Part shown: one piece after another, positions 1 through 64,000 of the stretch | Numbering within the stretch: the stretch's first letter is position 1 | Layout: each line of letters opens with the position of its first letter | DNA from: Pseudomonadota bacterium | GTDB taxonomy: Bacteria > Pseudomonadota > Gammaproteobacteria > UBA6429 > Thiohalophilaceae | Length of the DNA: 64,000 nt | Direction: 5' to 3' | Assembly: GCA_034190045.1 (NCBI GenBank) | Contig: JAXHTI010000001.1 | Location: forward strand, 2,658-66,657 | Notes under the pieces: model-generated | What the model saw: the letters and a program-made list of their open reading frames with translations, nothing else | What the model was told of the DNA's origin: nothing | Databases searched by the model: none | Translations under genes and position numbers: made by a program

Positions 1-79
1 GGTCAAATCTGGGCTTTACGACGGTTAAATAAACACGGTTATAAATAATTATAAACAGTAACTCCTCGAAGCTGTGATT

Positions 80-112
80 ACGCGAGACATTCTCCCAGTC
101 TCGCGTTTTTTT
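80..112 (+). terminator. Rho-independent terminator for a transcript entering from the left, convergent with the activator gene
   Basis: Stem ACGCGAGAC (80-88) / GTCTCGCGT (98-106), 9-nt loop, followed by a T run to 112. Confidence 0.7.
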
Positions 113-113
113 A

Positions 114-1478
114 TTATGGCATTACCGGATCAGATTTGATCTTTTGCAGATGGCGGTACAGGGTGCGCTCGCTCATACCCAGCTCACGCGCTGCACTGAC
201 GCGATGACCGGCGTGTTTTTGTAAAACAGCCAGAATCTCTTCTCTATCAATCTCGGAACGACGGCGTTGTAATACATTGCCATGTCTTGCCATTGGCGCT
301 TCTGACTCGTCCTGGCCCTGTTGTTGGGATGTAGTGTCGTGGAAAAAAGAGAAGTGTTCCGGCGACAGAGTCTCATTTCTTGCCAGGATAGTCGCGCGTT
401 CGATTATGTTGCGCAGTTCCCTTACATTTCCCGGATAGTCATAGCTAAGTAGATGGGACTGGAGCAGGGGGGATAACGGCGGCTTGTGTCTGTTGTCAGG
501 GATTTTTGCCAGAAAGTATTCCGCAAGCCCGATAATGTCTTCCTTACGCTCGCGCAGCGGTGGAATATAAATGGGAAATGCTGTGAGTCGAAAATAGAGG
601 TCTTCACGGAACAGCTTTTGTTGAACCATTTCCCGCAGATCCCGGTGTGTGGCGGCAATAATTCTTATATCAACATCGATAAAGCCGGTGGCACCCACGC
701 GTCGAATCTGGCTGGTTTCCAGCAGGCGCAGGAGCTTGGTTTGCAGAGTAGGGGAGAGTTCGCCGATTTCATCAATGAACAGCGTGCCACCGTGGGCTGA
801 CTCAATCAGTCCCTGTTTACGTTTGTCTGCACTGGTGAAGGCGCCCCGTTCATGACCAAACAATTCACTTTCCGCCAGATGTTCTCCCAGTGTGGTGCTG
901 TCGACAATCACAAACGGACCTTCACCCCGGCTGGAATGGTGATGGATATATTCGGCGACACATTCTTTGCCGGCTCCACTTTCACCCTGTAACAGGACTG
1001 TAGTCTGGGTGGGGGCCACGCGTTGCAAAATCTCAGTCAGACGCACCATAACAGGAGAATGGCCGAGGAGTTTGCGTTTGGCTTCGTCAGGCGAGCCCAG
1101 TCGATTTATGGCTTCACCCATGGCTACTACATTACCTTTGTCATCGAGAATGGGGGTGGCCTGCAACTGGACATTTTCTTCGTGGCCGTCGGAATCATAG
1201 TGAACGTGAATGACGTGCGTGGCGCGCCGGGTTCTGAAGATTTCATCAAGCGGACAATGCTCGCCATGGTTTCGACAGGGAGTGTCGGAATGATGAGATA
1301 CCCTGTAACAGTAATTACCGACAACCTGTTCTTCGCTGGCTCGATACTGCTCAAGGTAGTGTCGGTTAGCTGCCTGGATTCGATAGTCCTGGCCAATTAT
1401 GACAAACGGTTCAGGAAACACATCGATCAGTTGTTTGCAGGAAGGCAGTAACGTGGGAGTCTCACGTCTCTTGGCCAT
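114..1478 (-). CDS. PAS-domain sigma54-dependent enhancer-binding transcriptional activator (Fis-type HTH)
   Basis: Walker A GESGAGKE, ESELFGHERGAFTSA loop, Walker B LFIDEIGE, FREDLYFRL, YDYPGNVRELRN, C-terminal HTH (SAARELGMSERTLYRHL), N-terminal PAS. ORF is open from 1511; ATG 1478 has GGAG 6 nt upstream. Confidence 0.93.
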   Translation of the reverse strand: MAKRRETPTLLPSCKQLIDVFPEPFVIIGQDYRIQAANRHYLEQYRASEEQVVGNYCYRVSHHSDTPCRNHGEHCPLDEIFRTRRATHVIHVHYDSDGHEENVQLQATPILDDKGNVVAMGEAINRLGSPDEAKRKLLGHSPVMVRLTEILQRVAPTQTTVLLQGESGAGKECVAEYIHHHSSRGEGPFVIVDSTTLGEHLAESELFGHERGAFTSADKRKQGLIESAHGGTLFIDEIGELSPTLQTKLLRLLETSQIRRVGATGFIDVDIRIIAATHRDLREMVQQKLFREDLYFRLTAFPIYIPPLRERKEDIIGLAEYFLAKIPDNRHKPPLSPLLQSHLLSYDYPGNVRELRNIIERATILARNETLSPEHFSFFHDTTSQQQGQDESEAPMARHGNVLQRRRSEIDREEILAVLQKHAGHRVSAARELGMSERTLYRHLQKIKSDPVMP

Positions 1479-1615
1479 AACCATCTCCGACTTAATTACG
1501 CGGTGTTGCAATACAGTATAAATAAAACCATCACATAGCGGTAATTTTTTCCGTATTTCAATATGTGTTTATATACTGAAAAAAAGATCGAGAACGGTTT
1601 ATGCAAAACATCTTC

Positions 1616-1629
1616 TTGATCTGGATCAA
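1616..1629. promoter_or_regulatory. FNR/ANR/DNR-type binding box
   Basis: TTGAT-CTGG-ATCAA is an exact match to TTGAT-N4-ATCAA, in the divergent intergenic region. Confidence 0.7.
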
Positions 1630-1777
1630 TTTGCTCGATTTGACGCCTGGTCGTGAATAACTGTTCCGCCTGTCAACTCGGGAATATTGCTTTATAAGAG
1701 TCGGTGTTTCGCAATGTTTTCAGACCAGTTCTATAAAACTGCCTCTTTTTCAATTCAGGTTACGGACTGCCTGTATG

Positions 1778-1812
1778 CATGACATATCTGCCATGCTGGC
1801 AGATATGTCATG
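1778..1812. promoter_or_regulatory. Perfect 16-bp inverted repeat, candidate upstream activator sequence
   Basis: CATGACATATCTGCCA-tgc-TGGCAGATATGTCATG, about 120-155 bp upstream of a sigma54 promoter. Confidence 0.55.
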
Positions 1813-1933
1813 GCAAATCCTTGATGAATTGTCTTTGAATAATCTGCGTGCTACTGGCAAGCCGTCATCCTGCTCCCTTTATCTATCTGATTTATATCTT
1901 CGACGTTGTAGTTCTCCCTGCAGTTGTTGCGTA

Positions 1934-1949
1934 TGGCACAGCTCTTGCT
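1934..1949 (+). promoter_or_regulatory. sigma54 (-24/-12) promoter of the porin gene
   Basis: TGGCACAGCTCTTGCT: GG (1935-36) and GC (1947-48) separated by exactly 10 nt, matching TGGCAC-N5-TTGCW. Confidence 0.85.
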
Positions 1950-2021
1950 CTCACTGTGCTTATCTCTGTTTGTAGTGCAGAGCAACGAACAAGACTTTAA
2001 TAATTATATGTGGGAGTCATT

Positions 2022-2981
2022 ATGAAATCTGAATTGAAACTGATTGCTGCCGCGGTTGTCACCGCGGTGTGTGTTTCGTCGCCGGCATCGGCCAATGAGG
2101 TCTATGGTGATATTCGTTTGTCGGTAAACAGCATCGACAAGGCCGACGGCACCTCTAGTGACAGCGAGGACAACAACGCATCACGAATTGGCTTCAAGGG
2201 TAGCTATGAACTTGATGCCGGATTGAAGGCGCTTTATCACATTCAGGCCGGTGTCGATGCCGAGCCGGCCGGTACAGGCGAAGAGAATGATATGTTCAGC
2301 CGTCGTTTCGCTTTTGCCGGGCTGGCGGGAAATTTCGGTAAGGTGTTGTACGGTACACTTTCTTCCCCTTACAAGATGGCCGGTCTGAAGCTGGATCCTT
2401 TCTATGATACCGCCGCCGGTGAAGCCATGGGAGGTAAAAACTACGGCCTGTCCAGCTACACGAATGGCTGGTTTGACAATGTTCTTGCTTATATTACACC
2501 TGATATGAACGGGTTTCAGGCTAATGCCGTGATGGTCATGGACGATACCGAAGCCAATGATCATCATTATAATTATGGTGTCAGCTACAGCCAGGCCGGG
2601 TTCACTGCCGGCGTCCAGTTGCTGCAGGTCAATACTGTCGGATCCGAGCTAGACGCCACACGACTGACGGCGGCCTATAAAACAGATCAGTGGAGCGTCG
2701 GGGCGAGCATGGAAAATGTGGATCCCGATGGCAGTGCCGATACGGATTATCTTTATGTTGCCGGTACTTACAAAGTCTCTGCAAAAAATACCCTGAAGTT
2801 TTCCTACAGTGATGTCGACAATGACGGCACCGGGATGGCGGCCGGCATTTCCCATGATCTGGGTGAAAAGACAGAGCTGTATGCGCTGTACAGCGATGTG
2901 GACTATGACTCGGCCGCACAGGATAATCGCACGGTGATTTCGGTCGGTGTGAGTCACAAATTCAGTATCGGCGGTAATTAA
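2022..2981 (+). CDS. Gram-negative outer-membrane porin
   Basis: Signal peptide (ASA/NEV), VYGDIRLSV first strand, SRIGFKGSYEL motif, alternating beta-strands, terminal VGVSHKF; GGAG RBS before ATG 2022. Confidence 0.9.
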   Translation: MKSELKLIAAAVVTAVCVSSPASANEVYGDIRLSVNSIDKADGTSSDSEDNNASRIGFKGSYELDAGLKALYHIQAGVDAEPAGTGEENDMFSRRFAFAGLAGNFGKVLYGTLSSPYKMAGLKLDPFYDTAAGEAMGGKNYGLSSYTNGWFDNVLAYITPDMNGFQANAVMVMDDTEANDHHYNYGVSYSQAGFTAGVQLLQVNTVGSELDATRLTAAYKTDQWSVGASMENVDPDGSADTDYLYVAGTYKVSAKNTLKFSYSDVDNDGTGMAAGISHDLGEKTELYALYSDVDYDSAAQDNRTVISVGVSHKFSIGGN

Positions 2982-2996
2982 CTCCCAGCGCAACAC

Positions 2997-3036
2997 ACCC
3001 GGCTGACCAGCAGGTCTGGCCGGGTAACTTTTTTTT
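2997..3036 (+). terminator. Intrinsic terminator after the porin gene
   Basis: ACCCGGCTGACC-agca-GGTCTGGCCGGGT hairpin followed by a T tract. Confidence 0.7.
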
Positions 3037-5689
3037 AATCTTCCAGTTGCTCGAGTACGCTGAGACGCAGGATCTCCTTTTGTTCAGAATTCAAGGGCTG
3101 ATCATCCCGTGTAGTGATTTCAAAAATGTCCTCAACACGCTCGCCAAACGTGGCGATCTTGGCGTTATGCAACTGGATATGGTGTTGGTAGAAAGCAGCG
3201 CCGATGCTGGATAGCAGGCCCGGCCTGTCATAAGTCTTAATGTGCATGATAGTACGCTCGCTATCATCTTCGAAATAGATCTCGGTCGGGATCTTGAAGT
3301 GCTTGGCCTGACGGGGCAAACGACGGGTTATCTCCGGGGCTTCCTGCCCCGGGTTGCGCAACAGCTGATAGAGTTTGTTGCGAATCTCGCTGTTACGCTG
3401 GCTGTCGCGTACCGGTTCACCGCTACTGTCGAGGTACTGGAGTGTATCCAGCGTGTAACCATCGCGCGAGGCAAGAATGCGCGCATCCACCACGGTCATC
3501 CCGGCCTGGCTCAGTACCGATGTGATCAGTGAAAACAGGTTGGGATGATCCCGGGTATAGATAAATATCTCGGTGCCCCCACGACGGCTTTGTTCGCGAA
3601 AAAGAATGACAGGCAAGTCTTCCAGATCGGTATTGAGAATTGCCTGGGTATGCCAGACGATCTCATCGGGGAAATAACGTAAAAAGTATTCATCACCAAG
3701 GTTATCCCATAACTGGTTAATCAGTACATTGTGCTCATCGTCTGACTCCAGCAGTTCGGCGGCCGCTGCGCGGCGTTCGGCGACCAGCTCCGACTGGACG
3801 AGCGGGTTTTTCAAGCCCCGGCGCAGGGCTCGAACGGTGGCGTGATACAGCTCCTGCAGTAACGCATCTTTCCAGGAGTTCCATACATGCTCACTGGTAC
3901 CGCGAATATCGGCGACTGTAAGCAGGTAGAGATAATTCAGGTGCACCATGTCGCCGACCTGTTCGGCGAACTCGTGCACGACTTCCGGATCGCTTATGTC
4001 CTTGCGCTGTGCAGTGGAGGACATCAACAGATGATTTTTTACCAGCCAGACTACCATGTTGGTGTCATAGCGACTCAGACCGTGATTGTGACAAAACTCG
4101 CGGGCATCGCTGGCCCCCAGGGTGGAATGGTCACCACCCCGGCCTTTGGCAATGTCATGAAACAGGGCCGCCAGCAGCAGGAGCTCCTGTTTGGGGATGC
4201 GTTGCATGATTTCGCTGCATAAGCGGAACTCATGAAAATACTCCGGTACCGTAAAGCGGCGCAGATTACGGATTACCATCAACGTATGCTCGTCGACGGT
4301 ATAGACATGAAACAGGTCGTGTTGCATCTGGCCAACAATACGTCCGTAAAGGGGTATATAGGCCGCCAGGACACCGTAGCGATGCATGCGTCGCAGGGCG
4401 TGGGTGAAACCGTGGCCGTAACGTACGATTTCCATAAACAGCGAGCGATTGCGTAGATCGGCCCGGAAGCTGCCGTCAATCAGCCAGGTGTGATCGCGAA
4501 TCAGGCGAATGGTGTTGGCGCGAACGCCATTGAGCTCCGGGTGCTGCATTAAAACCAGAAATACTTCGAGTAGTGCAAAAGGATAATGAACAAAGACATT
4601 GTCATCCTTGACCTCCAGGTAACCCTTGCGGGCCTGAAAGCGTTTGTTCAGTGAAACCGGTTCCGGCTGTTCGTCGGCCAGTAATATCTCTTCCTTGAAT
4701 AACTGCAATAACATTTCATTCAGTCGACTCAGTTCCATGATGGTGCGGTAATACTGCTTCATGAACTGTTCCACCGCGAGTCCCTTGAAATTGTCGCGAT
4801 AACCAAAATGACGAGCCAGTTCCCGCTGGTGATCGAACAGCAGACGATCCTCGCGCCGGCCGGCGATCAAATGTAGGCCGAAACGTACCTGCCAGAGAAA
4901 GGCCTGGCCTTCGTGCAGGGTACGGTATTCGTTTTGGGTCAGAAAACCGTGATCGAGCAGTTGATACAGTGTCTCGGCGTTGTAGTGGCGCTTGGCCACC
5001 CAGCCGATCATCTGAATATCCCGCAGCCCACCCGGGCCATCCTTGATATTGGGTTCAAGGTTATAGGCGGTGTCATGAAACTTTTCGTGTCGTTTTTGCT
5101 GTTCCTGCAGTTTGGCTTCGAAAAATTCACGACTGGGCCAGATCTGCTCTGGCCCGCACAGTTCCCGCTGCTGTTCAAACAGCGTCGGGGGGCCGACCAG
5201 CAAACGGGCTTCCTGCAGGTTGGTTGCCACGGTGATGTCGCGCCGGGCTTCCTGCTGGCACTCGCTGAGGGTCCTCACGCTCTGGCCGACTTCCAGCCCG
5301 ATATCCCACAGGAATGTCAAAAATCCTTCGATGGCACTGTGGTAGGGGGCCGGATCCCCGGCCAGTAGGAGCATCAGATCCACGTCCGAGGCCGGGTGCA
5401 GTTCACCACGTCCATAGCCCCCCACGGCCAGCAGGGCAATGCCGGGGTCGTCGGGCTCGAAATAGAGGTTCCAGGCACGCTGCAGCAGGGCATCGATCAG
5501 GCCCGCCCGGGAAGCAACCAGTTCAGTGGCGGCACGGCCGGCGTAAAACCGGCGTGCCAGTTCCTCGTGGGCGGCGCTGAGCGTGTCCCGAAACAGGGGC
5601 AGGGGGGAGGAATCGCCCTGCTGCAGGGCGGTATCAAATGCCTCGACGTTGAACAGGTCCGCATCGACCGGGACCAGTGAGGCATTCAT
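3035..5689 (-). CDS. glnD: Bifunctional uridylyltransferase/uridylyl-removing enzyme
   Basis: AVGGYGRGELHPASDVD NTase motif, EPNIKDGPGGLRD, HD domain (LFHDIAKGRGGDHS), two ACT domains (DRPGLL). Confidence 0.97.
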   Translation of the reverse strand: MNASLVPVDADLFNVEAFDTALQQGDSSPLPLFRDTLSAAHEELARRFYAGRAATELVASRAGLIDALLQRAWNLYFEPDDPGIALLAVGGYGRGELHPASDVDLMLLLAGDPAPYHSAIEGFLTFLWDIGLEVGQSVRTLSECQQEARRDITVATNLQEARLLVGPPTLFEQQRELCGPEQIWPSREFFEAKLQEQQKRHEKFHDTAYNLEPNIKDGPGGLRDIQMIGWVAKRHYNAETLYQLLDHGFLTQNEYRTLHEGQAFLWQVRFGLHLIAGRREDRLLFDHQRELARHFGYRDNFKGLAVEQFMKQYYRTIMELSRLNEMLLQLFKEEILLADEQPEPVSLNKRFQARKGYLEVKDDNVFVHYPFALLEVFLVLMQHPELNGVRANTIRLIRDHTWLIDGSFRADLRNRSLFMEIVRYGHGFTHALRRMHRYGVLAAYIPLYGRIVGQMQHDLFHVYTVDEHTLMVIRNLRRFTVPEYFHEFRLCSEIMQRIPKQELLLLAALFHDIAKGRGGDHSTLGASDAREFCHNHGLSRYDTNMVVWLVKNHLLMSSTAQRKDISDPEVVHEFAEQVGDMVHLNYLYLLTVADIRGTSEHVWNSWKDALLQELYHATVRALRRGLKNPLVQSELVAERRAAAAELLESDDEHNVLINQLWDNLGDEYFLRYFPDEIVWHTQAILNTDLEDLPVILFREQSRRGGTEIFIYTRDHPNLFSLITSVLSQAGMTVVDARILASRDGYTLDTLQYLDSSGEPVRDSQRNSEIRNKLYQLLRNPGQEAPEITRRLPRQAKHFKIPTEIYFEDDSERTIMHIKTYDRPGLLSSIGAAFYQHHIQLHNAKIATFGERVEDIFEITTRDDQPLNSEQKEILRLSVLEQLED

Positions 5690-6459
5690 TGCTCGAAACT
5701 TTCCTCTTGGCGGCGGGTCAGCACTTCATGGCCGTCGTCGGTGACCAGGATGGTGTGTTCCCACTGGGCGGAGAGAGCGTGGTCCTTGGTGACCACGGTC
5801 CAGCCGTCCTTGAGCAGCTTGGTCTGACGCTTGCCGGCGTTGACCATCGGCTCGATGGTGAAGGTCATGCCCGTCTCCAGTACCAGCGAGGTCCGGGGAT
5901 CGTCGTAGTGCAGCACCTGGGGCTCTTCGTGGAAGTTTTCGCCGATGCCGTGGCCGCAGTATTCTCGCACCACGCTGTAGTTGTGTTGCTCGGCGTGTTG
6001 CTGGATGGCACGTCCGATCTCGCGCAGCGGCCGGCCCGGTTCGACCAGATCGATGCCGATTTTCAGGCAGTCGTAGGCGGTCTTGGCCAGCCGTTTTGCC
6101 TGGATAGAGGGCTCGCCGACGAAGAACATCTTGCTGGTGTCGCCGTGGAAGCCGTCCTTGATGACCGTCACGTCGATATTGATCACATCGCCCTTTTTCA
6201 GGCGTTTCTCATTCGGGATCCCGTGGCAGACCACGTGATTGACCGAGGTGCAGACCGACTTGGGGAAACCGTGGTAGTTGAGCGGGGCGGGCACGGCCTG
6301 CTGCTCGTTGACGATATAATCGTGGCAGATCCGGTCCAGCTCCGCAGTGGTCACCCCCGGCTGGACATGGGGCTCGATCATCTCCAGAACCTCGGCGGCG
6401 AGACGCCCGGCGACCCGCATTTTTTCAATCTGTTCGGCTGTTTTGATACTGACGCTCAT
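5686..6459 (-). CDS. map: Methionine aminopeptidase type I
   Basis: CTSVNHVVCHGIP, GFHGDTS, YCGHGIG, FTIEPM, SAQWEHT motifs. Confidence 0.97.
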   Translation of the reverse strand: MSVSIKTAEQIEKMRVAGRLAAEVLEMIEPHVQPGVTTAELDRICHDYIVNEQQAVPAPLNYHGFPKSVCTSVNHVVCHGIPNEKRLKKGDVINIDVTVIKDGFHGDTSKMFFVGEPSIQAKRLAKTAYDCLKIGIDLVEPGRPLREIGRAIQQHAEQHNYSVVREYCGHGIGENFHEEPQVLHYDDPRTSLVLETGMTFTIEPMVNAGKRQTKLLKDGWTVVTKDHALSAQWEHTILVTDDGHEVLTRRQEESFEQ

Positions 6460-6590
6460 TGATTTTCCTCTACGCCACAGGCGTGAGGGTGCTCCTGTCG
6501 CAAAAATTCGTGAATGGTGCCCGGCCGGGGCCTGGGACGGGTTTTTGTGCGCACAAACCGGGCCGTTTCGTTGTCGTTAAGCGCGCTTTA

Positions 6591-6607
6591 TGGTATAAAT
6601 CGCGCGC
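6591..6607 (+). promoter_or_regulatory. rpsB-tsf extended -10 promoter with GC-rich discriminator
   Basis: TGGTATAAATCGCGCGC resembles the conserved gammaproteobacterial rpsB promoter (TGn-TATAAA plus a GC-rich discriminator). Confidence 0.7.
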
Positions 6608-6653
6608 TTGTTTAGCAAATCCAACGGCCGGCGGCTTGCCCCGGTCAAAATTG

Positions 6654-6730
6654 ACACACATGCACCGGCACATCTGTCCGGGTGCCCGCTCCGGCGGGTT
6701 GGCAGATGGGGTGCATGGAGGCCTAACCCG
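6654..6730 (+). promoter_or_regulatory. rpsB 5' leader, S2 autogenous-control RNA structure
   Basis: ACACACATGCAC...GGGTGCCC...GGGGTGCATGGAGGCCTAACCC parallels the E. coli rpsB leader layout. Confidence 0.75.
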
Positions 6731-6747
6731 ATACAGGAGACACTATA

Positions 6748-7674
6748 ATGGCTGACGTAACGATGCGCCAGATGCTTGAGGCTGGCGTGCATTTCGGGCA
6801 TCAGACCCGGTTCTGGAACCCCAAAATGGCCCCCTTCATCTTCGGGGACCGCAATAAAATCCACATTATTAATCTGGAAAAATCTCTGCCGCTCTACAAC
6901 GAAGCGATGAATTTCATCAGCTCGCTGGCGGCCAACAAGGGCTCGATTCTGTTTGTCGGCACCAAGCGCGCCGCCCAGAAGCTGGTCCGCGAGGAAGCCG
7001 AACGCTGCGGTATGCCGTTTGTAAACCACCGCTGGCTCGGTGGGATGCTGACCAACTACAAGACCGTCAAGCAGTCGATCAAGCGCCTCAAGGAGCTTGA
7101 ATCGATGATGGAAAGCGGGGCCACCGAAGGCCTGAACAAACGCGAGGTCCTGAGCCTGAGCCGTGAACAGGAAAAACTGGAACGCAGTCTGGGCGGCATC
7201 AAGAACATGAACGGCCTGCCGGATGCGCTGTTCGTTATCGACGTAGGCCACGAGAAAATCGCGGTCGCCGAAGCGGTCAAGCTGGGCATTCCGGTCATTG
7301 GTGTCGTGGATACCAATAACAGTCCGGATGATGTCGACTATGTCATTCCCGGGAATGATGACGCGATTCGCGCTATCACCCTTTACACCCAGGGCGTATC
7401 CGCGGCGGTACTTGAAGGCAAGGCTTCCACCGCGCATATCGGCGAGGGTGCAGGTGATGATTTCGTCGAACTTGACGAAGAAGGTGAAGTGAATCCTGCC
7501 AGCAAGAAGAAGACCGCGAAGAAGAAAACCGCGGCCAAGAAGAAAACGGCCGCCAAGAAGAAAACGGTCGCGAAAAAGAAAACCGCTAAAAAGAAGACAT
7601 CAGCGGCGAGTAGTTCGGACGAGGCAGAGCCCACTGAAACGGAAGCCGCTTCGGCCGAGGCGGATTCCGAGTAA
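6748..7674 (+). CDS. rpsB: 30S ribosomal protein S2 with a long acidic/Lys-rich C-terminal extension
   Basis: [41 protein letters not shown]. Confidence 0.98.
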
Positions 7675-7709
7675 GGGAAGCGCTATAGCAGACCCGTCAA
7701 CAAGCAAAA

Positions 7710-7738
7710 CGAAAAAGGGGGCAACGCCCCCTTTTTCG
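7710..7738. terminator. rpsB-tsf intergenic terminator/attenuator
   Basis: Perfect 13-bp stem CGAAAAAGGGGGC-aac-GCCCCCTTTTTCG. Confidence 0.8.
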
Positions 7739-7795
7739 GATTTTACAAACTGATTTGATGTAATCGATTAAAGAACCGTTTAGAGGGCTAGACTC

Positions 7796-8677
7796 ATGGC
7801 AATTACAGCAGCATTGGTCAAGGAACTGCGCGAGCGTACCGGCGCAGGCATGATGGAATGCAAAAAAGCACTGGTGGAAACCGATGGTGATATCGACGCG
7901 GCGATCGAACAGATGCGCAAGTCCGGTATGGCCAAGGCCGACAAAAAAGCCGGCCGTACCGCCGCTGAAGGTCTGGTGGCAATTAAAGTCACTCCGGACA
8001 ACAAGACTGGGGCGATTGTCGAAGTCAACTGTGAAACCGACTTCGTTACCAAGGGCGAAGATTTCCAGACCCTGGTGGATAATGTTGCCAATCGTGTGTT
8101 GAACGACAAGCCGGCCGATCTGGATGCGTTGATGGCTATGCCTATCAGCGATTCTGACAGCACCACCATTGAAGAGACTCGCAAGGCGCTGATCGCCAAA
8201 ATCGGCGAAAACATGGCTGTTCGTCGTTTTGAAGTTATCGAAGCGAAGGGCCAGCTGGGTCATTACATGCACGGCAGCCGTATCGGTGTGGTGATCGACA
8301 TAGAAGGTGGGGACGAGCAGCTTGGCAAGGATCTGGCCATGCATATTGCCGCCAGCCATCCGGTCTGTGTATCCGAAGAACATGTTCCCGCTGATGTCAT
8401 CCAGAAGGAAAAGGATATCTTCTCCGCTCAGGCTGCCGAAAGCGGCAAACCGGCCGACATTATCGAGAAAATGGTCGAGGGCCGGATCAAGAAATTCATG
8501 AAGGAAGTTACTCTACTGGGACAGCCTTTCGTCAAGGACCCGGATCAGACGGTCGAACAGCTGCTCAAATCAGCAGGTGCCACCGTCCACCAGTTCGTTC
8601 GCTATGAAGTTGGCGAAGGAATTGAGAAGAAACAGGAGAACTTCGCCGAGGAGGTTATGGCTCAGGCCAAAAGCTGA
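7796..8677 (+). CDS. tsf: Elongation factor Ts
   Basis: [40 protein letters not shown]. Confidence 0.98.
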
Positions 8678-8706
8678 TTTTGTCATCAACATAAAAACGA
8701 TAACGT

Positions 8707-9423
8707 ATGGCCAACACACCTATATATAAACGCATACTGCTCAAGTTGAGCGGTGAAGCCCTGATGGGCGATCACGAATATGGCATCGATCCGACAGTAA
8801 TCAATTCGATTGCGGCTGATGTCAAGGAACTCAATCAGGCCGGCGTGCAGGTGGCCATGGTTATCGGCGGCGGGAACATCTTCCGGGGCGTTAATCTCGC
8901 CTCGGAAGGGATGGACCGGGTTACCGCCGATCATATGGGCATGCTCGCAACCGTCATCAATGCTCTCGCGTTGCAGGATGCGATAAAACGCCAGGGATTG
9001 CTGGTACGGGTGATGTCGGCTCTGCCAATCCATACCGTATGCGAGGATTACATTCGTCTGCGTGCGATACGCCATCTGGAAAAACAGCGTGTCGTGGTAT
9101 TCGCGGCCGGAACCGGTAACCCGTTTTTTACGACCGACACGGCGGCCAGTTTGCGCGGCATCGAAATCGGCGCTGATGTTGTGGTCAAGGGAACCAAGGT
9201 CGATGGTGTTTATTCCTCTGACCCGGTCAAGGATCCCACAGCCAAACGTTTTGAAAAACTGGACTATGACCAGGTCATTGAACAGAAGCTGGCGGTCATG
9301 GATACCACGGCAATCGTTCTGTGCCGGGATAACCATATCCCGATACGCGTGTTCAACATGACCAAGCAAGGTGCGTTGATGCGGCTGGTTATGGGAGAAA
9401 ATGAAGGCACGCTGGTTGAATAG
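8707..9423 (+). CDS. pyrH: UMP kinase
   Basis: [30 protein letters not shown]. Confidence 0.98.
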
Positions 9424-9434
9424 GGAGCAGATGA

Positions 9435-9992
9435 ATGATTAATGATATTAAAAAAGATGCTGAATCCCGCATGGGCAAGAGCGTTGAATCCTTGAAAACT
9501 GAACTGACCAAATTGCGTACCGGGCGGGCCCATACCAGCCTGCTGGATCACGTTATGGTCGAGTATTACGGTTCTCAGGTTCCTTTGAACCAGGTTGCCA
9601 ATATTTCCGTCGCAGACGCTCGTACCCTGACGGTGCAACCCTGGGAAAAACCGATGGTCCAAAAGGTCGAGAAAGCGATTCTGGAGTCTGATCTGGGATT
9701 AAATCCGGCTACTGCCGGCGAAATCATCCGGGTTCCGCTCCCGGCGCTGACCGAGGAACGCCGCAAGGACATGATTAAACTGGTCCGCCAGGAAGGTGAA
9801 AATACCAAGGTTGCTATTCGTAATATACGTCGTGATGCTATTAGCGATTTCAAAGGACTGCTCAAGGAAAAGGAAATTACCGAGGACGAGGAGCGCAAGG
9901 CCGAAGACGATATGCAAAAACTCACTGACAAATATATCGCCAAAGTCGATGAGGCACTGGAAGCCAAGGAAAAGGATCTGATGGAGATCTGA
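9435..9992 (+). CDS. frr: Ribosome recycling factor
   Basis: [30 protein letters not shown]. Confidence 0.98.
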
Positions 9993-10033
9993 GGCTGATC
10001 GAATCTATAAGATCAGTGGAGTTATATTATTCT

Positions 10034-10810
10034 ATGAGCAGTACAGCCCAGGACATAAGCAGTGAGGGACGGGACGGATACGTCAGTACGCCCCGTCATA
10101 TCGCTATTATTATGGATGGTAACGGCCGCTGGGCACAGAAACGGCATTTGCCGCGCTTTGCCGGTCATAAAGCCGGTGTCGAGGCAGTACGGGAAGTTGT
10201 CAAAGCCTGTGGTGAAAAGGGAGTCCAGGTACTGACCCTGTTTGCCTTTTCCAGCGAAAACTGGCGGCGTCCGCAAAAAGAAGTCGGGCTGTTGATGGAC
10301 CTTTTTCTCACAGCACTGGAGCACGAGGTCAATAAGTTACACAAAAACAAAGTGCAATTGCGCATTATCGGCGATACCAGCGCTTTCCCCGATAAAATCC
10401 GCCGGCGTATTGAACAGGCCGAAACGCTGACCGCCGGTAATCATCAACTGGTATTGAATATTGCGGCCAATTATGGCGGCAAATGGGATATTAGCCAGGC
10501 AGTACAACAGCTGGCCAACAAGGTCCAGCAGGGCGAACTGACGCCTGAGCAAATTGATGATGAGCAGATTGCCGCTCATCTCAGTATGCGTGATTTACCC
10601 GAACCGGACCTGTTTATCCGTACCGGTGGCGAACAACGCATCAGTAACTTTCTTATCTGGCAACTGGCCTATACCGAACTGTATTTCACCGATGTTCTGT
10701 GGCCGGATTTCGATCGTAATGAACTGGAAAAGGCACTGGCTTCTTTTGCCAATCGTCAGCGTCGTTTCGGTCGTACCGGTGAACAGGTGGAGCAGCTCAA
10801 ACATGCTTAA
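10034..10810 (+). CDS. uppS: Undecaprenyl diphosphate synthase
   Basis: HIAIIMDGNGRWA, FAFSSENWRRP, DLFIRTGGEQRISNF; ORF open from 10016. Confidence 0.96.
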   Translation: MSSTAQDISSEGRDGYVSTPRHIAIIMDGNGRWAQKRHLPRFAGHKAGVEAVREVVKACGEKGVQVLTLFAFSSENWRRPQKEVGLLMDLFLTALEHEVNKLHKNKVQLRIIGDTSAFPDKIRRRIEQAETLTAGNHQLVLNIAANYGGKWDISQAVQQLANKVQQGELTPEQIDDEQIAAHLSMRDLPEPDLFIRTGGEQRISNFLIWQLAYTELYFTDVLWPDFDRNELEKALASFANRQRRFGRTGEQVEQLKHA

Positions 10811-11633
10811 ACAGCGGGTAATAACCGCTCTGATCCTTGCGCCACTGCTGATCTGGGCGATCTTTTCCCTGCCTGAATCCGGCTTCATCGTACTGCTGCT
10901 GGCCATTTTCAGCATTGCAGCATGGGAGTGGGGCCGCCTGTCCGGATTGAAGCAACCCGGCTCCCGTCTGTTTTACGTTGTTATTCTGTTTGTGTTGATG
11001 GGGCTGGTCGGTTTTGTTTTTGACTCCTATCCATTACTGATTGATATCCTTTATCTTGTTGTTGGTGGCTTGTGGCTGCTTACCTTGCTAGGACTCTTTT
11101 ATTACCAGCATCATGAGGTAACGCGATCCGGTTTTAACGTGTTCAAGTTATTCGTGGGTATTGGGATTATCCTCGGACCATTTGTCGCGCTGCTGGTGCT
11201 GCGTCATCGGGATCCTTTTGGCCCGCAATGGGTGATGTATCTGCTGCTGCTGATCTGGATGGCGGATACGGGTGCCTATTTTGCCGGGCGCGCCTTTGGC
11301 AGGCACAAGCTTCTGTACAACGTGAGCCCTGGTAAAAGCTGGGAGGGCGTTGCTGGCGGTCTGCTGGGGTGCCTGATCCTCTCTGTGGCGGCCGGCTGGT
11401 GGTTTGAACTGGGCATGACACACTATGCAGGGTTTATCGTTATCAGCCTGATTGTTGTGCTGTTTTCTGTGGCGGGTGATCTGGTGGAAAGCCTGTTCAA
11501 ACGCCAGGCGGGAGTGAAAGACAGTGGTCATATCCTGCCGGGTCACGGCGGTGTACTCGATCGCATCGACAGTCTGACGGCTGCCGCTCCCGTATTTGTC
11601 AGTGGTCTGTACCTAGCGGGACTGATCGCATGA
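10803..11633 (+). CDS. cdsA: Phosphatidate cytidylyltransferase
   Basis: [10 protein letters not shown] start, [41 protein letters not shown]. Confidence 0.96.
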
Positions 11634-12820
11634 AACAGGTCACCATACTGGGAGCCACAGGTTCGATTGGCCTGAGTACACTGGATGTTATTGCACGTCA
11701 TCCGGAGCAGTTTGGCGTATTTGCGCTGACAGCCAATACCCAGGTGGAACGTCTGTATCAGCAATGCCGGCAATATCGTCCTGTCTATGCCGTCATGTTT
11801 GATCCACAGGCGGCCGAACAGCTGCAACACAAACTGCAACAGGACGGTCTTGAGACAAAAGTCCTGGCAGGCCTTGAGGGACTGGTTGAAGTCGCCTCTC
11901 ACCCCGGTACCGATTATGTCATGGCCGCCATCGTCGGTGCGGCCGGACTTCAACCGACTCTGGCGGCCGCCCGCGCCGGCAAGCGGGTACTGCTGGCCAA
12001 CAAGGAAGCGCTGGTGATGTCGGGCAAGCTGTTCATGGATGCGATCAAGCAGAACGATGCACAACTGTTGCCGATCGACAGCGAGCACAATGCTATTTTC
12101 CAATGCCTGTCGGGTCAGCCGGCTGATAACGTACACAACCTGGGAGTCAGACGCATTCTGCTGACCGGTTCCGGTGGTCCGTTTAGACAGACGCCGTTAA
12201 ACCAGTTGCAAGCGGTGACTCCCGAACAGGCCGTGGCTCATCCCAACTGGGATATGGGGCAGAAGATTTCGGTTGATTCGGCCACCATGATGAATAAGGG
12301 CCTGGAGCTGATTGAAGCCTGCTGGTTATTCGATACAACACCGGATTTCATCCAGATCGTGGTCCATCCGCAAAGCGTGGTGCATTCCATGGTCGAATAT
12401 GACGACGGCTCGGTGCTGGCACAGATGGGGCAGCCCGATATGCGCACGCCGATTGCCCACGCCCTGGCCTGGCCGAAACGGATGGATTCTGGGGTTGCAC
12501 GCCTGAATCTGTTTGATGTCGCTCATCTCGATTTTGAATCGCCTGACTATGGACGTTTCCCCTGTCTGCAACTGGCGGAACAGGTTGCCCGTGAGGGCGG
12601 CACAACACCGGCAATTCTTAACGCCGCCAATGAAGTGGCGGTACAGGCCTTTTTAGATAAAGAGCTGGCTTTCCCGAGGATTGCCGCAGTGGTCGAATCG
12701 GTACTGGGTGTGATATCCGGACGCAATGCCGACGATCTGGAAACCATTCTGGACGATGATGAACAGGCCCGGTTGCGGGCTCGCGAGTTCATCGATCAGG
12801 CTCACAGCAAGGTGCAATAA
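11630..12820 (+). CDS. dxr: 1-deoxy-D-xylulose-5-phosphate reductoisomerase
   Basis: [46 protein letters not shown]. Confidence 0.98.
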
Positions 12821-14187
12821 TGCTGGAGTTTGCCTATTTCACACTGGCATTTCTGGTGGCGATCAGTATCTTGATTGCCGTGCATGAATTTGGCCATTTC
12901 TGGGTGGCAAAAAAGCTTGGCGTCAAGGTTTTGCGCTATTCGATCGGATTCGGGCGACCTATCTGGCGTACAGTGCGTGGCCCGGACAGAACTGAATATG
13001 TTATCGCAGCCTTGCCGCTGGGCGGTTATGTCCAGATGCTGGATGAAAAAGACGGCGAGGTGAAAGAGGCGGAAAAACCGCGCGCTTTCAATCGTCAACC
13101 GGTATGGAAGCGTTTTGCCATTGTTGCCGCCGGGCCGGCATTCAATTTCCTGTTTGCAATCGTGGCATTCTGGCTGATGTTTGTCATTGGCACCAATGCA
13201 CTTAAACCGGTTATTGGTGAGGTCGCCGAAAATTCACCGGCCGCCGTTGCCGGTTTACAACCCGAGCAGGAAATTATCGCGATTAATGATGAACCGACCC
13301 CGGTCTGGGAAGTGGCCATGGGACGACTGCTACCGGCGGTGGTTGATCGCGAATCGATCAGTCTGACGTTGCGTAATCCGTCCGGTTCAGTATCACAGCA
13401 CCAGTTGCCGCTGAACCGGATTGATGGCGAACTGGATCCGGATAATCTGTTTGAACTGATTGGTTTTGAACCCTGGCGTCCGCGGGTTGAGGCACAGGTT
13501 GGCCAGATTCTGGAAGATTCCCCGGCGGAGCAGGCCGGCTTGCAAAAAGGGGATCGAATACTGGCGATTGATGACAGACAGATCGAGCTGTTTACCGATA
13601 TGTCGGATTATGTACGACAAAGGCCCGGTGTTCCGCTGGAATTCAGGGTTGCCCGAGGCGATTCGGTTCTGAATATGACAATTACACCACGGGCAATTGA
13701 ACGTGAAGGCAAGACAGTCGGGCAACTTGGCATCGGTGCACTGAATCCCGGAAACATTCCGGATGATATGGTTGTCTATTATGACTACTCCCTGGCCGGT
13801 GCAGTGGGGAAGGCAATTACACAAACCGGTGATATGACCATGTTAACCCTCAAGATGCTGGGTAAACTGGTCACGGGTGAAGTGTCTGTCAAAAATCTCA
13901 GCGGGCCGATTAATATTGCACGTCATGCCGGCCTGTCGGCGAGTGCAGGAATAAACCGGTTTTTGAATTTTCTGGCAATTGTCAGTATCAGCCTGGGAAT
14001 ATTAAATCTGCTGCCGATTCCGATTCTCGATGGGGGACATTTGCTTTTTTATATTGTCGAAATTTTCAAAGGTAGCCCCGTCTCAGAACAGACCGAGCTG
14101 ACCGGGAGAATGATTGGTATATTTCTGCTCGTCATGCTCATGGGGCTGGCATTTTATAACGATATAATGCGATTGGTTGGAAACTAG
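12820..14187 (+). CDS. rseP: RIP metalloprotease RseP
   Basis: HEFGH zinc motif, two PDZ domains, NLLPIPILDGGH. Confidence 0.96.
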   Translation: MLEFAYFTLAFLVAISILIAVHEFGHFWVAKKLGVKVLRYSIGFGRPIWRTVRGPDRTEYVIAALPLGGYVQMLDEKDGEVKEAEKPRAFNRQPVWKRFAIVAAGPAFNFLFAIVAFWLMFVIGTNALKPVIGEVAENSPAAVAGLQPEQEIIAINDEPTPVWEVAMGRLLPAVVDRESISLTLRNPSGSVSQHQLPLNRIDGELDPDNLFELIGFEPWRPRVEAQVGQILEDSPAEQAGLQKGDRILAIDDRQIELFTDMSDYVRQRPGVPLEFRVARGDSVLNMTITPRAIEREGKTVGQLGIGALNPGNIPDDMVVYYDYSLAGAVGKAITQTGDMTMLTLKMLGKLVTGEVSVKNLSGPINIARHAGLSASAGINRFLNFLAIVSISLGILNLLPIPILDGGHLLFYIVEIFKGSPVSEQTELTGRMIGIFLLVMLMGLAFYNDIMRLVGN

Positions 14188-14193
14188 ATCCGA

Positions 14194-16479
14194 ATGACGT
14201 TTTTAAAAACAAAAAGTTTCATCGCACTTCTTATCCTCTGTTTTGCGTTGCCTGCACGTGCCTTCGAGCCGTTTGTGATTCGAGATATCCGCCTCGAGGG
14301 CCTGCAACGTATCTCTGCCGGCACCGTGTTCAATTACCTGCCTCTCAAGGCAGGTGACAGGCTGGATCCCGAGCTGAGTAGTCGTGCAATCCATGATCTT
14401 TACCAAACCGGATTTTTCAAGGATGTCAAACTTGAACGCGAAGGCGATGTCCTGGTTGTATTCGTCGCCGAACGCCCTGCGATCGCTGATATCCGTATCG
14501 AAGGTAATGACAGTATTCCTGATGAACAGCTGGAATCCTCGTTGCAACAAATCGGATTGGTCCGTGGTCAGGTTCTGGATCGTTCCACTCTCGACAAAGT
14601 GGCACAGGAGCTGGAACGCCAATATTACGGCCAGGGAAAATACGGGGTGGAAATTGAAACCGTTACCACGCCACTTGAGCGCAATCGTGTTGATGTTGAG
14701 ATCAATATTGCCGAAGGTGTTGCTGCAGAGATTTTTTCAGTCAATATCGTCGGTAATGAAGCCTTTGATGATGAAGAATTGCTAAAAAACATCTCTCTTG
14801 CTGACAGTTCGATGTTCGGCCGGGAGAAATATTCTCGCCAGGTGTTCAGCGGCGATCTTGAGGCGCTGCGCTCTTATTATCTGGATCGTGGTTATATTAA
14901 TTTCAATACAGATTCAAGTCAGGTTTCGCTGACGCCTGACAAGCAGGAAGTCTATATTACAGTCAACATCACTGAAGGTGAGCAGTATACGGTCAGTGAT
15001 ATCAAGGTTAGCGGCGACACGATTATTCCTCTGGATGAAGTCAAAGACCTGATTACGCTCAAGGTCGACGAAATCTATTCGCACAAGAAGAGTGTCGAAA
15101 CGACTAATAATATCAGTGACAGGCTGGCAGCCAGAGGCTATGCCTTTGCCAATGTTAACCTGATCCCTGAACTGGACAAGGATTCTAAAACCGTTGCGCT
15201 GACTTTGTCAGTGGATCCGGGGCGACGAGTCTATGTGCGTCGAATCAATATTACCGGTAATACCAAGACACGTGACGAAGTGATTCGCCGTGAATTGCGT
15301 CAGCACGAAGGGGACTGGCTGTCTACAGAGAAAGTGTCATTGTCACGCACACGTCTTGATCGACTGGGATTCTTCGAACAGGTCTCGGTTGAAACACCGG
15401 CGGTCAGCGGTACCAGTGATCAGGTTGATGTTAATTTTAACGTCAAGGAACGTCCGACCGGATCTCTAACTGCAGGTATCGGTTATTCGGATACCCAGGG
15501 CGCCTTGATTAATTTTGGCCTCAGTCAGGAAAACTTTCTTGGCACCGGCAAGCGGCTGGGTCTGAATCTGAATAATAGCGATGTCACCAAATATTATAAT
15601 CTGAGCTACATGAATCCCTATTACACGGATGACGGAGTCAGCCGCGGCTTTAACGTATTCTGGCGAGAGGTCAATGCGGAAGAAGCGCAACTGACCCGTT
15701 TTACAACCAATACGAAAGGGGCTTCAATGAATTACGGGGTTCCTTTGTCGGAAATCACCCGGGCGAATTTCAGTATCGGTTATGAGAATACCGAGATCGT
15801 GCCTGGCGCCAATGTAGCACAGGAAATACTTGATTTTATTGATGAAAATGGTAGTGTCTATGATAATTACGAGGTCTCGTTGGGCTGGCGGCGGGATAGC
15901 CGCAACCGGGCGATTCTGGCGGATTCCGGTTCTGTGACTTCTGTCAACGTGACCTCGGCGATTCCGGGCAGCAATCTGGAATATTATAAAATTGATACCC
16001 GGTTCCAGAAATATTTCGGTCTGACCGAGAATATTACCCTGTCCACCGAGCTCAACCTTGGCTATGGTGACAGTTTCGGGGATACCAGCTTTGATGGTCT
16101 GCCGCCGTATATGCGCTATTATGCCGGTGGCAGCCGTACGGTAAGGGGTTATGATAGTAATAGTTTGGGACCCAGAGACGCTGTCACTAACGATCCGCTC
16201 GGGGGGAGTAAACGGGTCGTTGCCAATCTGGAGTTGATCTTGCCCAATATCTTTGCCGAGCAGAGCAATTCCACCCGGATCGCGGCCTTTTTTGATGCAG
16301 GTAATGTTTTCGCCGCGGATCAGAGTGTGGATGTGAATGAATTGCGCACTTCGGCAGGCTTGGCATTTATGTGGCTGGCGCCGATTGGGACATTGCGGTT
16401 CAGCTATGCCATGCCGCTGAATGACGAACCGGGCGATGATACACAGAATTTCCAGTTCACCATGGGTTCGGACTTCTAG
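14194..16479 (+). CDS. bamA: Outer-membrane protein assembly factor BamA
   Basis: POTRA repeats ([23 protein letters not shown]), VRGY motif, C-terminal FQFTMG. Confidence 0.97.
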
Positions 16480-16505
16480 AATTGATAATACGCGGGGTAA
16501 TTACA

Positions 16506-17042
16506 TTGCGTAAAACCTGGTTACATTATTTTTTACTGGCTTTGATTCTTCTGCCGACTGTGTCCGCCGTTCAGGCAGAGACACGTATTGGCTTTGTTAA
16601 TATCTCCCAGGTTCTTAAAAAGGCGCCTCAGGCGGATGCCGCGCGCAAGAAACTGGAAAATGAGTTCGCGCCTCGTGATGAGAAAATCGTTGCCATGCAG
16701 AAAAAACTCAAGCAGCTTGAAGAAGAGCTGGCCAGAGACGCGGATATTATGAGCGACGAGGTTCGCAAGAAAAAAGAGCGGAAAATAGTACTCGAGAAGC
16801 GTGAAATAGAGCGTACCCGAGAAGAATTTAATGAGGATCTCAATATCCGTCGTAATGATGAACTGAACAGGCTGCAAAAGCTGGTTTACGACACAATCGT
16901 TACCCTGGCAAAAGATAAAAATTACGATCTTGTCGTGGGGGATAATGTTATCTATGCCGCAGAATCAGTTGATCTGAGTGAACAGGTCCTGGAACGATTA
17001 AATGCGCAGTATAATCCGAACCAAAGCAACGCCCAGAACTGA
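16506..17042 (+). CDS. skp: Periplasmic chaperone Skp/OmpH
   Basis: Signal peptide, [10 protein letters not shown], coiled coil, YDLVV; position between bamA and lpxD; start uncertain (ORF open from 16482). Confidence 0.9.
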
Positions 17043-17053
17043 CGGACGAGATT

Positions 17054-18070
17054 GTGAAGTATACCCTGCAAGAGCTGGCTGATCATACAGGAGGGCAGGT
17101 TGCTGGTGATCCAAAAACTGTTATAGAACGTGTCGCGACGCTGACCCGTGCCAGTTCCGGTGCAATCACGTTCCTGACCAGCGCCACCTATAGACAGTAC
17201 CTGGCAAATACTTCGGCTTCTGCCGTGATTCTCCGGCAGGCGGATGCGGAACACTGTCCTGTTAATGCCCTGATTGTTGATAACCCACATGCGGCGTATG
17301 CCAGAGTTGCTACTTTACTATACCCCCCTGTTACACCCGCATTGGGTATTCATCCATCCGCTGTCGTCGAGGCATCGGCGACTGTTCCGAAATCCGCCTC
17401 CATTGGCGCCAATTGTTATATTGGACCTGGCGTATGCCTGGGTGAAGATGTTTCGATTGGCGCAGGCTGCGTTATCGAATCCGGGGTTTATATCGGAACG
17501 AACAGCCATCTGGCCGCGAACGTGACCGTTTTGCATGAATGTCAGATTGGTCAGCAGGCGGTGATCCATTCCGGTGTCGTCATCGGTGGCGATGGATTTG
17601 GCCAGGCCAATGATCAGGGAGTCTGGTTGAAAATTCCCCAGATTGGACGGGTCATTATCGGGGATGACGTCGAAATCGGCGCCAACACCACAATTGACCG
17701 GGGCGCGATTGAAGACACAGTCATTGGCGACAACGTCAAACTCGATAATCTGATTCAGGTGGCGCATAATGTGCATCTTGGTGCCCACACAGTCGTGGCC
17801 GCCGGTACCGGGATCGCCGGGAGCGCCCGAATTGGGAAGCACTGCACAATTGCCGGCATGGTAGGTATTGCCGGTCATATCGAAATTGCCGACAATGTCA
17901 CAATTACGGCAATGTCAATAGTGTCCCATTCTATCCGGGAGCCGGGTATCTATTCTTCCGGCACGACACTGGAACCGAACAAGCTATGGCGCAAAAATGC
18001 CGTCAGATTCAAACAGTTGGACGAGATGGCAAAGCGTATTAAAACACTGGAATCCCGGCAGGGAAAATAA
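17054..18070 (+). CDS. lpxD: UDP-3-O-acylglucosamine N-acyltransferase
   Basis: Hexapeptide repeats, [30 protein letters not shown]. Confidence 0.97.
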
Positions 18071-18095
18071 GACACCGTTATTTGAGGATTGAATT

Positions 18096-18542
18096 TTGGT
18101 CGCGTTGAATATCTATGAAATTCTTGAGCATTTGCCGCATCGCTACCCGTTTCTGCTGATCGACAAGGTGCTGGAGTGTGAACCGGGCAAGTCCCTGGTG
18201 GGCATCAAAAACGTAACTCATAATGAACCGTATTTTATCGGACATTTCCCGACCCGGCCGATTATGCCGGGCGTGCTGATTCTGGAGGCGCTGGCCCAGG
18301 CGACTGGTATTCTGGCTTTCCAGACAGTGGGTCGAAAACCGGATGGTACCTCGCTCTATTACTTCGTTGGCATTGATAATGCTCGCTTCAAACAGCCGGT
18401 CATCCCTGGTGACCAGCTGCGTCTCGAGGTGGAGTACACTCGCCAGATGCGCGGTATCTGGAAGTTCGATGGTCGCGCGAAAGTTGACGACAAGGTGGTG
18501 TGCAGCGCGGAACTGATGTGTGCTGAACGTGAGGTAGAATGA
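18096..18542 (+). CDS. fabZ: 3-hydroxyacyl-ACP dehydratase
   Basis: [32 protein letters not shown]. Confidence 0.97.
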
Positions 18543-19312
18543 GTATTGATCAGCGTGCCATCATCGATCCTGCGGCACAGATTGCCGATGACGCCAGTAT
18601 CGGTGCGTTCAGCATTATCGGGCCGGACGTCGAAATCGGCGCCGGAACGGTAATCGGGCCACATGTTGTAATCAATGGTCCAACCCGCATCGGGCGCAAT
18701 AATCATTTTTTTCAGTTCAGTTCAATCGGCGAAATACCCCAGGACAAAAAATATCACGGTGAAAACTCCCGCTTGGAGATTGGTGATGACAACACCATCC
18801 GCGAGTTTGTCACTATTAACCGGGGAACCGACGATGGCGGTGGTGTTACCCGGATTGGTAACAATAACTGGTTAATGGCCTATATTCACATTGCTCACGA
18901 CTGTCTGGTGGGCAATAACACCACCTTCGCAAACGGTGCCTCGCTTGCCGGTCATGTTGAGGTCGACGATAACGTCATTCTCGGTGGTTTCACCCTGATG
19001 CACCAGTTTACCAAGATCGGTAATCATGCCTTTTGCGGTATGGGCAGCACCATCAGCAAAGATATTCCCCCTTATGTCATGGTCAGCGGGAACCCGGCCA
19101 GTCCCTATGGGATAAACAGCGAAGGCCTCAAGCGCCATGAATACAGCAAGGAAGCGATCAAGGCCATCAAGGACGCTTACAAGATTATCTACCGTTCCGG
19201 CCATACCAGCGACGAAGCCCGGCAATACCTCAAACCCCTGGCCGAACAACACCCCGAAGTCCAACCCATGCTCGACTTCCTCAACCGCTCCCAGCGCGGT
19301 ATCCTTAGATAG
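18539..19312 (+). CDS. lpxA: UDP-N-acetylglucosamine (or GlcNAc3N) acyltransferase
   Basis: Hexapeptide repeats, PQDKKY, HIAHDC, LAGHV. Confidence 0.97.
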
Positions 19313-19324
19313 AGTGGTGGAAGG

Positions 19325-19446
19325 AACGCAGAGGGTATGACAATGTTGAATTTTGAATGTTAAATTTTGAATTAATAAAGAATTCATAATTCAAAACTCA
19401 AAATTATTCAGCTTTGCGTTCTTTGCGTCTCCGCGTCCTCTGCGTT
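19325..19446. repeat. Nested periodic palindrome: 9-mer outer arms enclosing 7-mer inner arms
   Basis: Outer AACGCAGAGG ... CCTCTGCGTT; inner AATGTTG/AATTTTG units facing ATTCATA/ATTCAAA units. Confidence 0.85.
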
Positions 19447-19460
19447 GATGATCAGAAAAT

Positions 19461-20594
19461 TTAATCAGTGAGCATTTTGACGGTAACGGTGGCGATGTCG
19501 GTGATGTGGCTGTCGTCTTCCAGTTTTTGGCGTACTTCTTCCTGCCCCTGTTTGATTTCTTTTCGGTAATCCTGGTCTTCCAGCAGGCGTGTGAGCTCCG
19601 TTGCGATTGCTTGCGGCGTGGCGTCGTTTTGTATCAGCTCGGCGACGATTCGGCGCTGGGCGACGATGTTGCACAGGGCCAGATGATCGATCTTGAGCAT
19701 ACGTTTGACGATGTGATAGGTCAGCCAGGCTACCCGGTTGATGACGACCATGGGAATGCCCATCAAGGCAATTTCCAGAGTTACCGTACCGGAGACGGTG
19801 ACGATCGCGTCGCTGGCCTGCATGGCGTCATAAGGTCGATGTTCTATATAGTGGATATCCAGTTCATGTTCCGGCATGCTGTCGCGGATCAATGCCGGGT
19901 TAAGCGTTGAAGCGATAGGCAGAACAAACTGGAGTTCCGGTCGCTGTTGCTGTAACAGGCGGGCCGTATCGATTATGACCGGTAACAGTCGTTTGATTTC
20001 ACTGCGCCGACTACCGGGGAACAGGCCGATGACTGGCCGGCCCGGATCCAGCCCGAATTCACGTAATAAAGTATCACGATCGGCGCTGGCTTTGACTTCG
20101 TGGGCGAGGGGATGTCCGACATAGGTGACCGGTACACCGTGGCGGGCATAAAAGTCCACTTCAAAAGGAAATACAACGGCCATTTTGTCGACCAGTTGCT
20201 GGATTTTCTTCACGCGCCCCTGACGCCATGCCCATATCTGCGGGCTTATGTAATACAGCACCCTTACACCACATTCTTTGGCGGTGCGTGCCAGGCGCAG
20301 GTTGAATTCGGGATAATCGGTCAGAATCAGCAGGTCCGGCGGGTCGCTGCGCAGAATATCGCGCATCCGGTTGAGTGCGCCGAAGATGACCTTGCGATGG
20401 GCGAAGACTTCAATCAGCCCCACGACAGCCAGCTCGGAAGACTCCACCAGAATCTCCACGCCGGCCTTGCGCATGGCACTGCCCCCGATACCGAAAAACC
20501 GGGTATCCGGGCGTTGCTGTTTAACACCCTCGACCAGCTTGGCGGCATGGAGATCACCCGAGGCCTCTCCGGCTATGATCATGACCCGTTTCAA
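19461..20594 (-). CDS. lpxB: Lipid-A-disaccharide synthase
   Basis: IIAGEASGDLH, DYPEFN, YYISPQIWAWR, VGHPL, LFPGSR, SGTVTLE. Confidence 0.97.
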   Translation of the reverse strand: MKRVMIIAGEASGDLHAAKLVEGVKQQRPDTRFFGIGGSAMRKAGVEILVESSELAVVGLIEVFAHRKVIFGALNRMRDILRSDPPDLLILTDYPEFNLRLARTAKECGVRVLYYISPQIWAWRQGRVKKIQQLVDKMAVVFPFEVDFYARHGVPVTYVGHPLAHEVKASADRDTLLREFGLDPGRPVIGLFPGSRRSEIKRLLPVIIDTARLLQQQRPELQFVLPIASTLNPALIRDSMPEHELDIHYIEHRPYDAMQASDAIVTVSGTVTLEIALMGIPMVVINRVAWLTYHIVKRMLKIDHLALCNIVAQRRIVAELIQNDATPQAIATELTRLLEDQDYRKEIKQGQEEVRQKLEDDSHITDIATVTVKMLTD

Positions 20595-20604
20595 TGCGCG
20601 ACTC

Positions 20605-21693
20605 TCAGACTGACTGGATAACGTCGATGATCTGGTCGATCTGATTGTCTTTTAGTTCCGGGTAGATCGGCAAGGATATGCATCGGGAAGCGACCTGTTC
20701 GGTGACCGGTAATTTGACGTCCTTGCAGATATCGGCAAAGACTTTTTGCTGATGCAGGGGGACCGGGTAATAAATTGCCGAGGCAATCTCGTTATCAGCC
20801 AGTTTTTTCATTACCACATCGCGCTGGTCAGTCAGCACGGTATATTGATGATAGACATGAGTACCTTTGCCATCCTCGTGTGGCGGCGTTACCACGCTAC
20901 CGGCCAGGCCTTTTGTATAACGGTGTGCGACACGACGGCGTTCCTGGTTGTACTTCGGCAGGTGCTTGAGTTTGGCGCGCAATACCACCGCCTGCAGTTC
21001 GTCAAGGCGGCTGTTGTAGCCGACAACATCGTGATAATAGCGTTCCTTGCTGCCATGGTTGCGCAGCATGAGCAACATGTCGGCCAGGGTATTGTCATTG
21101 GTGGTGATCATGCCACCATCGCCGTAACACCCGAGATTCTTGCTGGGGAAAAAACTGTGCGCGCCGGCCAGACCAATACCACCGGTCATTGTGCCTTCAA
21201 TATCGGCGCCAAAGGACTGGGCACAATCTTCGATGACCTTCAGGTTATGCTTGTTCGCCAGTGCCATGATGGCATTCATGTCAGCCGGCTGGCCAAACAG
21301 GTGTACCGGCAAAATAGCACGTGTCCTGTCGCTAATGGCTGCTTCGACAAGTTCAGGGTCCAGGTTATAGGTATCCGGACGAATATCCACATAGACCGGA
21401 ATAGCGCCGACATAGCGAATCGCTTCGGCCGTTGCAATGAAGGTAAAAGCGGAGGTAATAACCTCGTCACCCTCACCAATGCCGGCAGCGACCAGTGACA
21501 GGTGCAGGGCATCGGTGCCGGAGGCGCAGCTGATGGCATGTTTGACACCCAGATAATCCGCGGCATCGGCCTCGAAGCCTTTAACATTCGGTCCGAGAAT
21601 AAAGCTGGTTTTTTCAAATGTTTCGGCAAAACCCTGCTCGATTTCAGCTTTTAGGGTCTGGTATTGCTGTTTCAGGTCAACCATCGGGATCAT
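20605..21693 (-). CDS. gnnB: DegT/DnrJ/EryC1/StrS PLP aminotransferase, GnnB-like
   Basis: SGTDALHL, IEDCAQSFGA, SFFPSKNLGCYGDGG, GYNSRLDELQA; lies between a Gfo/Idh/MocA gene and lpxB. Confidence 0.8.
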   Translation of the reverse strand: MIPMVDLKQQYQTLKAEIEQGFAETFEKTSFILGPNVKGFEADAADYLGVKHAISCASGTDALHLSLVAAGIGEGDEVITSAFTFIATAEAIRYVGAIPVYVDIRPDTYNLDPELVEAAISDRTRAILPVHLFGQPADMNAIMALANKHNLKVIEDCAQSFGADIEGTMTGGIGLAGAHSFFPSKNLGCYGDGGMITTNDNTLADMLLMLRNHGSKERYYHDVVGYNSRLDELQAVVLRAKLKHLPKYNQERRRVAHRYTKGLAGSVVTPPHEDGKGTHVYHQYTVLTDQRDVVMKKLADNEIASAIYYPVPLHQQKVFADICKDVKLPVTEQVASRCISLPIYPELKDNQIDQIIDVIQSV

Positions 21694-21728
21694 GTAAGGA
21701 TTACCTCAATTCGTGCGGTTGGGAACGA

Positions 21729-22667
21729 TCAGTTTTCTGATAATTGCCGGTTGATTTCAAAGGCGGTTTCCAGTGCGCGCAGGCCGTCGGCGCCGTTGAT
21801 AACGGGTCTGGCGTCGGTATTGATGGCCTGTAGAAAAGCACCGATTTCACTTAACAGGGCATCGCCCTGATCAAAGGCATGTTCTTCACTATCGATTTCG
21901 GCCACACCGGGATACATTTCGCCCTTGCCCTTGCGGTGAATGCCCAGTTGCTTGTTCTGAAAATCGATGGTGATGTAAGCGTCCGACTGGAAAATTCGCA
22001 TACGCCGTTCACTTTTCATGCTGATTCGGCTGGCCGTAACATTGGCGACACAGCCATTTTCAAATTCCAGACGCACATTGGCGACATCGATTTCGTCCGA
22101 GAGTACCGGCACGCCGCTGGCATGAATCGCTGTGACCGGCGAGCCAACAAAATCAAGAATGATATCGATATCATGAATCATCAGATCCAGAACGACGTTG
22201 ACATCGGCGCCACGCGGGTTAAAAGGCGCGATACGATGCGATTCGATAAACAGCGGTTCGACCAGCACATTTTCCAGCGCCATGACGGCCGGGTTAAAGC
22301 GTTCCAGATGGCCGATCTGAAATTTCAGATTATTGCGTTCGGCTATCTCCACCAGCTCGCGGCCCTGCTCCAGAGTGGAGGTGATCGGCTTTTCGAGCAG
22401 CACATGCACACCGTTGTCGAGAAACGTTTTCGCTACTTCGTAATGCTTCTGGGTAGGCACAACGATACTGACCGCATCCACCTTGCCAATCAGATCGTGA
22501 TAGTCATCGAATACGTCAACGCCGTGTTCACTGGCAATGGCCTGGGCGACATCACGACTGGTGTCACAGACACCGATCAGTTGCGAGGCGGGGAGCTGGG
22601 CGTATTTCTGGGCGTGGAATTTTCCGAGGTAACCGACACCTATGACGGCGGTTTTGAGTGTTGTCAT
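21729..22667 (-). CDS. gnnA: Gfo/Idh/MocA NAD-dependent oxidoreductase, GnnA-like
   Basis: AVIGVGYLGKFHA, HVLLEKP, GHLERFNPA, DLMIHDIDI; start MTTLK at 22667 (ORF open from 22793). Confidence 0.8.
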   Translation of the reverse strand: MTTLKTAVIGVGYLGKFHAQKYAQLPASQLIGVCDTSRDVAQAIASEHGVDVFDDYHDLIGKVDAVSIVVPTQKHYEVAKTFLDNGVHVLLEKPITSTLEQGRELVEIAERNNLKFQIGHLERFNPAVMALENVLVEPLFIESHRIAPFNPRGADVNVVLDLMIHDIDIILDFVGSPVTAIHASGVPVLSDEIDVANVRLEFENGCVANVTASRISMKSERRMRIFQSDAYITIDFQNKQLGIHRKGKGEMYPGVAEIDSEEHAFDQGDALLSEIGAFLQAINTDARPVINGADGLRALETAFEINRQLSEN

Positions 22668-22839
22668 TAAAAATAACTCTGTTGCGGTTGGCAGGTCAGC
22701 GGTTCGCGGTAAAATGACGCGGCGGACGAGGCCGGGCGGCGGCGAGCCGGAAATATAATTGACAATATTCGCATTTTTAACCAGTAAATTCAATTAGATA
22801 AGGCGTTATTTGCGCACCTGAACAAAGGAAAATCGGCCC

Positions 22840-23430
22840 TTGGACACAGATTGGACATTTACTCTGCAACAGGAACGACTGGCCGGGCTGGATGAGGTGG
22901 GGCGTGGTCCACTGGCCGGGCCGGTCGTGGCGGCGGCGGTCATTCTGGATCCGGCCAGACCGGTGGAGGGCTTGCTGGACTCCAAGCGGCTGAACGAATC
23001 GCGACGGGAACAGCTGGCGATCCAGATTCAGGAACAGGCCCTGGCCTGGGCCGTGGGGCGGGCCGAGGTGGAGGAAATCGACCGGCTCAATATCCTGCAG
23101 GCCAGTTTGCTGGCCATGCAGCGGGCCGCCGCCGCGCTCGACCCCACGCCGCTGGAGGCGCTGGTGGACGGCAATCGCTGTCCCGAACTGGCCTGCCCGA
23201 GCCGGGCGGTGATCAAAGGGGATGACTGCGTGCCGGCTATCATGGCCGCTTCGATCCTGGCCAAGGTGAGCCGGGATCGGGAAATGATCCTGCTGGGGGA
23301 ACAGTATCCCGGTTACGGACTGGAACAGCACAAGGGCTATCCGACCCGGGCCCATATTGCCGCCTTGCAGAGCCTGGGCGTCACCGAGATCCACCGCCGC
23401 AGCTTCGGGCCCGTGCGAAAACTTCTGTAA
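22840..23430 (+). CDS. rnhB: Ribonuclease HII
   Basis: [46 protein letters not shown]. Confidence 0.97.
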
Positions 23431-23589
23431 ACTAAGGTTGGCAGACAGCAGTCGGTGGATTGGGGCTGTTTTTCTCGTTCCTCATCATCAGGTCCTGGCG
23501 GCCTGAATATTTGTTTTCCTGTCACAAACCGGGTATAAAATTGATCCAGGCACAATAATCGATAAAACGGTTCGGGGCAGGAGAACGTG

Positions 23590-24159
23590 ATGTCGTCGTT
23601 ACCTTTGATTCTTCGATTGGATATCAATGGTCAGCCGGTTAACTGGGTTCCCTGGGAGGAGGCGGCCTGTCTCTATTCCCGGGGGCGGGTGGCCTGGACG
23701 GCCGGGGAACATATGTTCCAGTTGCACGGGGGACACAGCCGCCTGACCGGTGAACAGAGCCTGCTTGAAATCAATTCCATCATCGCTGTCCACGGCGAAA
23801 ACCGGGCGCTCAAACATCACACCACGCCGCCGTTGAGTAACCGGGAACTGTTCCGGCGGGATCGGCATACCTGCCTCTATTGCGGTCATGAATTTCGCGA
23901 TCTGCTGCTGACCCGGGACCACGTCAAGCCACTTTCGCGGGGCGGCCGCGATCACTGGCGCAATGTGGTCACGGCCTGCAAGCGCTGTAACGCCCGCAAG
24001 GGCAGCCGTTCACCGGAACAGGCCAACATGCCGTTACTTGCCATCCCCTATGTCCCCAATCTGGCCGAATACCTGGTATTGCGCAATCGCCGCATCCTGG
24101 CCGATCAGATGGAATTTCTGCGCGTCCAGTTCAAACAGATGGACCGCGACTGGATGTAG
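23590..24159 (+). CDS. HNH endonuclease family protein
   Basis: LFRRDRHTCLYCG, LTRDHVKPLSRGG, NVVTACKRCNARKG. Confidence 0.9.
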   Translation: MSSLPLILRLDINGQPVNWVPWEEAACLYSRGRVAWTAGEHMFQLHGGHSRLTGEQSLLEINSIIAVHGENRALKHHTTPPLSNRELFRRDRHTCLYCGHEFRDLLLTRDHVKPLSRGGRDHWRNVVTACKRCNARKGSRSPEQANMPLLAIPYVPNLAEYLVLRNRRILADQMEFLRVQFKQMDRDWM

Positions 24160-24182
24160 CCTCCCTCGAAGTGATCATTCTT

Positions 24183-24286
24183 AACCACCGAAGACACTGA
24201 AAACACCGAACTCACCGAAGATAATTGACCGGGTATTATAGACAGCCGGTTTCGGTGTATTCAGTGTTTTCGGTGTTTCAGTGGTT
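24183..24286. repeat. Periodic palindrome with 9-mer units (CACYGAANN)
   Basis: Four left units CACCGAAGA/CACTGAAAA/CACCGAACT/CACCGAAGA, mirrored by TTCGGTG/TTCAGTG units; ends AACCAC ... GTGGTT. Confidence 0.85.
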
Positions 24287-24416
24287 TCTCCCATAAGCTT
24301 CTCGATAGCCCCGTCTAACCCGCTTAAACAGGGGGCATGGCGATTGGGGGACAAAATTCGCAGCTGACGGGTGTCAAGTCTTGCACTCCTGACGAATTGA
24401 TCTGACACTTTGCGCC

Positions 24417-27400
24417 ATGGAGCCCTTCGTCCACCTTCACCTGCATACCGAGTACTCACTGGTCGATGGCCTGGTGCGCATCAAGCCGCTGGTCAGGGCC
24501 GCGGCCGAGGCGGGCATGCCCGCGGTGGCGATGACCGATCAGTGCAACCTGTTCGGCATGGTCAAGTTCTACAAGGCGGCCATCGCCGCCGGTATCAAGC
24601 CGATCATCGGCGTGGATACCTGGCTGCACAACGAGGACGATCCCAATCTGCCCAGCCGGCTGGTGTTGCTCTGCCAGGATAATACCGGTTATCGCAACCT
24701 GACCCGGCTGGTCTCCCGCAGCTATATCGAAGGCCAGCATCGCGGCCAGCCGACCCTGAGCCGGGAGTGGCTGGAAGGGGCCACCGAGGGATTGATCGCC
24801 CTGTCCGGCGGCCGCGAAGGGGATGTAGGCCAGGCGCTGCTCAATGGCAACCCCGCGCTGGCCAGGGAACGGCTGGCGCAATGGCAACGCCTGTTTCCGG
24901 ATCGCTATTACCTGGAGTTGCAACGCACCGGTCGCGAGGGCGAGGAAGATTATCTGCACGCCGCGGTGGAGCTGGCCGCCGCGCACGATGTGCCGGTTGT
25001 GGCGACCAACGATGTCCATTTTATCCATGCCGAGGACTTCGAGGCACACGAGGCGCGGGTCTGTATTCACGAGGGGCGGACCCTGGATGATCCGCGCCGG
25101 CCCAAACGCTTCAGTGAACAACAGTACCTGCGCACCCCGCAGGAGATGGCGGAGCTGTTCGACGACCTGCCCGAAGCGCTGGCCAACAGTGTCGAGATCG
25201 CCAAACGGTGCAATGTCGAACTGACCCTGGGCAAGAATTATCTGCCGGACTTCCCGGTGCCGGCCGGCATGACCATCGACGAGTTCCTGCGCGAGGAATC
25301 GCGCCGGGGACTGGAAGCCCGGCTCAACAAGTTCTTCGATACCAACGCGCCGGATTATGAAACCATTCGCCGCGAATATTACGACCGCCTGGAGATGGAA
25401 CTGGATGTGATCATCTCCATGGGTTTCCCCGGGTACTTTTTAATCGTCGCCGACTTCATTCGCTGGGCCAAGGAAAATGGCGTGCCGGTCGGCCCGGGGC
25501 GTGGTTCGGGTGCCGGCTCGCTGGTGGCCTATGCCCTGACCATCACCGATCTGGATCCGATCAAATACGATCTGCTGTTCGAACGTTTTCTCAATCCTGA
25601 GCGTGTCTCCATGCCCGACTTCGACGTGGATTTCTGCATGGAAGGCCGCGATAGGGTGATCGACTATGTCGCCGATCATTACGGGCGTGAAAAAGTCTCG
25701 CAGATCATCACCTACGGCACCATGGCGGCCAAGGCGGTGGTGCGCGACGTGGGCCGGGTCCTGGGGTATCCCTACGGTTATGTGGATCGTATCGCCAAGC
25801 TGATTCCGTTCGAAGTGGGCATGACGCTCGACAAGGCGCTGGAACAGGAAGAGCAACTGCAGGAGCTCTATGATCAGGACGAAGAGATTCGCGGCCTGAT
25901 CGATCTGGCCAAAAAACTCGAAGGCTGTTCCCGCAATGCCGGTAAACACGCCGGTGGCGTAGTCATCGCGCCTTCGCAATTGACCGACTTCACCCCATTA
26001 TATTGTGAGCAGGGTTCCGGCAGCATCGTCACCCAGTTCGACAAAGACGACGTGGAAGCGGTGGGGCTGGTCAAGTTCGACTTTCTCGGTCTGCGCACGT
26101 TGACCATCATCGACTGGGCAGTGCGCGCTATCAATCAGGACAAGGCGGCCAAAGGCGAGGCGCCGGTCGATATCATCTCCATCCCGCTGGATGATGAAAA
26201 AACTTTCGAGCTGCTCAAAGCCAACCAGACCACTGCCGTGTTTCAGCTTGAATCCCGCGGCATGAAGGATTTGATCAAGCGCCTGCAACCGGACAGCTTC
26301 GAGGAGATCATCGCCCTGGTGGCGTTGTTCCGGCCCGGGCCGTTGCAGTCGGGCATGGTGGATGACTTCATCAACGTCAAGCACAAGCGCAAACAACCGG
26401 AGTATCCGCATCCGGATATCGTCTCGATTCTGGAGCCGACCTACGGCGTTATCCTGTACCAGGAGCAGGTCATGCAGATTGCCCAGGTGCTGGCCGGCTA
26501 CACGCTGGGCGGCGCGGATCTGTTACGCCGTGCCATGGGCAAGAAAAAACCCGAAGAGATGGCCAAGCAGCGCGACATCTTCACCAAAGGCGCGCTGGAG
26601 CGGGGCGTCGAGGAGAAGACGGCGACCTATATCTTCGACTTGATGGAGAAGTTCGCCGGTTACGGCTTTAACAAATCCCACTCGGCTGCCTATGCCCTGG
26701 TTTCTTACCAGACCGCGTGGCTCAAGGCCCATTATCCGGCGCCGTTCATGGCCGCGGTATTGTCCGCGGACATGGACAACACCGACAAGGTGGTGACGCT
26801 GATCGACGAATGCAGCGACATGCAACTGACCGTGCTGCCGCCGGATATCAATCAGTGCGAATACCGTTTTACCGCCCAGGATGAACAGACCGTGGTCTAT
26901 GGGCTGGGCGCGATTAAAGGCGTCGGTGGCTCGGCCATCGACAGCATGATCGAGGAGCGCAACGCCAACGGGACTTTCGCCGATTTGTTCGATTTCACCC
27001 GCCGTATCGATACCCGCAAGGTCAATCGACGTACGCTGGAGGCCTTGATCATGGCCGGGGCGCTGGATGTATTCGGTGAGAACCGCGCCACGCTGATGGC
27101 CTCCCTGCCGGCGGCGCTCAAGGTGGCCGAACAGCACACTCGCGACCAGGCTGTCGGGATGCAGGATCTGTTCGGCATGGGCGCGGCGGTCGAAGCGGAC
27201 AGCAGCCCGGTGGCCTATCATCGCCAGCCGGAATGGAGCGAGGACGAACGGCTGGCGGCGGAGAAGCAGACCCTGGGCCTGTACCTGACCGGGCACCCCA
27301 TCGAACGTTATCTGGAAGAGTTGAGCGGTTTTGTTTCCGCGCGCATCGTCGATCTCAAACCGACCCGCGATCAGACCGTGGTGGTGGCCGGCCTGATCAT

Positions 27401-27878
27401 CGCCATGCGGACCATGAATACCCGCCGCGGCGATCGCATGGCTTTTATCACCATTGACGATCGCAGCGCCCGCATCGAACTGGCCGTGTTCAGCGAGCCG
27501 TTCCAGCGCTACCGGGATCTGCTTTCCAAGGACAAGCTGATCGTGGTGGAAGGGGAGGTCAGCATCGACGAGTACAGCGGCGGTTACAAGATGAGCGCGC
27601 GCAGCATCTACGACATCAACCAGGCGCGCGAACACTTTGCCCGCAAACTGCTGATCAGCGTCGATCACCACAAAGCCGGCAACGGCTTCGTTAACGAACT
27701 GCAGCATACCCTGTCGCCGTTTCGCGAAGGCTTCTGTCCCGTGATCATCGACTACCACCGCGACGACGCCCGCGCCCAGATCGCGCTGGGCGAGACCTGG
27801 CGCGTCCATCCCACCGACGAACTGCTGCACCGCCTGCGCGACAGCCTCGGCGACGAGCACGTCAAAGTCATCTACTAG
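24417..27878 (+). CDS. dnaE: DNA polymerase III alpha subunit
   Basis: PHP domain [54 protein letters not shown]. Confidence 0.98.
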
Positions 27879-27895
27879 TGGGGCTTCTGGAAACT

Positions 27896-28113
27896 AAACG
27901 CAGAGGCCGCGGAGGCGCGGAGACGCGGAGGAAAACAATGATTATTAAGTTCTGCTTATGGCAGTTGTCTGTCGCATAGCAGGAGCATCTGCGCATTCAA
28001 CCTGGCTTGTTGGTTGTCCTTATGATGAAGACCTTTCCCTGTCTAAGGTCGGATGAACATATACTTACACAATCATTTCTCCGCGCCTCTGCGACTCCGC
28101 GTCCTCCGCGTTT
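27896..28113. repeat. Periodic palindrome with 9-mer CGCRGAGNN arms around a ~150-bp spacer
   Basis: Left arm AAACGCAGAGGCCGCGGAGGCGCGGAGACGCGGAGG (27896-27931); right arm CTCCGCGCCTCTGCGACTCCGCGTCCTCCGCGTTT (28079-28113). Confidence 0.85.
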
Positions 28114-28232
28114 TATCCCAGTACCCCAGGCTGATGAAAACGGGACCCGGGTCGCGGTTCGGGTGTATACAGGCGGCCGGATTCGCTATACTATTCAGTC
28201 AATTAGCGCCAATCTGACCCGATGACACCATT

Positions 28233-29189
28233 ATGAATCTGAATTTTCTCGATTTCGAACAGCCCATCGCCGAACTGGAAGCCAAGATCGAGGAGTTGCG
28301 CTATGTCGGCTCCGATAACGAGATCAATATCGGCGAGGAGATCCAGCGCCTGCAGAACAAGAGCCACGATCTGACCGAGTCCATTTTCGCCAATCTCAAG
28401 GCGGCCCAGGTGGCCCAGCTGGCGCGCCATCCCCAGCGTCCCTATTTTCTCGACTACGTCGAGCAGATTTTCACCGATTTCGAGGAACTGCACGGCGATC
28501 GCGCCTTTGCCGATGACAATGCCATCGTCGGCGGCGTGGCCCGGCTGGACGGACGCCCCCTGATGCTGATCGGTCAGCAGAAGGGCCGCGATACCAAGGA
28601 AAAGCTGCGGCGTAATTTCGGCATGCCGCGCCCCGAGGGCTATCGCAAGGCGCTGCGCCTGATGCACATGGCCGAGCGCTTCAAGCTGCCGGTGCTGACC
28701 TTCATCGACACCCCGGGCGCCTATCCGGGCGTAGGGGCGGAGGAACGGGGCCAGAGCGAGGCCATCGCCCGCAACCTGTTCGAAATGTCGGCCCTCAAGA
28801 CCCCGATCATCACCACCGTCATCGGCGAGGGCGGCTCCGGCGGGGCGCTGGCCATCGGCGTCGGCGACCGGCTGATGATGCTCCAGTACAGCACCTACTC
28901 GGTCATTTCCCCCGAAGGCTGCGCCTCGATCCTCTGGAAAAGTTCCGACAAGGCGGCCGAGGCGGCCGAAGCCATGGGTCTGACCGCCCCGCGCCTCAAG
29001 GAGCTGGGGCTGATCGACCATGTCATCGGCGAGCCGCTGGGCGGCGCCCATCGGGATCCCGAAATGATGGCTGTCAACCTGCGCCAGGCCCTGCTGGAAA
29101 GCCTGGAAATGGTCGATGCCACGCCGCTGGACAAGCTGCTGGAACAGCGTTACACCAAACTCATTCGTTACGGGAATTACGCGGAGTAA
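28233..29189 (+). CDS. accA: Acetyl-CoA carboxylase carboxyltransferase alpha
   Basis: [42 protein letters not shown]. Confidence 0.98.
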
Positions 29190-29211
29190 TTCCCGACACG
29201 CCTTCCCCGAC

Positions 29212-30558
29212 ATGAATTCACTTGCGGCGCATTTGCTCGACCAGCTGACGCAAATGCCGGCTGCGTCGCGCTACCGCGTGGCCTACAGCGGCGGTTGCGA
29301 CTCCCATGTCCTGTTACAGGCCCTGGCCGGGCTGCGCGAGCAACTGGCCGCCCCCCTCGAAGCCATCCATATCAACCACCGCTTGTCCGATCAGGCCGAT
29401 GACTGGGCCGAACATTGCCGCCGGATCTGCGCGGCACTGGAACTCCCGCTGGCGGAAGTCACCGTGCACGCTCATCCCCGGCTCGGCGAGAGCCCCGAGG
29501 CAGCGGCCCGCGAGGCTCGCTACAACGCCTGGCGGGAGTTGCTGCAGGCCGGGGAGGGCTTGCTGCTGGCCCAGCACCAGGACGACCAGGCCGAGACGCT
29601 GCTGCTGCAGTTACTGCGCGGCAGCGGCCCCAAAGGGCTGGCGGCGATGCCGCCGGTTATCGACTTTGCCGCCGGCTGGCTGGGACGGCCGCTGCTGGGG
29701 CAGAGTCGGGCGGCCCTGCGCCGCTATGCCCGGGAACAGGGGCTGGAGTGGATCGAGGACCCCTCCAATTTCGACACCGACCTGGATCGCAATTACCTGC
29801 GCCACGAGCTGCTGCCGGTCCTGCAGGCCCGCTGGCCGTCGGCCTCGCTAACCCTGAGCCGGGCCGCCCGGCATCAGGCCGAGGCCGGCCAGTTACTGGA
29901 GGAGCTGGCGGCGCAGGATTACATCCTCTGCCAGAGCGAGCACGCCGAATGCCTGCGCCTGGCGCCGTTACAGGCGCTGAGCCCGGCCCGCCAGCGCAAC
30001 CTGCTGCGTTACTGGCTGGCCAGCGTGCGGCAACTGCCGCTGCCGGACAGCACGCATCTGAACCGGATTCTGGATGAAGTGCTTTACGCTGCGCCCGATG
30101 CCCAGCCCCAGGTCGCCTGGACCGGCGCGCAAGTGCGCCGCTACGCTAGTGAACTGTACGCCCTGTCGACCCGTCCGGCGCCGGACTGCGGCGACGCCGG
30201 CTGGCATGACTGGGATCCGCTGCGTCAACCCCGCCTGACCCTGGCTGGACGGGTGCTGGAGGCGGAACCGGCTGTGGGGCAGGGGCTCTCGCGCCAGCAG
30301 GTCGAGGCCCATGGCCTGCAGGTCGGTTTTCGCCAGGGCGGGGAATGGTGTCGCCCGGCCGGACGTGGCCATCGGCATGAATTGAAAAAACTGTTGCAGG
30401 AGTGGCGGGTACCTCCCTGGCAACGGGCCGAGATTCCATTGATCCGTATCGACGAGGAGATTGCCCAGGTGGTGGATTACTGTCTTTGTGAGCCGTATAT
30501 TGCCGCCGAGGATGAGCCGGGTCTGCTCATCACATTACGGGATACAGCAGGAATTTAA
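29212..30558 (+). CDS. tilS: tRNA(Ile)-lysidine synthetase
   Basis: VAYSGGCDSHVLL, AQHQDDQAET, WIEDPSN, RNYLRH, LKKLLQEWRVPPWQR. Confidence 0.95.
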   Translation: MNSLAAHLLDQLTQMPAASRYRVAYSGGCDSHVLLQALAGLREQLAAPLEAIHINHRLSDQADDWAEHCRRICAALELPLAEVTVHAHPRLGESPEAAAREARYNAWRELLQAGEGLLLAQHQDDQAETLLLQLLRGSGPKGLAAMPPVIDFAAGWLGRPLLGQSRAALRRYAREQGLEWIEDPSNFDTDLDRNYLRHELLPVLQARWPSASLTLSRAARHQAEAGQLLEELAAQDYILCQSEHAECLRLAPLQALSPARQRNLLRYWLASVRQLPLPDSTHLNRILDEVLYAAPDAQPQVAWTGAQVRRYASELYALSTRPAPDCGDAGWHDWDPLRQPRLTLAGRVLEAEPAVGQGLSRQQVEAHGLQVGFRQGGEWCRPAGRGHRHELKKLLQEWRVPPWQRAEIPLIRIDEEIAQVVDYCLCEPYIAAEDEPGLLITLRDTAGI

Positions 30559-30602
30559 CGCGCTGTAAAGATTGAATCGATCACCGAAAACAACGACAAT
30601 AA

Positions 30603-33726
<3,124 letters not shown>

Positions 33727-33761
33727 ACTGGGAGGTAATCCCACGGAGATAGCCGCACGGC

Positions 33762-34067
33762 ATGCGCATACTGGTCGCCATACTGCTGATACTGTTTGTG
33801 CTACTGCAATATGATTTGTGGGTCGGTGACGGCAGCCTGGCGACCGTGTGGCATCTCAAACAGGAGATCAAAAAGCAGGAAGCGGAAAACCGGCAACTGC
33901 GCGAGCGCAATCGCGCGCTGGAAGCCGAAGTTCAGGATCTCAAGCAAGGTCTCGAAGCCCTGGAAGAACGCGCCCGCGATGAACTGGGTATGATCAAAGA
34001 AGGGGAGACCTTTATTCAGATCATTGAAGAAGAAGAGAAGCAGGCAGATGGCAGTAGGCAGAAGTAG
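33762..34067 (+). CDS. ftsB: Cell division protein FtsB
   Basis: N-terminal TM, coiled coil, EERARDELGMIKEGETF; position after eno. Confidence 0.93.
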   Translation: MRILVAILLILFVLLQYDLWVGDGSLATVWHLKQEIKKQEAENRQLRERNRALEAEVQDLKQGLEALEERARDELGMIKEGETFIQIIEEEEKQADGSRQK

Positions 34068-34149
34068 GCCGAATCAAGCGAAGCGGATCCGGCACTGCGA
34101 CTGACACAGACAATCATCCAGAATGGATTAATAATAAAATCAAACCCCA

Positions 34150-34878
34150 ATGACCCCGTCCCATGATACTCGTCACGCCTCCCCGCGTTACTGGGCGGTG
34201 ATTCCCGCCGCTGGCATCGGCAAGCGCATGGGCAGCGAGATTCCCAAGCAGTACCTGGAATTGCATGGCCGGGCAGTGATTCTGCATACCCTCGATCGGT
34301 TGCTCGGGCATCCTTCGGTCAGCAGAGCCGTGGTGGCCCTGTCGCGACACGATGGCTGGTGGGAGCACCTGGATACACACTATGACAAACCGGTACAACG
34401 GGTTGAAGGGGGCGTGGAGCGGTGTCATTCGGTATTGAATGCTCTGCACGAGCTTTCTCTGCATGCTGATGATACGGACTGGGTGCTGGTGCACGATGCG
34501 GCACGTCCATGTGTGACGTATGACGATCTCGATAAGCTAATGAGCTCGCTGGCACAGGATGAGGTAGGCGGGCTACTGGCCGTGCCGGTGCGCGATACCA
34601 TGAAACGGGCCGAACCGGACGGCCATGTGATCGACACGGTGGAGCGGGAACATCTCTGGCACGCTCTGACGCCACAGATGTTCCGCCTGGGACAACTGCG
34701 CCATGCCCTCGAGCAGGCACTTGAAGCCGAACAGCTGGTCACCGATGAGGCCTCGGCCATGGAGTATGCGGGCTATCAGCCTTTGCTGGTCGAAGGCCGG
34801 GCTAGCAATATCAAGATCACCCGCGCCGGGGACCTGGAATTGGCCGAATTCTATCTGCAACAGACGGAGGGGCTTTGA
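34150..34878 (+). CDS. ispD: 2-C-methyl-D-erythritol 4-phosphate cytidylyltransferase
   Basis: PAAGIGKRM, PKQYL, LVHDAARPC, TPQMF, NIKIT. Confidence 0.97.
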   Translation: MTPSHDTRHASPRYWAVIPAAGIGKRMGSEIPKQYLELHGRAVILHTLDRLLGHPSVSRAVVALSRHDGWWEHLDTHYDKPVQRVEGGVERCHSVLNALHELSLHADDTDWVLVHDAARPCVTYDDLDKLMSSLAQDEVGGLLAVPVRDTMKRAEPDGHVIDTVEREHLWHALTPQMFRLGQLRHALEQALEAEQLVTDEASAMEYAGYQPLLVEGRASNIKITRAGDLELAEFYLQQTEGL

Positions 34879-35354
34879 TGCGTATCGGGCAGGGGTTTGA
34901 TGCACACCGTTTCAAACCGGACGGTCGGTTGGTACTCGGTGGCGTCGAGATTCCCCACGATCAGGGCATGGCGGCCCATTCCGATGGCGATGTTGCGATT
35001 CATGCGCTGTGCGATGCACTGCTCGGCGCCCTGGCGCTGGGCGATATCGGCCAGCACTTTCCCGATAGTGACGCGGAATTTGCCGGTATCGACAGTCGGA
35101 TTTTATTGCGCAAGGTGATGACTCTGCTTGGCGAACGTCATTATAAGGTGCATAACATCGATCTCACCCTGATCGCTCAGCAGCCGAAACTGTCACCGTA
35201 TATCCAGGACATGCGTGCAATACTGGCCACTGATCTACAGACCGACATCGACAACGTCAGTATCAAGGCGACCACCACCGAAAAAATGGGCTTCACCGGC
35301 CGCGGCGAAGGCATCGCCGCCATGGCCAGTGTACTGCTTTCACCAATAAAATGA
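34878..35354 (+). CDS. ispF: MECDP synthase
   Basis: RIGQGFDAH, HSDGDVAIHALCDALLGA, KATTTEKMGFTGRGEG. Confidence 0.97.
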   Translation: MRIGQGFDAHRFKPDGRLVLGGVEIPHDQGMAAHSDGDVAIHALCDALLGALALGDIGQHFPDSDAEFAGIDSRILLRKVMTLLGERHYKVHNIDLTLIAQQPKLSPYIQDMRAILATDLQTDIDNVSIKATTTEKMGFTGRGEGIAAMASVLLSPIK

Positions 35355-35385
35355 TTTCTGATGCAAAACTGAAAATATTATTAGG

Positions 35386-35468
35386 TCCGCGAATAAACGC
35401 GAATAGACGCAAATAAAAAATTATGGTTACGAAATACCAATTTGCGTCCATTCGCGCTCATTTGCGGA
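35386..35468. repeat. Periodic palindrome with 10-mer units (CGCRAAT)
   Basis: TCCGCGAATAAACGCGAATAGACGCAAAT ... ATTTGCGTCCATTCGCGCTCATTTGCGGA. Confidence 0.85.
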
Positions 35469-35503
35469 TGATTCTCTCTTTCTGAATTAAAGCTGCTTTC
35501 TCA

Positions 35504-36532
35504 ATGAATTCACACTGGTTTTCTCTTGCCCACGCCTTCGGTCACCCGGCGGTTAAAGGTTTGTTGCGACAACAACTCGACGATTTTGTGGTCGAGGAGC
35601 AGCTGGGCTTTGAACCGACCGGCGAGGGGCAGCATGTCTGGTTGTGGATCGAAAAGCGGGATCGTAATACGCAGGATATAGCGCTGGAACTGGCGCGCCA
35701 TGCCGGCATCAAACCCAATGCAGTCGGTTTTTCCGGGATGAAGGATCGCCGCGCGGTAACCCGCCAGTGGTTCAGCCTGGATCTGGCCGGCAAGGACGAA
35801 CCCGACTGGGCCGGGCTGAATGACGAGAGTCTGACACTTCTGCAGATTACCCGTCACGGTAAAAAGCTGCGCCGTGGCGTGCATAAAGCCAATCGCTTTG
35901 TCATTGCATTGCGCGCTATCCAGGGGGATAGCGACTCACTGGATGAACGGCTGGCACAAATCAGAGAAACCGGTGTTCCGAACTATTTTGGTGAACAGCG
36001 CTTCGGTCGTGACGAGGCCAATCTGACACATGCCACGCAAATGTTTGCCGGGCAACGGGTTAACAATCGTAACAAGCGCAGTATCTATCTTTCGGCGGCC
36101 CGCTCGTTTTTGTTCAACCAGTTGCTCTCACAGCGAGTGACCGAACAGAGCTGGAATCGCCCGCAGGAGGGTGATGTCATGCAGCTGGCGGGCAGTCACA
36201 GCATCTTCGTCCCGGATTCGGTCGATGAGACTATTCATCGGCGTATCAACGAGATGGATATTCATCCGACCGGGCCCTTATGGGGGCGCGGCGAACTCAA
36301 AAGCGGCGGGGCGATAAGAACACTGGAACAAAAGCTGGCCGACGACTATCCCGACTATTGCGCGGGACTGGAACAGGCGGGTCTGAAGCAGGAACGACGC
36401 AGCCTGCGCCTGGTTGTTCGGGAACTGGACTGGGTATGGGGGGAGCAGACCTTGACGCTGATATTCTCGCTGGAAACCGGCGCCTATGCCACCGCTGTTA
36501 TCCGCGAATGTGTTGATGTGACTGGAACATAA
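35504..36532 (+). CDS. truD: tRNA pseudouridine(13) synthase
   Basis: DFVVEE, GMKDRRAVTRQW, PNYFGEQRFG, SAARSFLFN, GAYATAVIRE. Confidence 0.96.
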   Translation: MNSHWFSLAHAFGHPAVKGLLRQQLDDFVVEEQLGFEPTGEGQHVWLWIEKRDRNTQDIALELARHAGIKPNAVGFSGMKDRRAVTRQWFSLDLAGKDEPDWAGLNDESLTLLQITRHGKKLRRGVHKANRFVIALRAIQGDSDSLDERLAQIRETGVPNYFGEQRFGRDEANLTHATQMFAGQRVNNRNKRSIYLSAARSFLFNQLLSQRVTEQSWNRPQEGDVMQLAGSHSIFVPDSVDETIHRRINEMDIHPTGPLWGRGELKSGGAIRTLEQKLADDYPDYCAGLEQAGLKQERRSLRLVVRELDWVWGEQTLTLIFSLETGAYATAVIRECVDVTGT

Positions 36533-36536
36533 ATTA

Positions 36537-36607
36537 TCCGCCAATGCACGCGAATTAACGCAAATTGCCTGATTAATTATTTGCGTTAATTCGCGTTCAT
36601 TAGCGGA
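36537..36607. repeat. Periodic palindrome with 10-mer units (same type as 35386)
   Basis: TCCGCCAATGCACGCGAATTAACGCAAAT ... ATTTGCGTTAATTCGCGTTCATTAGCGGA. Confidence 0.85.
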
Positions 36608-36646
36608 CCAGAAATCCCATTAAGCATTCAGTCGTATCAGCAGAAT

Positions 36647-36673
36647 GTCAGGTTGCGTCAAGCGCAACCTGAC
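36647..36673. repeat. REP-like perfect hairpin between convergent truD and MCP genes (possible terminator)
   Basis: GTCAGGTTGCG-tcaag-CGCAACCTGAC. Confidence 0.55.
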
Positions 36674-36692
36674 CTGCTCCTTCATCCAGCTT

Positions 36693-38726
36693 TCAGGAGC
36701 TGGATACCTTGAAGTTGGAGACCAGTCCCTGCAGTTCGCTGGCCAGGCGTGACAGCTCGTTGGCGGCGGTGGTGGTCTGACCGGCGCCGCTGGCGGTCTG
36801 TTCGGCCACCTGGCTGATGTTGACGATATTGCGGTTCATCTCCTCGGCCACGGCATTCTGCTCTTCGGAGGCGCTGGCGATCTGATTGTTCATGTCGCGA
36901 ATGGTGGCGACAGCCCGGGCGATGGCATCCAGCGACTGGGCGGCTTCCTTGGCCCCGTCGGCCCCGCTTTGCGCGGTTTCGCGACCGGTTTCCATCACGC
37001 TCACGGCCTGTTTGGCACCGCTTTGCAGTTTGTCGATCATCTCCTCGATTTCCGTGGTGGATTCCTGGGTGCGTTGCGCCAGGGTACGAACCTCGTCGGC
37101 CACGACCGCAAAGCCCCGGCCCTGTTCACCTGCGCGGGCAGCCTCGATGGCGGCGTTCAGGGCCAGCAGGTTGGTTTGCTCGGCAATGCCCTTGATGACA
37201 TCCAGCACGGTGCCGATGTTGTCACTGTCCTGCGCCAACTTCTCGATGACAGTCGCGGCGTTTTCCACCTCGCTGGCCAGGGCGAGAATTGTCTCGCTGG
37301 TTTTGTCCACCACCTGCTTGCCGCCCTGGGTTTCGTTGTCCGCATTGTTAGCGGCCCCGGCAGCCGATTCGGCATTACGGGCCACTTCGGCGACGGTGGA
37401 GGTCATCTCGTTCATGGCGGTGGCGACCTGTTCGGTCTCCTTGCGCTGTTGTTCGACATTGTTACTGCTGTCGTGCGCCACGGTGCTGACCTCTTCGGTG
37501 GCAGAGGCCAGCTGGGTGGCGGCACTGATGACCTGCTGAATCAACGCCTCGATCTGCTCGGCCATGTTATTAAAGCTGGCCGCGATGCTGCGCATTTCAT
37601 CCTTGCTGGTGATATTGACCCGCGCGGTCAAATCGCCGCCGGCCAGGTGAGAGGCGGCCTCGTCGACCCGGCGGATGTTATCCACCACGGACAGATAGAG
37701 TCCGGCAAAGACATAGAAAACGGCCAACAGCACCACCACCACGGTGGCAATCGCCGTAAATTCGATCTGTCTGTCTTTCTGGATGCGCGAGACAAACAGT
37801 CCATCCAGTACCGGCACGATGGCATCGTAGAGCGCGTAGGATTTATCGATGGCATCGGTGGCACGATTGAAGACGGTTTGACTGTCGATGGTGATGGTGT
37901 CCTTGTTGAGCAATTCCTCATTCAACAAGTGTTCGATGCTGTCGACTGCCTGGTTGTTCTCATTAACGACTGTCTTGAGCTGCGCGGCAACTGCCGGGTT
38001 GGTTTCAAAGGCGGCATTCAGCCCGTTACGCAGGCTGTGGTTGTTGTTTTCAATTTCATTGACCAGGATCGACAACTGGATGAACTTGTCCGGCGTGAAT
38101 TGGCCGGCTGCGGCCACGCCACTGCCCACGGCGCGTGATTTGCCCATCGCCTCGGTCAGGGACAGCAACTTGCTCACCAGGGCATCCCCGAGATAATAAC
38201 TGTCCAGCACGGGGTCGAGGGTGATCTCGGAGCTGTCGGCCACCTGGCTGATCAGCGCCATGATATCGGCGACCAGCTTGGAGTGGGTCTTCAGGCTCTC
38301 GGCCGGTTGCATACCGAAGGTATTGGCCTTGATGTTCTGCCATTGGCGCTGGAGATCGGAGAGCGTGTTCCCCGTCTGCAGTTTATCACCGAGCCGGGTA
38401 TCCACCTGTTCGAGCTGGTTCAGGGCGCTGTCGACCTGATCGCGTTTTTGCATTATCTGATTGCGCAGTGATTCATCGCCATTGAGATAGGCGGCGGTGA
38501 GCCCACGGTGTTGCTGGATAAACTGAATCGGCTCACGGGCGGTCTTGATATAGGCCAGGCCGTTACGCTCGTTCTTCAAAAACGTGATTTCGTTGTCCAG
38601 GTTGGAAATGAGGATGCTGCTCAAAACGATCAACGGGATCAGCACGATGACAAAGATCAATCCGAACTTGAACGGATAACGAAACCGGTTCATCAGGAAC
38701 ACGGCAGGGCTAAACAGTGCTTTCAT
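36693..38726 (-). CDS. Methyl-accepting chemotaxis protein with NIT-like periplasmic sensor and HAMP
   Basis: Two TMs, HAMP (GGDLTARV...DEM), signalling hairpin [34 protein letters not shown]; GAAGGAG RBS before ATG 38726. Confidence 0.95.
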
Positions 38727-38843
38727 GACAACTCCTTCATGTTTTGACGCTGTGTGGCTCCCCTGTGGCATCAGCGGGAGCGCCATGCCCTGGCTGGTCA
38801 TTGACCGGCTGTGGCAGTTCAGCTCAGGTTTATTCTGGAGTTA

Positions 38844-38870
38844 TTAGCGGATAGAAGTTGACGATCTTTA
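38844..38870 (-). promoter_or_regulatory. Putative sigma28 (FliA) promoter of the MCP gene
   Basis: Minus strand TAAA-N15-TCCGCTAA versus consensus TAAA-N15-GCCGATAA. Confidence 0.5.
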
Positions 38871-38901
38871 GGGGTTTTTAACCCTGCCATATAAAAGGTA
38901 T

Positions 38902-39444
38902 TCAGGCCCGCTTGAGCAGCAGGTAGATGGCGCCGGTGCCCCCGTCGACCGGGCGGGCGGAGCAGAAGGCCAGCACCTCGTCGCGCTGTTGCAGCCAGTG
39001 GTTGACGTACTGTTTGAGCACGGGCCGTTTTTGCTGGGAGCCGTGGCCCTTGCCGTGGATGATGCGCACGCAGCGGACCCGGTTTCGCCGGCACTCAGCC
39101 AGAAAGCCGACCACCGCCTCGCGGGCCTGCTCACGAAACAGGCCGTGCAGGTCCAGCTCGGCCTCGATCGCCAGCTCACCCCGGCGCAGTTTCTTGATCA
39201 GCTTGTGCTGCAGGCCACCCCGGATAAACAGCAGCTCCTCGCCGGTTTCCAGATCCTCGGGATGCACCGGATCGGAGAGCATTTCCTGCAGCACGGCGGC
39301 CTCGTCCAGCTCACGTTGGCGAGGTCGGGGTGCCGGTTTACGCCGCGGCGGCTCATGGCGTGGTTCGGCCTGTAACGGACGGACATCCTGCACGGCCTCG
39401 CGGAACAGATCCTGTTCCTCTTTGCTGGGGGTTTTCTTGCTCAT
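38902..39444 (-). CDS. Smr/MutS2-domain endonuclease
   Basis: ELDLHGL, CVRIIHGKGHGS, FCSARPVDGGTGA. Confidence 0.92.
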   Translation of the reverse strand: MSKKTPSKEEQDLFREAVQDVRPLQAEPRHEPPRRKPAPRPRQRELDEAAVLQEMLSDPVHPEDLETGEELLFIRGGLQHKLIKKLRRGELAIEAELDLHGLFREQAREAVVGFLAECRRNRVRCVRIIHGKGHGSQQKRPVLKQYVNHWLQQRDEVLAFCSARPVDGGTGAIYLLLKRA

Positions 39445-39600
39445 GAATAATTGTTTGCGAGGTCGCCGGTTGCCGAGGATCCGCCCGCGTACTGGCGTGT
39501 TCAGGAAAATGTAGGCGGGATCGCGCTTATCCGGTATAGTAGGGCCAAATTTACCGCCTATTCAACCACTTCCAACCAAGATGTGAGTTTCTGCAACAAC

Positions 39601-40359
39601 ATGCGGATACTGTTGAGTAATGATGATGGCTATGAAGCCCCGGGAATTAACACCCTGGCCGAGGCCCTGCAGGATATCGCCGAGATTACCATCGTGGCGC
39701 CGGAGCGGGATCGCAGCGGTGCCAGCAACTCCCTGACCCTGGAAATGCCGATCCGCGCCCGTCGCCTGGGCGAGAACCTGATCCGGGTCGACGGCACGCC
39801 CACCGATTGTGTCCATCTGGCGATCACCGGTCTGCTGGATCATGAACCGGATATGGTCATCTCCGGTATCAATGCCGGCGCCAACATGGGCGACGACGTG
39901 CTCTATTCGGGTACCGTGGCCGCGGCCATGGAAGGGCGCTTTCTCGGCCTGCCGGCGGTGGCGGTGTCGCTGGCGGGCAGCGGTCACCGCTTCACCCATT
40001 ACGAGGCTGCCGCCCGGGTGGCGCGCCAGTTCATCGACCGCCTGGCCAGCGATCCACTGCCGCAGGACACCATATTGAATATCAACGTGCCGGATATGCC
40101 GTTCGAGGAATTGTCGGGTTATCAGGCCACCCGCCTGGGCCACCGGCACAAGGCCGAGCCGGTGATCAAGGCCGAGGATCCCCGCGGTCGGGATATCTAC
40201 TGGGTGGGGCCGCCGGGGGCCGAACAGGATGCCGGGCCGGGCACCGATTTTTACGCGGTGCGCAACGGCTATGTCTCCGTGACGCCCATCCAGATCGACC
40301 TGACCCGTCATCAGAGCCTGCAGTCGGTGGCCGACTGGCTGGCGAAGTGGGGCGCATGA
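39601..40359 (+). CDS. surE: 5'/3'-nucleotidase SurE
   Basis: [43 protein letters not shown]. Confidence 0.97.
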
Positions 40360-41018
40360 ATACCCGCCAGGGGATCGGCATGACCTCGCAGCGTACCCGC
40401 GATCGGCTCATCGAGCGCTTGCGGGACAAGGGCATCGCCAACGAGGCCGTGCTGGAAGTCATGCGCTCCACGCCGCGCCATCTGTTTGTTGACGAAGCGC
40501 TCGCCTCGCGTGCCTATGAAGATACTGCCCTGCCGATCGGTAACGGTCAGACTATCTCGCAACCCTATATTGTTGCGCGCATGACTGAAGTTTTGCTCGG
40601 CTCGCATCCGCCGCAGCGGGTCCTGGAAGTGGGCACCGGTTGTGGTTATCAGACCGCGATCCTGGCGCAGCTGGTGGAGGAGGTTTTCACCGTGGAGCGT
40701 ATCGCGCCGTTACAGCAGCGCGCGCGCAACCTGCTTTATGAACTGGGTCTGAACAACGTGCGCTATCAACACAGCGACGGCAACTGGGGCTGGAAAAAAC
40801 ATGCCCCCTATGATGGGATTATTGTCACCGCCGCGCCCGAAGCGGTGCCCGACGAGCTGTTACAGCAGCTGGCTGACGGTGGCCGGCTGGTGATTCCCAC
40901 CGGCGGGCAGGGTCAGGCGCAGCGCCTGCGGTTGATCACGCGCCAGGGCGATGAATTCAGCGAGACCCGGCTGGAGGCCGTGAGTTTCGTGCCGCTGGTT
41001 CAAGGAGATCTATCGTGA
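40356..41018 (+). CDS. pcm: Protein-L-isoaspartate O-methyltransferase
   Basis: [35 protein letters not shown]. Confidence 0.96.
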
Positions 41019-41596
41019 AACTGTTTACCGTCCTGTTCGATCGGGTGATGATCTGGTCCGCCCATCGTCGGGCGCCCGCCTATCTGGCCGGGCTCAGCTT
41101 TGCCGAATCCTCGTTTTTTCCCATTCCGCCCGATGTGATGCTGGCGCCCATGGCCCTGGCGAAACCCGAGCGCGCCTGGCAGTTGGCGTTGCTGACCACC
41201 GTCGCCTCGGTGCTCGGCGGCATACTCGGTTATCTGATTGGCATGTTTGCCTTTGAAATGATCGAACCGTTGCTGCACAGTGCCGGTTACTGGGAAAAAT
41301 ATTTGCAGACACGGGCCTGGTTTGATGAATGGGGGATCTGGGTGATTTTCATAGCCGGGTTTTCCCCAATCCCCTACAAGGTATTCACTATCACGGCCGG
41401 GGTTGTCAGCATGGTGTTTATCCCGTTTGTGATCGCTTCGGCCATCGGGCGCGGGGCGCGCTTTTTCATGGTGGCGGGGCTGATGAAGTGGGGCGGACCG
41501 GCCATGCAACATACCCTGCGCCAGTATATCGATCGGCTGGGCTGGCTGGTGATCCTGGCAGTGATTGCCGCGTACTTTGTTTTGAATAACGGATGA
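41015..41596 (+). CDS. YqaA/DedA family membrane protein
   Basis: [32 protein letters not shown]. Confidence 0.9.
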
Positions 41597-42324
41597 AACG
41601 AAGGGTTATTGGCATCGTTATGGTCGTTGTGGCACTGACCGGGTGCCGGCCTTTCGTGCATTACGATCCGGATCGTGAGCGCGGCGGCAAGGGGGCGGAG
41701 TATACCGTCAGCAAGGGCGACACCCTTTACTCCATTGCCTGGCAACACGGCCACGATTACCGCACGGTGGCGCGCTGGAACGGCATCAGTGCGCCCTATA
41801 CCATCTATCCCGGCCAGACGATCCGCATGTATCCGGGGCGCACTGCCGCCGCGCAAAGCGCGGATAACAGCGATGAAACGCCCGCCAGATCGCGCCGTCC
41901 CACCACCCGCAGTACAGCATCACCCGAACCGCCGGACGATAACCGCACACTGGGCTGGGAGTGGCCGGTCGAAGGCGAAATCGTCAACACCTTTTCGGGC
42001 AGTGATCCGGGCAAAAAAGGGCTGGATATTGCTGGCAGAATGGGGCAGGCTGTAAAGGCTGCTGCAGATGGCAAGGTGGTTTACAGCGGTAACGGTTTAC
42101 GCGGTTATGGGAACCTGATAATAATAAAACACAACACCACCTATTTCAGCGCTTACGCCTATAACAGCAAGTTGCACGTTCAGGAGAATGACTCGGTCAA
42201 ATCCGGAGAGCATATTGCTGATATGGGAAATAACGGAACGGGACCGGCGATGCTGCATTTCGAGATTCGTCGTAACGGTACACCGCAGGACCCGATCAAG
42301 TACTTGCCAAAAAAGGGGTCGTAG
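41593..42324 (+). CDS. nlpD: LysM + M23 lipoprotein NlpD
   Basis: Lipobox LTGC, LysM (GDTLYSIAW), M23 (KGLDI, YGNLIIIKH, LHFEIR); upstream of rpoS. Confidence 0.92.
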   Translation: MKRRVIGIVMVVVALTGCRPFVHYDPDRERGGKGAEYTVSKGDTLYSIAWQHGHDYRTVARWNGISAPYTIYPGQTIRMYPGRTAAAQSADNSDETPARSRRPTTRSTASPEPPDDNRTLGWEWPVEGEIVNTFSGSDPGKKGLDIAGRMGQAVKAAADGKVVYSGNGLRGYGNLIIIKHNTTYFSAYAYNSKLHVQENDSVKSGEHIADMGNNGTGPAMLHFEIRRNGTPQDPIKYLPKKGS

Positions 42325-42339
42325 TCACGGTAGTCGCCT

Positions 42340-43362
42340 ATGGCTGAGCACGGAAATGACGCAAACAAGATCAAGCGCGACACGGAAGTCGAGGAAGACC
42401 TGGATGCACTTCCGGAAGAGGATGAGAATGCGGAAGAACTGGTCATGGGGGACGATGTGGACGACGACCCGGCTGATGCCGCGCCGATCGAAGAACCGCA
42501 TCGGTATGAGCCCGGCGTGATTCCCGAAGGTCAGCTCGACGCCACCCGTTTATACCTCAGCGAAATCGGCTATTCACCGCTGCTGACGGCCGACGAAGAA
42601 AAATTCTATTCGCGCAAGGCCCTCAAGGGCGATGAAGCCGCGCGCAAGAAAATGATCGAATCCAACCTGCGCCTGGTGGTCAAGATCGCGCGGCGTTATC
42701 TCAACCGAGGCCTGGCCCTGCTGGATCTGATCGAGGAGGGCAACCTGGGCCTGATTCGCGCGGTGGAAAAATTCGACCCCGAACGCGGCTTTCGCTTCTC
42801 CACCTACGCCACCTGGTGGATCCGCCAGACCATCGAGCGGGCCATCATGAACCAGACCCGCACCATCCGCCTGCCGATCCACGTGGTCAAGGAGATCAAC
42901 ATCTACCTGCGCGCGGCGCGGCATCTGTCGCAGACCCTGGACCATGAGCCGACCACCGAAGAAATCGCCGAGATGCTCGACAAGCCGATCGACGAGGTGA
43001 AAAAAATGCTCGGCCTCAACGAGCGCATCGCCTCGGTCGACTCGCCCATGGGCCACGACGCCGACAACTCCCTGCTCGATGCCATCCCCGACGAGAACAA
43101 CAGCGATCCCGTCACCATGCTGCAGGACGACGACGTCAAGGCCAACATCGAACAGTGGCTGGCGCAGCTCAGTGAGAAACAGCGCGAAGTGGTCGAGCGC
43201 CGCTTCGGCCTGCACGGCTATGACGTGGCCACGCTGGAAGAGGTGGGTAACACCATCGGTGTCACCCGCGAGCGGGTGCGGCAGATCCAGCTCGAAGCTT
43301 TGAAGAAGCTACGCGACATCCTCGAAAAAGACGGGTTCTCCGTCGACGCCCTGTTTAAATAG
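42340..43362 (+). CDS. rpoS: RNA polymerase sigma factor RpoS
   Basis: [61 protein letters not shown]; follows nlpD. Confidence 0.96.
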
Positions 43363-43376
43363 ACTCCTTCTTTCCT

Positions 43377-43992
43377 TTATTCCCTCTCCCCCTTGGGGAC
43401 AAATCTGCCGGGAGCAGATTTGAACAGCCAACGGCTGGCCCGCAGGGTGGAGGGCAGGACGCCCGTAATAGAGGGTTAGGGAGAGGGGGAGAGAAAAGGT
43501 TAGCCCTCCGGGCTGACTGAATCTTGAAAGCGTTGATTTTCTTTTGTGGGAGGCGCTTGTAGCGGCGACTGTCTGCCGATGCCCCCTGACTATCAAAGTG
43601 ATCGCTCTGCGGGCGAGCCTGAATTTTGAAAACGGGCTCTCGCACCTCAGACTTTATTCCCGCCCCTCCAAGGGGAGGGCCAGGGAGGGGTGATCAAGCA
43701 TCTAACCCTCTCTAAATGTTCGCCCTCCGGGCGCCCTGGATCTTGAAAGCGGGCTCTCGCGCCCGCGCGGCGAGTGACTTTTTGAAGCGGCAAAAAGTCA
43801 CCAAAAACCGCTCCCGAAAGACGCCGCCGGTATAGCAATTTATCAATTGCTACACCGGTCCCCTGTGCTTCTCGCTCCAGTCGGGCTCGCCCGACGGCAC
43901 GTCCCTGTGCCGTCGAGCGAGTGGCGGCATCCCTGCCGCCACCCTGCGGGCTGTTCCTCCTTTCACTGCGATGCTCGGCGGCGTCTAACGGG
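43377..43992. mobile_element. Cluster of REP/MITE-like palindromic elements
   Basis: Two TTATTCCC..CCC..GGGGAG..GGGAG.GGG palindromes (43377-43490, interrupted by a 71-bp insert; 43654-43690), a GTGGGAG-type arm at 43546, three TGRATYTTGAAARCG copies, and a multi-hairpin element at 43774-43985. Confidence 0.7.
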
Positions 43993-44135
43993 ATAAAAAC
44001 CGGCTAGCTATAGTTAGGGAAAACCCTGATATTGCAAGAAAAATTCTTATGTCGTGCGTCGAAAAATTGGGGAATGCTTGCTAGGATTAGGGGTATCTGT
44101 ATTTTCAGGCTTTAGCCGGGGATAGGCAGACGTCT

Positions 44136-44154
44136 GTCTAAATCACTGTTAGGC
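44136..44154 (+). other. Integron attI-like recombination site (simple site)
   Basis: GTCTAAA-TCACT-GTTAGGC has the L box / 5-nt spacer / GTTRRRY layout of attI1 (CCCTAAA-ACAAA-GTTRRRY) and lies 5 nt before the first cassette ATG. Confidence 0.65.
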
Positions 44155-44159
44155 ATAAA

Positions 44160-44624
44160 ATGAATTACACCGACTTTTTGAATCAGCTAGAGAAAAATGG
44201 ATTCGAATTCATCGGTAAAGCCCTTGCGTTTAAAGAGCTTGATAATTGGGTTATTGGGTACATCGGCTTAGGTGGGAGATTTCAACAAGCTGGAACAAAA
44301 GCTTTCGTGCTTTGTGCTAGACCCAAAGACTTTGGATTCATGGATGCTCCTAAAAAGAAATATGCAACTGAACCAATGGAGTATCCATACAAACTGACTC
44401 CTGATAGCTTTAATAAAAACCTAGAATATAACTCAGAGCTATTAAGATTCGATCATGGCAGAGTTGAAACAGAGGCAGATTGGTCAAGTGTATATAAAAT
44501 ATTAAACAATGAGCTACCAGAAGCACTTAAGAAACTTGGTGTGGCTGGTTTAGTAAAACAACTCGAAAAGCTGAAAGAACCTGGGTACGTAGAAAAAATA
44601 TGGCTTGGTGAAGAAAATTCCTAA
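44160..44624 (+). CDS. Gene cassette 1, hypothetical protein (154 aa, AT-rich)
   Basis: ORF starts just after GTTAGGC and its TAA stop lies inside the R'' box (TCCTAAC) of the next attC. Confidence 0.8.
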   Translation: MNYTDFLNQLEKNGFEFIGKALAFKELDNWVIGYIGLGGRFQQAGTKAFVLCARPKDFGFMDAPKKKYATEPMEYPYKLTPDSFNKNLEYNSELLRFDHGRVETEADWSSVYKILNNELPEALKKLGVAGLVKQLEKLKEPGYVEKIWLGEENS

Positions 44625-44699
44625 CAAGGCCGTAAACTCGGACGTATTTTTCGTTCGCTACGCTCACTACAAATACGCCGGTTACGGCTGGCGTTAGCT
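44619..44699 (+). other. Integron attC site (81 bp)
   Basis: R'' TCCTAAC, L'' CGT[A]AAC[T]CGG[A]CGTATTT pairing with AAATACG-CCG-GTT-ACG, R' GTTAGCT; three extrahelical bases as in canonical attC. Confidence 0.9.
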
Positions 44700-44711
44700 G
44701 CACAAAAGAAT

Positions 44712-45299
44712 ATGTACGAAAACTTTTTAGATAATTACAGAAAATATGCTCAGGCTGAAAATACACCTGATACAGACTTATTGAATAAAATTGAACCATA
44801 TGCCAAAGGTTTCTTTGAGTTAATGGCTAGTTATGGTGGCGCTACATTTAATGAAGGATTATATAGGCTTCACTCAGTCCAAGATATTTTAAAGTGGACG
44901 CGGCTTGTAGAGGAAGAATTTACAAGCTATAAAGACAGATTCATCTGCTTCGGATACGACTGGCTTGGGAGGCATTTTGCTCTTGATAAAAGCAGAGTAG
45001 AAAACAATCAAATGCTTATTCTTCTGTTCGAGCCAGGCGCAGGTGAAGTAATGCAAATTCCTGTCAATTTCGAATCTTTTCATAATGAAGAGCTTGCAGA
45101 ATATCAAAATGAAGCACTAGCAAGTGAATTTTATAAAGAGTGGAGAAGCGCTGGGGGCGAAAACCCCTCACACCCCCAATGTATTGGTTATAAAGTTCCT
45201 CTGTTTCTAAATGGTAGTGACACAGTAGATAATTTGGAACTTTCTGACATGGAAGTATATTGGTCAATATGTGGTCAGACATTAAATGCAAACAGTTAA
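44712..45299 (+). CDS. Gene cassette 2, Tdi1-like (DUF1851-type) T6SS/polymorphic-toxin immunity protein
   Basis: YGGATFNEGLYRLH, FGYDWLGRHF, CIGYKVPLFLNGSDTVDNLELSDMEVYW motif; begins after GTTAGCT and ends in AGTTAAC. Confidence 0.7.
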   Translation: MYENFLDNYRKYAQAENTPDTDLLNKIEPYAKGFFELMASYGGATFNEGLYRLHSVQDILKWTRLVEEEFTSYKDRFICFGYDWLGRHFALDKSRVENNQMLILLFEPGAGEVMQIPVNFESFHNEELAEYQNEALASEFYKEWRSAGGENPSHPQCIGYKVPLFLNGSDTVDNLELSDMEVYWSICGQTLNANS

Positions 45300-45307
45300 C
45301 AAGCAGG
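45294..45307 (+). other. Truncated attC (R'' box only) of cassette 2
   Basis: AGTTAAC complements the cassette's GTTAGCT core except at one base and contains the stop codon; no matching L'/R' arm follows. Confidence 0.5.
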
Positions 45308-45373
45308 AATTCTGGGCACAGTATACCTATTTCCAGGACTGAGACTTGACTGAGCTTTTATATTAGAACAAAA

Positions 45374-45419
45374 GACGTGATGCAGTGGTCACGGTTTGGG
45401 CGAATGCTGTCGCGCCGTG
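45374..45419 (+). pseudogene. 46-bp fragment of the YiiD_C/thioesterase gene
   Basis: 43/46 identical to 46651-46696 and 47788-47833. Confidence 0.85.
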
Positions 45420-45477
45420 ATAGCGTGAACAAGGGGTCAGAACACTTGAATCTGAAATTCTGCTATCAGCGAGTGAT

Positions 45478-45520
45478 CTGAGCGTTTGAGCTGACTTGAA
45501 CGCCTTGAGCGCCTTGAACG
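45478..45520. repeat. Half periodic element (TTGARCG units, ~9-bp period)
   Basis: CTGAGCGT-TTGAGCTGAC-TTGAACGCC-TTGAGCGCC-TTGAACG; no facing arm. Confidence 0.5.
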
Positions 45521-45573
45521 GCACCCGAAATTAACTATCTGGGGTTTCTGGGTTTATCTTTAGGAGGTTATCT

Positions 45574-46224
45574 GTGAGTATTCTTCAAGGGACTGTCTAT
45601 AAATTATTATTTCTGTTTTTATGTTTGATTTTTCTCTCTTCTTGTATGACAAGTTATATGCTGGAAGAGGGAGATTATACCGAGGAGGTGTCAAGTTTTC
45701 TTGTTACTGAAGATGGCAGAAGGATGGTGATAATTGGTAATGACTACCACTATGTTTTCAAGATTGATAATAATCTACATAAAATCCTGATGTCGAAAAA
45801 CCGAAAATTTGTTAGACCGAATTTTTGGGGATTTAAGGTGGATGTTGATAATCGAATTACCGGTAATTACAGGTTGTTCGTAAAACCCGAGACCAGAGAA
45901 AGAGCTGAATGGTTTGTCGCTGCCGGCTTCTCTGAGCTTGCAAATAGAAAAGGTAATGAGAGTGAGTTGCACTTTACAGGGGGAATAAAAGGTATCAGAT
46001 ACAGGGCAATAGAAGAGATACCAGCAAAATATAAATTCAATAAAACCTATGAGATCAATATCACGGAAGAAGATGGTGGTATGGAAACAGTCACCAAGAA
46101 ATTATTTAGCCCCGTCACCGCGACAGCAGATGGTGTCCTGGTAATAGGTGGATTTGCGCTATTTGTTTCCTTTTATATGCTTATGGCTTTTACAGGGAAT
46201 TGTGATAACCCGGATATGTGTTAG
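45574..46224 (+). CDS. Putative lipoprotein, hypothetical
   Basis: AGGAGG RBS, GTG start, hydrophobic leader with lipobox LSSC, C-terminal hydrophobic segment. Confidence 0.7.
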   Translation: MSILQGTVYKLLFLFLCLIFLSSCMTSYMLEEGDYTEEVSSFLVTEDGRRMVIIGNDYHYVFKIDNNLHKILMSKNRKFVRPNFWGFKVDVDNRITGNYRLFVKPETRERAEWFVAAGFSELANRKGNESELHFTGGIKGIRYRAIEEIPAKYKFNKTYEINITEEDGGMETVTKKLFSPVTATADGVLVIGGFALFVSFYMLMAFTGNCDNPDMC

Positions 46225-46338
46225 TGAAAGTAATAGCTTCTGGTTAACAATATCTGGCCAATTTATTCTGCTAATTTAAGACAAATTATACCCGCTCCTG
46301 AAACTTCGAAATGACGCGCCTCATGAAATAACAAGGGA

Positions 46339-46752
46339 ATGTCAGTGCTACAGAATGAACTTGAAGCCTACCTCCACGAACACATCCCGCTGTCAAAAGC
46401 GATGGCGGTGTCGGTGGTGGGGCCGGGGCCGGAGAATATTGTATTGAGTGCACCACTGGCGCCGAATATCAATCATCGCGAGACGGTGTTTGGCGGTAGT
46501 GCGTCGGCGCTGGCGACGCTGGCGGCGTGGTCGTTGTTGCACGTCAGGCTTCGCAGTGAGGGTTTCACCAGTCGCCTGGTCATTCAGCGCAATATGATGG
46601 AGTATGATTTGCCGATTGATGGGACGTTTACGGCGCGGGCGTCGATGGAGGACGTGACGCAGTGGTCAAGGTTTGTGCGAATGCTGTCGCGCCGTGGCAA
46701 GGCCCAAGTGGCGGGGTCAGGTCTTGCGTTTTGCCTTATAGGTAGAAAATGA
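46339..46752 (+). pseudogene. 3'-truncated duplicate of the YiiD_C/thioesterase gene
   Basis: Near-identical to 47476-47842 up to 46705, then runs into a GGGGTCAGGTCTTGC motif. Confidence 0.8.
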
Positions 46753-46804
46753 CCAGAAGTAGCTGGGTCAAGTCTTGCGTTTTGTCTTATAGGTAGAAAA
46801 TGAC
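46714..46804 (+). repeat. 40-bp direct repeat x2 (51-bp period)
   Basis: GGGTCAGGTCTTGCGTTTTGCCTTATAGGTAGAAAATGAC (46714-46753) and GGGTCAAGTCTTGCGTTTTGTCTTATAGGTAGAAAATGAC (46765-46804). Confidence 0.85.
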
Positions 46805-46873
46805 GGTGCCTGGAGCGGTAGTGGGTTTCAATAAATGGTCGATATCTTTCGAATGAATAATTGCAGGTCGAAT

Positions 46874-47395
46874 ATGAATGTTTATCTTAAAGCCAAGCAT
46901 TGGCAGCTGTTTACTGTATTTTTCGGGTTGATTATTCTTGGTCAATCCCTCATGGCTTCTTCAATAATTAATGGTGATGCCTTTAATCCTCTTCTTTTAA
47001 TGATTCCAACATTAATTGTTGGCATGGTCTTCTTCGGATGGTTGTGGGCGATCGCCACTGCTTGCTCAAAAGTGCTTCCGAATGAACTATATTCTTCCCC
47101 TGGGTTCATGAGAGCCGGGCTGATTTATGCCCTGGTTTATGTTGTATTTAGTGGCGTGTTTTTCTTCGGTTCAGGGCCTGAGTTTCCGGGTTATATGATT
47201 ATCATGCATCTTCTGGCTATGGCGGCTATTTTCTATGCCCTTGGTTTCACTGCAAAGCAGCTTACCAAGTTAGAGCAAAAAAAAGACGTGTCATTTTATA
47301 ATTATTCCGGACCATTTTTTCTGTTTTGGTTTTTCCCTGTTGGTGTGTGGTTTATACAGCCAAAAGTTAACCAGCTGCTTGGTGAGAAGCCGTGA
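46874..47395 (+). CDS. Integral membrane protein, hypothetical (cassette-like, AT-rich)
   Basis: About five hydrophobic segments, AKHWQLF N-terminus, FFPVGVWFIQP C-terminus; ORF open from 46835. Confidence 0.75.
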   Translation: MNVYLKAKHWQLFTVFFGLIILGQSLMASSIINGDAFNPLLLMIPTLIVGMVFFGWLWAIATACSKVLPNELYSSPGFMRAGLIYALVYVVFSGVFFFGSGPEFPGYMIIMHLLAMAAIFYALGFTAKQLTKLEQKKDVSFYNYSGPFFLFWFFPVGVWFIQPKVNQLLGEKP

Positions 47396-47481
47396 TGATA
47401 GCTGGCGAAATTCTGGGGGCAGCACACCTGTTGTCAAAGCTAAATATTGATTAAGTATTATACTATAATAAGGGAATATCA

Positions 47482-47940
47482 GTGCTACAGAACGAACTTG
47501 AAGCCTACCTCCACGAACACATCCCGCTGTCAAAAGCGATGGCGGTGTCGGTGGTGGAGCCGGGGCCGGAGAATATTGTATTGAGTGCACCACTGGCGCC
47601 GAATATCAATCATCGCGAGACGGTGTTTGGCGGTAGTGCGTCGGCGCTGGCGACGCTGGCGGCGTGGTCGTTGTTGCACGTCAGGCTTCGCAGTGAGGGT
47701 TTCACCAGTCGCCTGGTCATTCAGCGCAATATGATGGAGTATGATTTGCCGATTGACGGGACGTTTACGGCGCGGGCGTCGATGGAGGACGTGACGCAGT
47801 GGTCAAGGTTTGTGCGAATGCTGTCGCGCCGTGGCAAGGCCCGGGTGGCTGTAACGTCGGTGCTGGCGTATAACGGGCAGGTGGCGGGGCGTTTTTCCGG
47901 CGAGTTTGTTGCTTTTGGTGGTGTTCCTGCTAATGGTTGA
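47482..47940 (+). CDS. YiiD C-terminal-like hotdog thioesterase
   Basis: YLHEHIPLSKAMAV, APLAPNINHRETVFGGSASALATLAAW, GRFSGEFV. Confidence 0.8.
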   Translation: MLQNELEAYLHEHIPLSKAMAVSVVEPGPENIVLSAPLAPNINHRETVFGGSASALATLAAWSLLHVRLRSEGFTSRLVIQRNMMEYDLPIDGTFTARASMEDVTQWSRFVRMLSRRGKARVAVTSVLAYNGQVAGRFSGEFVAFGGVPANG

Positions 47941-48098
47941 CTGGCTGGTCGGGCTATCCAGGAATGGGAGTATTCAGGCTGATTTCAAAATATTCCTGCT
48001 TAGAGCGCAGAGTATACTGGATTTGTAAAACTGTTCATTTCTGCCGGTCTGTTATTTTGCGCTGGCAGATTTATTTAACACAGGGTAGGGAGGCCGTC

Positions 48099-48557
48099 AT
48101 GTTACAACAATTCAGGTTGATTCCGTTTGTCCTGGGCTTGCTTATGTTAGCTCTGAGTGTTCCGGGCTGCACGGTTCGCTATGTGGCGGATTACGATGCA
48201 GAGGTCAAAGCGGAGATTCTGCGGATTGCCAAAGAGGTGGATCTGTTCTGGGGGCGCTTGCTGGATACGCATTCGGACGAGCGGCAGTATACGAAATTTC
48301 AGGCGGACTATAACCGGATCGAGTCGGATCTGCGTAATCTTGTAATGCGCAACGAGATTCGCCCTCTCAATGAGTTATCCACCGAGCAGTCGCAGATTGC
48401 GCTGGATCTCTGGATCGGTGACAAGTCCAGTCACAAGGAGAATGACACGATTTCCGATTTCATTGCCCGTCGTCACCGTCAGCAATACGTCCGGGTTTTT
48501 GTTGCCATGGCGAAAGGCGAGATAGCCAAGGAATCAACGCAGGAAAATAACAACTGA
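48099..48557 (+). CDS. Putative lipoprotein, hypothetical
   Basis: GGAGG RBS before ATG 48099, lipobox VPGC, helical body. Confidence 0.7.
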   Translation: MLQQFRLIPFVLGLLMLALSVPGCTVRYVADYDAEVKAEILRIAKEVDLFWGRLLDTHSDERQYTKFQADYNRIESDLRNLVMRNEIRPLNELSTEQSQIALDLWIGDKSSHKENDTISDFIARRHRQQYVRVFVAMAKGEIAKESTQENNN

Positions 48558-48581
48558 CACTTGACATCAAGGAGGTGAGTC

Positions 48582-48890
48582 ATGGATATCGAAGCGATTT
48601 TGAAGCAGATGGTGGCCGCGGCCAATGACGCCGTCGAGGGTGATGTGGGGGAGATCACCGACTACGCGAAGCAGATTGTCGAACAGCAGAAACAGTCACT
48701 GGAGGAGCTGGCCAAAGCACGCATCAGCGGCGAAATAGATGATGATGTATTCGAACAGGAAGTGGAACGGGAAAAGCAGGTGGTGAAAGCCCAACTGCTG
48801 GCCGTGCAGATTATGACCGAAGCCGCTGCGCAAAAGGCGGTCAATGCCGCCATCGATACATTCAAAAATGCCGTTAAAACGATTATTTAG
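48582..48890 (+). CDS. Small acidic all-helical hypothetical protein
   Basis: [10 protein letters not shown], clean 102-aa ORF in the operon. Confidence 0.75.
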   Translation: MDIEAILKQMVAAANDAVEGDVGEITDYAKQIVEQQKQSLEELAKARISGEIDDDVFEQEVEREKQVVKAQLLAVQIMTEAAAQKAVNAAIDTFKNAVKTII

Positions 48891-48933
48891 TTACCGGTGG
48901 ATTCCTGGTGGATTCATTTTCTGAGGGATTAAT

Positions 48934-49485
48934 GTGATATATCGATATTTATTGGTGATAGCCATTGTTTTGCTGTCGGGTTGTGCCGGGTTGCGCAGTC
49001 CGGAAGAGACGCGTGTCACGGTCAGCGAGTTGCTGGATCAGATTCAGATCGCGATCAATGAAATCGAAGCGCAAACCAGCGGCAGGTCGCTGCCTGGATT
49101 CAAGTACGCTGAAATTACCTTGTCGACCAGTGCAAAGGGGGCAAAAGAAGCATCCGGTAATTTTGTTCTATCGGGTGAGGGAAAGTGGAGCAGGACTAAA
49201 TCCAATACGCTGATTCTTGTGTTGACGCCGGATAAGTCCGGTAAAAAACTCACATCAGCCGCAACTGGCCGGCAACTGGCCGAATATGTGATCGGTGCGG
49301 TCGATGCGATCGACCGAAATAATCAGCTGGCGTTGAAAAAGCTGGTCATCGAAACCGGGTTTAATGTGACGACAGATAAGGCAGGGGGGCTGGAGATTGA
49401 AGTTGTGGGTATATCGGCAGGTGGGAAGCTCTCCACGACCTCCAGCAACAGCCATACCCTGAAACTCGTTTTTGAAAATCATTAA
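48934..49485 (+). CDS. Lipoprotein with tandem Trypco2-like domains
   Basis: Lipobox LSGC; two helix + beta-hairpin units (VSELLDQIQIAI...AEITLST...SNTLILVLTP; LAEYVIGAV...LVIETGFNV...SHTLKLVF). Confidence 0.5.
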   Translation: MIYRYLLVIAIVLLSGCAGLRSPEETRVTVSELLDQIQIAINEIEAQTSGRSLPGFKYAEITLSTSAKGAKEASGNFVLSGEGKWSRTKSNTLILVLTPDKSGKKLTSAATGRQLAEYVIGAVDAIDRNNQLALKKLVIETGFNVTTDKAGGLEIEVVGISAGGKLSTTSSNSHTLKLVFENH

Positions 49486-49499
49486 CTCAAAGTATTGAA

Positions 49500-49967
49500 A
49501 TGGAACTGAGTATACCGACCGTTCTCAAGGCGCTCTCCTCGGCCGGGACGGCGATGAAGGAGTTCGGTGCCTGGAAGGCACGGGCGCGCGGGGATGAGCG
49601 CGCCCTGATCGGGGAGTTGAAGGATAACCTGCATTATCTGGATCTGGTGGCCGAAGACGGGGTGCCCTTACGCGAGGTGATCGGCAAACTGTCGGTGGCG
49701 GAATATAAAAAACTGGCCAATCGGGGTTACAATTTCGACACTATCAAGAAAAAAACGATCGAGAGTTATCCGTCGCTGGAGGGAACGGACCTGGCGCCCT
49801 GGCGGGGCAAGCATACGGCTGAATTGATCGAGTCGATTTATGACAAGATTAACGAGCTGATCATCAAGTTCCCTTACGTCGAAAAGAATCAGAATTATCG
49901 CTGGGGCGCCAGGGTGAACAATATCCGCAAGCGTATCTGGTTGTTACTGCGGCACGTGCGTGGTTGA
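49500..49967 (+). CDS. Hypothetical protein (155 aa)
   Basis: ORF tightly coupled to the upstream gene, same strand. Confidence 0.7.
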   Translation: MELSIPTVLKALSSAGTAMKEFGAWKARARGDERALIGELKDNLHYLDLVAEDGVPLREVIGKLSVAEYKKLANRGYNFDTIKKKTIESYPSLEGTDLAPWRGKHTAELIESIYDKINELIIKFPYVEKNQNYRWGARVNNIRKRIWLLLRHVRG

Positions 49968-50015
49968 ATCCCGGTAAATAAGAAGAATTAACTCGGACAT
50001 AAAGGGGCTCGCTGG

Positions 50016-53015
50016 ATGGAATATCGACTGATCTGCAAGGGGAAGCTTGTCGAGGGGAGTGATGAAGCCAAAGCCATCGAGGAAATTGCCCGGCTCACCG
50101 GGCTGGATGAATCGACCATTCGGGATAAATTACTGGCCGGTCAGCGGGTCAAGCTGAAAAGCTCGTCGGACAAAGCGAAAATTGAGAAATTATATGCCGC
50201 GTTGAAAAATGCCGGTCTGGATATCGAGCTGGAATCAGGCAAAGCGAAATCCACCCGACGTTCCTCACCGGGCGCCGGTAAAGGCCCTTCATCCCGCAAA
50301 CCCGCTTCCGGGGCCAGAAAAAAATGGCTCATCGCCGGCTCGCTCACCATTTTGCTGCTGCTCGGTACAACGGGAGGCTATCTCTGGCATCTGAGCAGGG
50401 TTCCTTATCCCGCCGTGGCAAAAACCGCCGAAGCAGCACTGGCCGACGGTAACCTGGTCGCACTGGCCCACGCCAATGTCAGCAAGCTGGTCGAGCTGAA
50501 TCGCCTCGCCTTTGGAGAGATGGACCCCGCGGCTCTGTCTGTCGGCGCGGCAAAAACAGATATTCTCTCTGCGTTATTTGATGGGCCGGCCAATTTTCGC
50601 GACAACCTCGATCAGCTGATGGTGGGTGTTTATTCCGGTGGGCCCGAGCAGCCGGGTAGAACTGCACTATTACTGCTGGGCGACTTTAATCAATCCTCGG
50701 TACTGGAAACCTTTCGTCGGCATTATGCGCCGGAGACTGTCACTGGCGCAACGAACTGGTATTTGCTGAAGGATAAGCCAAAGGCGGTTAAGGCCGAAGA
50801 GGCCTGTCCGGATTATAGGTCAAAAAGCGCCTCTGATAAACCCGCCTATCTGTATGCAAACGGCAGTTCGATGTTGTTGATCGATGATCTCGACTACGGC
50901 AAGGATTTGATCGTGCGTCTGCAACGCAAGGCCGGGGCGCAACAGGATCTGACGCAATGGCAGCGCTATCGTGCCGATAAGCTGGCCAGCCTGATGATTT
51001 TTGCCATCCCGGAAACCGGCAAAGCCCTGGGGGGTATGCAGGGAATGATGATGAACCAGGCCGGCAGCGAAAATACGCAAATCCACAGTCTGGCTGCCGG
51101 CCTGCGGGCGGATCTTCTGTCGCTTTCCCTGAAGTTGAATCTGAGCCTGTTCAGTGATGATGCCGCCTGGAAGAGCGAAACCTCCGGGCAGATTACCCGG
51201 AGCATCGAAGAGCTTAAAGGCAATACCCGCAAAGTGACGCCTACCATGAGCCAGTTGCTGTCAAATATCCAGGTCAAATCACAACCAGAAAGCCTGGAGG
51301 TTGATGTCGCTCTGGATGGGAGTGTGCTGGATGATATCGAGAATGTGGTTCGGGAATCGCTGGCGGCGTTGATGGGCGGGGCAATGACCGCGAGTCAACA
51401 GAACGCGCCTGTCGAAGAAAAATTACAAAACAACCCGGTCGATTATACCGGGAACAAGGTCTTTACCAGCTTGCCGCCCTTGCAACTGGAGTCTTATGAG
51501 ACAACGCCGCTGTTTCAGGATGGCCCGTTCGCAGTGGATCTGGACAGCATAAAAAAGAACGATGACGGTCTGTTCGAGGTGTTGCTGCAAGGCAAGGCCG
51601 GGTTACCGAAAAAAGCGGACAGCGACGCTAACAATCGTACCGGTGAGCTGGCGCTGCATGTGGAGACGGTTACGGACGAGGAGGGCAATAACCTGCTTCG
51701 GGACGAGCACTGCGTGACCCCCAACGAATTGTTCGGTCGCAGTCCCAACCATGAGTCCGAGACCTCCACGTCCCTGTTTCAGAATAATGTAACGGTCAGA
51801 AAAACCCTGCGCCTGCGTCCCGATGTTCAGCCCGGGGATATCCGCAGTATACAGGGATACATCCGCTTTACATCGCCGGTCTCCGTGCGTGAATACCCTG
51901 TTCCCTTGCAGGCGGGGGAAAGTATTGAACAGGAGGGGATGCGCTTTTATCTCTCTCGTGTCGGGGATAACAGTGTGTCCTACCAGGTCTCGGGCAACTC
52001 CGGGAAGCTGCTGGAGGTTCGGGCGTTTAATGATCAGGGTCAACCATTGCGCACTGGCTGGCGTATGAGCAGTGCCGGCGATGGTCGGGTTACGCAAAAT
52101 TACCACGGGAAAGTTCATGAACTGAAAATATTCGTGGCAAGCCGAACCGTTACACACAAAACAGACTTCCGGCTCGAAAACCTGTTTACCCCCTCCGGTG
52201 ATCAAGAGGATGAGATAAAGCCGGATTATATGGCCCCGGAACAAATTGCACTGTCTGACTGGAATGCGTACAAAGAGCTGGATTTTCTCAGGCTGGAGAT
52301 CGACCCGGATAAATGGGTAACCGCTGGCAAAAAATCGCCCCCCATTGCCGAGGAACACTGGCGTGAGATCAGTCTGTATCTGACGCATACACCGTCACAG
52401 TGGAGCAATGCCCCCTGGGCCCATATTTATTTCCCCATGCTGAACAAATTGCCCGCCGTGCTTTCGGCATTCAGCTACCGGATTGAGGAACCGGCGGAAA
52501 AAGAAGGCCCCCGGGAGCACTATGTCCGGATCAGTTATCCTTACAAGACCGACACCGGCGAAGTGGTTGCCCGGCATAGCCTGAATGGCATGCCGATTGC
52601 CCAACAAAGCCTGCAGTTACGCTCCGGGCTCGAGGATGAACAACGCCTGGATGCGATCAAGGGCCGGCTGCAGGTCCGCCTGCCCATCCGGACTGCTTCC
52701 ACTACGTTTGAATTGGCCGAATTATGGGACGGCCAGTCTGTCGATGGCGTCACCGTCACACTGACCGCGCTCAATCGCGGTACCTTTGCAGGCCACAGTC
52801 TCAAAATCGAGGGCGATATCGAAAAACTGGTTAATGTTCATGGCCTGGATAGCAACGGACAAAGGGTGATGGCGGATCCCATCAATTACCAGCAGGCCGG
52901 CTACTGGACCATGACCCTGCCATTCGGCAAAGGGATCGAAGCGGTTGAACTGATCCTCGCGGACAAGCAGGAAGTTCTGACATATCCGTTCGAACTCGAC
53001 GTTCGTTATCCCTGA
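50016..53015 (+). CDS. Large single-pass membrane-anchored hypothetical protein (999 aa)
   Basis: Small cytoplasmic N-domain, Ser/Lys linker, TM (WLIAGSLTILLLLGTTGGYLW), large beta-rich periplasmic region. Confidence 0.8.
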   Translation: MEYRLICKGKLVEGSDEAKAIEEIARLTGLDESTIRDKLLAGQRVKLKSSSDKAKIEKLYAALKNAGLDIELESGKAKSTRRSSPGAGKGPSSRKPASGARKKWLIAGSLTILLLLGTTGGYLWHLSRVPYPAVAKTAEAALADGNLVALAHANVSKLVELNRLAFGEMDPAALSVGAAKTDILSALFDGPANFRDNLDQLMVGVYSGGPEQPGRTALLLLGDFNQSSVLETFRRHYAPETVTGATNWYLLKDKPKAVKAEEACPDYRSKSASDKPAYLYANGSSMLLIDDLDYGKDLIVRLQRKAGAQQDLTQWQRYRADKLASLMIFAIPETGKALGGMQGMMMNQAGSENTQIHSLAAGLRADLLSLSLKLNLSLFSDDAAWKSETSGQITRSIEELKGNTRKVTPTMSQLLSNIQVKSQPESLEVDVALDGSVLDDIENVVRESLAALMGGAMTASQQNAPVEEKLQNNPVDYTGNKVFTSLPPLQLESYETTPLFQDGPFAVDLDSIKKNDDGLFEVLLQGKAGLPKKADSDANNRTGELALHVETVTDEEGNNLLRDEHCVTPNELFGRSPNHESETSTSLFQNNVTVRKTLRLRPDVQPGDIRSIQGYIRFTSPVSVREYPVPLQAGESIEQEGMRFYLSRVGDNSVSYQVSGNSGKLLEVRAFNDQGQPLRTGWRMSSAGDGRVTQNYHGKVHELKIFVASRTVTHKTDFRLENLFTPSGDQEDEIKPDYMAPEQIALSDWNAYKELDFLRLEIDPDKWVTAGKKSPPIAEEHWREISLYLTHTPSQWSNAPWAHIYFPMLNKLPAVLSAFSYRIEEPAEKEGPREHYVRISYPYKTDTGEVVARHSLNGMPIAQQSLQLRSGLEDEQRLDAIKGRLQVRLPIRTASTTFELAELWDGQSVDGVTVTLTALNRGTFAGHSLKIEGDIEKLVNVHGLDSNGQRVMADPINYQQAGYWTMTLPFGKGIEAVELILADKQEVLTYPFELDVRYP

Positions 53016-53219
53016 GCCATTACCCTTTGCAAATGCCGCAATTCCCCGGATATGAATAGCCTGCTAGCCGCTTGTTTGCCGGGTAGCCAGGCTGAACCAC
53101 GCCAATCATTCGCTGTCTGATAAGTATCATTGTATAGTCGCTTGCACCGCAGGACGGTGCATGGCAGCTTGGCTGTGCCGCTATAATAACGGTCTGTAAA
53201 CCACAATAATAACGAGGTT

Positions 53220-54341
53220 TTGAGGATGCCCGATCTGTTTCGTGCCCCGCCGGCGCGTGTCCGTTCCCTGTGCTGGACATATTCCCTGGTGATGCTGTTA
53301 TTTCTGAATCCGGGCTTCGCGGGGGCCGCCGAGGCGCCGACGGTGGTGGTCGAGCAGGCGCGCGAGACGGAGATCATCCGCCAGGTGCCGCTCAGTGGGA
53401 CGGTCACCTCGGCCCGGGTTTCGCAACTATCGAGCGAGATCAGCGGGCAGGTGGCGTCGCTGGAAGTGGACTTTGGTGATCGGGTCGAGGCCGGGGATGT
53501 ATTGCTGGTGCTCGATAGCGAAATCGGCAAATGGGAATACCAGGCCAGCCAGGCGCAGACCGAGCAGCTACGTGCCGAGCTGACGGACGCGAAACGGCGC
53601 TATGCCGATGCGCAGCGCCTGCGCAAACAGCGCAGCATTTCGGAAAATGAAATCCAGCTGCGTAAAGCGGAAGTAGCGATCAAAGAAGCGGCGCTGAAGC
53701 GCCAGGAAGCCGAGGAGCAGCGTCAGCAGGCCCGTTTCGAGCGCCATGTGGTGCGGGCGCCGTTCGCCGGCGTGATCAGCGATAAATTAACCGAGGTAGG
53801 TGAGTGGGTGGACCCCGGTACGAGTGTCCTGGAGCTGGTTGCCCTGGATACCCTGCACGCCGATTTCGCGGTCCCGCAGGTCTTCTTTCCCCTGATCGAT
53901 GACAACAGTCGCATTACCCTGACGCTGAATGCGCTGTCCGGACGGCGCTACGAGGGTGAGATCGACGCGGTGGTGCCGGTCAATGATCGCAGTGCCCGGA
54001 CCTTCATGCTGCGTGTACTGTTCGACTCGGTCGATGCCGATATTATTCCCGGGATGTCGGTCAATGGTCTGTTGCAGGTTACCGCCGATCGACAGGGGAT
54101 CGTGGTCTCGCGTGACGCGGTATTGCGCTACCCCGATGGCCGGATCACGGTCTGGGTGGTTCGCGAGCAGGACGGGAAGTTTCAGGTCATCGAGCGCCGG
54201 GTGACCACCGGCCACGGGTTTGGCGGGCTGATCGAGATTCGCAAAGGCCTCGAGGCCGGCGATACCGTGGTGGTCGAGGGCAATGAAGCACTGGAAGCCG
54301 ATCAGATCGTTCAGATACAGCAACGCAACGGGGAACGCTGA
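53220..54341 (+). CDS. RND efflux membrane-fusion (periplasmic adaptor) subunit
   Basis: ISGQVASLEVDFGDRVEAGDVL, VRAPFAGVI, GLEAGDTVVVEG; start 53220 or 53226. Confidence 0.93.
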   Translation: MRMPDLFRAPPARVRSLCWTYSLVMLLFLNPGFAGAAEAPTVVVEQARETEIIRQVPLSGTVTSARVSQLSSEISGQVASLEVDFGDRVEAGDVLLVLDSEIGKWEYQASQAQTEQLRAELTDAKRRYADAQRLRKQRSISENEIQLRKAEVAIKEAALKRQEAEEQRQQARFERHVVRAPFAGVISDKLTEVGEWVDPGTSVLELVALDTLHADFAVPQVFFPLIDDNSRITLTLNALSGRRYEGEIDAVVPVNDRSARTFMLRVLFDSVDADIIPGMSVNGLLQVTADRQGIVVSRDAVLRYPDGRITVWVVREQDGKFQVIERRVTTGHGFGGLIEIRKGLEAGDTVVVEGNEALEADQIVQIQQRNGER

Positions 54342-54344
54342 AGC

Positions 54345-57300
54345 ATGTTTCATGCGATGATCCATCGCGGCACCCTGATTGCCGTGGCCGTGCTGATTGT
54401 GGCGGTACTGGGCGTGGTGGCCGCCATGCGGATTCCGGTGCAGATGATTCCGGACCTGGAGGTACGCACCATTACTATCCGCACCTCCTGGCCGGGCGCG
54501 ACGCCGCAGGATGTGGAAAAAGAGATCATCATCGAGCAGGAAGAGTACCTGCGCAGCGTACCGGGACTCGAACGACTTATCTCGTCGTCCTCGTTCGGGC
54601 AGGCTTCCATTGAACTGGAATTTCCTTTCGGCATCGATCTCAACCAGACACTGATCGAGATAAATAATGCCCTGTCACAGGTGCCGTCGTATCCCGAGAA
54701 CGTGGACGAGCCGCGCATCTATGCCTCGTCCTTCTCCAGCAACTCTTTTATGTATTTCCGCGTGATGCCACTGGACGGCAATCCACGCAACCTCGATATG
54801 GTGATGATGCAGGATTACGTGGATGACAATGTCCGCGTGCGCATGGAGACCGTGCCGGGGGTCTCCATGGTCAATGTTTACGGCGGGGCGGAGCGTCAGA
54901 TCCAGATCCTGCTCGATCCCGCCAGGCTGGCCGAGCGGGATATCACCATCGCCCAGGTGCGCGATGCCATTCGCGAGCGAAACCGCGACGTCTCGGGCGG
55001 CGAACTGGAATCGGGCAAGCGCCGGTATCTGCTGCGTACCATCGGTCGCTTTGCCGATCTTGATGATATGCGCAGGCTGATTCTCGAGCGACGCGGGGAT
55101 GCCATCATTCGCCTTGGCGATGTGGCTACGCTGCAACTGGATCACTACAAGCTGAGCCGGCTTTCCTATACCGATGGCAAGCCGGTCATCGGCATGTCGG
55201 TGCGCCGTCAGCCTGGCTCCAATGTCATCGAAATCAAAGAAGGCATGCTGGAACAGATGGCGGCCATCAACCGCGAGGTACTCAAACCGGCCGGCATGCA
55301 GATGCGCCTGGTGGCCGATGATGCCGGTTATGTCCAGTCCTCGGTACGGAATGTGTGGACCAATCTTGCCCTGGGTGCGTTGCTGGCCTGCGCGGTGATG
55401 TACCTGTTTTTGCGTTCCGGGCGCGCGACCCTGGTCGGGATCATGGGTATCCCGCTGTGTACTATTGCCGCGTTTATCGGTTTGCAGCTGACCGGCCGTA
55501 CCATCAACGTGATCTCGCTGGCCGGGATCGCCTTTGCCATCGGTATGACGCTGGATAACAGCATCGTGGTACTGGAGAGCATCGAGCACGAACGTCGACG
55601 TGGGCTGGATCGGCTCAAGGCGGCGGTTACCGGGGTACAGAAGGTGTGGCCGGCGGTGCTGGCCTCCACGCTGACCACGGTCATGGTATTTTTGCCGATC
55701 CTGTTTATTGAAGAGGAGGCGGGGCAGCTCTATTCGGATATTGCCATCGCCATCGCCGCATCGATTCTCGCCTCCATGCTGGTGGCGATCACGGTGATTC
55801 CCTCGGCGGCGGCCCGTTTGCACCTGGGCGACAGTCAGCGCAGCGTGACGCAAAGTGCGCGGCAGGTGCGCCAGTGGGTACTCGATTCGGTGGGACGGCG
55901 CATCGGCGATCCCGGTCAGCGGACGCGGGTGATAGCCGTGACCCTTGTCCTCAGCCTCGGTATCTACTTGTTGCTGACACCTCCGGCGGAATATCTGCCC
56001 GAAGGCGAGGAGCCCAAAACCTTCGCCTCGCTGAGTTCACCGCCCGGTTATAACCTCGAGATCATGAGTCGGATCGGTTTCGAGCTGCAGGATTATTTTC
56101 TGCCGTTTCTCAAGCATTCACCGGAGCAATTTGATAACGGTGAGACCGAAGTGCCGGCGATGAAATACCTGAACCTGAGCATTCGGCCCTCGGGGATCCG
56201 GATCATCAGCGAGCCGAAAAAACCCTCGCACATCAAACCGTTGATGGATGCGATCGATGCCAAATACCGTGAGTATCCGGCCATGCGCCCGTTTGTCACG
56301 CGCGGCTCGATCATTACCAGCAATTCCGGCGGCACGCGCAGTGTCAACCTGGATATTTCCGGGCCCGATCTGGCCTCGGTCTACAAAGTGGCCAACAAGG
56401 CCTACCAACGGGCCGGTGAGATCTTCGACTCGCCACGCCTGCGTGCCAATCCCTCGACATTGTCACTCTCGCAACCACTGGTTGAAATCCGTCCCAAATG
56501 GGACCGGGCCAGTGAAGTGGGCATGACCACCCAGGAACTGGGTTATACCGTCTCGGCGTTAACCGACGGTGCCTTTGTCAGTGAGTTCTTTCTGGACGAT
56601 GACAAGATCGATATGTACCTGTACAGCAAGGATGGCGTGAATGCCACGCTGGACAGCCTGGATCAAAAACAGATCTATACGCCGGTCGGCGCGATCCTGC
56701 CGTTTTCCGCGGTCGCCGAGATCGTCGAAACCGTGGATACCAATAATATCCGGCGTCTCAACGGTCGGCGTACCGTGACCCTGAATATCATTCCGCCGGA
56801 TGACGTGGCGCTGGAGATCGGCGTACAGCGTGTACGCGAGGAACTGGTGCAATATCTGCGCAAAACGGGAGAAGTCCCCTCCAGTATCAGCATGAGTATC
56901 TCCGGCGCCAGCGACGAACTGGACGCGACGCGCGAGGCGCTGACGGCCAATTACATTGTCGCGGTAGTGATCATTTATCTGTTGCTGGTCGCCATCTTTA
57001 CTCACTGGGGTTATCCCTTGCTGATCATGGCGACCATTCCGCTTGGCGTCAGTGGCGGTATCTTCGGTCTGTGGTTGTTCAACTTTATCGGCAGCGGTTT
57101 TCCGCTGATCGGCCTGTCGGCACTGACGCTGCCGTTTGACATGATTGCCATGCTGGGCTTTTTGATCCTGATGGGGACAGTGGTCAACAACCCGATCCTG
57201 ATCGTGCATCAGTCGATCGTGAACCTGCGTGAGGAGGGGATGTCCGCCCGCGAGGCGGTAGCCAATGCAGTGGAAACCCGACTGCGGCCGATTGCCATGT

Positions 57301-57494
57301 CCACCCTGACCACGGTCTTCGGCCTGGCACCGCTGGTCTTTTTGCCCGGCGCGGGCACCGAACTCTATCGGGGAGTGGGCGTGATCGTCATGTTCGGCCT
57401 GATGGGCACCGCACTGGTCACTCTCACCTTCCTGCCGGCATTGACCGTAATGGTTCTGAAATTCGTCGAGGAACGTCAGCAAAAAGCGGCTTAA
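54345..57494 (+). CDS. RND efflux permease (AcrB/AcrD/AcrF family)
   Basis: PVQMIPDL, WPGATPQDVE, GMTLDNSIVVLE, GTVVNNPIL, RLRPIAMST. Confidence 0.95.
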   Translation: MFHAMIHRGTLIAVAVLIVAVLGVVAAMRIPVQMIPDLEVRTITIRTSWPGATPQDVEKEIIIEQEEYLRSVPGLERLISSSSFGQASIELEFPFGIDLNQTLIEINNALSQVPSYPENVDEPRIYASSFSSNSFMYFRVMPLDGNPRNLDMVMMQDYVDDNVRVRMETVPGVSMVNVYGGAERQIQILLDPARLAERDITIAQVRDAIRERNRDVSGGELESGKRRYLLRTIGRFADLDDMRRLILERRGDAIIRLGDVATLQLDHYKLSRLSYTDGKPVIGMSVRRQPGSNVIEIKEGMLEQMAAINREVLKPAGMQMRLVADDAGYVQSSVRNVWTNLALGALLACAVMYLFLRSGRATLVGIMGIPLCTIAAFIGLQLTGRTINVISLAGIAFAIGMTLDNSIVVLESIEHERRRGLDRLKAAVTGVQKVWPAVLASTLTTVMVFLPILFIEEEAGQLYSDIAIAIAASILASMLVAITVIPSAAARLHLGDSQRSVTQSARQVRQWVLDSVGRRIGDPGQRTRVIAVTLVLSLGIYLLLTPPAEYLPEGEEPKTFASLSSPPGYNLEIMSRIGFELQDYFLPFLKHSPEQFDNGETEVPAMKYLNLSIRPSGIRIISEPKKPSHIKPLMDAIDAKYREYPAMRPFVTRGSIITSNSGGTRSVNLDISGPDLASVYKVANKAYQRAGEIFDSPRLRANPSTLSLSQPLVEIRPKWDRASEVGMTTQELGYTVSALTDGAFVSEFFLDDDKIDMYLYSKDGVNATLDSLDQKQIYTPVGAILPFSAVAEIVETVDTNNIRRLNGRRTVTLNIIPPDDVALEIGVQRVREELVQYLRKTGEVPSSISMSISGASDELDATREALTANYIVAVVIIYLLLVAIFTHWGYPLLIMATIPLGVSGGIFGLWLFNFIGSGFPLIGLSALTLPFDMIAMLGFLILMGTVVNNPILIVHQSIVNLREEGMSAREAVANAVETRLRPIAMSTLTTVFGLAPLVFLPGAGTELYRGVGVIVMFGLMGTALVTLTFLPALTVMVLKFVEERQQKAA

Positions 57495-57505
57495 TAATAT
57501 GATTT

Positions 57506-57669
57506 TCACCGCCGAGGCGAAAACAATGTTGAGTTTTGAATGTTGAATTTTGAATTACACAGCACACTGCCATTCATAATTCATAATTCATAATTCATAA
57601 TTCATAATTCATAATTCAACATTCAAAATTATTTCTCCGGGGCTTTGCGCCTCCGCGATCTCCGCGTTA
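57506..57669. repeat. Nested periodic palindrome (second copy of the 19325 type) with (ATTCATA)6
   Basis: Inner left ACAATGTTGAGTTTTGAATGTTGAATTTTGAATT differs from the 19340 copy at 2 positions; six perfect ATTCATA units at 57572-57613; outer right arm GCTTTGCGCCTCCGCGATCTCCGCGTT. Confidence 0.88.
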
Positions 57670-57697
57670 TATTTCCAGAGAACCAGAGAAGAGCGTT

Positions 57698-58123
57698 TCA
57701 GATCATCATCAACGCCGCGACGACATTACGTCCCTCGGCCACCAGGATATTGAAAGTCCGGCAGGCGGCGGCAGTATCCATCACTTCAAGACCCACGCCG
57801 GCTTGCTGGACCCGGGCCATGGTTTCACCGTTGGGAAAGCGCAGTTGCGCACCGGTACCCAGCAGGATCAGCTCCGGCTCGTAGGCGAGCAGTGTGGTGA
57901 GGTGTTCGGGTTGCAGTTCGTCGTAGGTTTGCGGGGCCCAGTCACAGGTGAGCTGTTCGCGGCTGATGATAAAACTGTCGTTGAACCGGGCGTTGCCTTC
58001 CTCGTCCTGCTCGATATTCACCACACCACGCAGGGGATGCCAGGGGGGAATGACGACCGTGATTTGACCGGTGTCGTAAGCGCGAATGGTGAGTCCGCCG
58101 ACCTGTTCGAGGTTGAATTTCAT
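57698..58123 (-). CDS. Mth938/DUF498-like domain protein
   Basis: PELILLGTG, GLEVMDTAAACRTFNILVAEGRNVVAAL. Confidence 0.92.
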   Translation of the reverse strand: MKFNLEQVGGLTIRAYDTGQITVVIPPWHPLRGVVNIEQDEEGNARFNDSFIISREQLTCDWAPQTYDELQPEHLTTLLAYEPELILLGTGAQLRFPNGETMARVQQAGVGLEVMDTAAACRTFNILVAEGRNVVAALMMI

Positions 58124-58234
58124 GCGATGTCCTGCTGGGCAGTGGGTCAGGCCCTGACAGCTTCGGCCAGGTGCCGGGATGACGTCAAGTCCGCTGCGCT
58201 AAAGCCGGCTAAGTCCCTGAATTTTACGGGAACA

Positions 58235-58264
58235 TTGACAGTCTACCGGCGAACCCGTTAATGT
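58235..58264 (+). promoter_or_regulatory. Candidate sigma70 promoter for alaC-hom-thrC
   Basis: TTGACA-N18-TAATGT. Confidence 0.4.
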
Positions 58265-58339
58265 TACGAGCTTTGCGACGAGACGGGGCAGGCGCGCGGG
58301 CCCCGGGTCATTAACCCTTTTTCTTATCGGATTGCCCAC

Positions 58340-59551
58340 TTGATAGACGATTTTCCGAGAATCAAACGGCTGCCGCCGTATGTCTTTAATATTGTTGGTG
58401 AATTGAAGGCAGCGGCCCGGGCCCGTGGTGAGGACATCATCGACTTTGGCATGGGCAATCCCGATCAGCCGACGCCGCAACACATCGTCGACAAGCTGGT
58501 CGAGGTGGCCCAGCGCCCCGATACCCATCGCTATTCCCTGTCGCGCGGCATCCCGCGCCTGAGGCGCGCCATTTGCCGCTGGTACCAGCAGCGTTTCGAC
58601 GTGGAGCTGGATCCCGACTCGGAAGCCATCGTCACCATCGGTTCCAAGGAAGGCCTGGCCCATCTGGCGCTGGCCACGGTCGGGCCGGGCGATGCAGTCC
58701 TGGTGCCCAATCCGGCTTATCCGATCCATCCCTATGGTTTTATCATCGCCGGTGCCGATATTCGTCATGTGCCGCTGGTGCCCGGGATCGATTTCTTCGA
58801 AGGACTGGAGAAGGCGATCAAGGATTCCTGGCCCAAGCCCAAGATGCTGGTCCTCAATTTCCCCGGCAATCCGACGACCCAGTGCGTGGATCTCGACTTT
58901 TTCGAGAAGGTGGTGGAGATCGCCCGTGAGCACCAGATATGGGTGGTGCACGACATCGCCTATGCCGACATCGTTTTCGACGGCTACAAGGCTCCGTCGA
59001 TTCTGCAGGTCAACGGCGCCAAGGACGTGGCGGTGGAGTTTTATTCCCTCTCCAAGAGTTACAACATGCCGGGCTGGCGGGTCGGTTTCATGGTCGGAAA
59101 TCCGACGCTGGTCGCGGCGCTGGCCAGGATGAAATCCTATCTCGATTACGGCATGTTCACGCCCATCCAGGTTGCCTCGATCACCGCCCTGGAAGGGCCG
59201 CAGGATTGCGTGACGGAAATTGTCGATCGTTATCGTTCCCGTCGCGATGTGTTGTGCGACGGGCTCAAATCCGTGGGCTGGGAGATCGAAAAACCCAAAG
59301 GCACCATGTTTGTCTGGGCGCCGATCCCCGAGGAATACAAAGACATAGGCTCACTGGAGTTTTCAAAATTACTGTTACAGGAAGCCAAGGTGGCGGCCTC
59401 GCCCGGCATCGGTTTCGGGGATTACGGGGATGATCATGTGCGTTTTGGCTTGATCGAAAACGAACATCGTACGCGCCAGGCGATCCGGGGTATCCGGGAC
59501 ATGCTGCGCCGGGATCCCGATGAACTCAAGAAACAGGCCTCCGGCAAATAA
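58340..59551 (+). CDS. alaC: Alanine transaminase (class I/II PLP aminotransferase)
   Basis: [52 protein letters not shown]. Confidence 0.92.
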
Positions 59552-59572
59552 TCATAAAGAGGAAGCAAGTCA

Positions 59573-60886
59573 GTGGAAGCGGTTAAAGTAGGCTTATTGG
59601 GACTGGGAACCGTCGGTGGCGGGACCGTGAATGTATTGCAGCGCAACGCCGGCGAGATTGCCCGGCGTGCAGGCCGGGGCATCCGGATTACCCATGCCGC
59701 GGCACGGGATCTGGACAAACCGCGCATTTGCGACACCACCGGTATCGAACTGACGACCGATCCTCAGCAGGTCGTCAACAATCCCGAGATCGAGATCGTC
59801 ATCGAGCTGATCGGCGGCGATGGCCTGGCAAAGGACTTGGTCATGCAGGCCATCGAGCAGGGCAAACACGTGGTCACCGCCAACAAGGCGCTGATCGCCA
59901 AGCACGGTAACGAAATTTTCGCCGCGGCACAGAAAAAAGGCGTGATGGTCGCCTTCGAAGCGGCCGTCGCCGGTGGTATACCTATTATAAAGGCGATCCG
60001 CGAGGGCCTGGCCGGTAACCAGATCCAGTGGCTGGCCGGTATCATCAACGGCACCGGTAACTTTATCCTGACCGAGATGCGCGACAAGGGTCGCGAATTC
60101 GAGGATGTCCTGAAAGAAGCCCAGGAACTGGGTTATGCCGAGGCCGATCCCACCTTCGACGTGGAAGGCATCGATGCGGCACACAAGCTGACGATTCTTT
60201 CTTCGATCGCCTTCGGTACGCCGTTGCAGTTCGAAGCCACCTATACCGAGGGAATCAGTAACATCACGCGCGAGGATGTGGCCTATGCCGAAGAGCTGGG
60301 CTATCGCATCAAACACCTGGGCCTGACCCGACGCACCGACAAAGGTGTGGAGCTGCGCGTGCACCCGACCCTGATTCCCGAGCGTCGCCTGATTGCCAAC
60401 GTCGATGGCGTAATGAACGCCGTGCTGGTTATGGGCGATGCCGTCGGTCCGACCTTATATTATGGTGCCGGTGCCGGCGACGAGCCGACCGCGTCGGCCG
60501 TGGTCGCCGACCTGGTCGACGTGGTACGGGTACTGACCACGGATCCTGAAAACCGCGTGCCGCACCTGGCCTTCCAGCCCGATGCGATCACCGATTTGCC
60601 GATCCTGAACATCGACGAAGTGCAAACCGCCTACTATCTTCGCATGCAGGCCGAGGACAAACCCGGCGTCCTGGCCGAAGTGACCCGGATCCTGGGCGAG
60701 CGCGATATCAGCATCGAGGCGATTATCCAGAAAGAACCGATGGAAGGCTCCGACAAGGCCAATGTCATCATGCTGACCCACGTGGTGCGCGAGAGCAAAA
60801 TGAACGAAGCGATTGCCAAGATCGAAGCCATGAAATCAATTCACGGCAACGTCACCCGCATCCGCGTCGAATCTTTAAAGGCATGA
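59573..60886 (+). CDS. hom: Homoserine dehydrogenase with ACT domain
   Basis: GLGTVGGG, VVTANKAL, FEAAVAGGIP, GYAEADPTFDVEG. Confidence 0.97.
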   Translation: MEAVKVGLLGLGTVGGGTVNVLQRNAGEIARRAGRGIRITHAAARDLDKPRICDTTGIELTTDPQQVVNNPEIEIVIELIGGDGLAKDLVMQAIEQGKHVVTANKALIAKHGNEIFAAAQKKGVMVAFEAAVAGGIPIIKAIREGLAGNQIQWLAGIINGTGNFILTEMRDKGREFEDVLKEAQELGYAEADPTFDVEGIDAAHKLTILSSIAFGTPLQFEATYTEGISNITREDVAYAEELGYRIKHLGLTRRTDKGVELRVHPTLIPERRLIANVDGVMNAVLVMGDAVGPTLYYGAGAGDEPTASAVVADLVDVVRVLTTDPENRVPHLAFQPDAITDLPILNIDEVQTAYYLRMQAEDKPGVLAEVTRILGERDISIEAIIQKEPMEGSDKANVIMLTHVVRESKMNEAIAKIEAMKSIHGNVTRIRVESLKA

Positions 60887-60898
60887 TGTTGCGAATTT

Positions 60899-60970
60899 AA
60901 CGCGGAGGACGCAGAGCCGCGGAGAAGAAATTTATTACTCCGCGCCTCCGCGACTCTGCGAACTCCGCGA
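60899..60970. repeat. Periodic palindrome with 9-mer CGCRGAGNN arms
   Basis: AACGCGGAGGACGCAGAGCCGCGGAG ... CTCCGCGCCTCCGCGACTCTGCGAACTCCGCG. Confidence 0.85.
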
Positions 60971-61031
60971 TTGAAATTGATTGTTTAAAAATGGGTAATG
61001 TTGAACTGCCCTGTACTGAGGAATAGACACA

Positions 61032-62171
61032 ATGCCATTTCGTACCCGTTATACCGGTTTGATTGACAAGTACCGTGACCGCCTGCCGGTGCATGATGAC
61101 ACCCGCATCATTAGCCTGGGTGAGGGCAATACGCCGTTGATTCGCCTGAATAATATCCCGAGGGTGCTGGGCAAGGACGTGGATATCTACGTCAAGTACG
61201 AAGGGCTGAATCCGACCGGTTCGTTCAAGGATCGGGGTATGACCATGGCGGTGACCAAGGCGGTGGAAGAGGGCAGCAAGGCGATTATCTGCGCTTCCAC
61301 CGGTAATACTTCGGCGGCCGCCGCGGCCTATGCCGCCCGTGCCGGGATTACCGCGTTTGTTCTGATTCCCGATGGCAAGATCGCGCTGGGCAAGCTGGCC
61401 CAGGCAATGATGCACGGTGCCACCGTTATCCAGATCAAGGGTAATTTCGATAAAGGAATGCAACTGGTCAAGGAAGTGGCGACAGAAGCCCCGGTTACGA
61501 TCGTCAACTCGATTAACCCCTATCGCCTGCAGGGCCAGAAAACCGCGGCGTTCGAGATCGTAGAGGAGCTGGGTCGTGCCCCGGACTTCCATTGTATTCC
61601 GGTGGGCAATGCCGGCAATATCACCGCGCACTGGATCGGCTATTGCGAGTATTCCTCGGCTTCGGGTGATCATGTCACCGGCGCATGCTCCTTCTGTCAT
61701 GGCCATTGCAAGTATGCCGGTGGCGCCGTTGTCGGCAACCGTCCGAAGATGGTCGGTTATCAGGCTTCCGGCAGTGCTCCGTTCATGCGAGGCAAAATGG
61801 TGGATGATCCCGATACCCTGGCCACCGCGATTCGCATTGGCCACCCGCAGAGCTGGGACATGGCCTGGAAGGTCAAGGAAGAATCCGGTGGCTGGTTCGA
61901 TGAATGCAGCGATGATGAAATCCTCGCTGCACAGAAACTGCTGGCCGAAAAAGAAGGCGTATTCTGTGAGCCCGCTTCGGCCACGTCACTGGCCGGCGCC
62001 ATGCGTGACATTCAAAGTGGCAATATCCCCGAAGGCAGTACCATCGTCTGTACCCTGACCGGGCATGGCCTGAAAGATCCGGATATTGCAATCAAACAGA
62101 GCACGCCGGTACAGGCTGTCGATGCCACGCTCGAAGAAGTCAAGAAGGCAATTCTGGCGAATATGGCATAA
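61032..62171 (+). CDS. thrC: Threonine synthase with a Cys/His-rich insert
   Basis: LGEGNTPL, EGLNPTGSFKDRG, CASTGNTS, PVGNAGN, EPASA, CTLTGHGLKD. Confidence 0.95.
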   Translation: MPFRTRYTGLIDKYRDRLPVHDDTRIISLGEGNTPLIRLNNIPRVLGKDVDIYVKYEGLNPTGSFKDRGMTMAVTKAVEEGSKAIICASTGNTSAAAAAYAARAGITAFVLIPDGKIALGKLAQAMMHGATVIQIKGNFDKGMQLVKEVATEAPVTIVNSINPYRLQGQKTAAFEIVEELGRAPDFHCIPVGNAGNITAHWIGYCEYSSASGDHVTGACSFCHGHCKYAGGAVVGNRPKMVGYQASGSAPFMRGKMVDDPDTLATAIRIGHPQSWDMAWKVKEESGGWFDECSDDEILAAQKLLAEKEGVFCEPASATSLAGAMRDIQSGNIPEGSTIVCTLTGHGLKDPDIAIKQSTPVQAVDATLEEVKKAILANMA

Positions 62172-62176
62172 AACAA

Positions 62177-62275
62177 AGTCGGCAGAGGGCAGTTGGCAGT
62201 CGGCAGTGATAAATCGGAAATCGGAAATCGGAAATCTGAAAACGACTGATGTCCCGGGTTTCAGACTTCCGACTT
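62177..62275. repeat. Periodic element with two 7-mer arrays (AGTYGGC, AAATCGG) and a short facing arm
   Basis: AGTCGGC-AGAGGGC-AGTTGGC-AGTCGGC, then (AAATCGG)3-AAATCTG, mirrored by TTTCAGA-CTTCCGA. Confidence 0.8.
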
Positions 62276-62289
62276 GAGATTCAGGACTT

Positions 62290-63339
62290 ATGACTGACGA
62301 CTCACGACTTGATATTACCGTCTTTGTACCTGGCTTGCTGGGCCCGCAGCCGGTGTTGTCGCAACTTTCCCCGGCTGAACTGCCGGACTTCACTGCGCTG
62401 GAGAAGTCGCTGTCCCGCGCCGATATCAGCGATGCCCCAATCAGCGACGCTTATGCCGGTCTGTTTCAGTTGTTCGGTATCGAGCCCGGTACGACCGGTG
62501 ATTATCCCGCTGCCGCCATTTGTCAGTCGGTGCAGCAGCTGCAACTGGAAAACTTTTGCCTGCGTGCCGATCCCGTTCACTTGCAGGCGGATATGACCAG
62601 TGCGGTGATGCGGGGTCATCAGGAGTTACGCCTGGACAGGGATGAGGCGCAACAGCTGGTCGAGAGTATTAACCGGCATCTTCACCAGGACGGTCTGCAG
62701 TTGATCATGGGCCAGCCCCATCACTGGTATCTGAGTTTGTCCGAGGCGCCCGAACTGCAGACCTCGCCGCTACCCTCGCTCCTGTTGCAGGATATCAATC
62801 CCCATCTGCCGCGTGGCGAGTCGGCCGGCGAGTGGCGTCGGCTGATGAACGAGGTTCAGATGCTGCTTTACGATCACCCGGTTAATCAGCAACGCGAGGC
62901 AGAAGGTCGGCTGGCCGTGAACAGTCTGTGGTTGTGGGGTGGTGGCCATTTACCCGGCAAGGCAGATTCGAGCTGGCAACAGGTGTATACCGACGACTGG
63001 CTGCTGGATGCGCTGGCCCGCTTTCATCAGGTGGACAGCGAGGATTTACCCGAATCAACCGAGACGCTGTTACAGGGTTGCCGTGGGGAGGTTCTGCTCC
63101 ACATCGGGGATTGCCTTCAGCCGTTGCGTGAGCATGATCCCTTCGCCTGGGTGACGGCCGTGCAACAGTTTCAAAGCCTGTGGTTGCAACCGTTACTCGC
63201 GGGTCTGAAGCAAAACCGCTATCAGTGCCTGACGCTGCTGCCGGCTGACGGTAAACGCTATCAATTAACCAGACATACGTTACGGCGCTGGTGGCGGCGC
63301 CGTCGGTCATTGGCAAAGTGGGTGAGCGATGGGGTTTGA
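62290..63339 (+). CDS. RpfE-like / phosphoglycerate-mutase-like hypothetical protein
   Basis: CLRADPVHLQAD, WRRLMNEVQMLLYDHPVNQQR, VNSLWLWGGG; overlaps the recJ start. Confidence 0.7.
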   Translation: MTDDSRLDITVFVPGLLGPQPVLSQLSPAELPDFTALEKSLSRADISDAPISDAYAGLFQLFGIEPGTTGDYPAAAICQSVQQLQLENFCLRADPVHLQADMTSAVMRGHQELRLDRDEAQQLVESINRHLHQDGLQLIMGQPHHWYLSLSEAPELQTSPLPSLLLQDINPHLPRGESAGEWRRLMNEVQMLLYDHPVNQQREAEGRLAVNSLWLWGGGHLPGKADSSWQQVYTDDWLLDALARFHQVDSEDLPESTETLLQGCRGEVLLHIGDCLQPLREHDPFAWVTAVQQFQSLWLQPLLAGLKQNRYQCLTLLPADGKRYQLTRHTLRRWWRRRRSLAKWVSDGV

Positions 63340-64000
63340 GCAGCATATCCGGCGTCGTTCCTTGCCGGACGAAATGCCATTGCTGGCGACAGACCTGCAT
63401 CCGGTTCTGGCGCGTGTATTTGCCGCGCGAGCAGTGCACGATCCGGACGAACTGCAATACGAATTGCAAAAGCTGTTGCCCTATCAACAGCTCAAGGACA
63501 TCGATCGCGCCGTCGATCTGTTAATCGAGACATTGCAACAACAGCAACGGGTGTTGATCGTCGGCGATTTCGATGCCGACGGGGCGACCAGTACTGCGCT
63601 GGCGGTCGCCGCGTTGCAGGCAATGGGCCTCAGGCAGATCGATTACCTGGTGCCCAATCGTTTCAGGTTCGGTTATGGCCTTACCCCCGAGATCGTCGAG
63701 GTGGCGCGCGAGTTCCAGCCGGATCTGATCATCACCGTGGACAACGGCATCGCCAGTCTCAGCGGGGTGGAAGCGGCCAATGCGCAGGGCATCAAGGTGT
63801 TGATTACCGATCACCATCTGGCCGGCGATCAATTACCCGCGGCCGAGGCAATCCTCAACCCCAACCAGCCGGATGACAGCTTCCCCAGCAAGGCGCTGCC
63901 CGGCGTCGGTGTGATGTTCTATCTGTTGATGGCGCTGCGCGCACGCTTGCGTGAACTCAACTGGTTCGAGCAACAGGGCATCGATCAGCCGAATCTGGCG
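63329..64000 (+). CDS. recJ: ssDNA-specific exonuclease RecJ (5' part, runs off the window)
   Basis: Not in the ORF track; translated by hand as MGFEQHIRRR...IVGDFDADGATS...PNRFRFGYGLTP...ITVDNG...TDHH...NPNQ...GVGVMF (DHH motifs). Confidence 0.95.
   Translation, partial: MGFEQHIRRRSLPDEMPLLATDLHPVLARVFAARAVHDPDELQYELQKLLPYQQLKDIDRAVDLLIETLQQQQRVLIVGDFDADGATSTALAVAALQAMGLRQIDYLVPNRFRFGYGLTPEIVEVAREFQPDLIITVDNGIASLSGVEAANAQGIKVLITDHHLAGDQLPAAEAILNPNQPDDSFPSKALPGVGVMFYLLMALRARLRELNWFEQQGIDQPNLA

What the first reader, a model, noticed from the sequence alone, without database searches (positions are those of the whole stretch)
19325..62275. Family of intergenic periodic palindromes (7-, 9-, 10-bp tandem units in inverted arms): candidate uncharacterised mobile system
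Seen: at least eight elements in 64 kb (19325, 24183, 27896, 35386, 36537, 57506, 60899, 62177, plus a half element at 45478). They share an architecture but not a sequence: 3-6 tandem degenerate units face their reverse complement across an AT-rich spacer, always between core genes and near a stop codon. Units are CGCRGAGNN, CACYGAANN, CGCRAATNN, AATKTTG/ATTCAWA and AGTYGGC/AAATCGG. They differ from classical GTAG-type REPs, CRISPR and intrinsic terminators. From my recollection of other genomes (not verified here), such arms flank small GxxExxY (TIGR04256) and four-helix-bundle/IVS (TIGR02436, Avd-like) genes. Inference: these are empty, non-autonomous versions of a nuclease/helper-gene cassette that inserts into and excises from housekeeping operons.
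Basis: partly seen in the sequence, partly recalled or inferred. Interest (0 to 1): 0.75.

Follow-up and report, generated by a model that had tools for sequence, protein, structure and literature searches.

The report
Gene-less hairpin cassettes with tandem-repeat arms
The window holds seven clear and two weaker copies of a genome-wide family of small hairpins whose arms are tandem 7-10-base units; elsewhere the same arms enclose one of two small genes, as in the intervening sequences of 23S rRNA, and I found no paper that makes this link.

Summary
Seven of the nine listed elements fold as long hairpins (z -4.2 to -9.3). The elements at 62177 and 45478 are mainly direct arrays.

Genome-wide there are about 120 such palindromes. 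A repeat-pairing script found 63 inverted array pairs, against 0 in shuffles. They lie a median of 15 nt after a stop codon.

- All five GxxExxY or four-helix-bundle (4HB, PF05635) genes of this genome lie between such arms.
- So do nearly all 41 such genes in the genus.
- So do 21 of 23 GxxExxY loci, and by eye most of the 27 4HB loci, sampled across Gammaproteobacteria. Two of the 4HB loci are true 23S rRNA intervening sequences.

In this material, GxxExxY genes have arms of 8-10-nt units with a CRCNRAG-type core. 4HB genes have 7-nt units.

Among congeners the same junction can be empty, hold arms only, hold arms with a different interior, or hold arms plus gene. At carA|carB one genome keeps the arms, leader and trailer of a GxxExxY cassette with the gene deleted.

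The cargo genes are under purifying selection (dN/dS 0.06-0.20).

None of the window's own junctions carries a cargo gene in the congeners where it could be read. No cargo remnants are detectable in the loops. How the elements move is unknown.

Verdict: these are gene-less members of an IVS-like hairpin-cassette family.

The parts
19325..19446 (.). Composite element between lpxA (+) and lpxB (-). Outer CGCRGAG-type arms: one unit on the left at 19325-19334, four units on the right at 19412-19446. They enclose an AATKTTG heptamer palindrome with arms at 19342-19373 and 19381-19405.
   Evidence: (z -4.2). In congeners the outer arms persist with 1-5 units. The interior is the AATKTTG palindrome, or in G006 a 1.2-kb insert.
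24183..24286 (.). CACYGAANN 9-mer palindrome between an HNH-domain gene and dnaE. Arms at 24183-24221 and 24248-24286.
   Evidence: z -7.7. It is absent in G001, where the gap is 50 nt. It has decayed in G003, G004 and G007 (z -0.4 to -1.4). The same unit type flanks a GxxExxY gene in G002 (L110).
27897..28112 (.). CGCRGAG 8-mer arms at 27897-31 and 28079-112 around a 147-nt non-coding loop, between dnaE and accA.
   Evidence: The loop is shared with G004 and G007. G003 and G006 have unrelated loops, G001 has an AATKTTG palindrome, and G005 has no element. The loop holds no cargo remnant.
35386..35468 (.). CGCRAATNNA 10-mer palindrome between ispF and truD. Arms at 35386-35414 and 35440-35468.
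   Evidence: z -6.7. The same junction holds CGCAGAG arms with a 190-nt loop in G003 and G007, CGCAGAG arms with AATKTTG in G001, G006 and G008, and nothing in G005 (5-nt gap). The 10-mer arm type carries a GxxExxY gene at carA|carB in G004 and G002.
36537..36607 (.). CGCRAATNNA 10-mer palindrome 5 nt after the truD stop. Arms at 36537-36565 and 36579-36607.
   Evidence: z -9.3. G003 has CGCGGAG arms with a roughly 450-nt interior at this junction.
45486..45517 (+). Unpaired direct array of about 3.4 units of TTGARCGCC (9-mer).
   Evidence: z -1.2, not a palindrome. It was not followed further.
57510..57668 (.). Composite element after an RND efflux permease gene. The outer left arm is a remnant at 57510-57519 and the outer CTCYGCG arm is at 57635-57668. 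They enclose an AATKTTG / ATTCATA heptamer palindrome at 57525-57557 and 57572-57630.
   Evidence: ATTCATA x 8.4; z -4.2.
60899..60969 (.). CGCRGAG 8-mer palindrome between hom and thrC. Arms at 60899-60924 and 60938-60969, with a 13-nt loop.
   Evidence: z -6.9. G001 has the same arms plus an AATKTTG palindrome in the loop. G006 has degenerate arms plus about 130 nt. A more distant MAG (L018) has CGCAAAG arms at the same junction, and other relatives have 19-69-nt plain gaps.
62177..62285 (.). Heptamer arrays between thrC and the next gene. AGTYGGC x 4.4 at 62177-62207 is direct only. AAATCGG x 4.4 at 62211-62241 has a weak complement at 62259-62285.
   Evidence: z -1.1. The junction is hypervariable in G001 and G006, where other heptamers reach 7-8 copies. 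GCAGTYG arms flank 4HB genes in this genome (C100) and in the genus.

Best explanation
What they are: the window's elements are gene-less members of a family of small hairpin cassettes. A complete cassette is one small gene, transcribed in the direction of the host operon, between two inverted arrays of a short degenerate unit.

Two unrelated cargo genes occur:
- A GxxExxY protein of the PD-(D/E)XK nuclease fold. In this material its arms are 8-10-nt units with a CRCNRAG-type core. That matches the window elements at 19325 (outer arms), 24183, 27897, 35386, 36537, 57510 (outer arms) and 60899.
- A PF05635 four-helix-bundle protein, the 23S-rRNA 'IVS protein' family. In this material its arms are 7-nt units. 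That matches the element at 62177 and possibly the inner AATKTTG palindromes.

Shown here:
- The association between arms and cargo.
- The position of the elements just after stop codons.
- Presence or absence of whole cassettes among congeners.
- Exchange of the interior, or of the whole intergenic cassette, at one junction.
- One gene-deleted derivative that keeps arms, leader and trailer.
- Purifying selection on the cargo genes.
- The same protein family and the same heptamer-array arms in true 23S rRNA intervening sequences.

Inferred, not shown:
- The paired arms form a stem that makes the insert tolerable inside operons. In RNA it would be an RNase III substrate, as in the IVS. In DNA it would be a hairpin or cruciform.
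- The repeated units are iterated recognition sites for the cognate cargo protein.
- That protein drives or guides spread and exchange.
- Arms-only copies arise by loss of the interior and then drift, decay or are rewritten.
For: - Every cargo gene in this genome lies between arms: 3 GxxExxY and 2 4HB.
- The same holds for nearly all 41 cargo genes in the 9 genomes of the genus.
- In a sample of the class, 21 of 23 GxxExxY loci have inverted arms and, by eye, most of 27 4HB loci have heptamer arms. L182 and L184 lie inside 23S rRNA.
- After setting aside four known cargo genes, 3 of 585 similar-sized control ORFs score. Two are housekeeping genes lying between two separate hairpins and the third looks like chance.
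- carA|carB has five states. G000 and G005 share a homologous plain spacer. G004 and G002 have 10-mer arms plus gene. G007 has the same arms, leader and trailer without the gene. G001 and G006 have an empty CACCAAGA element. G003 has a heptamer mini-hairpin.
- At the C146 site the 4HB cassette is present in four genomes. Five genomes have a clean empty site where the two genes overlap in GTGA.
- Window junctions: arms persist while interiors differ among congeners, in a pattern that does not follow relatedness.
- trpE|trpG cargo of G000 is 80% identical to that of the distant G005 and 47% to that of the close G004. The whole stop-to-start interval follows the cargo, but the first 560 nt of trpG do not.
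- Cargo dN/dS is 0.06-0.20.
- E34, D74, E84 and K86 are invariant. The AlphaFold model has pLDDT 94 and a PD-(D/E)XK fold.
Against: - No window junction carries a cargo gene in the congeners where it could be read. Six of the eight junctions could be compared.
- No loop in the genome shows a cargo remnant in a six-frame HMM search. Loops are mostly unrelated to each other. So most empties are not recent decay products of filled copies.
- No target-site duplication or defined insertion scar was found.
- Stem mismatches show no bias towards G-U on the transcribed strand: 42 against 34. There is therefore no positive sign of selection on an RNA stem.
- Some orthologous hairpins decay.
- Only 1-4 GxxExxY genes and 0-6 4HB genes accompany about 120 empties per genome. 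AATKTTG, AAATCGG and TTGARCGCC units have no cargo-bearing copy in the genus.
- No recombinase is associated with the cassettes.
Confidence: 0.68

Rival explanations
1. Arms first. The tandem-armed palindromes are REP-like host or selfish structural repeats that act as mRNA 3'-end stabilisers or attenuators. The small genes, like insertion sequences, are secondary insertions that target hairpin loops. On this view the empties were never cassettes.
For: - Empties outnumber filled copies about 25 to 1.
- Loops hold no cargo remnants.
- Other things do nest in the loops: AATKTTG palindromes, GTAG-type REPs and a 1.2-kb insert in G006.
- The bias towards gene 3' ends and against divergent gaps resembles that of REPs.
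Against: - Whole cassettes, arms included, are present or absent at carA|carB and at the C146 site. The empty alleles show no arms.
- G007 keeps cassette-specific leader and trailer sequence, so that copy is a deletion derivative.
- The arm period tracks the cargo type: 7 nt against 8-10 nt.
- Orthologous hairpins decay in some lineages, which argues against a conserved host function.
Confidence: 0.17
2. Neutral by-products. Replication slippage expands short units, and hairpin-templated repair copies one arm onto the other. There is no mobility and no function.
For: - Unit number and unit sequence vary between close relatives and change in both arms.
- Arrays reach 7-8 copies at thrC|next in G006.
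- Stem mismatches are symmetric between strands.
Against: - A few unit families recur about 120 times and always in the same arm order.
- The same unit families recur across families of the class, next to the same two gene families.
- Clean presence or absence at several junctions.
- There are none in shuffles.
Confidence: 0.08
3. REPINs mobilised by a RAYT (an IS200/IS605-like Y1 transposase).
For: The genome has two Y1_Tnp matches. The elements are extragenic palindromes at gene 3' ends.
Against: - The RAYT-like gene on C331 is flanked by its own GTAG-type REP (TTGTAGGAGGGGCTTTCAGCCGCGAC), not by tandem-unit arms.
- The tandem-armed elements lack the GTAG head.
Confidence: 0.03
4. Fixed intrinsic terminators or attenuators.
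For: They are stable hairpins just after stop codons, and they are enriched between convergent genes.
Against: - No T tract follows the full stems, and terminator-like hits do not exceed shuffles.
- Many lie between co-directional genes that are 130-350 nt apart.
- They are not fixed. The same junction is empty, different or decayed in congeners.
Confidence: 0.04

Closest known systems
ORF-bearing intervening sequences (IVS) of 23S rRNA (Leptospira, Coxiella burnetii; S23p / PF05635 ORF; PMC4990558)
   Same: - The protein family is the same (PF05635/TIGR02436).
- The design is the same: a small ORF between inverted termini that pair.
- Two loci in my class sample (L182, L184) are such IVSs inside 23S rRNA, and their arms are heptamer arrays like those of the cassettes in operons.
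   Different: - The window elements lie between protein-coding genes and not in rRNA. They carry no ORF.
- Most have 8-10-nt units tied to a different gene family (GxxExxY).
- RNase III excision, which is shown for the IVS, is untested here.
REP / REPIN populations with their RAYT gene
   Same: - There are many short extragenic palindromes at gene 3' ends.
- A few copies of a protein gene are flanked by the same repeat.
- Populations are specific to a lineage.
   Different: - There is no GTAG head.
- The arms are tandem arrays of degenerate units.
- The associated genes are a PD-(D/E)XK-fold protein or a four-helix bundle, not a Y1 transposase.
- The genome's own RAYT has a separate REP.
Heptamer repeat arrays described as such: Xanthomonas GGGAATC (70-75 convergent pairs per genome; PMC4692102), Beggiatoaceae and cyanobacterial TAACTGA (PMC4679880), and cyanobacterial STRR (from my own knowledge: Mazel et al. 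1990)
   Same: - They are intergenic tandem 7-nt units, often mixed types.
- In Xanthomonas they are explicitly noted as inverted pairs able to form stem-loops.
- Their length varies between relatives.
   Different: - Those papers treat them as G-quadruplex or translational-regulatory repeats.
- In the passages I read, they do not link them to four-helix-bundle or GxxExxY genes, or to the IVS.
Free-standing homing endonuclease genes (intronless homing, phage T4 seg/mob genes; from my own knowledge)
   Same: - A small nuclease-fold gene is wedged between conserved genes.
- The same junctions recur across distant genomes: trpE|trpG, carA|carB, rpsU|tRNA.
- The cargo phylogeny is incongruent with the host phylogeny.
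   Different: - No co-conversion of flanking trpG was seen.
- The cargo is under lasting purifying selection at fixed sites.
- Inverted tandem arms are not a feature of homing endonuclease genes.
- The second cargo type is not a nuclease.

Membership tests
23S rRNA intervening sequence (IVS) | Inserted in a 23S rRNA helix (25 or 45) | tested here: not met
   All window elements lie between protein-coding genes. True rRNA copies exist in other Gammaproteobacteria (L182, L184).
23S rRNA intervening sequence (IVS) | Inverted termini that pair into a long stem | tested here: met
   z -4.2 to -9.3 for six elements; paired arms of the element at 27897.
23S rRNA intervening sequence (IVS) | Excised from the transcript by RNase III | not testable with these tools
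Stem mismatches show no bias towards G-U on the sense strand.
23S rRNA intervening sequence (IVS) | Optional internal PF05635 ORF | tested here: not met
   There is no such ORF or remnant in the window. It is present between like arms elsewhere in the genome (C100, C294).
REP/REPIN-RAYT | Conserved GTAG head and a single short imperfect palindrome | tested here: not met
   The arms start AACGC, AACCACC or TCCGC and are tandem arrays.
REP/REPIN-RAYT | Cognate RAYT gene flanked by the same repeat | tested here: not met
   The RAYT-like gene on C331 is flanked by a different, GTAG-type REP.
MITE | Target-site duplication and a related autonomous transposon that encodes a transposase | tested here: inconclusive
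   No consistent duplication at filled or empty junctions. No transposase is associated. The cargo genes are not known transposases.
Intrinsic terminator | GC-rich stem followed directly by a T/U tract | tested here: not met
   the full stems are not followed by T tracts, and hits do not exceed shuffles.
CRISPR array | Identical direct repeats separated by unique spacers of similar length | tested here: not met
   The units abut head to tail without spacers and face an inverted copy.
GxxExxY / four-helix-bundle hairpin cassette (working family; no description found in the papers searched) | Inverted arrays of a short degenerate unit of a type that elsewhere encloses the gene | tested here: met
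   CGCRGAG, CACYGAA, CGCRAAT and GCAGTYG arms enclose cargo genes in the genome or genus. AATKTTG, AAATCGG and TTGARCGCC have no such copy there. A loosely similar AT-rich heptamer arm flanks a 4HB gene in G099 (L178).
GxxExxY / four-helix-bundle hairpin cassette (working family; no description found in the papers searched) | Cargo gene present, or demonstrably lost, at the site | tested here: not met
   No cargo gene at the window junctions that could be read in congeners, and no remnant. Loss is shown only at carA|carB in G007.

The most novel reading that the evidence does not exclude
The classical ORF-bearing 23S rRNA IVS, the 'unexplained' heptamer arrays of Xanthomonas, Beggiatoaceae and cyanobacteria, and these REP-like palindromes may all be forms of one widespread class of selfish hairpin cassettes. 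On this reading:
- The arms are iterated binding sites, and their period is set by the cargo protein: 7 nt for the four-helix bundle and 8-10 nt for the GxxExxY nuclease.
- The cargo protein acts on the folded arms to copy, exchange or delete the interior at conserved gene junctions.
- Gene-less copies are maintained or rewritten in trans.
Probability: 0.3. Interest if true: 0.9.

Novelty: new variant of a known kind. Interest (0 to 1): 0.7.

Why it matters
- It would give a common explanation for three long-standing loose ends: the origin and ORF of the 23S rRNA intervening sequences, the function of two very common 'hypothetical' gene families (PF13366 and PF05635), and the abundant tandem 7-10-nt intergenic repeats reported in several phyla.
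- It would define a REP-like repeat population whose helper genes are not transposases.
- These elements rewrite the 3' ends and spacers of housekeeping operons: carA tails differ, stop codons are supplied by arms, and arms are translated as an N-terminal extension. They also appear to break assemblies and can be mistaken for CRISPR arrays or terminators.
- The biochemical tests are simple and can be done with small proteins and oligonucleotides.

Tried and rejected
- **Decayed cargo in loops.** A six-frame HMM search of all loops of 60 nt or more, the window and the syntenic regions of seven congeners found only the intact genes.
- **MITE-like conserved interiors.** An all-against-all BLAST of 74 loops found mostly no similarity, apart from one family of about 140 nt with four members and some nested REPs.
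- **Selection on an RNA stem.** Stem mismatches were 42 G-U on the sense strand against 34 A-C, so there is no bias.
- **Homing-type co-conversion.** Along trpG, G000 stays closest to G002 and G004 from the first 60 nt on.
- **Target-site duplication.** At ispF|truD, TTTCTGATG on the left and TTTCTCAATG on the right are only loosely similar. I do not count this.
- **RAYT link.** Rejected.
- **Rfam.** No family matches at any element.
- **hom|thrC and thrC|next in 80 loci from other genera.** No cargo genes were found. There were many unrelated REP-type palindromes and a few tandem-armed ones.
- **Solved structures.** There is no sequence match for GxxExxY in the PDB. Foldseek gives only weak, generic PD-(D/E)XK hits such as Cas4 SSO0001 and lambda exonuclease (E about 4e-3).
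- **Strict fixed-period scoring.** It under-calls arms whose units alternate between 8 and 9 nt, scoring 13 of 23 loci where 21 of 23 have inverted arms.

Full report
**Observation**

I read every listed place. Each holds tandem degenerate units of the stated kind: CGCRGAGN(N), CACYGAANN, CGCRAATNNA, AATKTTG/ATTCATA, and AGTYGGC/AAATCGG. The repeat tools find the same arrays and arms.

Folded as single strands, six elements have z-scores from -4.2 to -9.3. The element at 27897-28112 has 35-nt arms (16-nt core 94% complementary) around a 147-nt loop. Two items are weaker. At 62177 only the AAATCGG block has a (poor) inverted partner (z -1.1). At 45486 there is an unpaired direct 9-mer array (z -1.2).

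The elements at 19325 and 57510 are composite. An AATKTTG heptamer palindrome sits inside CGCRGAG-type arms. This arrangement recurs in at least 10 of the genome's 13 AATKTTG palindromes.

**More than chance**

The window is C1:2658-66657 of a 3.08-Mb, 331-contig genome with 57% G+C. Pairing Tandem Repeats Finder arrays with an inverted partner within 500 nt gives 63 pairs. Each of four block shuffles gives 0.

An independent census by inverted repeat plus internal periodicity gives 127 elements, about 120 of them credible. They fall into a few unit families:
- CACSAAG: 32
- CTAGNNN: 25
- AATKTTG: 17
- CGCRRAG: at least 9. This is an undercount, because nested copies were merged.
- CGAGGGA/GAGTGCT: 9
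- CGCRAAT: 6
- GCAGTYG: 6
- CACYGAA: 5

There are 364 intergenic arrays of period 7-10.

The elements hug stop codons. The median distance is 15 nt after the stop, against 64 nt before the next start (p = 2e-4). They favour convergent gaps and avoid divergent ones. They are not canonical terminators and match no Rfam family.

**Organism**

This is an uncultured sulfur-oxidiser-like gammaproteobacterium. Its ThrC is 89% identical to that of MAG ES_Gamma_036, and 83-85% identical to those of Thiogranum, Candidatus Venteria and Candidatus Thiodiazotropha.

**Link to the two gene families**

The genome has three GxxExxY genes (TIGR04256/PF13366) and two four-helix-bundle genes (TIGR02436/PF05635). 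All five lie between inverted tandem arms.

In the nine genomes of the genus there are 21 GxxExxY and 20 4HB matches, and nearly all are flanked in the same way. GxxExxY genes have:
- CACCAAGA arms at cusF|cusA
- CGCRGAG arms at trpE|trpG and queE|queC
- CGCAAATNNA arms at carA|carB
- CACYGAANN arms at one site in G002
- CACGAANNN arms at one site in G001

4HB genes have 7-nt units: GCAGTTG, CTAGNGG, CGAGGGA, AGGAGTT, CGCGAGA and AGTACTA.

In 151 genomes spread over the class, GxxExxY occurs in 18. Of 23 loci outside the genus, 21 have inverted arms built of CRCNRAG-type units. 4HB occurs in 26 genomes, and by eye most of the 27 loci I viewed have heptamer arms. Two of them (L182, L184) lie inside 23S rRNA, so they are classical intervening sequences.

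Of 589 control ORFs of similar size in this genome, seven score. Four of these are the known cargo genes. Two are bcp and folA, each lying between two separate complete hairpins. The seventh looks like chance.

The rule of 7 nt for 4HB and 8-10 nt for GxxExxY holds in this material. Earlier notes of this scan report exceptions in other phyla, so I state the rule only for this class.

**Turnover**

I fetched the syntenic region from seven congeners whose DnaE is 94-98% identical where full-length and compared the junctions.

| Junction | State in each genome |
|---|---|
| lpxA\|lpxB | Outer arms in all, with 1-5 units. Interior is AATKTTG, or a 1.2-kb insert in G006 |
| HNH\|dnaE | Element absent in G001 (50-nt gap) |
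| dnaE\|accA | Same loop in the window, G004 and G007. Unrelated loops in G003 and G006. AATKTTG in G001. Nothing in G005 |
| ispF\|truD | 10-mer palindrome (window, G004). CGCAGAG arms plus 190 nt (G003, G007). CGCAGAG plus AATKTTG (G001, G006, G008). 5-nt gap (G005) |
| hom\|thrC | Arms only (window). Arms plus AATKTTG (G001). Degenerate arms (G006) |

These patterns do not follow relatedness. Hairpin quality is not conserved either. The 24183 element has z -9 in the window but -0.4 to -1.4 in G003, G004 and G007.

**Filled and empty sites**

None of the six window junctions that could be compared holds a cargo gene in any congener where it could be read. The junction at 57506 could not be read and the one at 45478 was not examined. 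The converse test, starting from the cargo sites of the relatives, was informative.

At carA|carB:
- G000 and the distant G005 share a homologous plain spacer.
- G004 and G002 have 10-mer arms plus a GxxExxY gene. The left arm supplies the last six codons and the stop of carA.
- G007 has the same arms, the same leader (up to the start codon) and the same trailer, with the gene cleanly missing.
- G001 and G006 have an empty CACCAAGA element.
- G003 has a heptamer mini-hairpin.

At a second site (C146), a 4HB cassette of about 870 nt is present in G001, G002, G006 and G008. In G000, G003, G004, G005 and G007 the two genes overlap in GTGA with no trace of arms.

At a third site (C29), G002's GxxExxY cassette is replaced in G000 by several heptamer arrays. 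Only the first one and a half units of the old arm remain.

**Cargo evolution**

GxxExxY proteins cluster by site. Within trpE|trpG the tree contradicts relatedness. G000's allele is 80% identical to that of the distant G005 and 47% to that of the close G004.

The whole interval from the trpE stop to the trpG start follows the cargo. The first 560 nt of trpG do not. So what is exchanged is the intergenic cassette, with breakpoints at the gene ends.

dN/dS is 0.06-0.20 for both families, so the proteins are functional. GxxExxY proteins keep E34, D74, E84 and K86 invariant. The AlphaFold model is confident (pLDDT 94). Its only structural neighbours are generic PD-(D/E)XK nucleases with weak scores. 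4HB matches PDB entries 2gsc and 2rld by sequence.

**What does not fit a simple story**

- Loops hold no detectable cargo remnants and are mostly unrelated to each other.
- Stem mismatches show no bias towards G-U on the sense strand.
- No target-site duplication was found.
- The RAYT of this genome has its own GTAG-type REP, so these are not REPINs.

**Literature**

- Inverted pairs of GGGAATC heptamer arrays were counted in Xanthomonas, at 70-75 per genome, and discussed as G-quadruplex repeats (PMC4692102).
- TAACTGA direct repeats were described in Beggiatoaceae, cyanobacteria and Bacteroidetes (PMC4679880).
- The Coxiella IVS and its S23p ORF are described as a selfish element (PMC4990558).
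- 23S_rRNA_IVP genes were noticed between cmr3 and cmr2 (PMC3936711).
- PF13366 is listed as a PD-(D/E)XK family of unknown function with multiple transfers (PMC3424549).
- Searches for GxxExxY, PF05635, the TIGR numbers and 'heptamer repeats' with 'four-helix bundle' found nothing that links the arms to the genes.

Earlier notes of this scan describe the same association in many other genomes. I used them as leads only, and every claim above rests on tests made here.

**Conclusion**

It remains unproven that these particular copies once held genes. It also remains unproven that the proteins move them.

The best-supported reading is that they are gene-less members of an IVS-like hairpin-cassette family with two alternative cargo genes. 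The mechanism (stem formation, recognition of the repeated units by the cargo protein, exchange at gene ends) is inference.

Noticed in passing
window 19461-23394: lpxB (19461-20594) and the three ORFs upstream of it lie on the minus strand, so they converge on lpxA. This is not the usual co-directional lpxA-lpxB order. The breakpoint coincides with the composite element at 19325. The arrangement is the same in six congeners.
   Followed up: partly
window 23587-24159: A 190-aa ORF just upstream of dnaE matches only the HNH region of the IscB model (E 1.9e-11). It is a small, conserved HNH-domain gene, 93-96% identical across the genus.
   Followed up: no
window 36639-36681: A separate, classical REP-like hairpin (GTCAGGTTGCG...CGCAACCTGAC) lies next to the 10-mer palindrome. 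The motif recurs about 16 times in the genome and is sometimes nested inside tandem-armed elements.
   Followed up: partly
window 6637-6727: The only Rfam match in the window is t44 RNA (71.6 bits).
   Followed up: no
window 46706-46804: A 51-bp unit is repeated 1.9 times at 91% identity, just after an ORF that ends at 46752.
   Followed up: no
window 7503-7597: An 18-bp coding repeat (AAGAAGAAAACCGCCGCC, about 5 copies) gives a Lys/Ala-rich tract.
   Followed up: no
L113 and L115 (G001, G002), C146-site cassette: The heptamer arm (CGCGAGA type) is read through as a new N-terminal extension of about 40 aa, with a new ATG, on the downstream HAD-type phosphatase gene. The other arm supplies the stop codon of the upstream gene.
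   Followed up: partly
G000 C35:18026-18349 and C294:12137-12888: tRNA genes lie inside or beside CTAGG-type heptamer arrays. The rpsU-[4HB cassette]-tRNA arrangement recurs in other families of the class (L177, L179, L187).
   Followed up: partly
L182, L184 (G056, G143): 4HB genes inside 23S rRNA (true IVSs) have arms made of ACAGAAG-type heptamers. In G056 the ORF has two internal stops.
   Followed up: partly
L093 (G004), dnaE|accA junction: A scaffold gap (a run of N) falls inside the left CGCGGAG arm. These arrays appear to break assemblies. The census in a 331-contig genome is therefore probably an undercount, although only 8 of 482 arrays lie within 60 nt of a contig end.
   Followed up: no
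L085 region (G006), lpxA|lpxB junction: A 1.2-kb insert with a long reverse-strand ORF, which looks like an insertion sequence, sits in the loop of the CGCAAAG-armed hairpin. I did not scan the ORF against protein families.
   Followed up: no

Follow-up and report, generated by a model that had tools for sequence, protein, structure and literature searches.

The locus downstream of rpoS

We identified a short integron-type array downstream of rpoS in a window of 64,000 nucleotides, the whole stretch of DNA analysed here, which corresponds to positions 2658-66657 of contig C1 in a 3.08-Mb assembly of 331 contigs rated 95.9% complete. From left to right, the region holds a GC-rich repeat, two short sequence boxes, an attI site, a first cassette with its attC site, and a second cassette whose attC site is cut short by a REP. 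The named relatives with the best RpoS matches (81-87% identity) are MAGs labelled Thioalkalispiraceae, Chromatiales, Ectothiorhodospiraceae and Thiohalomonadaceae. The comparison genomes are mostly MAGs, and all of the evidence is comparative.

The rpoS gene (42340-43362, plus strand, an ORF of 340 amino acids) is the left flank of a variable region and is 88-97% identical in all eight other species of the genus. Beyond it, between 44050 and 46300, the G+C content is 36-43%, down from about 60%. A comparison of the rpoS loci in the genus revealed an empty site in G008, with rpoS and a thioesterase gene separated by 175 bp. In G003 the two genes are 1.2 kb apart; G001 has 2.7 kb between them, G006 has 3.7 kb, and the genome studied here has 4.1 kb. 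The thioesterase gene is the gene that follows the island downstream of rpoS. A search of Rfam 15 over 43300-50500 with E-values up to 10 returned nothing relevant, neither an attC nor a repeat family, and PADLOC found no match for the four low-GC ORFs.

The attI site

The attI occupies 44125-44154 on the plus strand and joins a single direct repeat, GGCAGACGTCTG, to the simple site GTCTAAATCACTG|TTAGGC. The simple site is the sequence GTCTAAATCACTGTTAGGC at 44136-44154, with the crossover position between G44148 and T44149. Its 17-nt core matches the intI-linked attI of G001, a genome of the same genus, at 17 of 17 positions, is identical in the intI-linked attI of G084, and has one mismatch to that of G088. 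In G001, about 120 nt separate the attI from the start codon of intI, and the order upstream of that codon is TGCTAGGATTATGGG, the direct repeats GGCAGATTCTGTCTATATCC and ACAGATTCTGTCTAAATCAC, TG|TTAGCGC, and then the cassettes.

We aligned 20 attI regions anchored at the crossover, three with an adjoining intI (G001, G084, and G088), two beside truncated IntI remnants (G024 and G028), and the rest without intI. All 20 have one architecture in common, and the homology stops directly after G|TT in each. The homology of the window to the canonical attI regions extends leftwards as far as the TGCTAGGATTA box. Of the two boxes at 44059-44093 (plus strand), TGCTAGGATTAGGGG at 44079-44093 is also present in intI-linked attI regions, while TCGAAAA at 44059-44065 occurs only in the intI-less, or orphan, modules. 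The family consensus is (R)CAGAnnTCTGYCTA ... GTCTAAATCACTG|TTA. A simple site, a crossover at G|TT and preceding repeats, the features expected of an integron attI, are all recognizable here by homology to G001, G084, and G088. By this homology, 44125-44154 is an attI of the kind that serves chromosomal integrons in this family of Gammaproteobacteria. An earlier note on this DNA had proposed an attI-type simple site at 44136, and the identical core, the same repeat and upstream box, and the end of homology at G|TT bear it out.

The second direct repeat, kept in most relatives, is gone from the window attI through a 28-nt deletion between the repeats; the site equals the G001 copy L138, which retains both repeats, minus those 28 nt. 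At the rpoS locus, the attI-proximal 60 nt of G000 are unlike those of G001 and G006 and resemble L138, which is a different module of G001. Homologous replacement between paralogous modules may also contribute, and may explain part of the species difference at the rpoS locus. A strict sigma-70 consensus scan found no promoter near attI. Reading by eye near the conserved box at 44079-44093 gives TTGCTA-16 nt-TATTTT, with 8 of 12 matches, where the strict scan is empty; the boxes at 44059-44093 are a possible promoter region by prediction.

The attC site and the two cassettes

The attC site of cassette 1 (44619-44699, plus strand) is 81 nt long, with R'' TCCTAAC, R' GTTAGCT, and three bulged bases on the R''/L'' arm. 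Its bottom strand folds into an imperfect hairpin (-17.1 kcal/mol, z = -3.1). A rule-based scan for R''/R' cores, complementarity, and a spanning stem found it to be the sole strong candidate in the window and returned few attC-type candidates from the whole genome. We also built a covariance model, R1, from 24 attC sites in the arrays of relatives, leaving out the window site and its close homologue. The training sites were picked by our own hairpin rules, and the E-values of R1 are rough. Because MAFFT misaligned the 3' arms of full-length attC sites, the training sites were trimmed to 27 + GAAA + 23 nt and the structure was set by hand. This structure has 73.5% of cells paired, compared with at most 44% when the partners are slid, and the covariation score of the training set was reached by none of 500 shuffles.

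With default filters, a search of both strands of the 64 kb with R1 gave a single match, at 44619-44699 on the plus strand, over the full model length (27.1 bits, E 3e-5). The search with filters off did not list the 81-nt site, presumably because the model window length is below 81 nt, and the default search is the one that we trust. R1 also finds 19 sites in the arrays of relatives and on other contigs of this genome, and it recovers attC sites outside its training set from both of these sources with scores of 13-46 bits. The attC of an orphan array in G001 is 92% identical to the window site, the stems differing only by two compensatory pairs (G-C to A-T and T-A to C-G) and the loops at two positions. 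Counted from R'', the bulges are at 18, 20, and 24 here and at 16-17, 20, and 24 in relatives. BLAST of the site against its own genome returned only the self-match; a diverged homologue on contig C318 was found by the rule-based scan and by R1. Cassette 1 thus has the R''/R' cores, imperfect palindrome, and extrahelical bases on the R''/L'' arm that identify the attC of a gene cassette. The earlier note had called the site a canonical 81-bp attC and named failure against attC covariance models among the grounds for rejecting the array; the single R1 match in the window, the fold, and the compensatory changes in the homologue uphold that description.

Cassette 1 (44149-44693, plus strand, 545 nt, 39% G+C) contains an ORF at 44160-44624 encoding 154 amino acids with no known domain. 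The cassette starts with TTAGGC, 11 nt ahead of the ATG, and its stop codon TAA (44622-44624) lies inside the R'' TCCTAAC (44619-44625), as had been noted before. The CCTAAC of this R'' is complementary to the start of the same cassette, GTTAGG. Cassette 2 (44694-45307, plus strand, 37.5% G+C) is truncated at its 3' end and contains an ORF at 44712-45299 encoding 195 amino acids, a DUF1851/T6SS_Tdi1_C protein of a SUKH-like immunity family (PF08906, E 3.7e-8 in Pfam). Its stop lies within AGTTAAC (45294-45300), one change from a match to the cassette start GTTAGCT, so that the matching R'' claimed for the second cassette is present with this one difference (TTAGCT against AGTTAA). Both cassettes are at about 38% G+C, compared with 57% for the genome. 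Each has a TTRRRY start complementary to its own R'', cassette 2 with the one change, and each is filled by its ORF.

A homologue of the cassette 1 protein, 94% identical, is encoded in Motilimonas cestriensis, within an array that contains attC-like repeats and small ORFs all on one strand. At the DNA level the two cassettes share 462 of 479 positions (96.5%), from the G of GTTAGGC to the CCTAACA in R'', and the 60 nt to the left and right of the shared segment are 22% and 28% identical. Such sharp identity boundaries are the signature of a cassette transferred as a unit. A homologue of cassette 2 with 82% identity and the same boundaries is present on the metagenomic Logan contig L174. Its start, TTAGCTG.ACAAAAGAATATG, is that of cassette 2 and comes straight after an attC scoring 30.5 bits, and its end is AGCTAACAAGCAGG, followed by the remainder of an attC; the R'' of this homologue reads AGCTAAC.

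The homologous boundaries show two promoterless cassettes after attI, delimited as they would be if an integrase had recombined attI with attC at G|TT. Chance is excluded because the parts of the site have homologues. The same structure could have been caused by insertion at a secondary site (the attG route, as for a SALIN), in which a cassette was put into an ordinary genomic GTT site that merely resembles attI. Isolated integrase-less cassettes are common, attG insertion has been documented (bioRxiv 10.1101/2022.09.11.507474), and only one intact attC is present here. We regard this as very improbable, since the site has the full attI architecture of the family (box, direct repeat, and L and R boxes), its core is identical to intI-linked attI sites, and the same site precedes other cassettes in other genomes. 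An attG target is unlike attI and attC, whereas the target here is an attI homologue, and the locus was rejected as an attG site for that reason.

The right boundary of the array

All that is left of the second attC, that of cassette 2, is a remnant at 45294-45307 (plus strand), AGTTAACAAGCAGG, which is the R''-like AGTTAAC plus AAGCAGG. Compared with L174 the remainder is missing, and the default-filter R1 search found no second attC in the window. A REP, AATTCTGGGCACAGTATACCTATTTCC, at 45308-45334 (plus strand) is in place of the remaining attC. The motif TCCGGGGACAGTATACCTATTT has three copies in this genome and ten in G007, and none were found for the reversed control. In G007, one forward and three tandem reverse copies flank a gene of 228 amino acids with a Y1_Tnp (IS200-like) domain, which is the arrangement expected of a REP-associated tyrosine transposase (RAYT). 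The motif also terminates the orphan array on contig C277 and the rpoS-locus arrays of G001, G003, G006, and G007. Comparison with L174 shows the array to end at this REP, which removed the rest of the cassette 2 attC after 14 nt. The motif at 45308 was also considered as an attI relic or as the end of an attC-targeting IS; both were rejected, the motif being a RAYT-associated REP.

The search for an integrase

The whole assembly was searched with TIGR02249, and the highest score was 88 bits, compared with a cut-off of 265, with no match on this contig. A tblastn search of the assembly with the IntI of G001 returned only Xer-like matches of 25-30% identity, none of them on this contig, and detected no intI remnant between rpoS and attI. 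The rpoS locus does not have the intI beside the array that characterizes a complete integron, and the absence of intI upstream and elsewhere in the window, as first reported in the earlier note, is confirmed. In an unrelated Pseudomonadales MAG (L080), a frameshifted intI occurs downstream of rpoS.

Of 61 relatives within the family, 30 carry an intI that passes the TIGR02249 cut-off; within the genus only G001 does, and intI at E 1e-40 is absent from seven of the eight other species. The G001 intI encodes 468 amino acids and is part of a canonical integron at C2:68.4-69.9 kb, on another contig than the rpoS locus. It is the one intI of a genome that has at least four attI sites.

The absence of intI could be caused by incomplete data, with an intI resident on an unassembled or unbinned contig, as on a separate contig in G001, and the rpoS site being an ordinary secondary attI. 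Service in trans would include this as a special case. In its favour, the assembly is split into 331 contigs at 95.9% completeness, two of its five attI modules (described below) are at contig ends, the integron regions of relatives often end contigs, and G001 itself combines a single intI with several attI sites. The seven species without intI at E 1e-40 argue against it, as they include G003, G006, and G007, whose assemblies are 99-100% complete in 20-70 contigs, and we consider a hidden resident intI rather unlikely.

The 188-nt repeat and the orphan attI modules

A GC-rich structured repeat of 188 nt (43813-44000, plus strand) occupies the intI position at the rpoS locus and does not accompany the canonical intI-linked attI of G001. 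In G001, G084, and G088, intI starts where the window has this repeat and the TCGAAAA box, which lies between the repeat and the TGCTAGGATTA box in the orphan copies and is not found in the canonical copies. This genome has five attI sites, all without intI: the window site, C93:3854, C106:252, C269:1684, and C277:7854. Copies of the repeat are located upstream of all five in the same orientation, with 84-93% identity. Across seven species of the genus, the repeat precedes 15 of the 16 orphan sites examined, the exception being L154. The distance from the repeat end to the crossover is 160-180 nt, about 175 nt as a rule, with 148 nt in the window and 340-370 nt at two rpoS-type sites. We counted about 11 copies of the repeat in this genome, five linked to attI and one tied to a decayed module on contig C168. 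The short array on contig C269 is bracketed by two inverted copies.

RNAalifold on 12 copies of the repeat gave a common multi-helix structure of 62 pairs, of which 10 show compensatory changes, and invariant G-U pairs are numerous in the fold of the cassette strand. A search of Rfam with the repeat found no match. The 188-nt element may mobilise or duplicate the platform in the manner of a MITE, or may serve the cassettes as an RNA leader.

At 15 loci in the genus with the same intI-less junction, the sequence right after G|TT is different at each. The earlier note had suggested comparing the regions downstream of rpoS in relatives for intI and for different first cassettes. G001 and G006 have common upstream DNA and the same rpoS-locus attI variant, CGAACGGCCGTCTATTTAACTG|, and their continuations differ (TTAGAAGGC and TTATAGCG, respectively), so the expected difference in first cassettes was found, with no intI in the genus outside G001. 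The first rpoS-locus cassette of G001 has an R'', GCCTTCTAAC, that is the exact complement of its own start, and in G006 the rpoS-locus attC is split by a group II intron reverse transcriptase encoded on the other strand.

Orphan attI sites are also present in other genera (G035 and G077). A 19-nt attI core pattern, allowing up to three mismatches, was found in 63 of 75 family genomes with up to 11 copies, compared with 0-3 for the reversed control, and these cores outnumber intI, of which a family genome has 0-4. On a JGI metagenome contig, attI, a cassette, and attC directly follow a housekeeping gene, and its 7.6 kb contain no intI. A metagenome scan with the window-specific junction of repeat and core found one contig, representing another locus, and no population variants of the window site. 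The earlier note had considered the retention of attI without intI to be less usual; in this lineage that does not hold, orphan attI sites being the rule in the family.

Origin and service of the site

We propose that the rpoS locus, a genuine integron platform without an integrase, is an orphan module that spread and in which cassettes were probably inserted or exchanged by IntI acting in trans; we put the probability of this reading at about 0.7. Since the orphan-specific junction is common to the copies, the intI-less module would have arisen once in the genus and then spread. Since every copy differs from G|TT on, cassettes would later have entered or been swapped at these sites through integrase-type recombination after the loss of intI, that is, by IntI supplied in trans. 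G001 carries one such intI, on another contig, and none was found in the seven remaining species or in this assembly. The pattern of sites suggests that one integrase encoded elsewhere could serve many scattered sites. If an integrase were present, cassette 1 could be excised by attI x attC recombination and new cassettes could enter at 44148|44149. Cassette 2 would by itself no longer be excisable.

The alternative is a frozen relic, in which the cassettes were inserted beside an adjacent intI, the repeat then replaced intI, and no recombination has taken place since. There is a precedent in the Xanthomonas-type chromosomal integrons, which are reported to have an inactivated intI (10.1101/2025.06.18.660453). 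No intI was found in the assembly, one attI direct repeat has been deleted, and the attC of cassette 2 has been destroyed by the REP; the lost repeat and the destroyed last attC are signs of decay that count against current activity, as does the missing intI. A frozen array is difficult to reconcile with the first cassettes at the 15 loci, all of which differ from G|TT on next to an orphan-specific junction, implying that recombination continued after intI was lost. It is also opposed by the perfect conservation of the attI core and by the stem changes in attC, which are compensatory only. Cassette 1 differs by only 3.5% from its copy in another order, while between species of the genus that were already intI-less the divergence is 9% over the final 141 bases of rpoS and 12-17% in the non-coding flank. 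This apparent youth of cassette 1 is supportive of service in trans, although rates may differ between the sequences compared. Taken together, the comparative data favour probable service in trans over a frozen relic, which we consider improbable.

The earlier note had offered two explanations, deletion of intI at a repeat hotspot that left the array frozen, and service in trans by an integrase elsewhere. The first is correct in part: the position of the 188-nt repeat shows a deletion or replacement of intI at the locus, but the differing first cassettes at the 15 loci speak against freezing. The second is favoured by those same loci and by the 96.5% identity of cassette 1 to a cassette from a distant order. 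Standard integron recombination assays supply IntI from a plasmid. According to PMC2095811, attI is recognised by its cognate integrase only, and recombination assays supply IntI in trans. Service in trans fits this chemistry because attI needs its cognate IntI but does not need it in cis.

A broader proposal, which we put forward tentatively and consider less probable than its converse, is that the integron is split throughout the lineage into many scattered intI-less attI platforms and a single integrase that is elsewhere or visiting, the platforms being fused in this genus to the 188-nt element. What is new here is the finding of five intI-less attI sites in one genome, the conserved 188-nt repeat in the intI position across the genus, and the family-wide excess of attI cores over intI genes. 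Full-text searches returned no description of dispersed orphan attI sites in the literature searched.

A textbook integron has one attI beside intI, and cassette expression declines with distance from attI. If many attI sites were served in trans, several cassettes could be in first position at once, arrays would stay short, and platforms could outlive the integrase. Some CALINs and SALINs would then be working docking sites and not debris or off-target insertions, and their attI would be overlooked, since each lineage has attI sequences of its own. Such orphan sites can be sought directly with the family attI consensus.

Comparison with known integron systems

The attI1 of class 1 integrons is a simple site with two direct repeats, DR1 and DR2, which bind IntI1. 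The window attI likewise has two inversely oriented boxes, a crossover at G|TT, and upstream repeat sequence (two repeats in attI1), but it has no sequence similarity to attI1 beyond GTTAGGC, and integrase binding at the window site is presumed by analogy.

CALINs are clusters of attC sites, and SALINs single attC sites, without an integron integrase (Cury et al. 2016, PMC4889954; Loot et al., bioRxiv 10.1101/2022.09.11.507474). Their origin is debated, with integrase loss, rearrangement, and attG insertion as the candidates (PMC4889954; bioRxiv 10.1101/2022.09.11.507474). No intI pseudogene is nearby in 95% of CALINs (PMC4889954), and the window locus similarly has attC cassettes with neither intI within reach nor an intI pseudogene nearby. 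Unlike them, it has a complete and recognizable attI ahead of the cassettes. The locus falls short of a CALIN, for which at least two attC sites with no intI nearby are required, as one attC passes R1 and the second is a 14-nt remnant. It has the single intact attC and the missing integrase of a SALIN, but a SALIN has no other att site, and here attI is 470 nt upstream. The attI search of IntegronFinder is limited to exact class 1-3 sequences (PMC4889954), and platforms of this kind would therefore be filed as CALINs or SALINs with the attI unnoticed.

The ilvD-linked integrons of Xanthomonas are reported to have an inactivated intI, at a single locus that keeps an intI gene or pseudogene (10.1101/2025.06.18.660453). 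Those integrons resemble the window locus in being chromosomal, in having a fixed position by a core gene, and in having no working adjacent integrase. They differ from it in that the window platform has no trace of intI and is multi-copy.

The closest comparison is with the canonical integrons of G001, G084, and G088, which have in common with the window the attI core, the direct repeats, the TGCTAGGATTA box, the kind of attC, and the orientation of the cassettes. In contrast to these, the window has the 188-nt repeat instead of intI, a single direct repeat, and a short array that ends in a REP.

A dispersed repeat and the orphan attI sites

A GC-rich repeat of 188 nt lies at 43813-44000 of the window, and other copies occur in the same genome on contigs C93, C106, C269, C277, C168, C324 and C13. 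The copies share a conserved, predicted multi-helix fold of 62 pairs, ten of which show compensatory changes. In the predicted fold the plus strand has many G-U pairs and leaves a CCTCC stretch unpaired. A search of Rfam with the repeat gave no match. About half of the copies have an orphan attI site (one without an adjoining intI) at a fixed distance downstream. Possible identities for the repeat are a MITE and a structured RNA. On contig C269 (locus L166, C269:1-2026), two inverted copies flank an orphan attI and about 1.5 kb of cassette DNA, and this bracketed array resembles a composite mobile unit.

Further attC sites were found on short contigs of the genome. Those at C318:9635-9709, C318:10386-10467 and C137:2619-2675 scored 37.2, 17.8 and 17.5 bits with the covariance model built from 24 attC sites of relatives; the site at C116:3049-3186 was detected by the rule scan only. 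One of the C318 sites is a diverged homologue of the attC in the window. Positions 7600-8090 of the JGI contig Ga0316193_10006562 (L193) hold another attI without intI, which has two direct repeats and is accompanied by a cassette and by an attC scoring 27.4 bits. This module lies about 170 nt downstream of a GC-rich gene of housekeeping type.

Thioesterase copies and REP sequences

The YiiD_C thioesterase gene occurs three times in 45374-47940 of the window, as a 46-nt fragment (45374-45419), as its 5' two-thirds (46328-46720) and as a full gene (47482-47940). Between the copies are two low-GC open reading frames, one encoding a lipoprotein-like protein of 216 residues (45574-46224) and the other a membrane protein of 186 residues (46835-47395). 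The breakpoint is nearly identical in both partial copies, and GGGGTCAG comes next in each. Two tandem 51-nt units, GGGTCAGGTCTTGCGTTTTGCCTTATAGGTAGAAAATGAC, are found at 46706-46804; related sequence is present in reverse complement on C266 and beside a decayed attI module on C168, and the units are probably another small dispersed repeat.

Two thioesterase copies are each preceded by a single REP sequence (45308-45334 and 47409-47435), and one of these two REPs truncates an attC. The REP belongs to a RAYT-type transposase (Y1_Tnp). In the same-genus genome G007, the transposase gene on C10 is flanked by REP copies in inverted orientation.

The integrase and the rpoS locus in other genomes

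The integron integrase of the lineage, encoded in the same-genus genome G001 (C2; L034, 8519-9922), has 468 residues, including an N-terminal extension of about 150 residues. Pfam places the SAM-like N-terminal domain in two stretches of this protein, and open frames of 470-510 residues recur among many relatives. In an unrelated lineage, a Pseudomonadales MAG (JANQMK010000096.1; L080, 5780-6325) carries a frameshifted intI remnant that runs on the other strand, immediately after rpoS. The site downstream of rpoS may be one that integrons occupy repeatedly.

At the rpoS locus of another same-genus genome, G006 (L029, C14:186100-190500, reverse strand), the attC of the first cassette is split by a group II intron reverse transcriptase of 444 residues, encoded on the strand opposite the cassette. 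This is the same arrangement as that described for attC-targeting group IIC introns.

Follow-up and report, generated by a model that had tools for sequence, protein, structure and literature searches.

Homology-facilitated illegitimate recombination (HFIR), in which a linear DNA coming in from outside recombines through homology at one end and is joined illegitimately at the other, has reportedly been described in Acinetobacter, Pseudomonas stutzeri and Streptococcus pneumoniae. To our knowledge, both HFIR and the activity of REP/RAYT elements are known mainly from laboratory assays, and clear natural footprints of either are scarce. Clusters of attC sites without an integron integrase are said to form a class of their own (CALIN). 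Inserted DNA can also supply a new end for the gene that it enters, as in the prophages e14 and phage 21, which replace the end of icd, and tandem duplications in enterobacteria are known to have REPs at their joints. HFIR has been described for conjugation in E. coli as well (PMC3240628); REP and REPIN sequences and the RAYT (TnpA_REP) transposases have been described (PMC3116915, PMC8266576), the palindrome being preceded by a conserved GTAG tetranucleotide on its 5' side (PMC8266576); in complex, ISCR1-linked class 1 integrons, the 3'-conserved segment is partly duplicated (PMC3575428); and merodiploids arise by transformation via alternative pairing at repeats (PMC3784515).

Here we analysed a 64,000-nucleotide stretch of a Thiohalophilus genome (herein the window), in which the far edge of an integrase-less gene-cassette array lies between rpoS and a thioesterase gene (TE). 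The order surE-pcm-dedA-nlpD-rpoS-TE is conserved across the genus, with a gap that varies from 170 bp to 4.1 kb, and the rpoS-TE interval is a hotspot that holds an integrase-less, integron-type cassette array. An earlier note, made from the letters of the DNA alone, had reported three serial copies of TE at this edge, with an AT-rich foreign gene after each incomplete copy, and both observations are borne out: a 46-bp relic is followed by a lipoprotein gene, a 385-bp relic (98.2% identity to the full gene, at an offset of 1137) is followed by a membrane protein gene, and the full gene comes last (Table 1). The same type of scar, consisting of a flank relic, cargo and a REP beside the regenerated flank, is seen at three array boundaries, and at least four genomes carry it.

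Table 1. Features at the far edge of the cassette array (positions are those of the window)
Feature	Position	Strand	Remarks
Multicopy GC-rich "platform" repeat	43376..44154	+	attI-like end GTCTGTCTAAATCACTGTTAGGC at 44132-44154; heads the cassette array downstream of rpoS
Two integron-type cassettes	44160..45299	+	cas1 44160-44624; cas2 44712-45299
REP singlet M1 (GAATTCTGGGCACAGTATACCTATTTCC)	45307..45334	+	M family; upstream of relic 1
TE leader type B' remnant	45335..45373	+	homologous to the leader before the G006 TE relic
TE relic 1 (copy 1)	45374..45419	+	TE nt 307-352
H2-type REP hairpin, head GGGGTCAGAACACTTGAAT	45433..45484	+	left edge of module 2; adjoins relic 1
Cargo 1, AT-rich lipoprotein gene	45574..46224	+	lipobox LSSC
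TE relic 2 (copy 2)	46328..46712	+	leader of 17 nt, then TE nt 1 to ~368; ORF 46339-46752, 137 aa
Two decayed H-type REP left arms	46713..46804	+	46713-46753 and 46764-46804; left edge of module 3; adjoin relic 2
Cargo 2, AT-rich membrane protein gene	46874..47395	+	99 homologues
REP singlet M2, diverged (GAAATTCTGGGGGCAGCACACCTGTTGTC)	47407..47435	+	upstream of the full TE
Intact TE with 17 nt of shared leader	47465..47940	+	CDS 47482-47940, 152 aa

The platform repeat is present in approximately 10 or more copies in the genome of the window and in 11-19 copies in three other genomes (G001, G006 and G007); in the genome of the window, it lies at the 5' edge of at least five AT-rich arrays, and an Rfam search of 43000-48200, platform repeat included, gave no match at E <= 1. 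The cas1 cassette has a classical attC at 44619-44699 (R'' RYYYAAC ... R' GTTRRRY), and the attC of cas2, which is Tdi1/SUKH-like, ends after R'' (AGTTAACAAGCAGG, 45294-45307), at the start of REP M1. The genome (95.9% complete) yielded no integron integrase, the best match to TIGR02249 scoring 88 bits against a cut-off of 265, in keeping with the disabled integron of the earlier note. Between 43362 and 47482 there was no transposase ORF and hence none of the HUH Y2 transposase genes that, with oriIS, mark ISCR/IS91 rolling-circle capture, and a promoter scan found sites no more numerous than in shuffled sequence. The locus is CALIN-like in that promoterless, AT-rich cassettes with attC occur without intI; unlike in CALIN, however, the two TE modules show no recognisable attC and are situated past the attC-bounded portion of the array.

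A single small cargo gene is all that each module encodes, and the GC content of the cargo genes is 0.37-0.43 versus ~0.58. Database matches of the lipoprotein comprised only itself and one Logan contig; the nearest non-self homologue of the membrane protein shares 72% identity with it, and one homologue is the second cassette beside intI in the integron of Bowmanella dokdonensis, where attC halves are present. When the surroundings of the two cargo genes of the window were inspected by eye, neither attC sites nor attC halves were seen, and exact-protein look-ups gave no match for either TE, truncated or full, or for the membrane protein in its 173 and 186 aa forms. An integron integrase acting in trans, which would place cassettes inside TE by recombination between attC and a secondary site, would accommodate the classical attC sites of the array, the occurrence of the membrane protein gene as a cassette gene elsewhere and a break at G|TT in G006 (described below). 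Such an origin is nevertheless extremely improbable, as no intI was found in the genome, the joints of the window show no attC or GTT core, and IntI excision circles carry no flanking gene DNA and therefore could not duplicate TE.

The full TE belongs to Pfam YiiD_C (profile search, 6.7e-44, 149.8 bits), and the product of relic 2, which aligns with 47465-47849, gives a partial match to the same family (profile positions 2-120 of 144). Relic 1 differs by three mismatches (93% identity) from both other copies, and the TE allele of its own genome is its closest match (E 1.2e-11, whole-genome search). Since the leader remnant directly before it is homologous to the leader of the G006 relic, relic 1 appears originally to have begun at the TE start, which implies that nt 1-306 would have been lost by internal deletion. 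Homology between copies 2 and 3 spans only -17 to ~+368, and the leaders farther upstream are unrelated; the upstream DNA of module 3 was therefore brought along by the module itself, which is not a local tandem copy. According to the earlier note, the two incomplete copies stop at nearly the same point, which holds to within 9-16 nt but is not exact: relic 1 departs from TE after ...CGCCGTG, at TE nt 352, whereas relic 2 runs past this position by 9 nt without a mismatch or by 16 nt with two mismatches, to nt ~361-368. The motif GGGGTCAG does follow both copies at the short distance previously noted, 13 nt beyond relic 1 (at 45433) and 16 nt beyond the shared CGCCGTG of relic 2 (at 46713). 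Local alignment detected no TE 3' remnant downstream of either REP (p = 0.14-0.82), and mere insertion of a REP into TE is thereby ruled out.

Two other genomes share the layout of relic, cargo, REP and complete flank at TE. In one of them, G006, M1, a leader and TE nt 1-78 (type B) precede M2, a leader and the full TE. Nucleotides 1-92 of this full TE matched G001 at 20 of 22 informative sites, and from nt 279 on, including the downstream DNA, G002 was matched at nearly all sites (approximately 30/31 from nt 420), placing a switch from G001-like to G002-like sequence between nt 92 and 279. The G006 relic is G002-like, relic and full gene being different alleles, and the intact gene is a mosaic of a donor-like 5' part and a resident-like 3' part, which indicates homologous recombination on one side and dates the crossover. 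These alleles fit a single import that would have crossed over inside TE on the right and been joined to nt 78 of the resident gene on the left. A 78-nt circle with its end at the relic break, integrated in the Campbell manner, is ruled out for G006, since the donor tract extends past nt 78. The one-sided homologous crossover that characterises HFIR was found in G006 only. In the second genome, L170 (a JGI contig), a relic of TE nt 1-76 is followed by an IS3-carrying REP hairpin, cassettes, M and the full TE.

The layout extends to other genes in G007, where 243 bp from the 3' end of the carbonic anhydrase gene remain as a relic, followed by H, an OMP-like gene, a second H and the complete gene (G007:C1), such that REPs bracket the cargo, and a 157-bp relic of the mfd 3' end is followed by a GGDEF-EAL gene, REP and M, and the full mfd (G007:C2); the relic joints of both cases are without a REP. 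The duplicated portion is always the array-proximal part of the flank, irrespective of gene orientation (L170, G007:C1 and G007:C2). Taken with the window, these genomes speak against the idea in the earlier note of an element that repeatedly hits one spot in TE: the breaks differ (nt 352 and ~361-368 in the window, 76-78 in G006 and L170), and no TE 3' remnant follows the REPs. Nor does the element seem to have duplicated its target, as had also been suggested, because a leader and a TE 5' end of its own come with every module, and the duplication is thus imported homology and not a target-site duplication. A site-specific integrative element that regenerates its target does not fit either, the modules having no recombinase gene and the break points not being fixed. 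The parallel with e14 and phage 21 is that an insert supplies a substitute gene end, the gene stays intact and the displaced end becomes a relic; the difference is that an integrase and a fixed crossover operate there, whereas break points vary and no integrase is present here.

We hypothesize, with a probability of roughly 0.55, that the relic series was made by imports from a closely related strain, with homologous recombination on the right side and an illegitimate joint on the left. At least two recombination events with such DNA would have taken place at the far edge of the array; each time, an ordinary homologous crossover inside or beyond TE would have resolved the right side of the incoming DNA, and the left side, without homology, would have been joined illegitimately inside the resident TE, at nt 352 and later at approximately nt 361-368. 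Each incoming piece would have started on the left with a REP hairpin, followed by a single foreign gene, a stretch ahead of TE (in which the later piece has a clear REP M singlet and the earlier piece only something weakly M-like), a leader and a fresh TE 5' part. TE would stay intact throughout and its old 5' part would be left as a relic, and repetition would give the series relic, cargo, relic, cargo, gene. Such a process would resemble HFIR in adding foreign DNA beside a conserved anchor by a homologous and an illegitimate end, to which the G006 mosaic conforms; it would differ in that it is read here from natural scars, is serial, leaves a relic owing to an illegitimate joint inside the anchor gene and shows REP edges at 4/6 joints. 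We infer that the process seen in G006 also made both joints of the window, and that REP hairpins, or RAYT nicking at them, would set the left ends of the incoming DNA. DNA uptake might perhaps have been the route of the modules; ComEC and DprA are encoded, both being widespread genes. Counting against illegitimate joining is the regularity of the breaks, which lie 9-16 nt apart and are both followed by GGGGTCAG-headed REPs, more regular than random joining predicts. The proposal is also weakened by the lack of H- and M-type RAYTs in this assembly and by the two cases outside TE, whose relic joints have no REP.

Slippage or unequal crossing-over, perhaps at REPs, might also have duplicated the TE 5' region locally in tandem, with cargo insertion and deletions to follow; copies 2 and 3 are 98% identical, and the 51-bp H units at relic 2 are themselves tandemly duplicated. 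We regard such a duplication as very unlikely, however, given the unrelated leaders beyond -17, the different alleles of relic and full gene in G006, the foreign composition of the cargo (with homologues of the membrane protein in other taxa) and the greater number of steps needed. Merodiploids formed by transformation share with our proposed imports the uptake of same-species DNA and partial duplications bounded by repeats, but they are large tandem duplications of resident DNA, whereas the insertions here bring foreign cargo.

The genome of the window is a 331-contig MAG of mixed strains, in which scaffolding artefacts occur and many pairs of contigs are 90-97% identical, and the linear order of copies 2 and 3 depends on how the assembler resolved their longest identical run (198 bp). 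An independent Logan contig (L168, run SRR24907501) corresponds to 44127-46386 at 100%, spanning relic 1, around which it is repeat-free, and entering copy 2; a second Logan contig of this run corresponds to 47813-48895 at 100%. Both end exactly 30 nt past copy-specific differences (46356 and 47843), as contigs of a k=31 graph do where they meet a true repeat. Lipoprotein-TE and membrane protein-TE strain variants, or a chromosome and a 1137-bp circle or tandem array, might have been threaded into one contig through the shared TE, and the state of the MAG, the 198-bp run and the breaking of the Logan contigs at both repeat ends are all compatible with this. We consider such an artefact unlikely: some molecule must contain the TE(~368)-H junction, an independent contig without repeats encloses relic 1, the two branch types come from a single run, and the same architecture is found in G006 and G007 (assemblies of 20 contigs, scored 100% complete). 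Even then, each variant would carry a relic and the full gene. In practical terms, the relic series explains a repeat by which short-read assemblies of this locus will be broken or misled.

The view that GGGGTCAG marks an element is upheld insofar as it is the conserved head of four or more REP families; the 8-mer alone is not enriched (130 matches in 3.08 Mb versus roughly 94 or more expected, which is near chance), the longer form GGGGTCAG(G/A)TCTTG occurs only twice in the genome, and the motif is informative only as part of the H family. H, M and H2 are multicopy, mostly intergenic repeats, as are REP/RAYT elements: G000 has 7 copies of H, G007 has 13 and G006 has 8 (0 in the control), and H2 occurs in 8/9 genus genomes (2 matches in the control). 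The H2 hairpin at 45433-45484 folds with -12.2 kcal/mol (z = -3.0), and z is -4.8 for intact H versus -0.2 for the H copies of the window, whose arms start 51 bp apart within a 51-bp direct repeat (46706-46753 / 46757-46804). The search for motif-flanked transposases advised in the earlier note led to RAYT (IS200-like Y1) genes flanked by GGGGTCAGGTCTTGCC and related repeats: inverted copies of H (G001:C3:795083) and REP3 (G003:C56) flank such genes in sister genomes, as do REP4 at G007:C8 and M at G007:C10 and G056:C349. All of these genes exceed the Pfam Y1_Tnp cut-off, with 30-62% mutual identity; the assembly of the window's own genome encodes no H- or M-type RAYT. These families share with described REP/RAYT systems multicopy intergenic, apparently palindromic repeats, inverted copies around single RAYT genes (REPtrons), hairpins formed by doublets (in M) and IS3-family insertions. 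Unlike in those systems, the head is GGGG(A/T)CAG and not GTAG (the one place with a GTAG being the far end of full M units), the REP bodies that go with the four RAYT paralogues are distinct but have a common head, and REPs lie inside cassette arrays and at rearrangement joints.

A REP 5' edge lies 0-13 nt after all four TE relics (H2, H, M2 and H3), and REP 5' edges also occur at other truncations (the cas2 attC, IS3 orfA in C287 and the platform in G003). Mobilisation driven by REP/RAYT elements, which comes close to the idea of the earlier note, would account for these edges: RAYT would make one nick where a GGGGTCAG-headed REP begins on its 5' side and another at a TE pseudo-site, and single-stranded or circular units of REP, cargo, M, leader and TE 5' part would re-integrate by strand transfer or homology, in the manner of one-ended rolling-circle capture by IS91/ISCR. 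RAYTs with these REPs exist in the genus, single-stranded REP DNA is cleaved and recombined by TnpA_REP in vitro (PMC8266576), and a pseudo-site would agree with the near coincidence of the breaks (nt 352 and 361-368). We nevertheless find this account rather doubtful, as the H- and M-type RAYTs are missing from the genome itself, the H copies of the window are decayed, the G006 import passes the relic breakpoint in a way that a circle ending there cannot give, the carbonic anhydrase and mfd relic joints are without REPs, and the joints share no common target sequence. ISCR1-linked integrons likewise have non-cassette cargo at the distal array end, between a truncated and a second copy of the flank, and an HUH enzyme plus homologous recombination is invoked for them; they differ from our locus, which has no transposase gene of ISCR or IS91, has REPs as its boundaries and has a chromosomal gene of housekeeping type as the duplicated flank.

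Imports of the kind that we favour suggest how orphan cassette arrays could go on gaining genes without an integrase, and that REP sequences may shape where foreign DNA joins. It is conceivable, if unlikely, that cassette arrays of this lineage grow at their far end by a second, integrase-independent route, in which REP-bounded modules would use the array-proximal part of the conserved flank gene as a homology "attachment site", with RAYT nicking or REP hairpins acting at one end and RecA-type recombination at the other. If so, modules could hop between strains without ever inactivating the flank gene, and could loop out again as circles via the direct repeats.

The M family occurs in 11/41 family genomes (1 match in a reversed control), and M stands before TE, in the position of M2, in G001, G003, G006, G007, L170, L286 and L291. 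M singlets do not fold on their own, and M hairpins form only as doublets (REPIN doublets). We rejected M as a part of attC, since a complete attC precedes M in L291 and M flanks RAYT genes. A weak M-like stretch before relic 2 (46235-46268) is possibly a degenerate M.

Three copies of the YiiD_C thioesterase gene (TE) are present in the window, as the earlier note had claimed: two relics (copies 1 and 2) and the full gene (copy 3), with an AT-rich gene after each incomplete copy. From left to right, the series reads cas2 (an integron-type cassette), M1, a leader remnant and relic 1; then H2, the lipoprotein gene, a leader and relic 2; and finally two H repeats, the membrane protein gene, M2, a leader and the full TE, where M, H and H2 denote REP families. 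The two intervening genes have a GC content of 0.37-0.43, against ~0.58 in the surroundings. Copy 2 retains the start codon and a 17-nt leader and encodes an ORF of 137 aa; upstream of -17 it has nothing in common with copy 3, so module 3 (the membrane protein gene block including the full TE) arrived with its own upstream DNA. Copy 1 departs from TE after CGCCGTG (TE nt 352), and its leader remnant is homologous to the leader preceding a TE relic in the related genome G006, which implies that relic 1 was formerly a longer 5' copy that lost nt 1-306. The incomplete copies, said to stop at nearly the same point, do end close together, but copy 2 runs 9 nt further without mismatch, or 16 nt with two mismatches; GGGGTCAG follows at 45433 (copy 1) and 46713 (copy 2). 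Compared with L286, its nearest relative, the window's full TE is itself a mosaic (92-95% identity in nt 281-400, 77-83% in nt 1-120), and its nt 1-120 resemble the allele with a GTG start found in G002 and L291.

Features of the thioesterase locus (window positions unless a contig of the window's genome, G000, is named)
Feature	Position	Details
M singlet M1	45307-45334	
Copy 1 of TE	45374-45419	46 bp; 3 mismatches vs either other copy; E 1.2e-11 (whole-genome search)
H2 hairpin	45433-45484	folding z = -3.0
Lipoprotein gene	45574-46224	AT-rich; between copy 1 and copy 2
Copy 2 of TE	46328-46712	385 bp; 98.2% identity to 47465-47849; offset 1137 bp
Two decayed H arms	46713-46804	
Membrane protein gene	46874-47395	AT-rich; between copy 2 and full TE
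M singlet M2	47407-47435	
Full TE	47482-47940	152 aa; Pfam PF09500 (YiiD_C), 6.7e-44
121-bp repeat, examples	C2:33448-33789, C57:21424-21765, C277:7284-7625	

The window belongs to a Thiohalophilus MAG assembled in 331 contigs, many pairs of which show 90-97% identity from end to end (e.g., C64 and C85, C177 and C178, C219 and C220), and by this measure the bin seems to contain at least two related strains. In ~18 contigs there is a perfect 121-bp direct repeat with its copies 221 bp apart; in C277, the sole contig inspected, the duplicate spans a run of N and looks like a scaffolding artefact, an unmerged overlap with ~100 N inserted. Strain mixing and scaffolding-like duplicates thus call for caution on assembly. 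As an independent check, two Logan contigs from run SRR24907501 are identical (100%) to parts of the window: one (44127-46386) runs from cas1 (a further cassette) through cas2, relic 1 and the lipoprotein gene into copy 2, taking in its first 59 nt with their private variants, and the other covers 47813-48895. Both end exactly 30 nt beyond a copy-specific difference (46356 and 47843), as a k=31 graph behaves where a repeat is real. Independent support therefore exists for relic 1 and its joints, and both ways in which the repeat continues occur within one sample; copies 2 and 3 share a 198-bp identical stretch, and their order across it is as assembled in the MAG. Structures of the same kind occur in 20-contig assemblies scored 100% complete, so the phenomenon is independent of this MAG.

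The gene order surE-pcm-dedA-nlpD-rpoS-TE holds across the genus, with an rpoS-TE gap ranging from 170 bp (G008) to 4.1 kb (window). The gap opens with a GC-rich platform repeat (~330 bp; no match in Rfam) that stands at the head of five or more AT-rich gene arrays in the same genome and occurs 11-19 times in each of G001, G006 and G007. Classical attC sites follow it (e.g., 44619-44699), and a genome search found no integron integrase, in agreement with the disabled integron of the earlier note. Inspection revealed no attC around either window cargo gene; among 99 homologues of the membrane protein, one, flanked by attC at each end, is the second cassette beside the Bowmanella dokdonensis intI. 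Platform repeats also bracket arrays elsewhere: inverted 330-bp copies enclose an AT-rich, composite-element-like three-gene array in G000:C269:1-2300, and G006:C8:693900-697030 is similarly bracketed. At L325 (G001:C3:526590-530910), a 902-bp direct repeat (98.4%, 3.4 kb apart) that includes platform copies is a tandem-like duplication of the platform and adjacent DNA. Inside the rpoS-TE array of G006 (L014, contig C14, ~187.5-189.5 kb) lies a 437-aa reverse-transcriptase ORF on the opposite strand, group II intron-like by eye, and possibly an intron that targets attC.

Upstream of TE, M and then a leader are found in G001, G003, G006, G007, L170, L286 and L291. G006 carries M1-leader-TE(1-78), directly followed by M2-leader-full TE, and the metagenome contig L170 carries TE(1-76), a REP hairpin split by IS3, attC-bounded cassettes, M and the full TE; its sister contig L287 is without the relic and differs left of the IS3. 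Relics also occur of other genes: at the end of another array in G007:C1, a 243-bp relic (88%) of a carbonic anhydrase 3' end comes before H, an OMP-like gene, a second H and the full gene, and in G007:C2 the order is a 157-bp relic (83%) of the mfd 3' end, a GGDEF-EAL gene, REP and M, and full mfd. In every case the duplicated part is the array-proximal piece of the conserved flank, regardless of gene orientation, indicating that the process concerns the array boundary and not the thioesterase. Relic-free loci are found in G001, G003, G008, L286, L287 and L291.

The earlier note envisaged a GGGGTCAG-ended element hitting one spot in TE. As an 8-mer GGGGTCAG is unremarkable (130 hits), but sequences beginning with it form part of genuine repeat families: H (GGGGTCAGGTCTTGCCTTTTGCC), palindromic over 54 nt, with 7 copies in G000, 13 in G007 and 8 in G006 (reversed control, 0); H2 (GGGGTCAGAWCACTTGAA), in eight of nine genus genomes; and M (AATTCCGGGGACAGTATACCTATTT), in 11 of 41 family genomes. 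The suggested search for flanked transposases succeeded in sister genomes, where inverted copies of H, M and two further types (GGGGTCAGAGTAAAAACTC, AAAGGGGTCAAAGCCCTTTAC) each flank a gene for a REP-associated Y1 transposase (RAYT); the four RAYTs have 215-236 aa and share 30-62% identity. The repeats of all these types are thus REP sequences with a common GGGG(A/T)CAG head. IS3-family elements, whole or decayed, lie within GGGG-headed REP hairpins (G000:C287:1-1200, L170:369-1625), and C287 carries a truncated IS3 orfA fragment within two repeat copies. A second REP family (GTGGGAGGCGATTTCATCGGCGAC / TGTAGGAGGGGCTTTCAGCCGCGAC; window 43495-43763 and 43545-43577) flanks a short RAYT in G000:C331:6300-7300 and is found downstream of rpoS in several genomes.

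TE was probably not hit by a simple REP insertion, as no TE 3' remnant follows the REPs. Within nt 1-92, the full TE of G006 agrees with G001 at 20 of the 22 informative sites; from nt 279 onwards, and further downstream, it agrees with G002 at nearly every site, and the G006 relic is G002-like. Judged from these alleles, a single event would account for both mosaic and relic, in the pattern of homology-facilitated illegitimate recombination (HFIR; PMC3240628): the left end of a G001-like fragment, at the M2 edge, would have been joined to resident nt 78, and a homologous crossover on its right side would lie between nt 92 and 279. The mosaic excludes, for G006, a circle ending at the relic break, and anchoring on the rpoS side would be a less economical explanation than a single HFIR-like event. 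We infer that the two window joints share their origin with the G006 joint.

The 5' edge of a REP unit lies within 0-13 nt after all four TE relics, a placement more regular than chance joining would yield, and REP edges also truncate the cas2 attC, an IS3 orfA and the G003 platform. Given that in vitro TnpA_REP cuts single-stranded REP DNA and recombines it (PMC8266576), left ends may be set by RAYT nicking or by hairpin-protected incoming single strands. Although both this activity and the REP edges would suit a direct RAYT role at the joints, such a role is improbable. Against a required role stand the carbonic anhydrase and mfd relic joints, which are without REP, and the window's genome, which lacks the matching RAYTs: a search for H- or M-type RAYTs yielded an IS200 fragment and a short RAYT whose REP is of another kind, and nothing else.

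Phage insertions, which can regenerate a gene end, are among the closest known processes. So are HFIR itself, whose pattern the G006 mosaic displays, REP/REPIN-RAYT systems (PMC3116915, PMC8266576), from whose GTAG the REP head here differs, and ISCR1-linked class 1 integrons in which the 3'-conserved segment is duplicated (PMC3575428). None fits in all respects, given modules without transposase or integrase, variable break points and a non-GTAG REP head.

Between TE and a conserved 155-aa gene, the window also carries genes d1-d3 (48099-49485; one with a Trypco2 domain), which are present in L286, partly in G008, and absent in G002, G006, G007 and L170; the downstream side of TE is thus variable as well.
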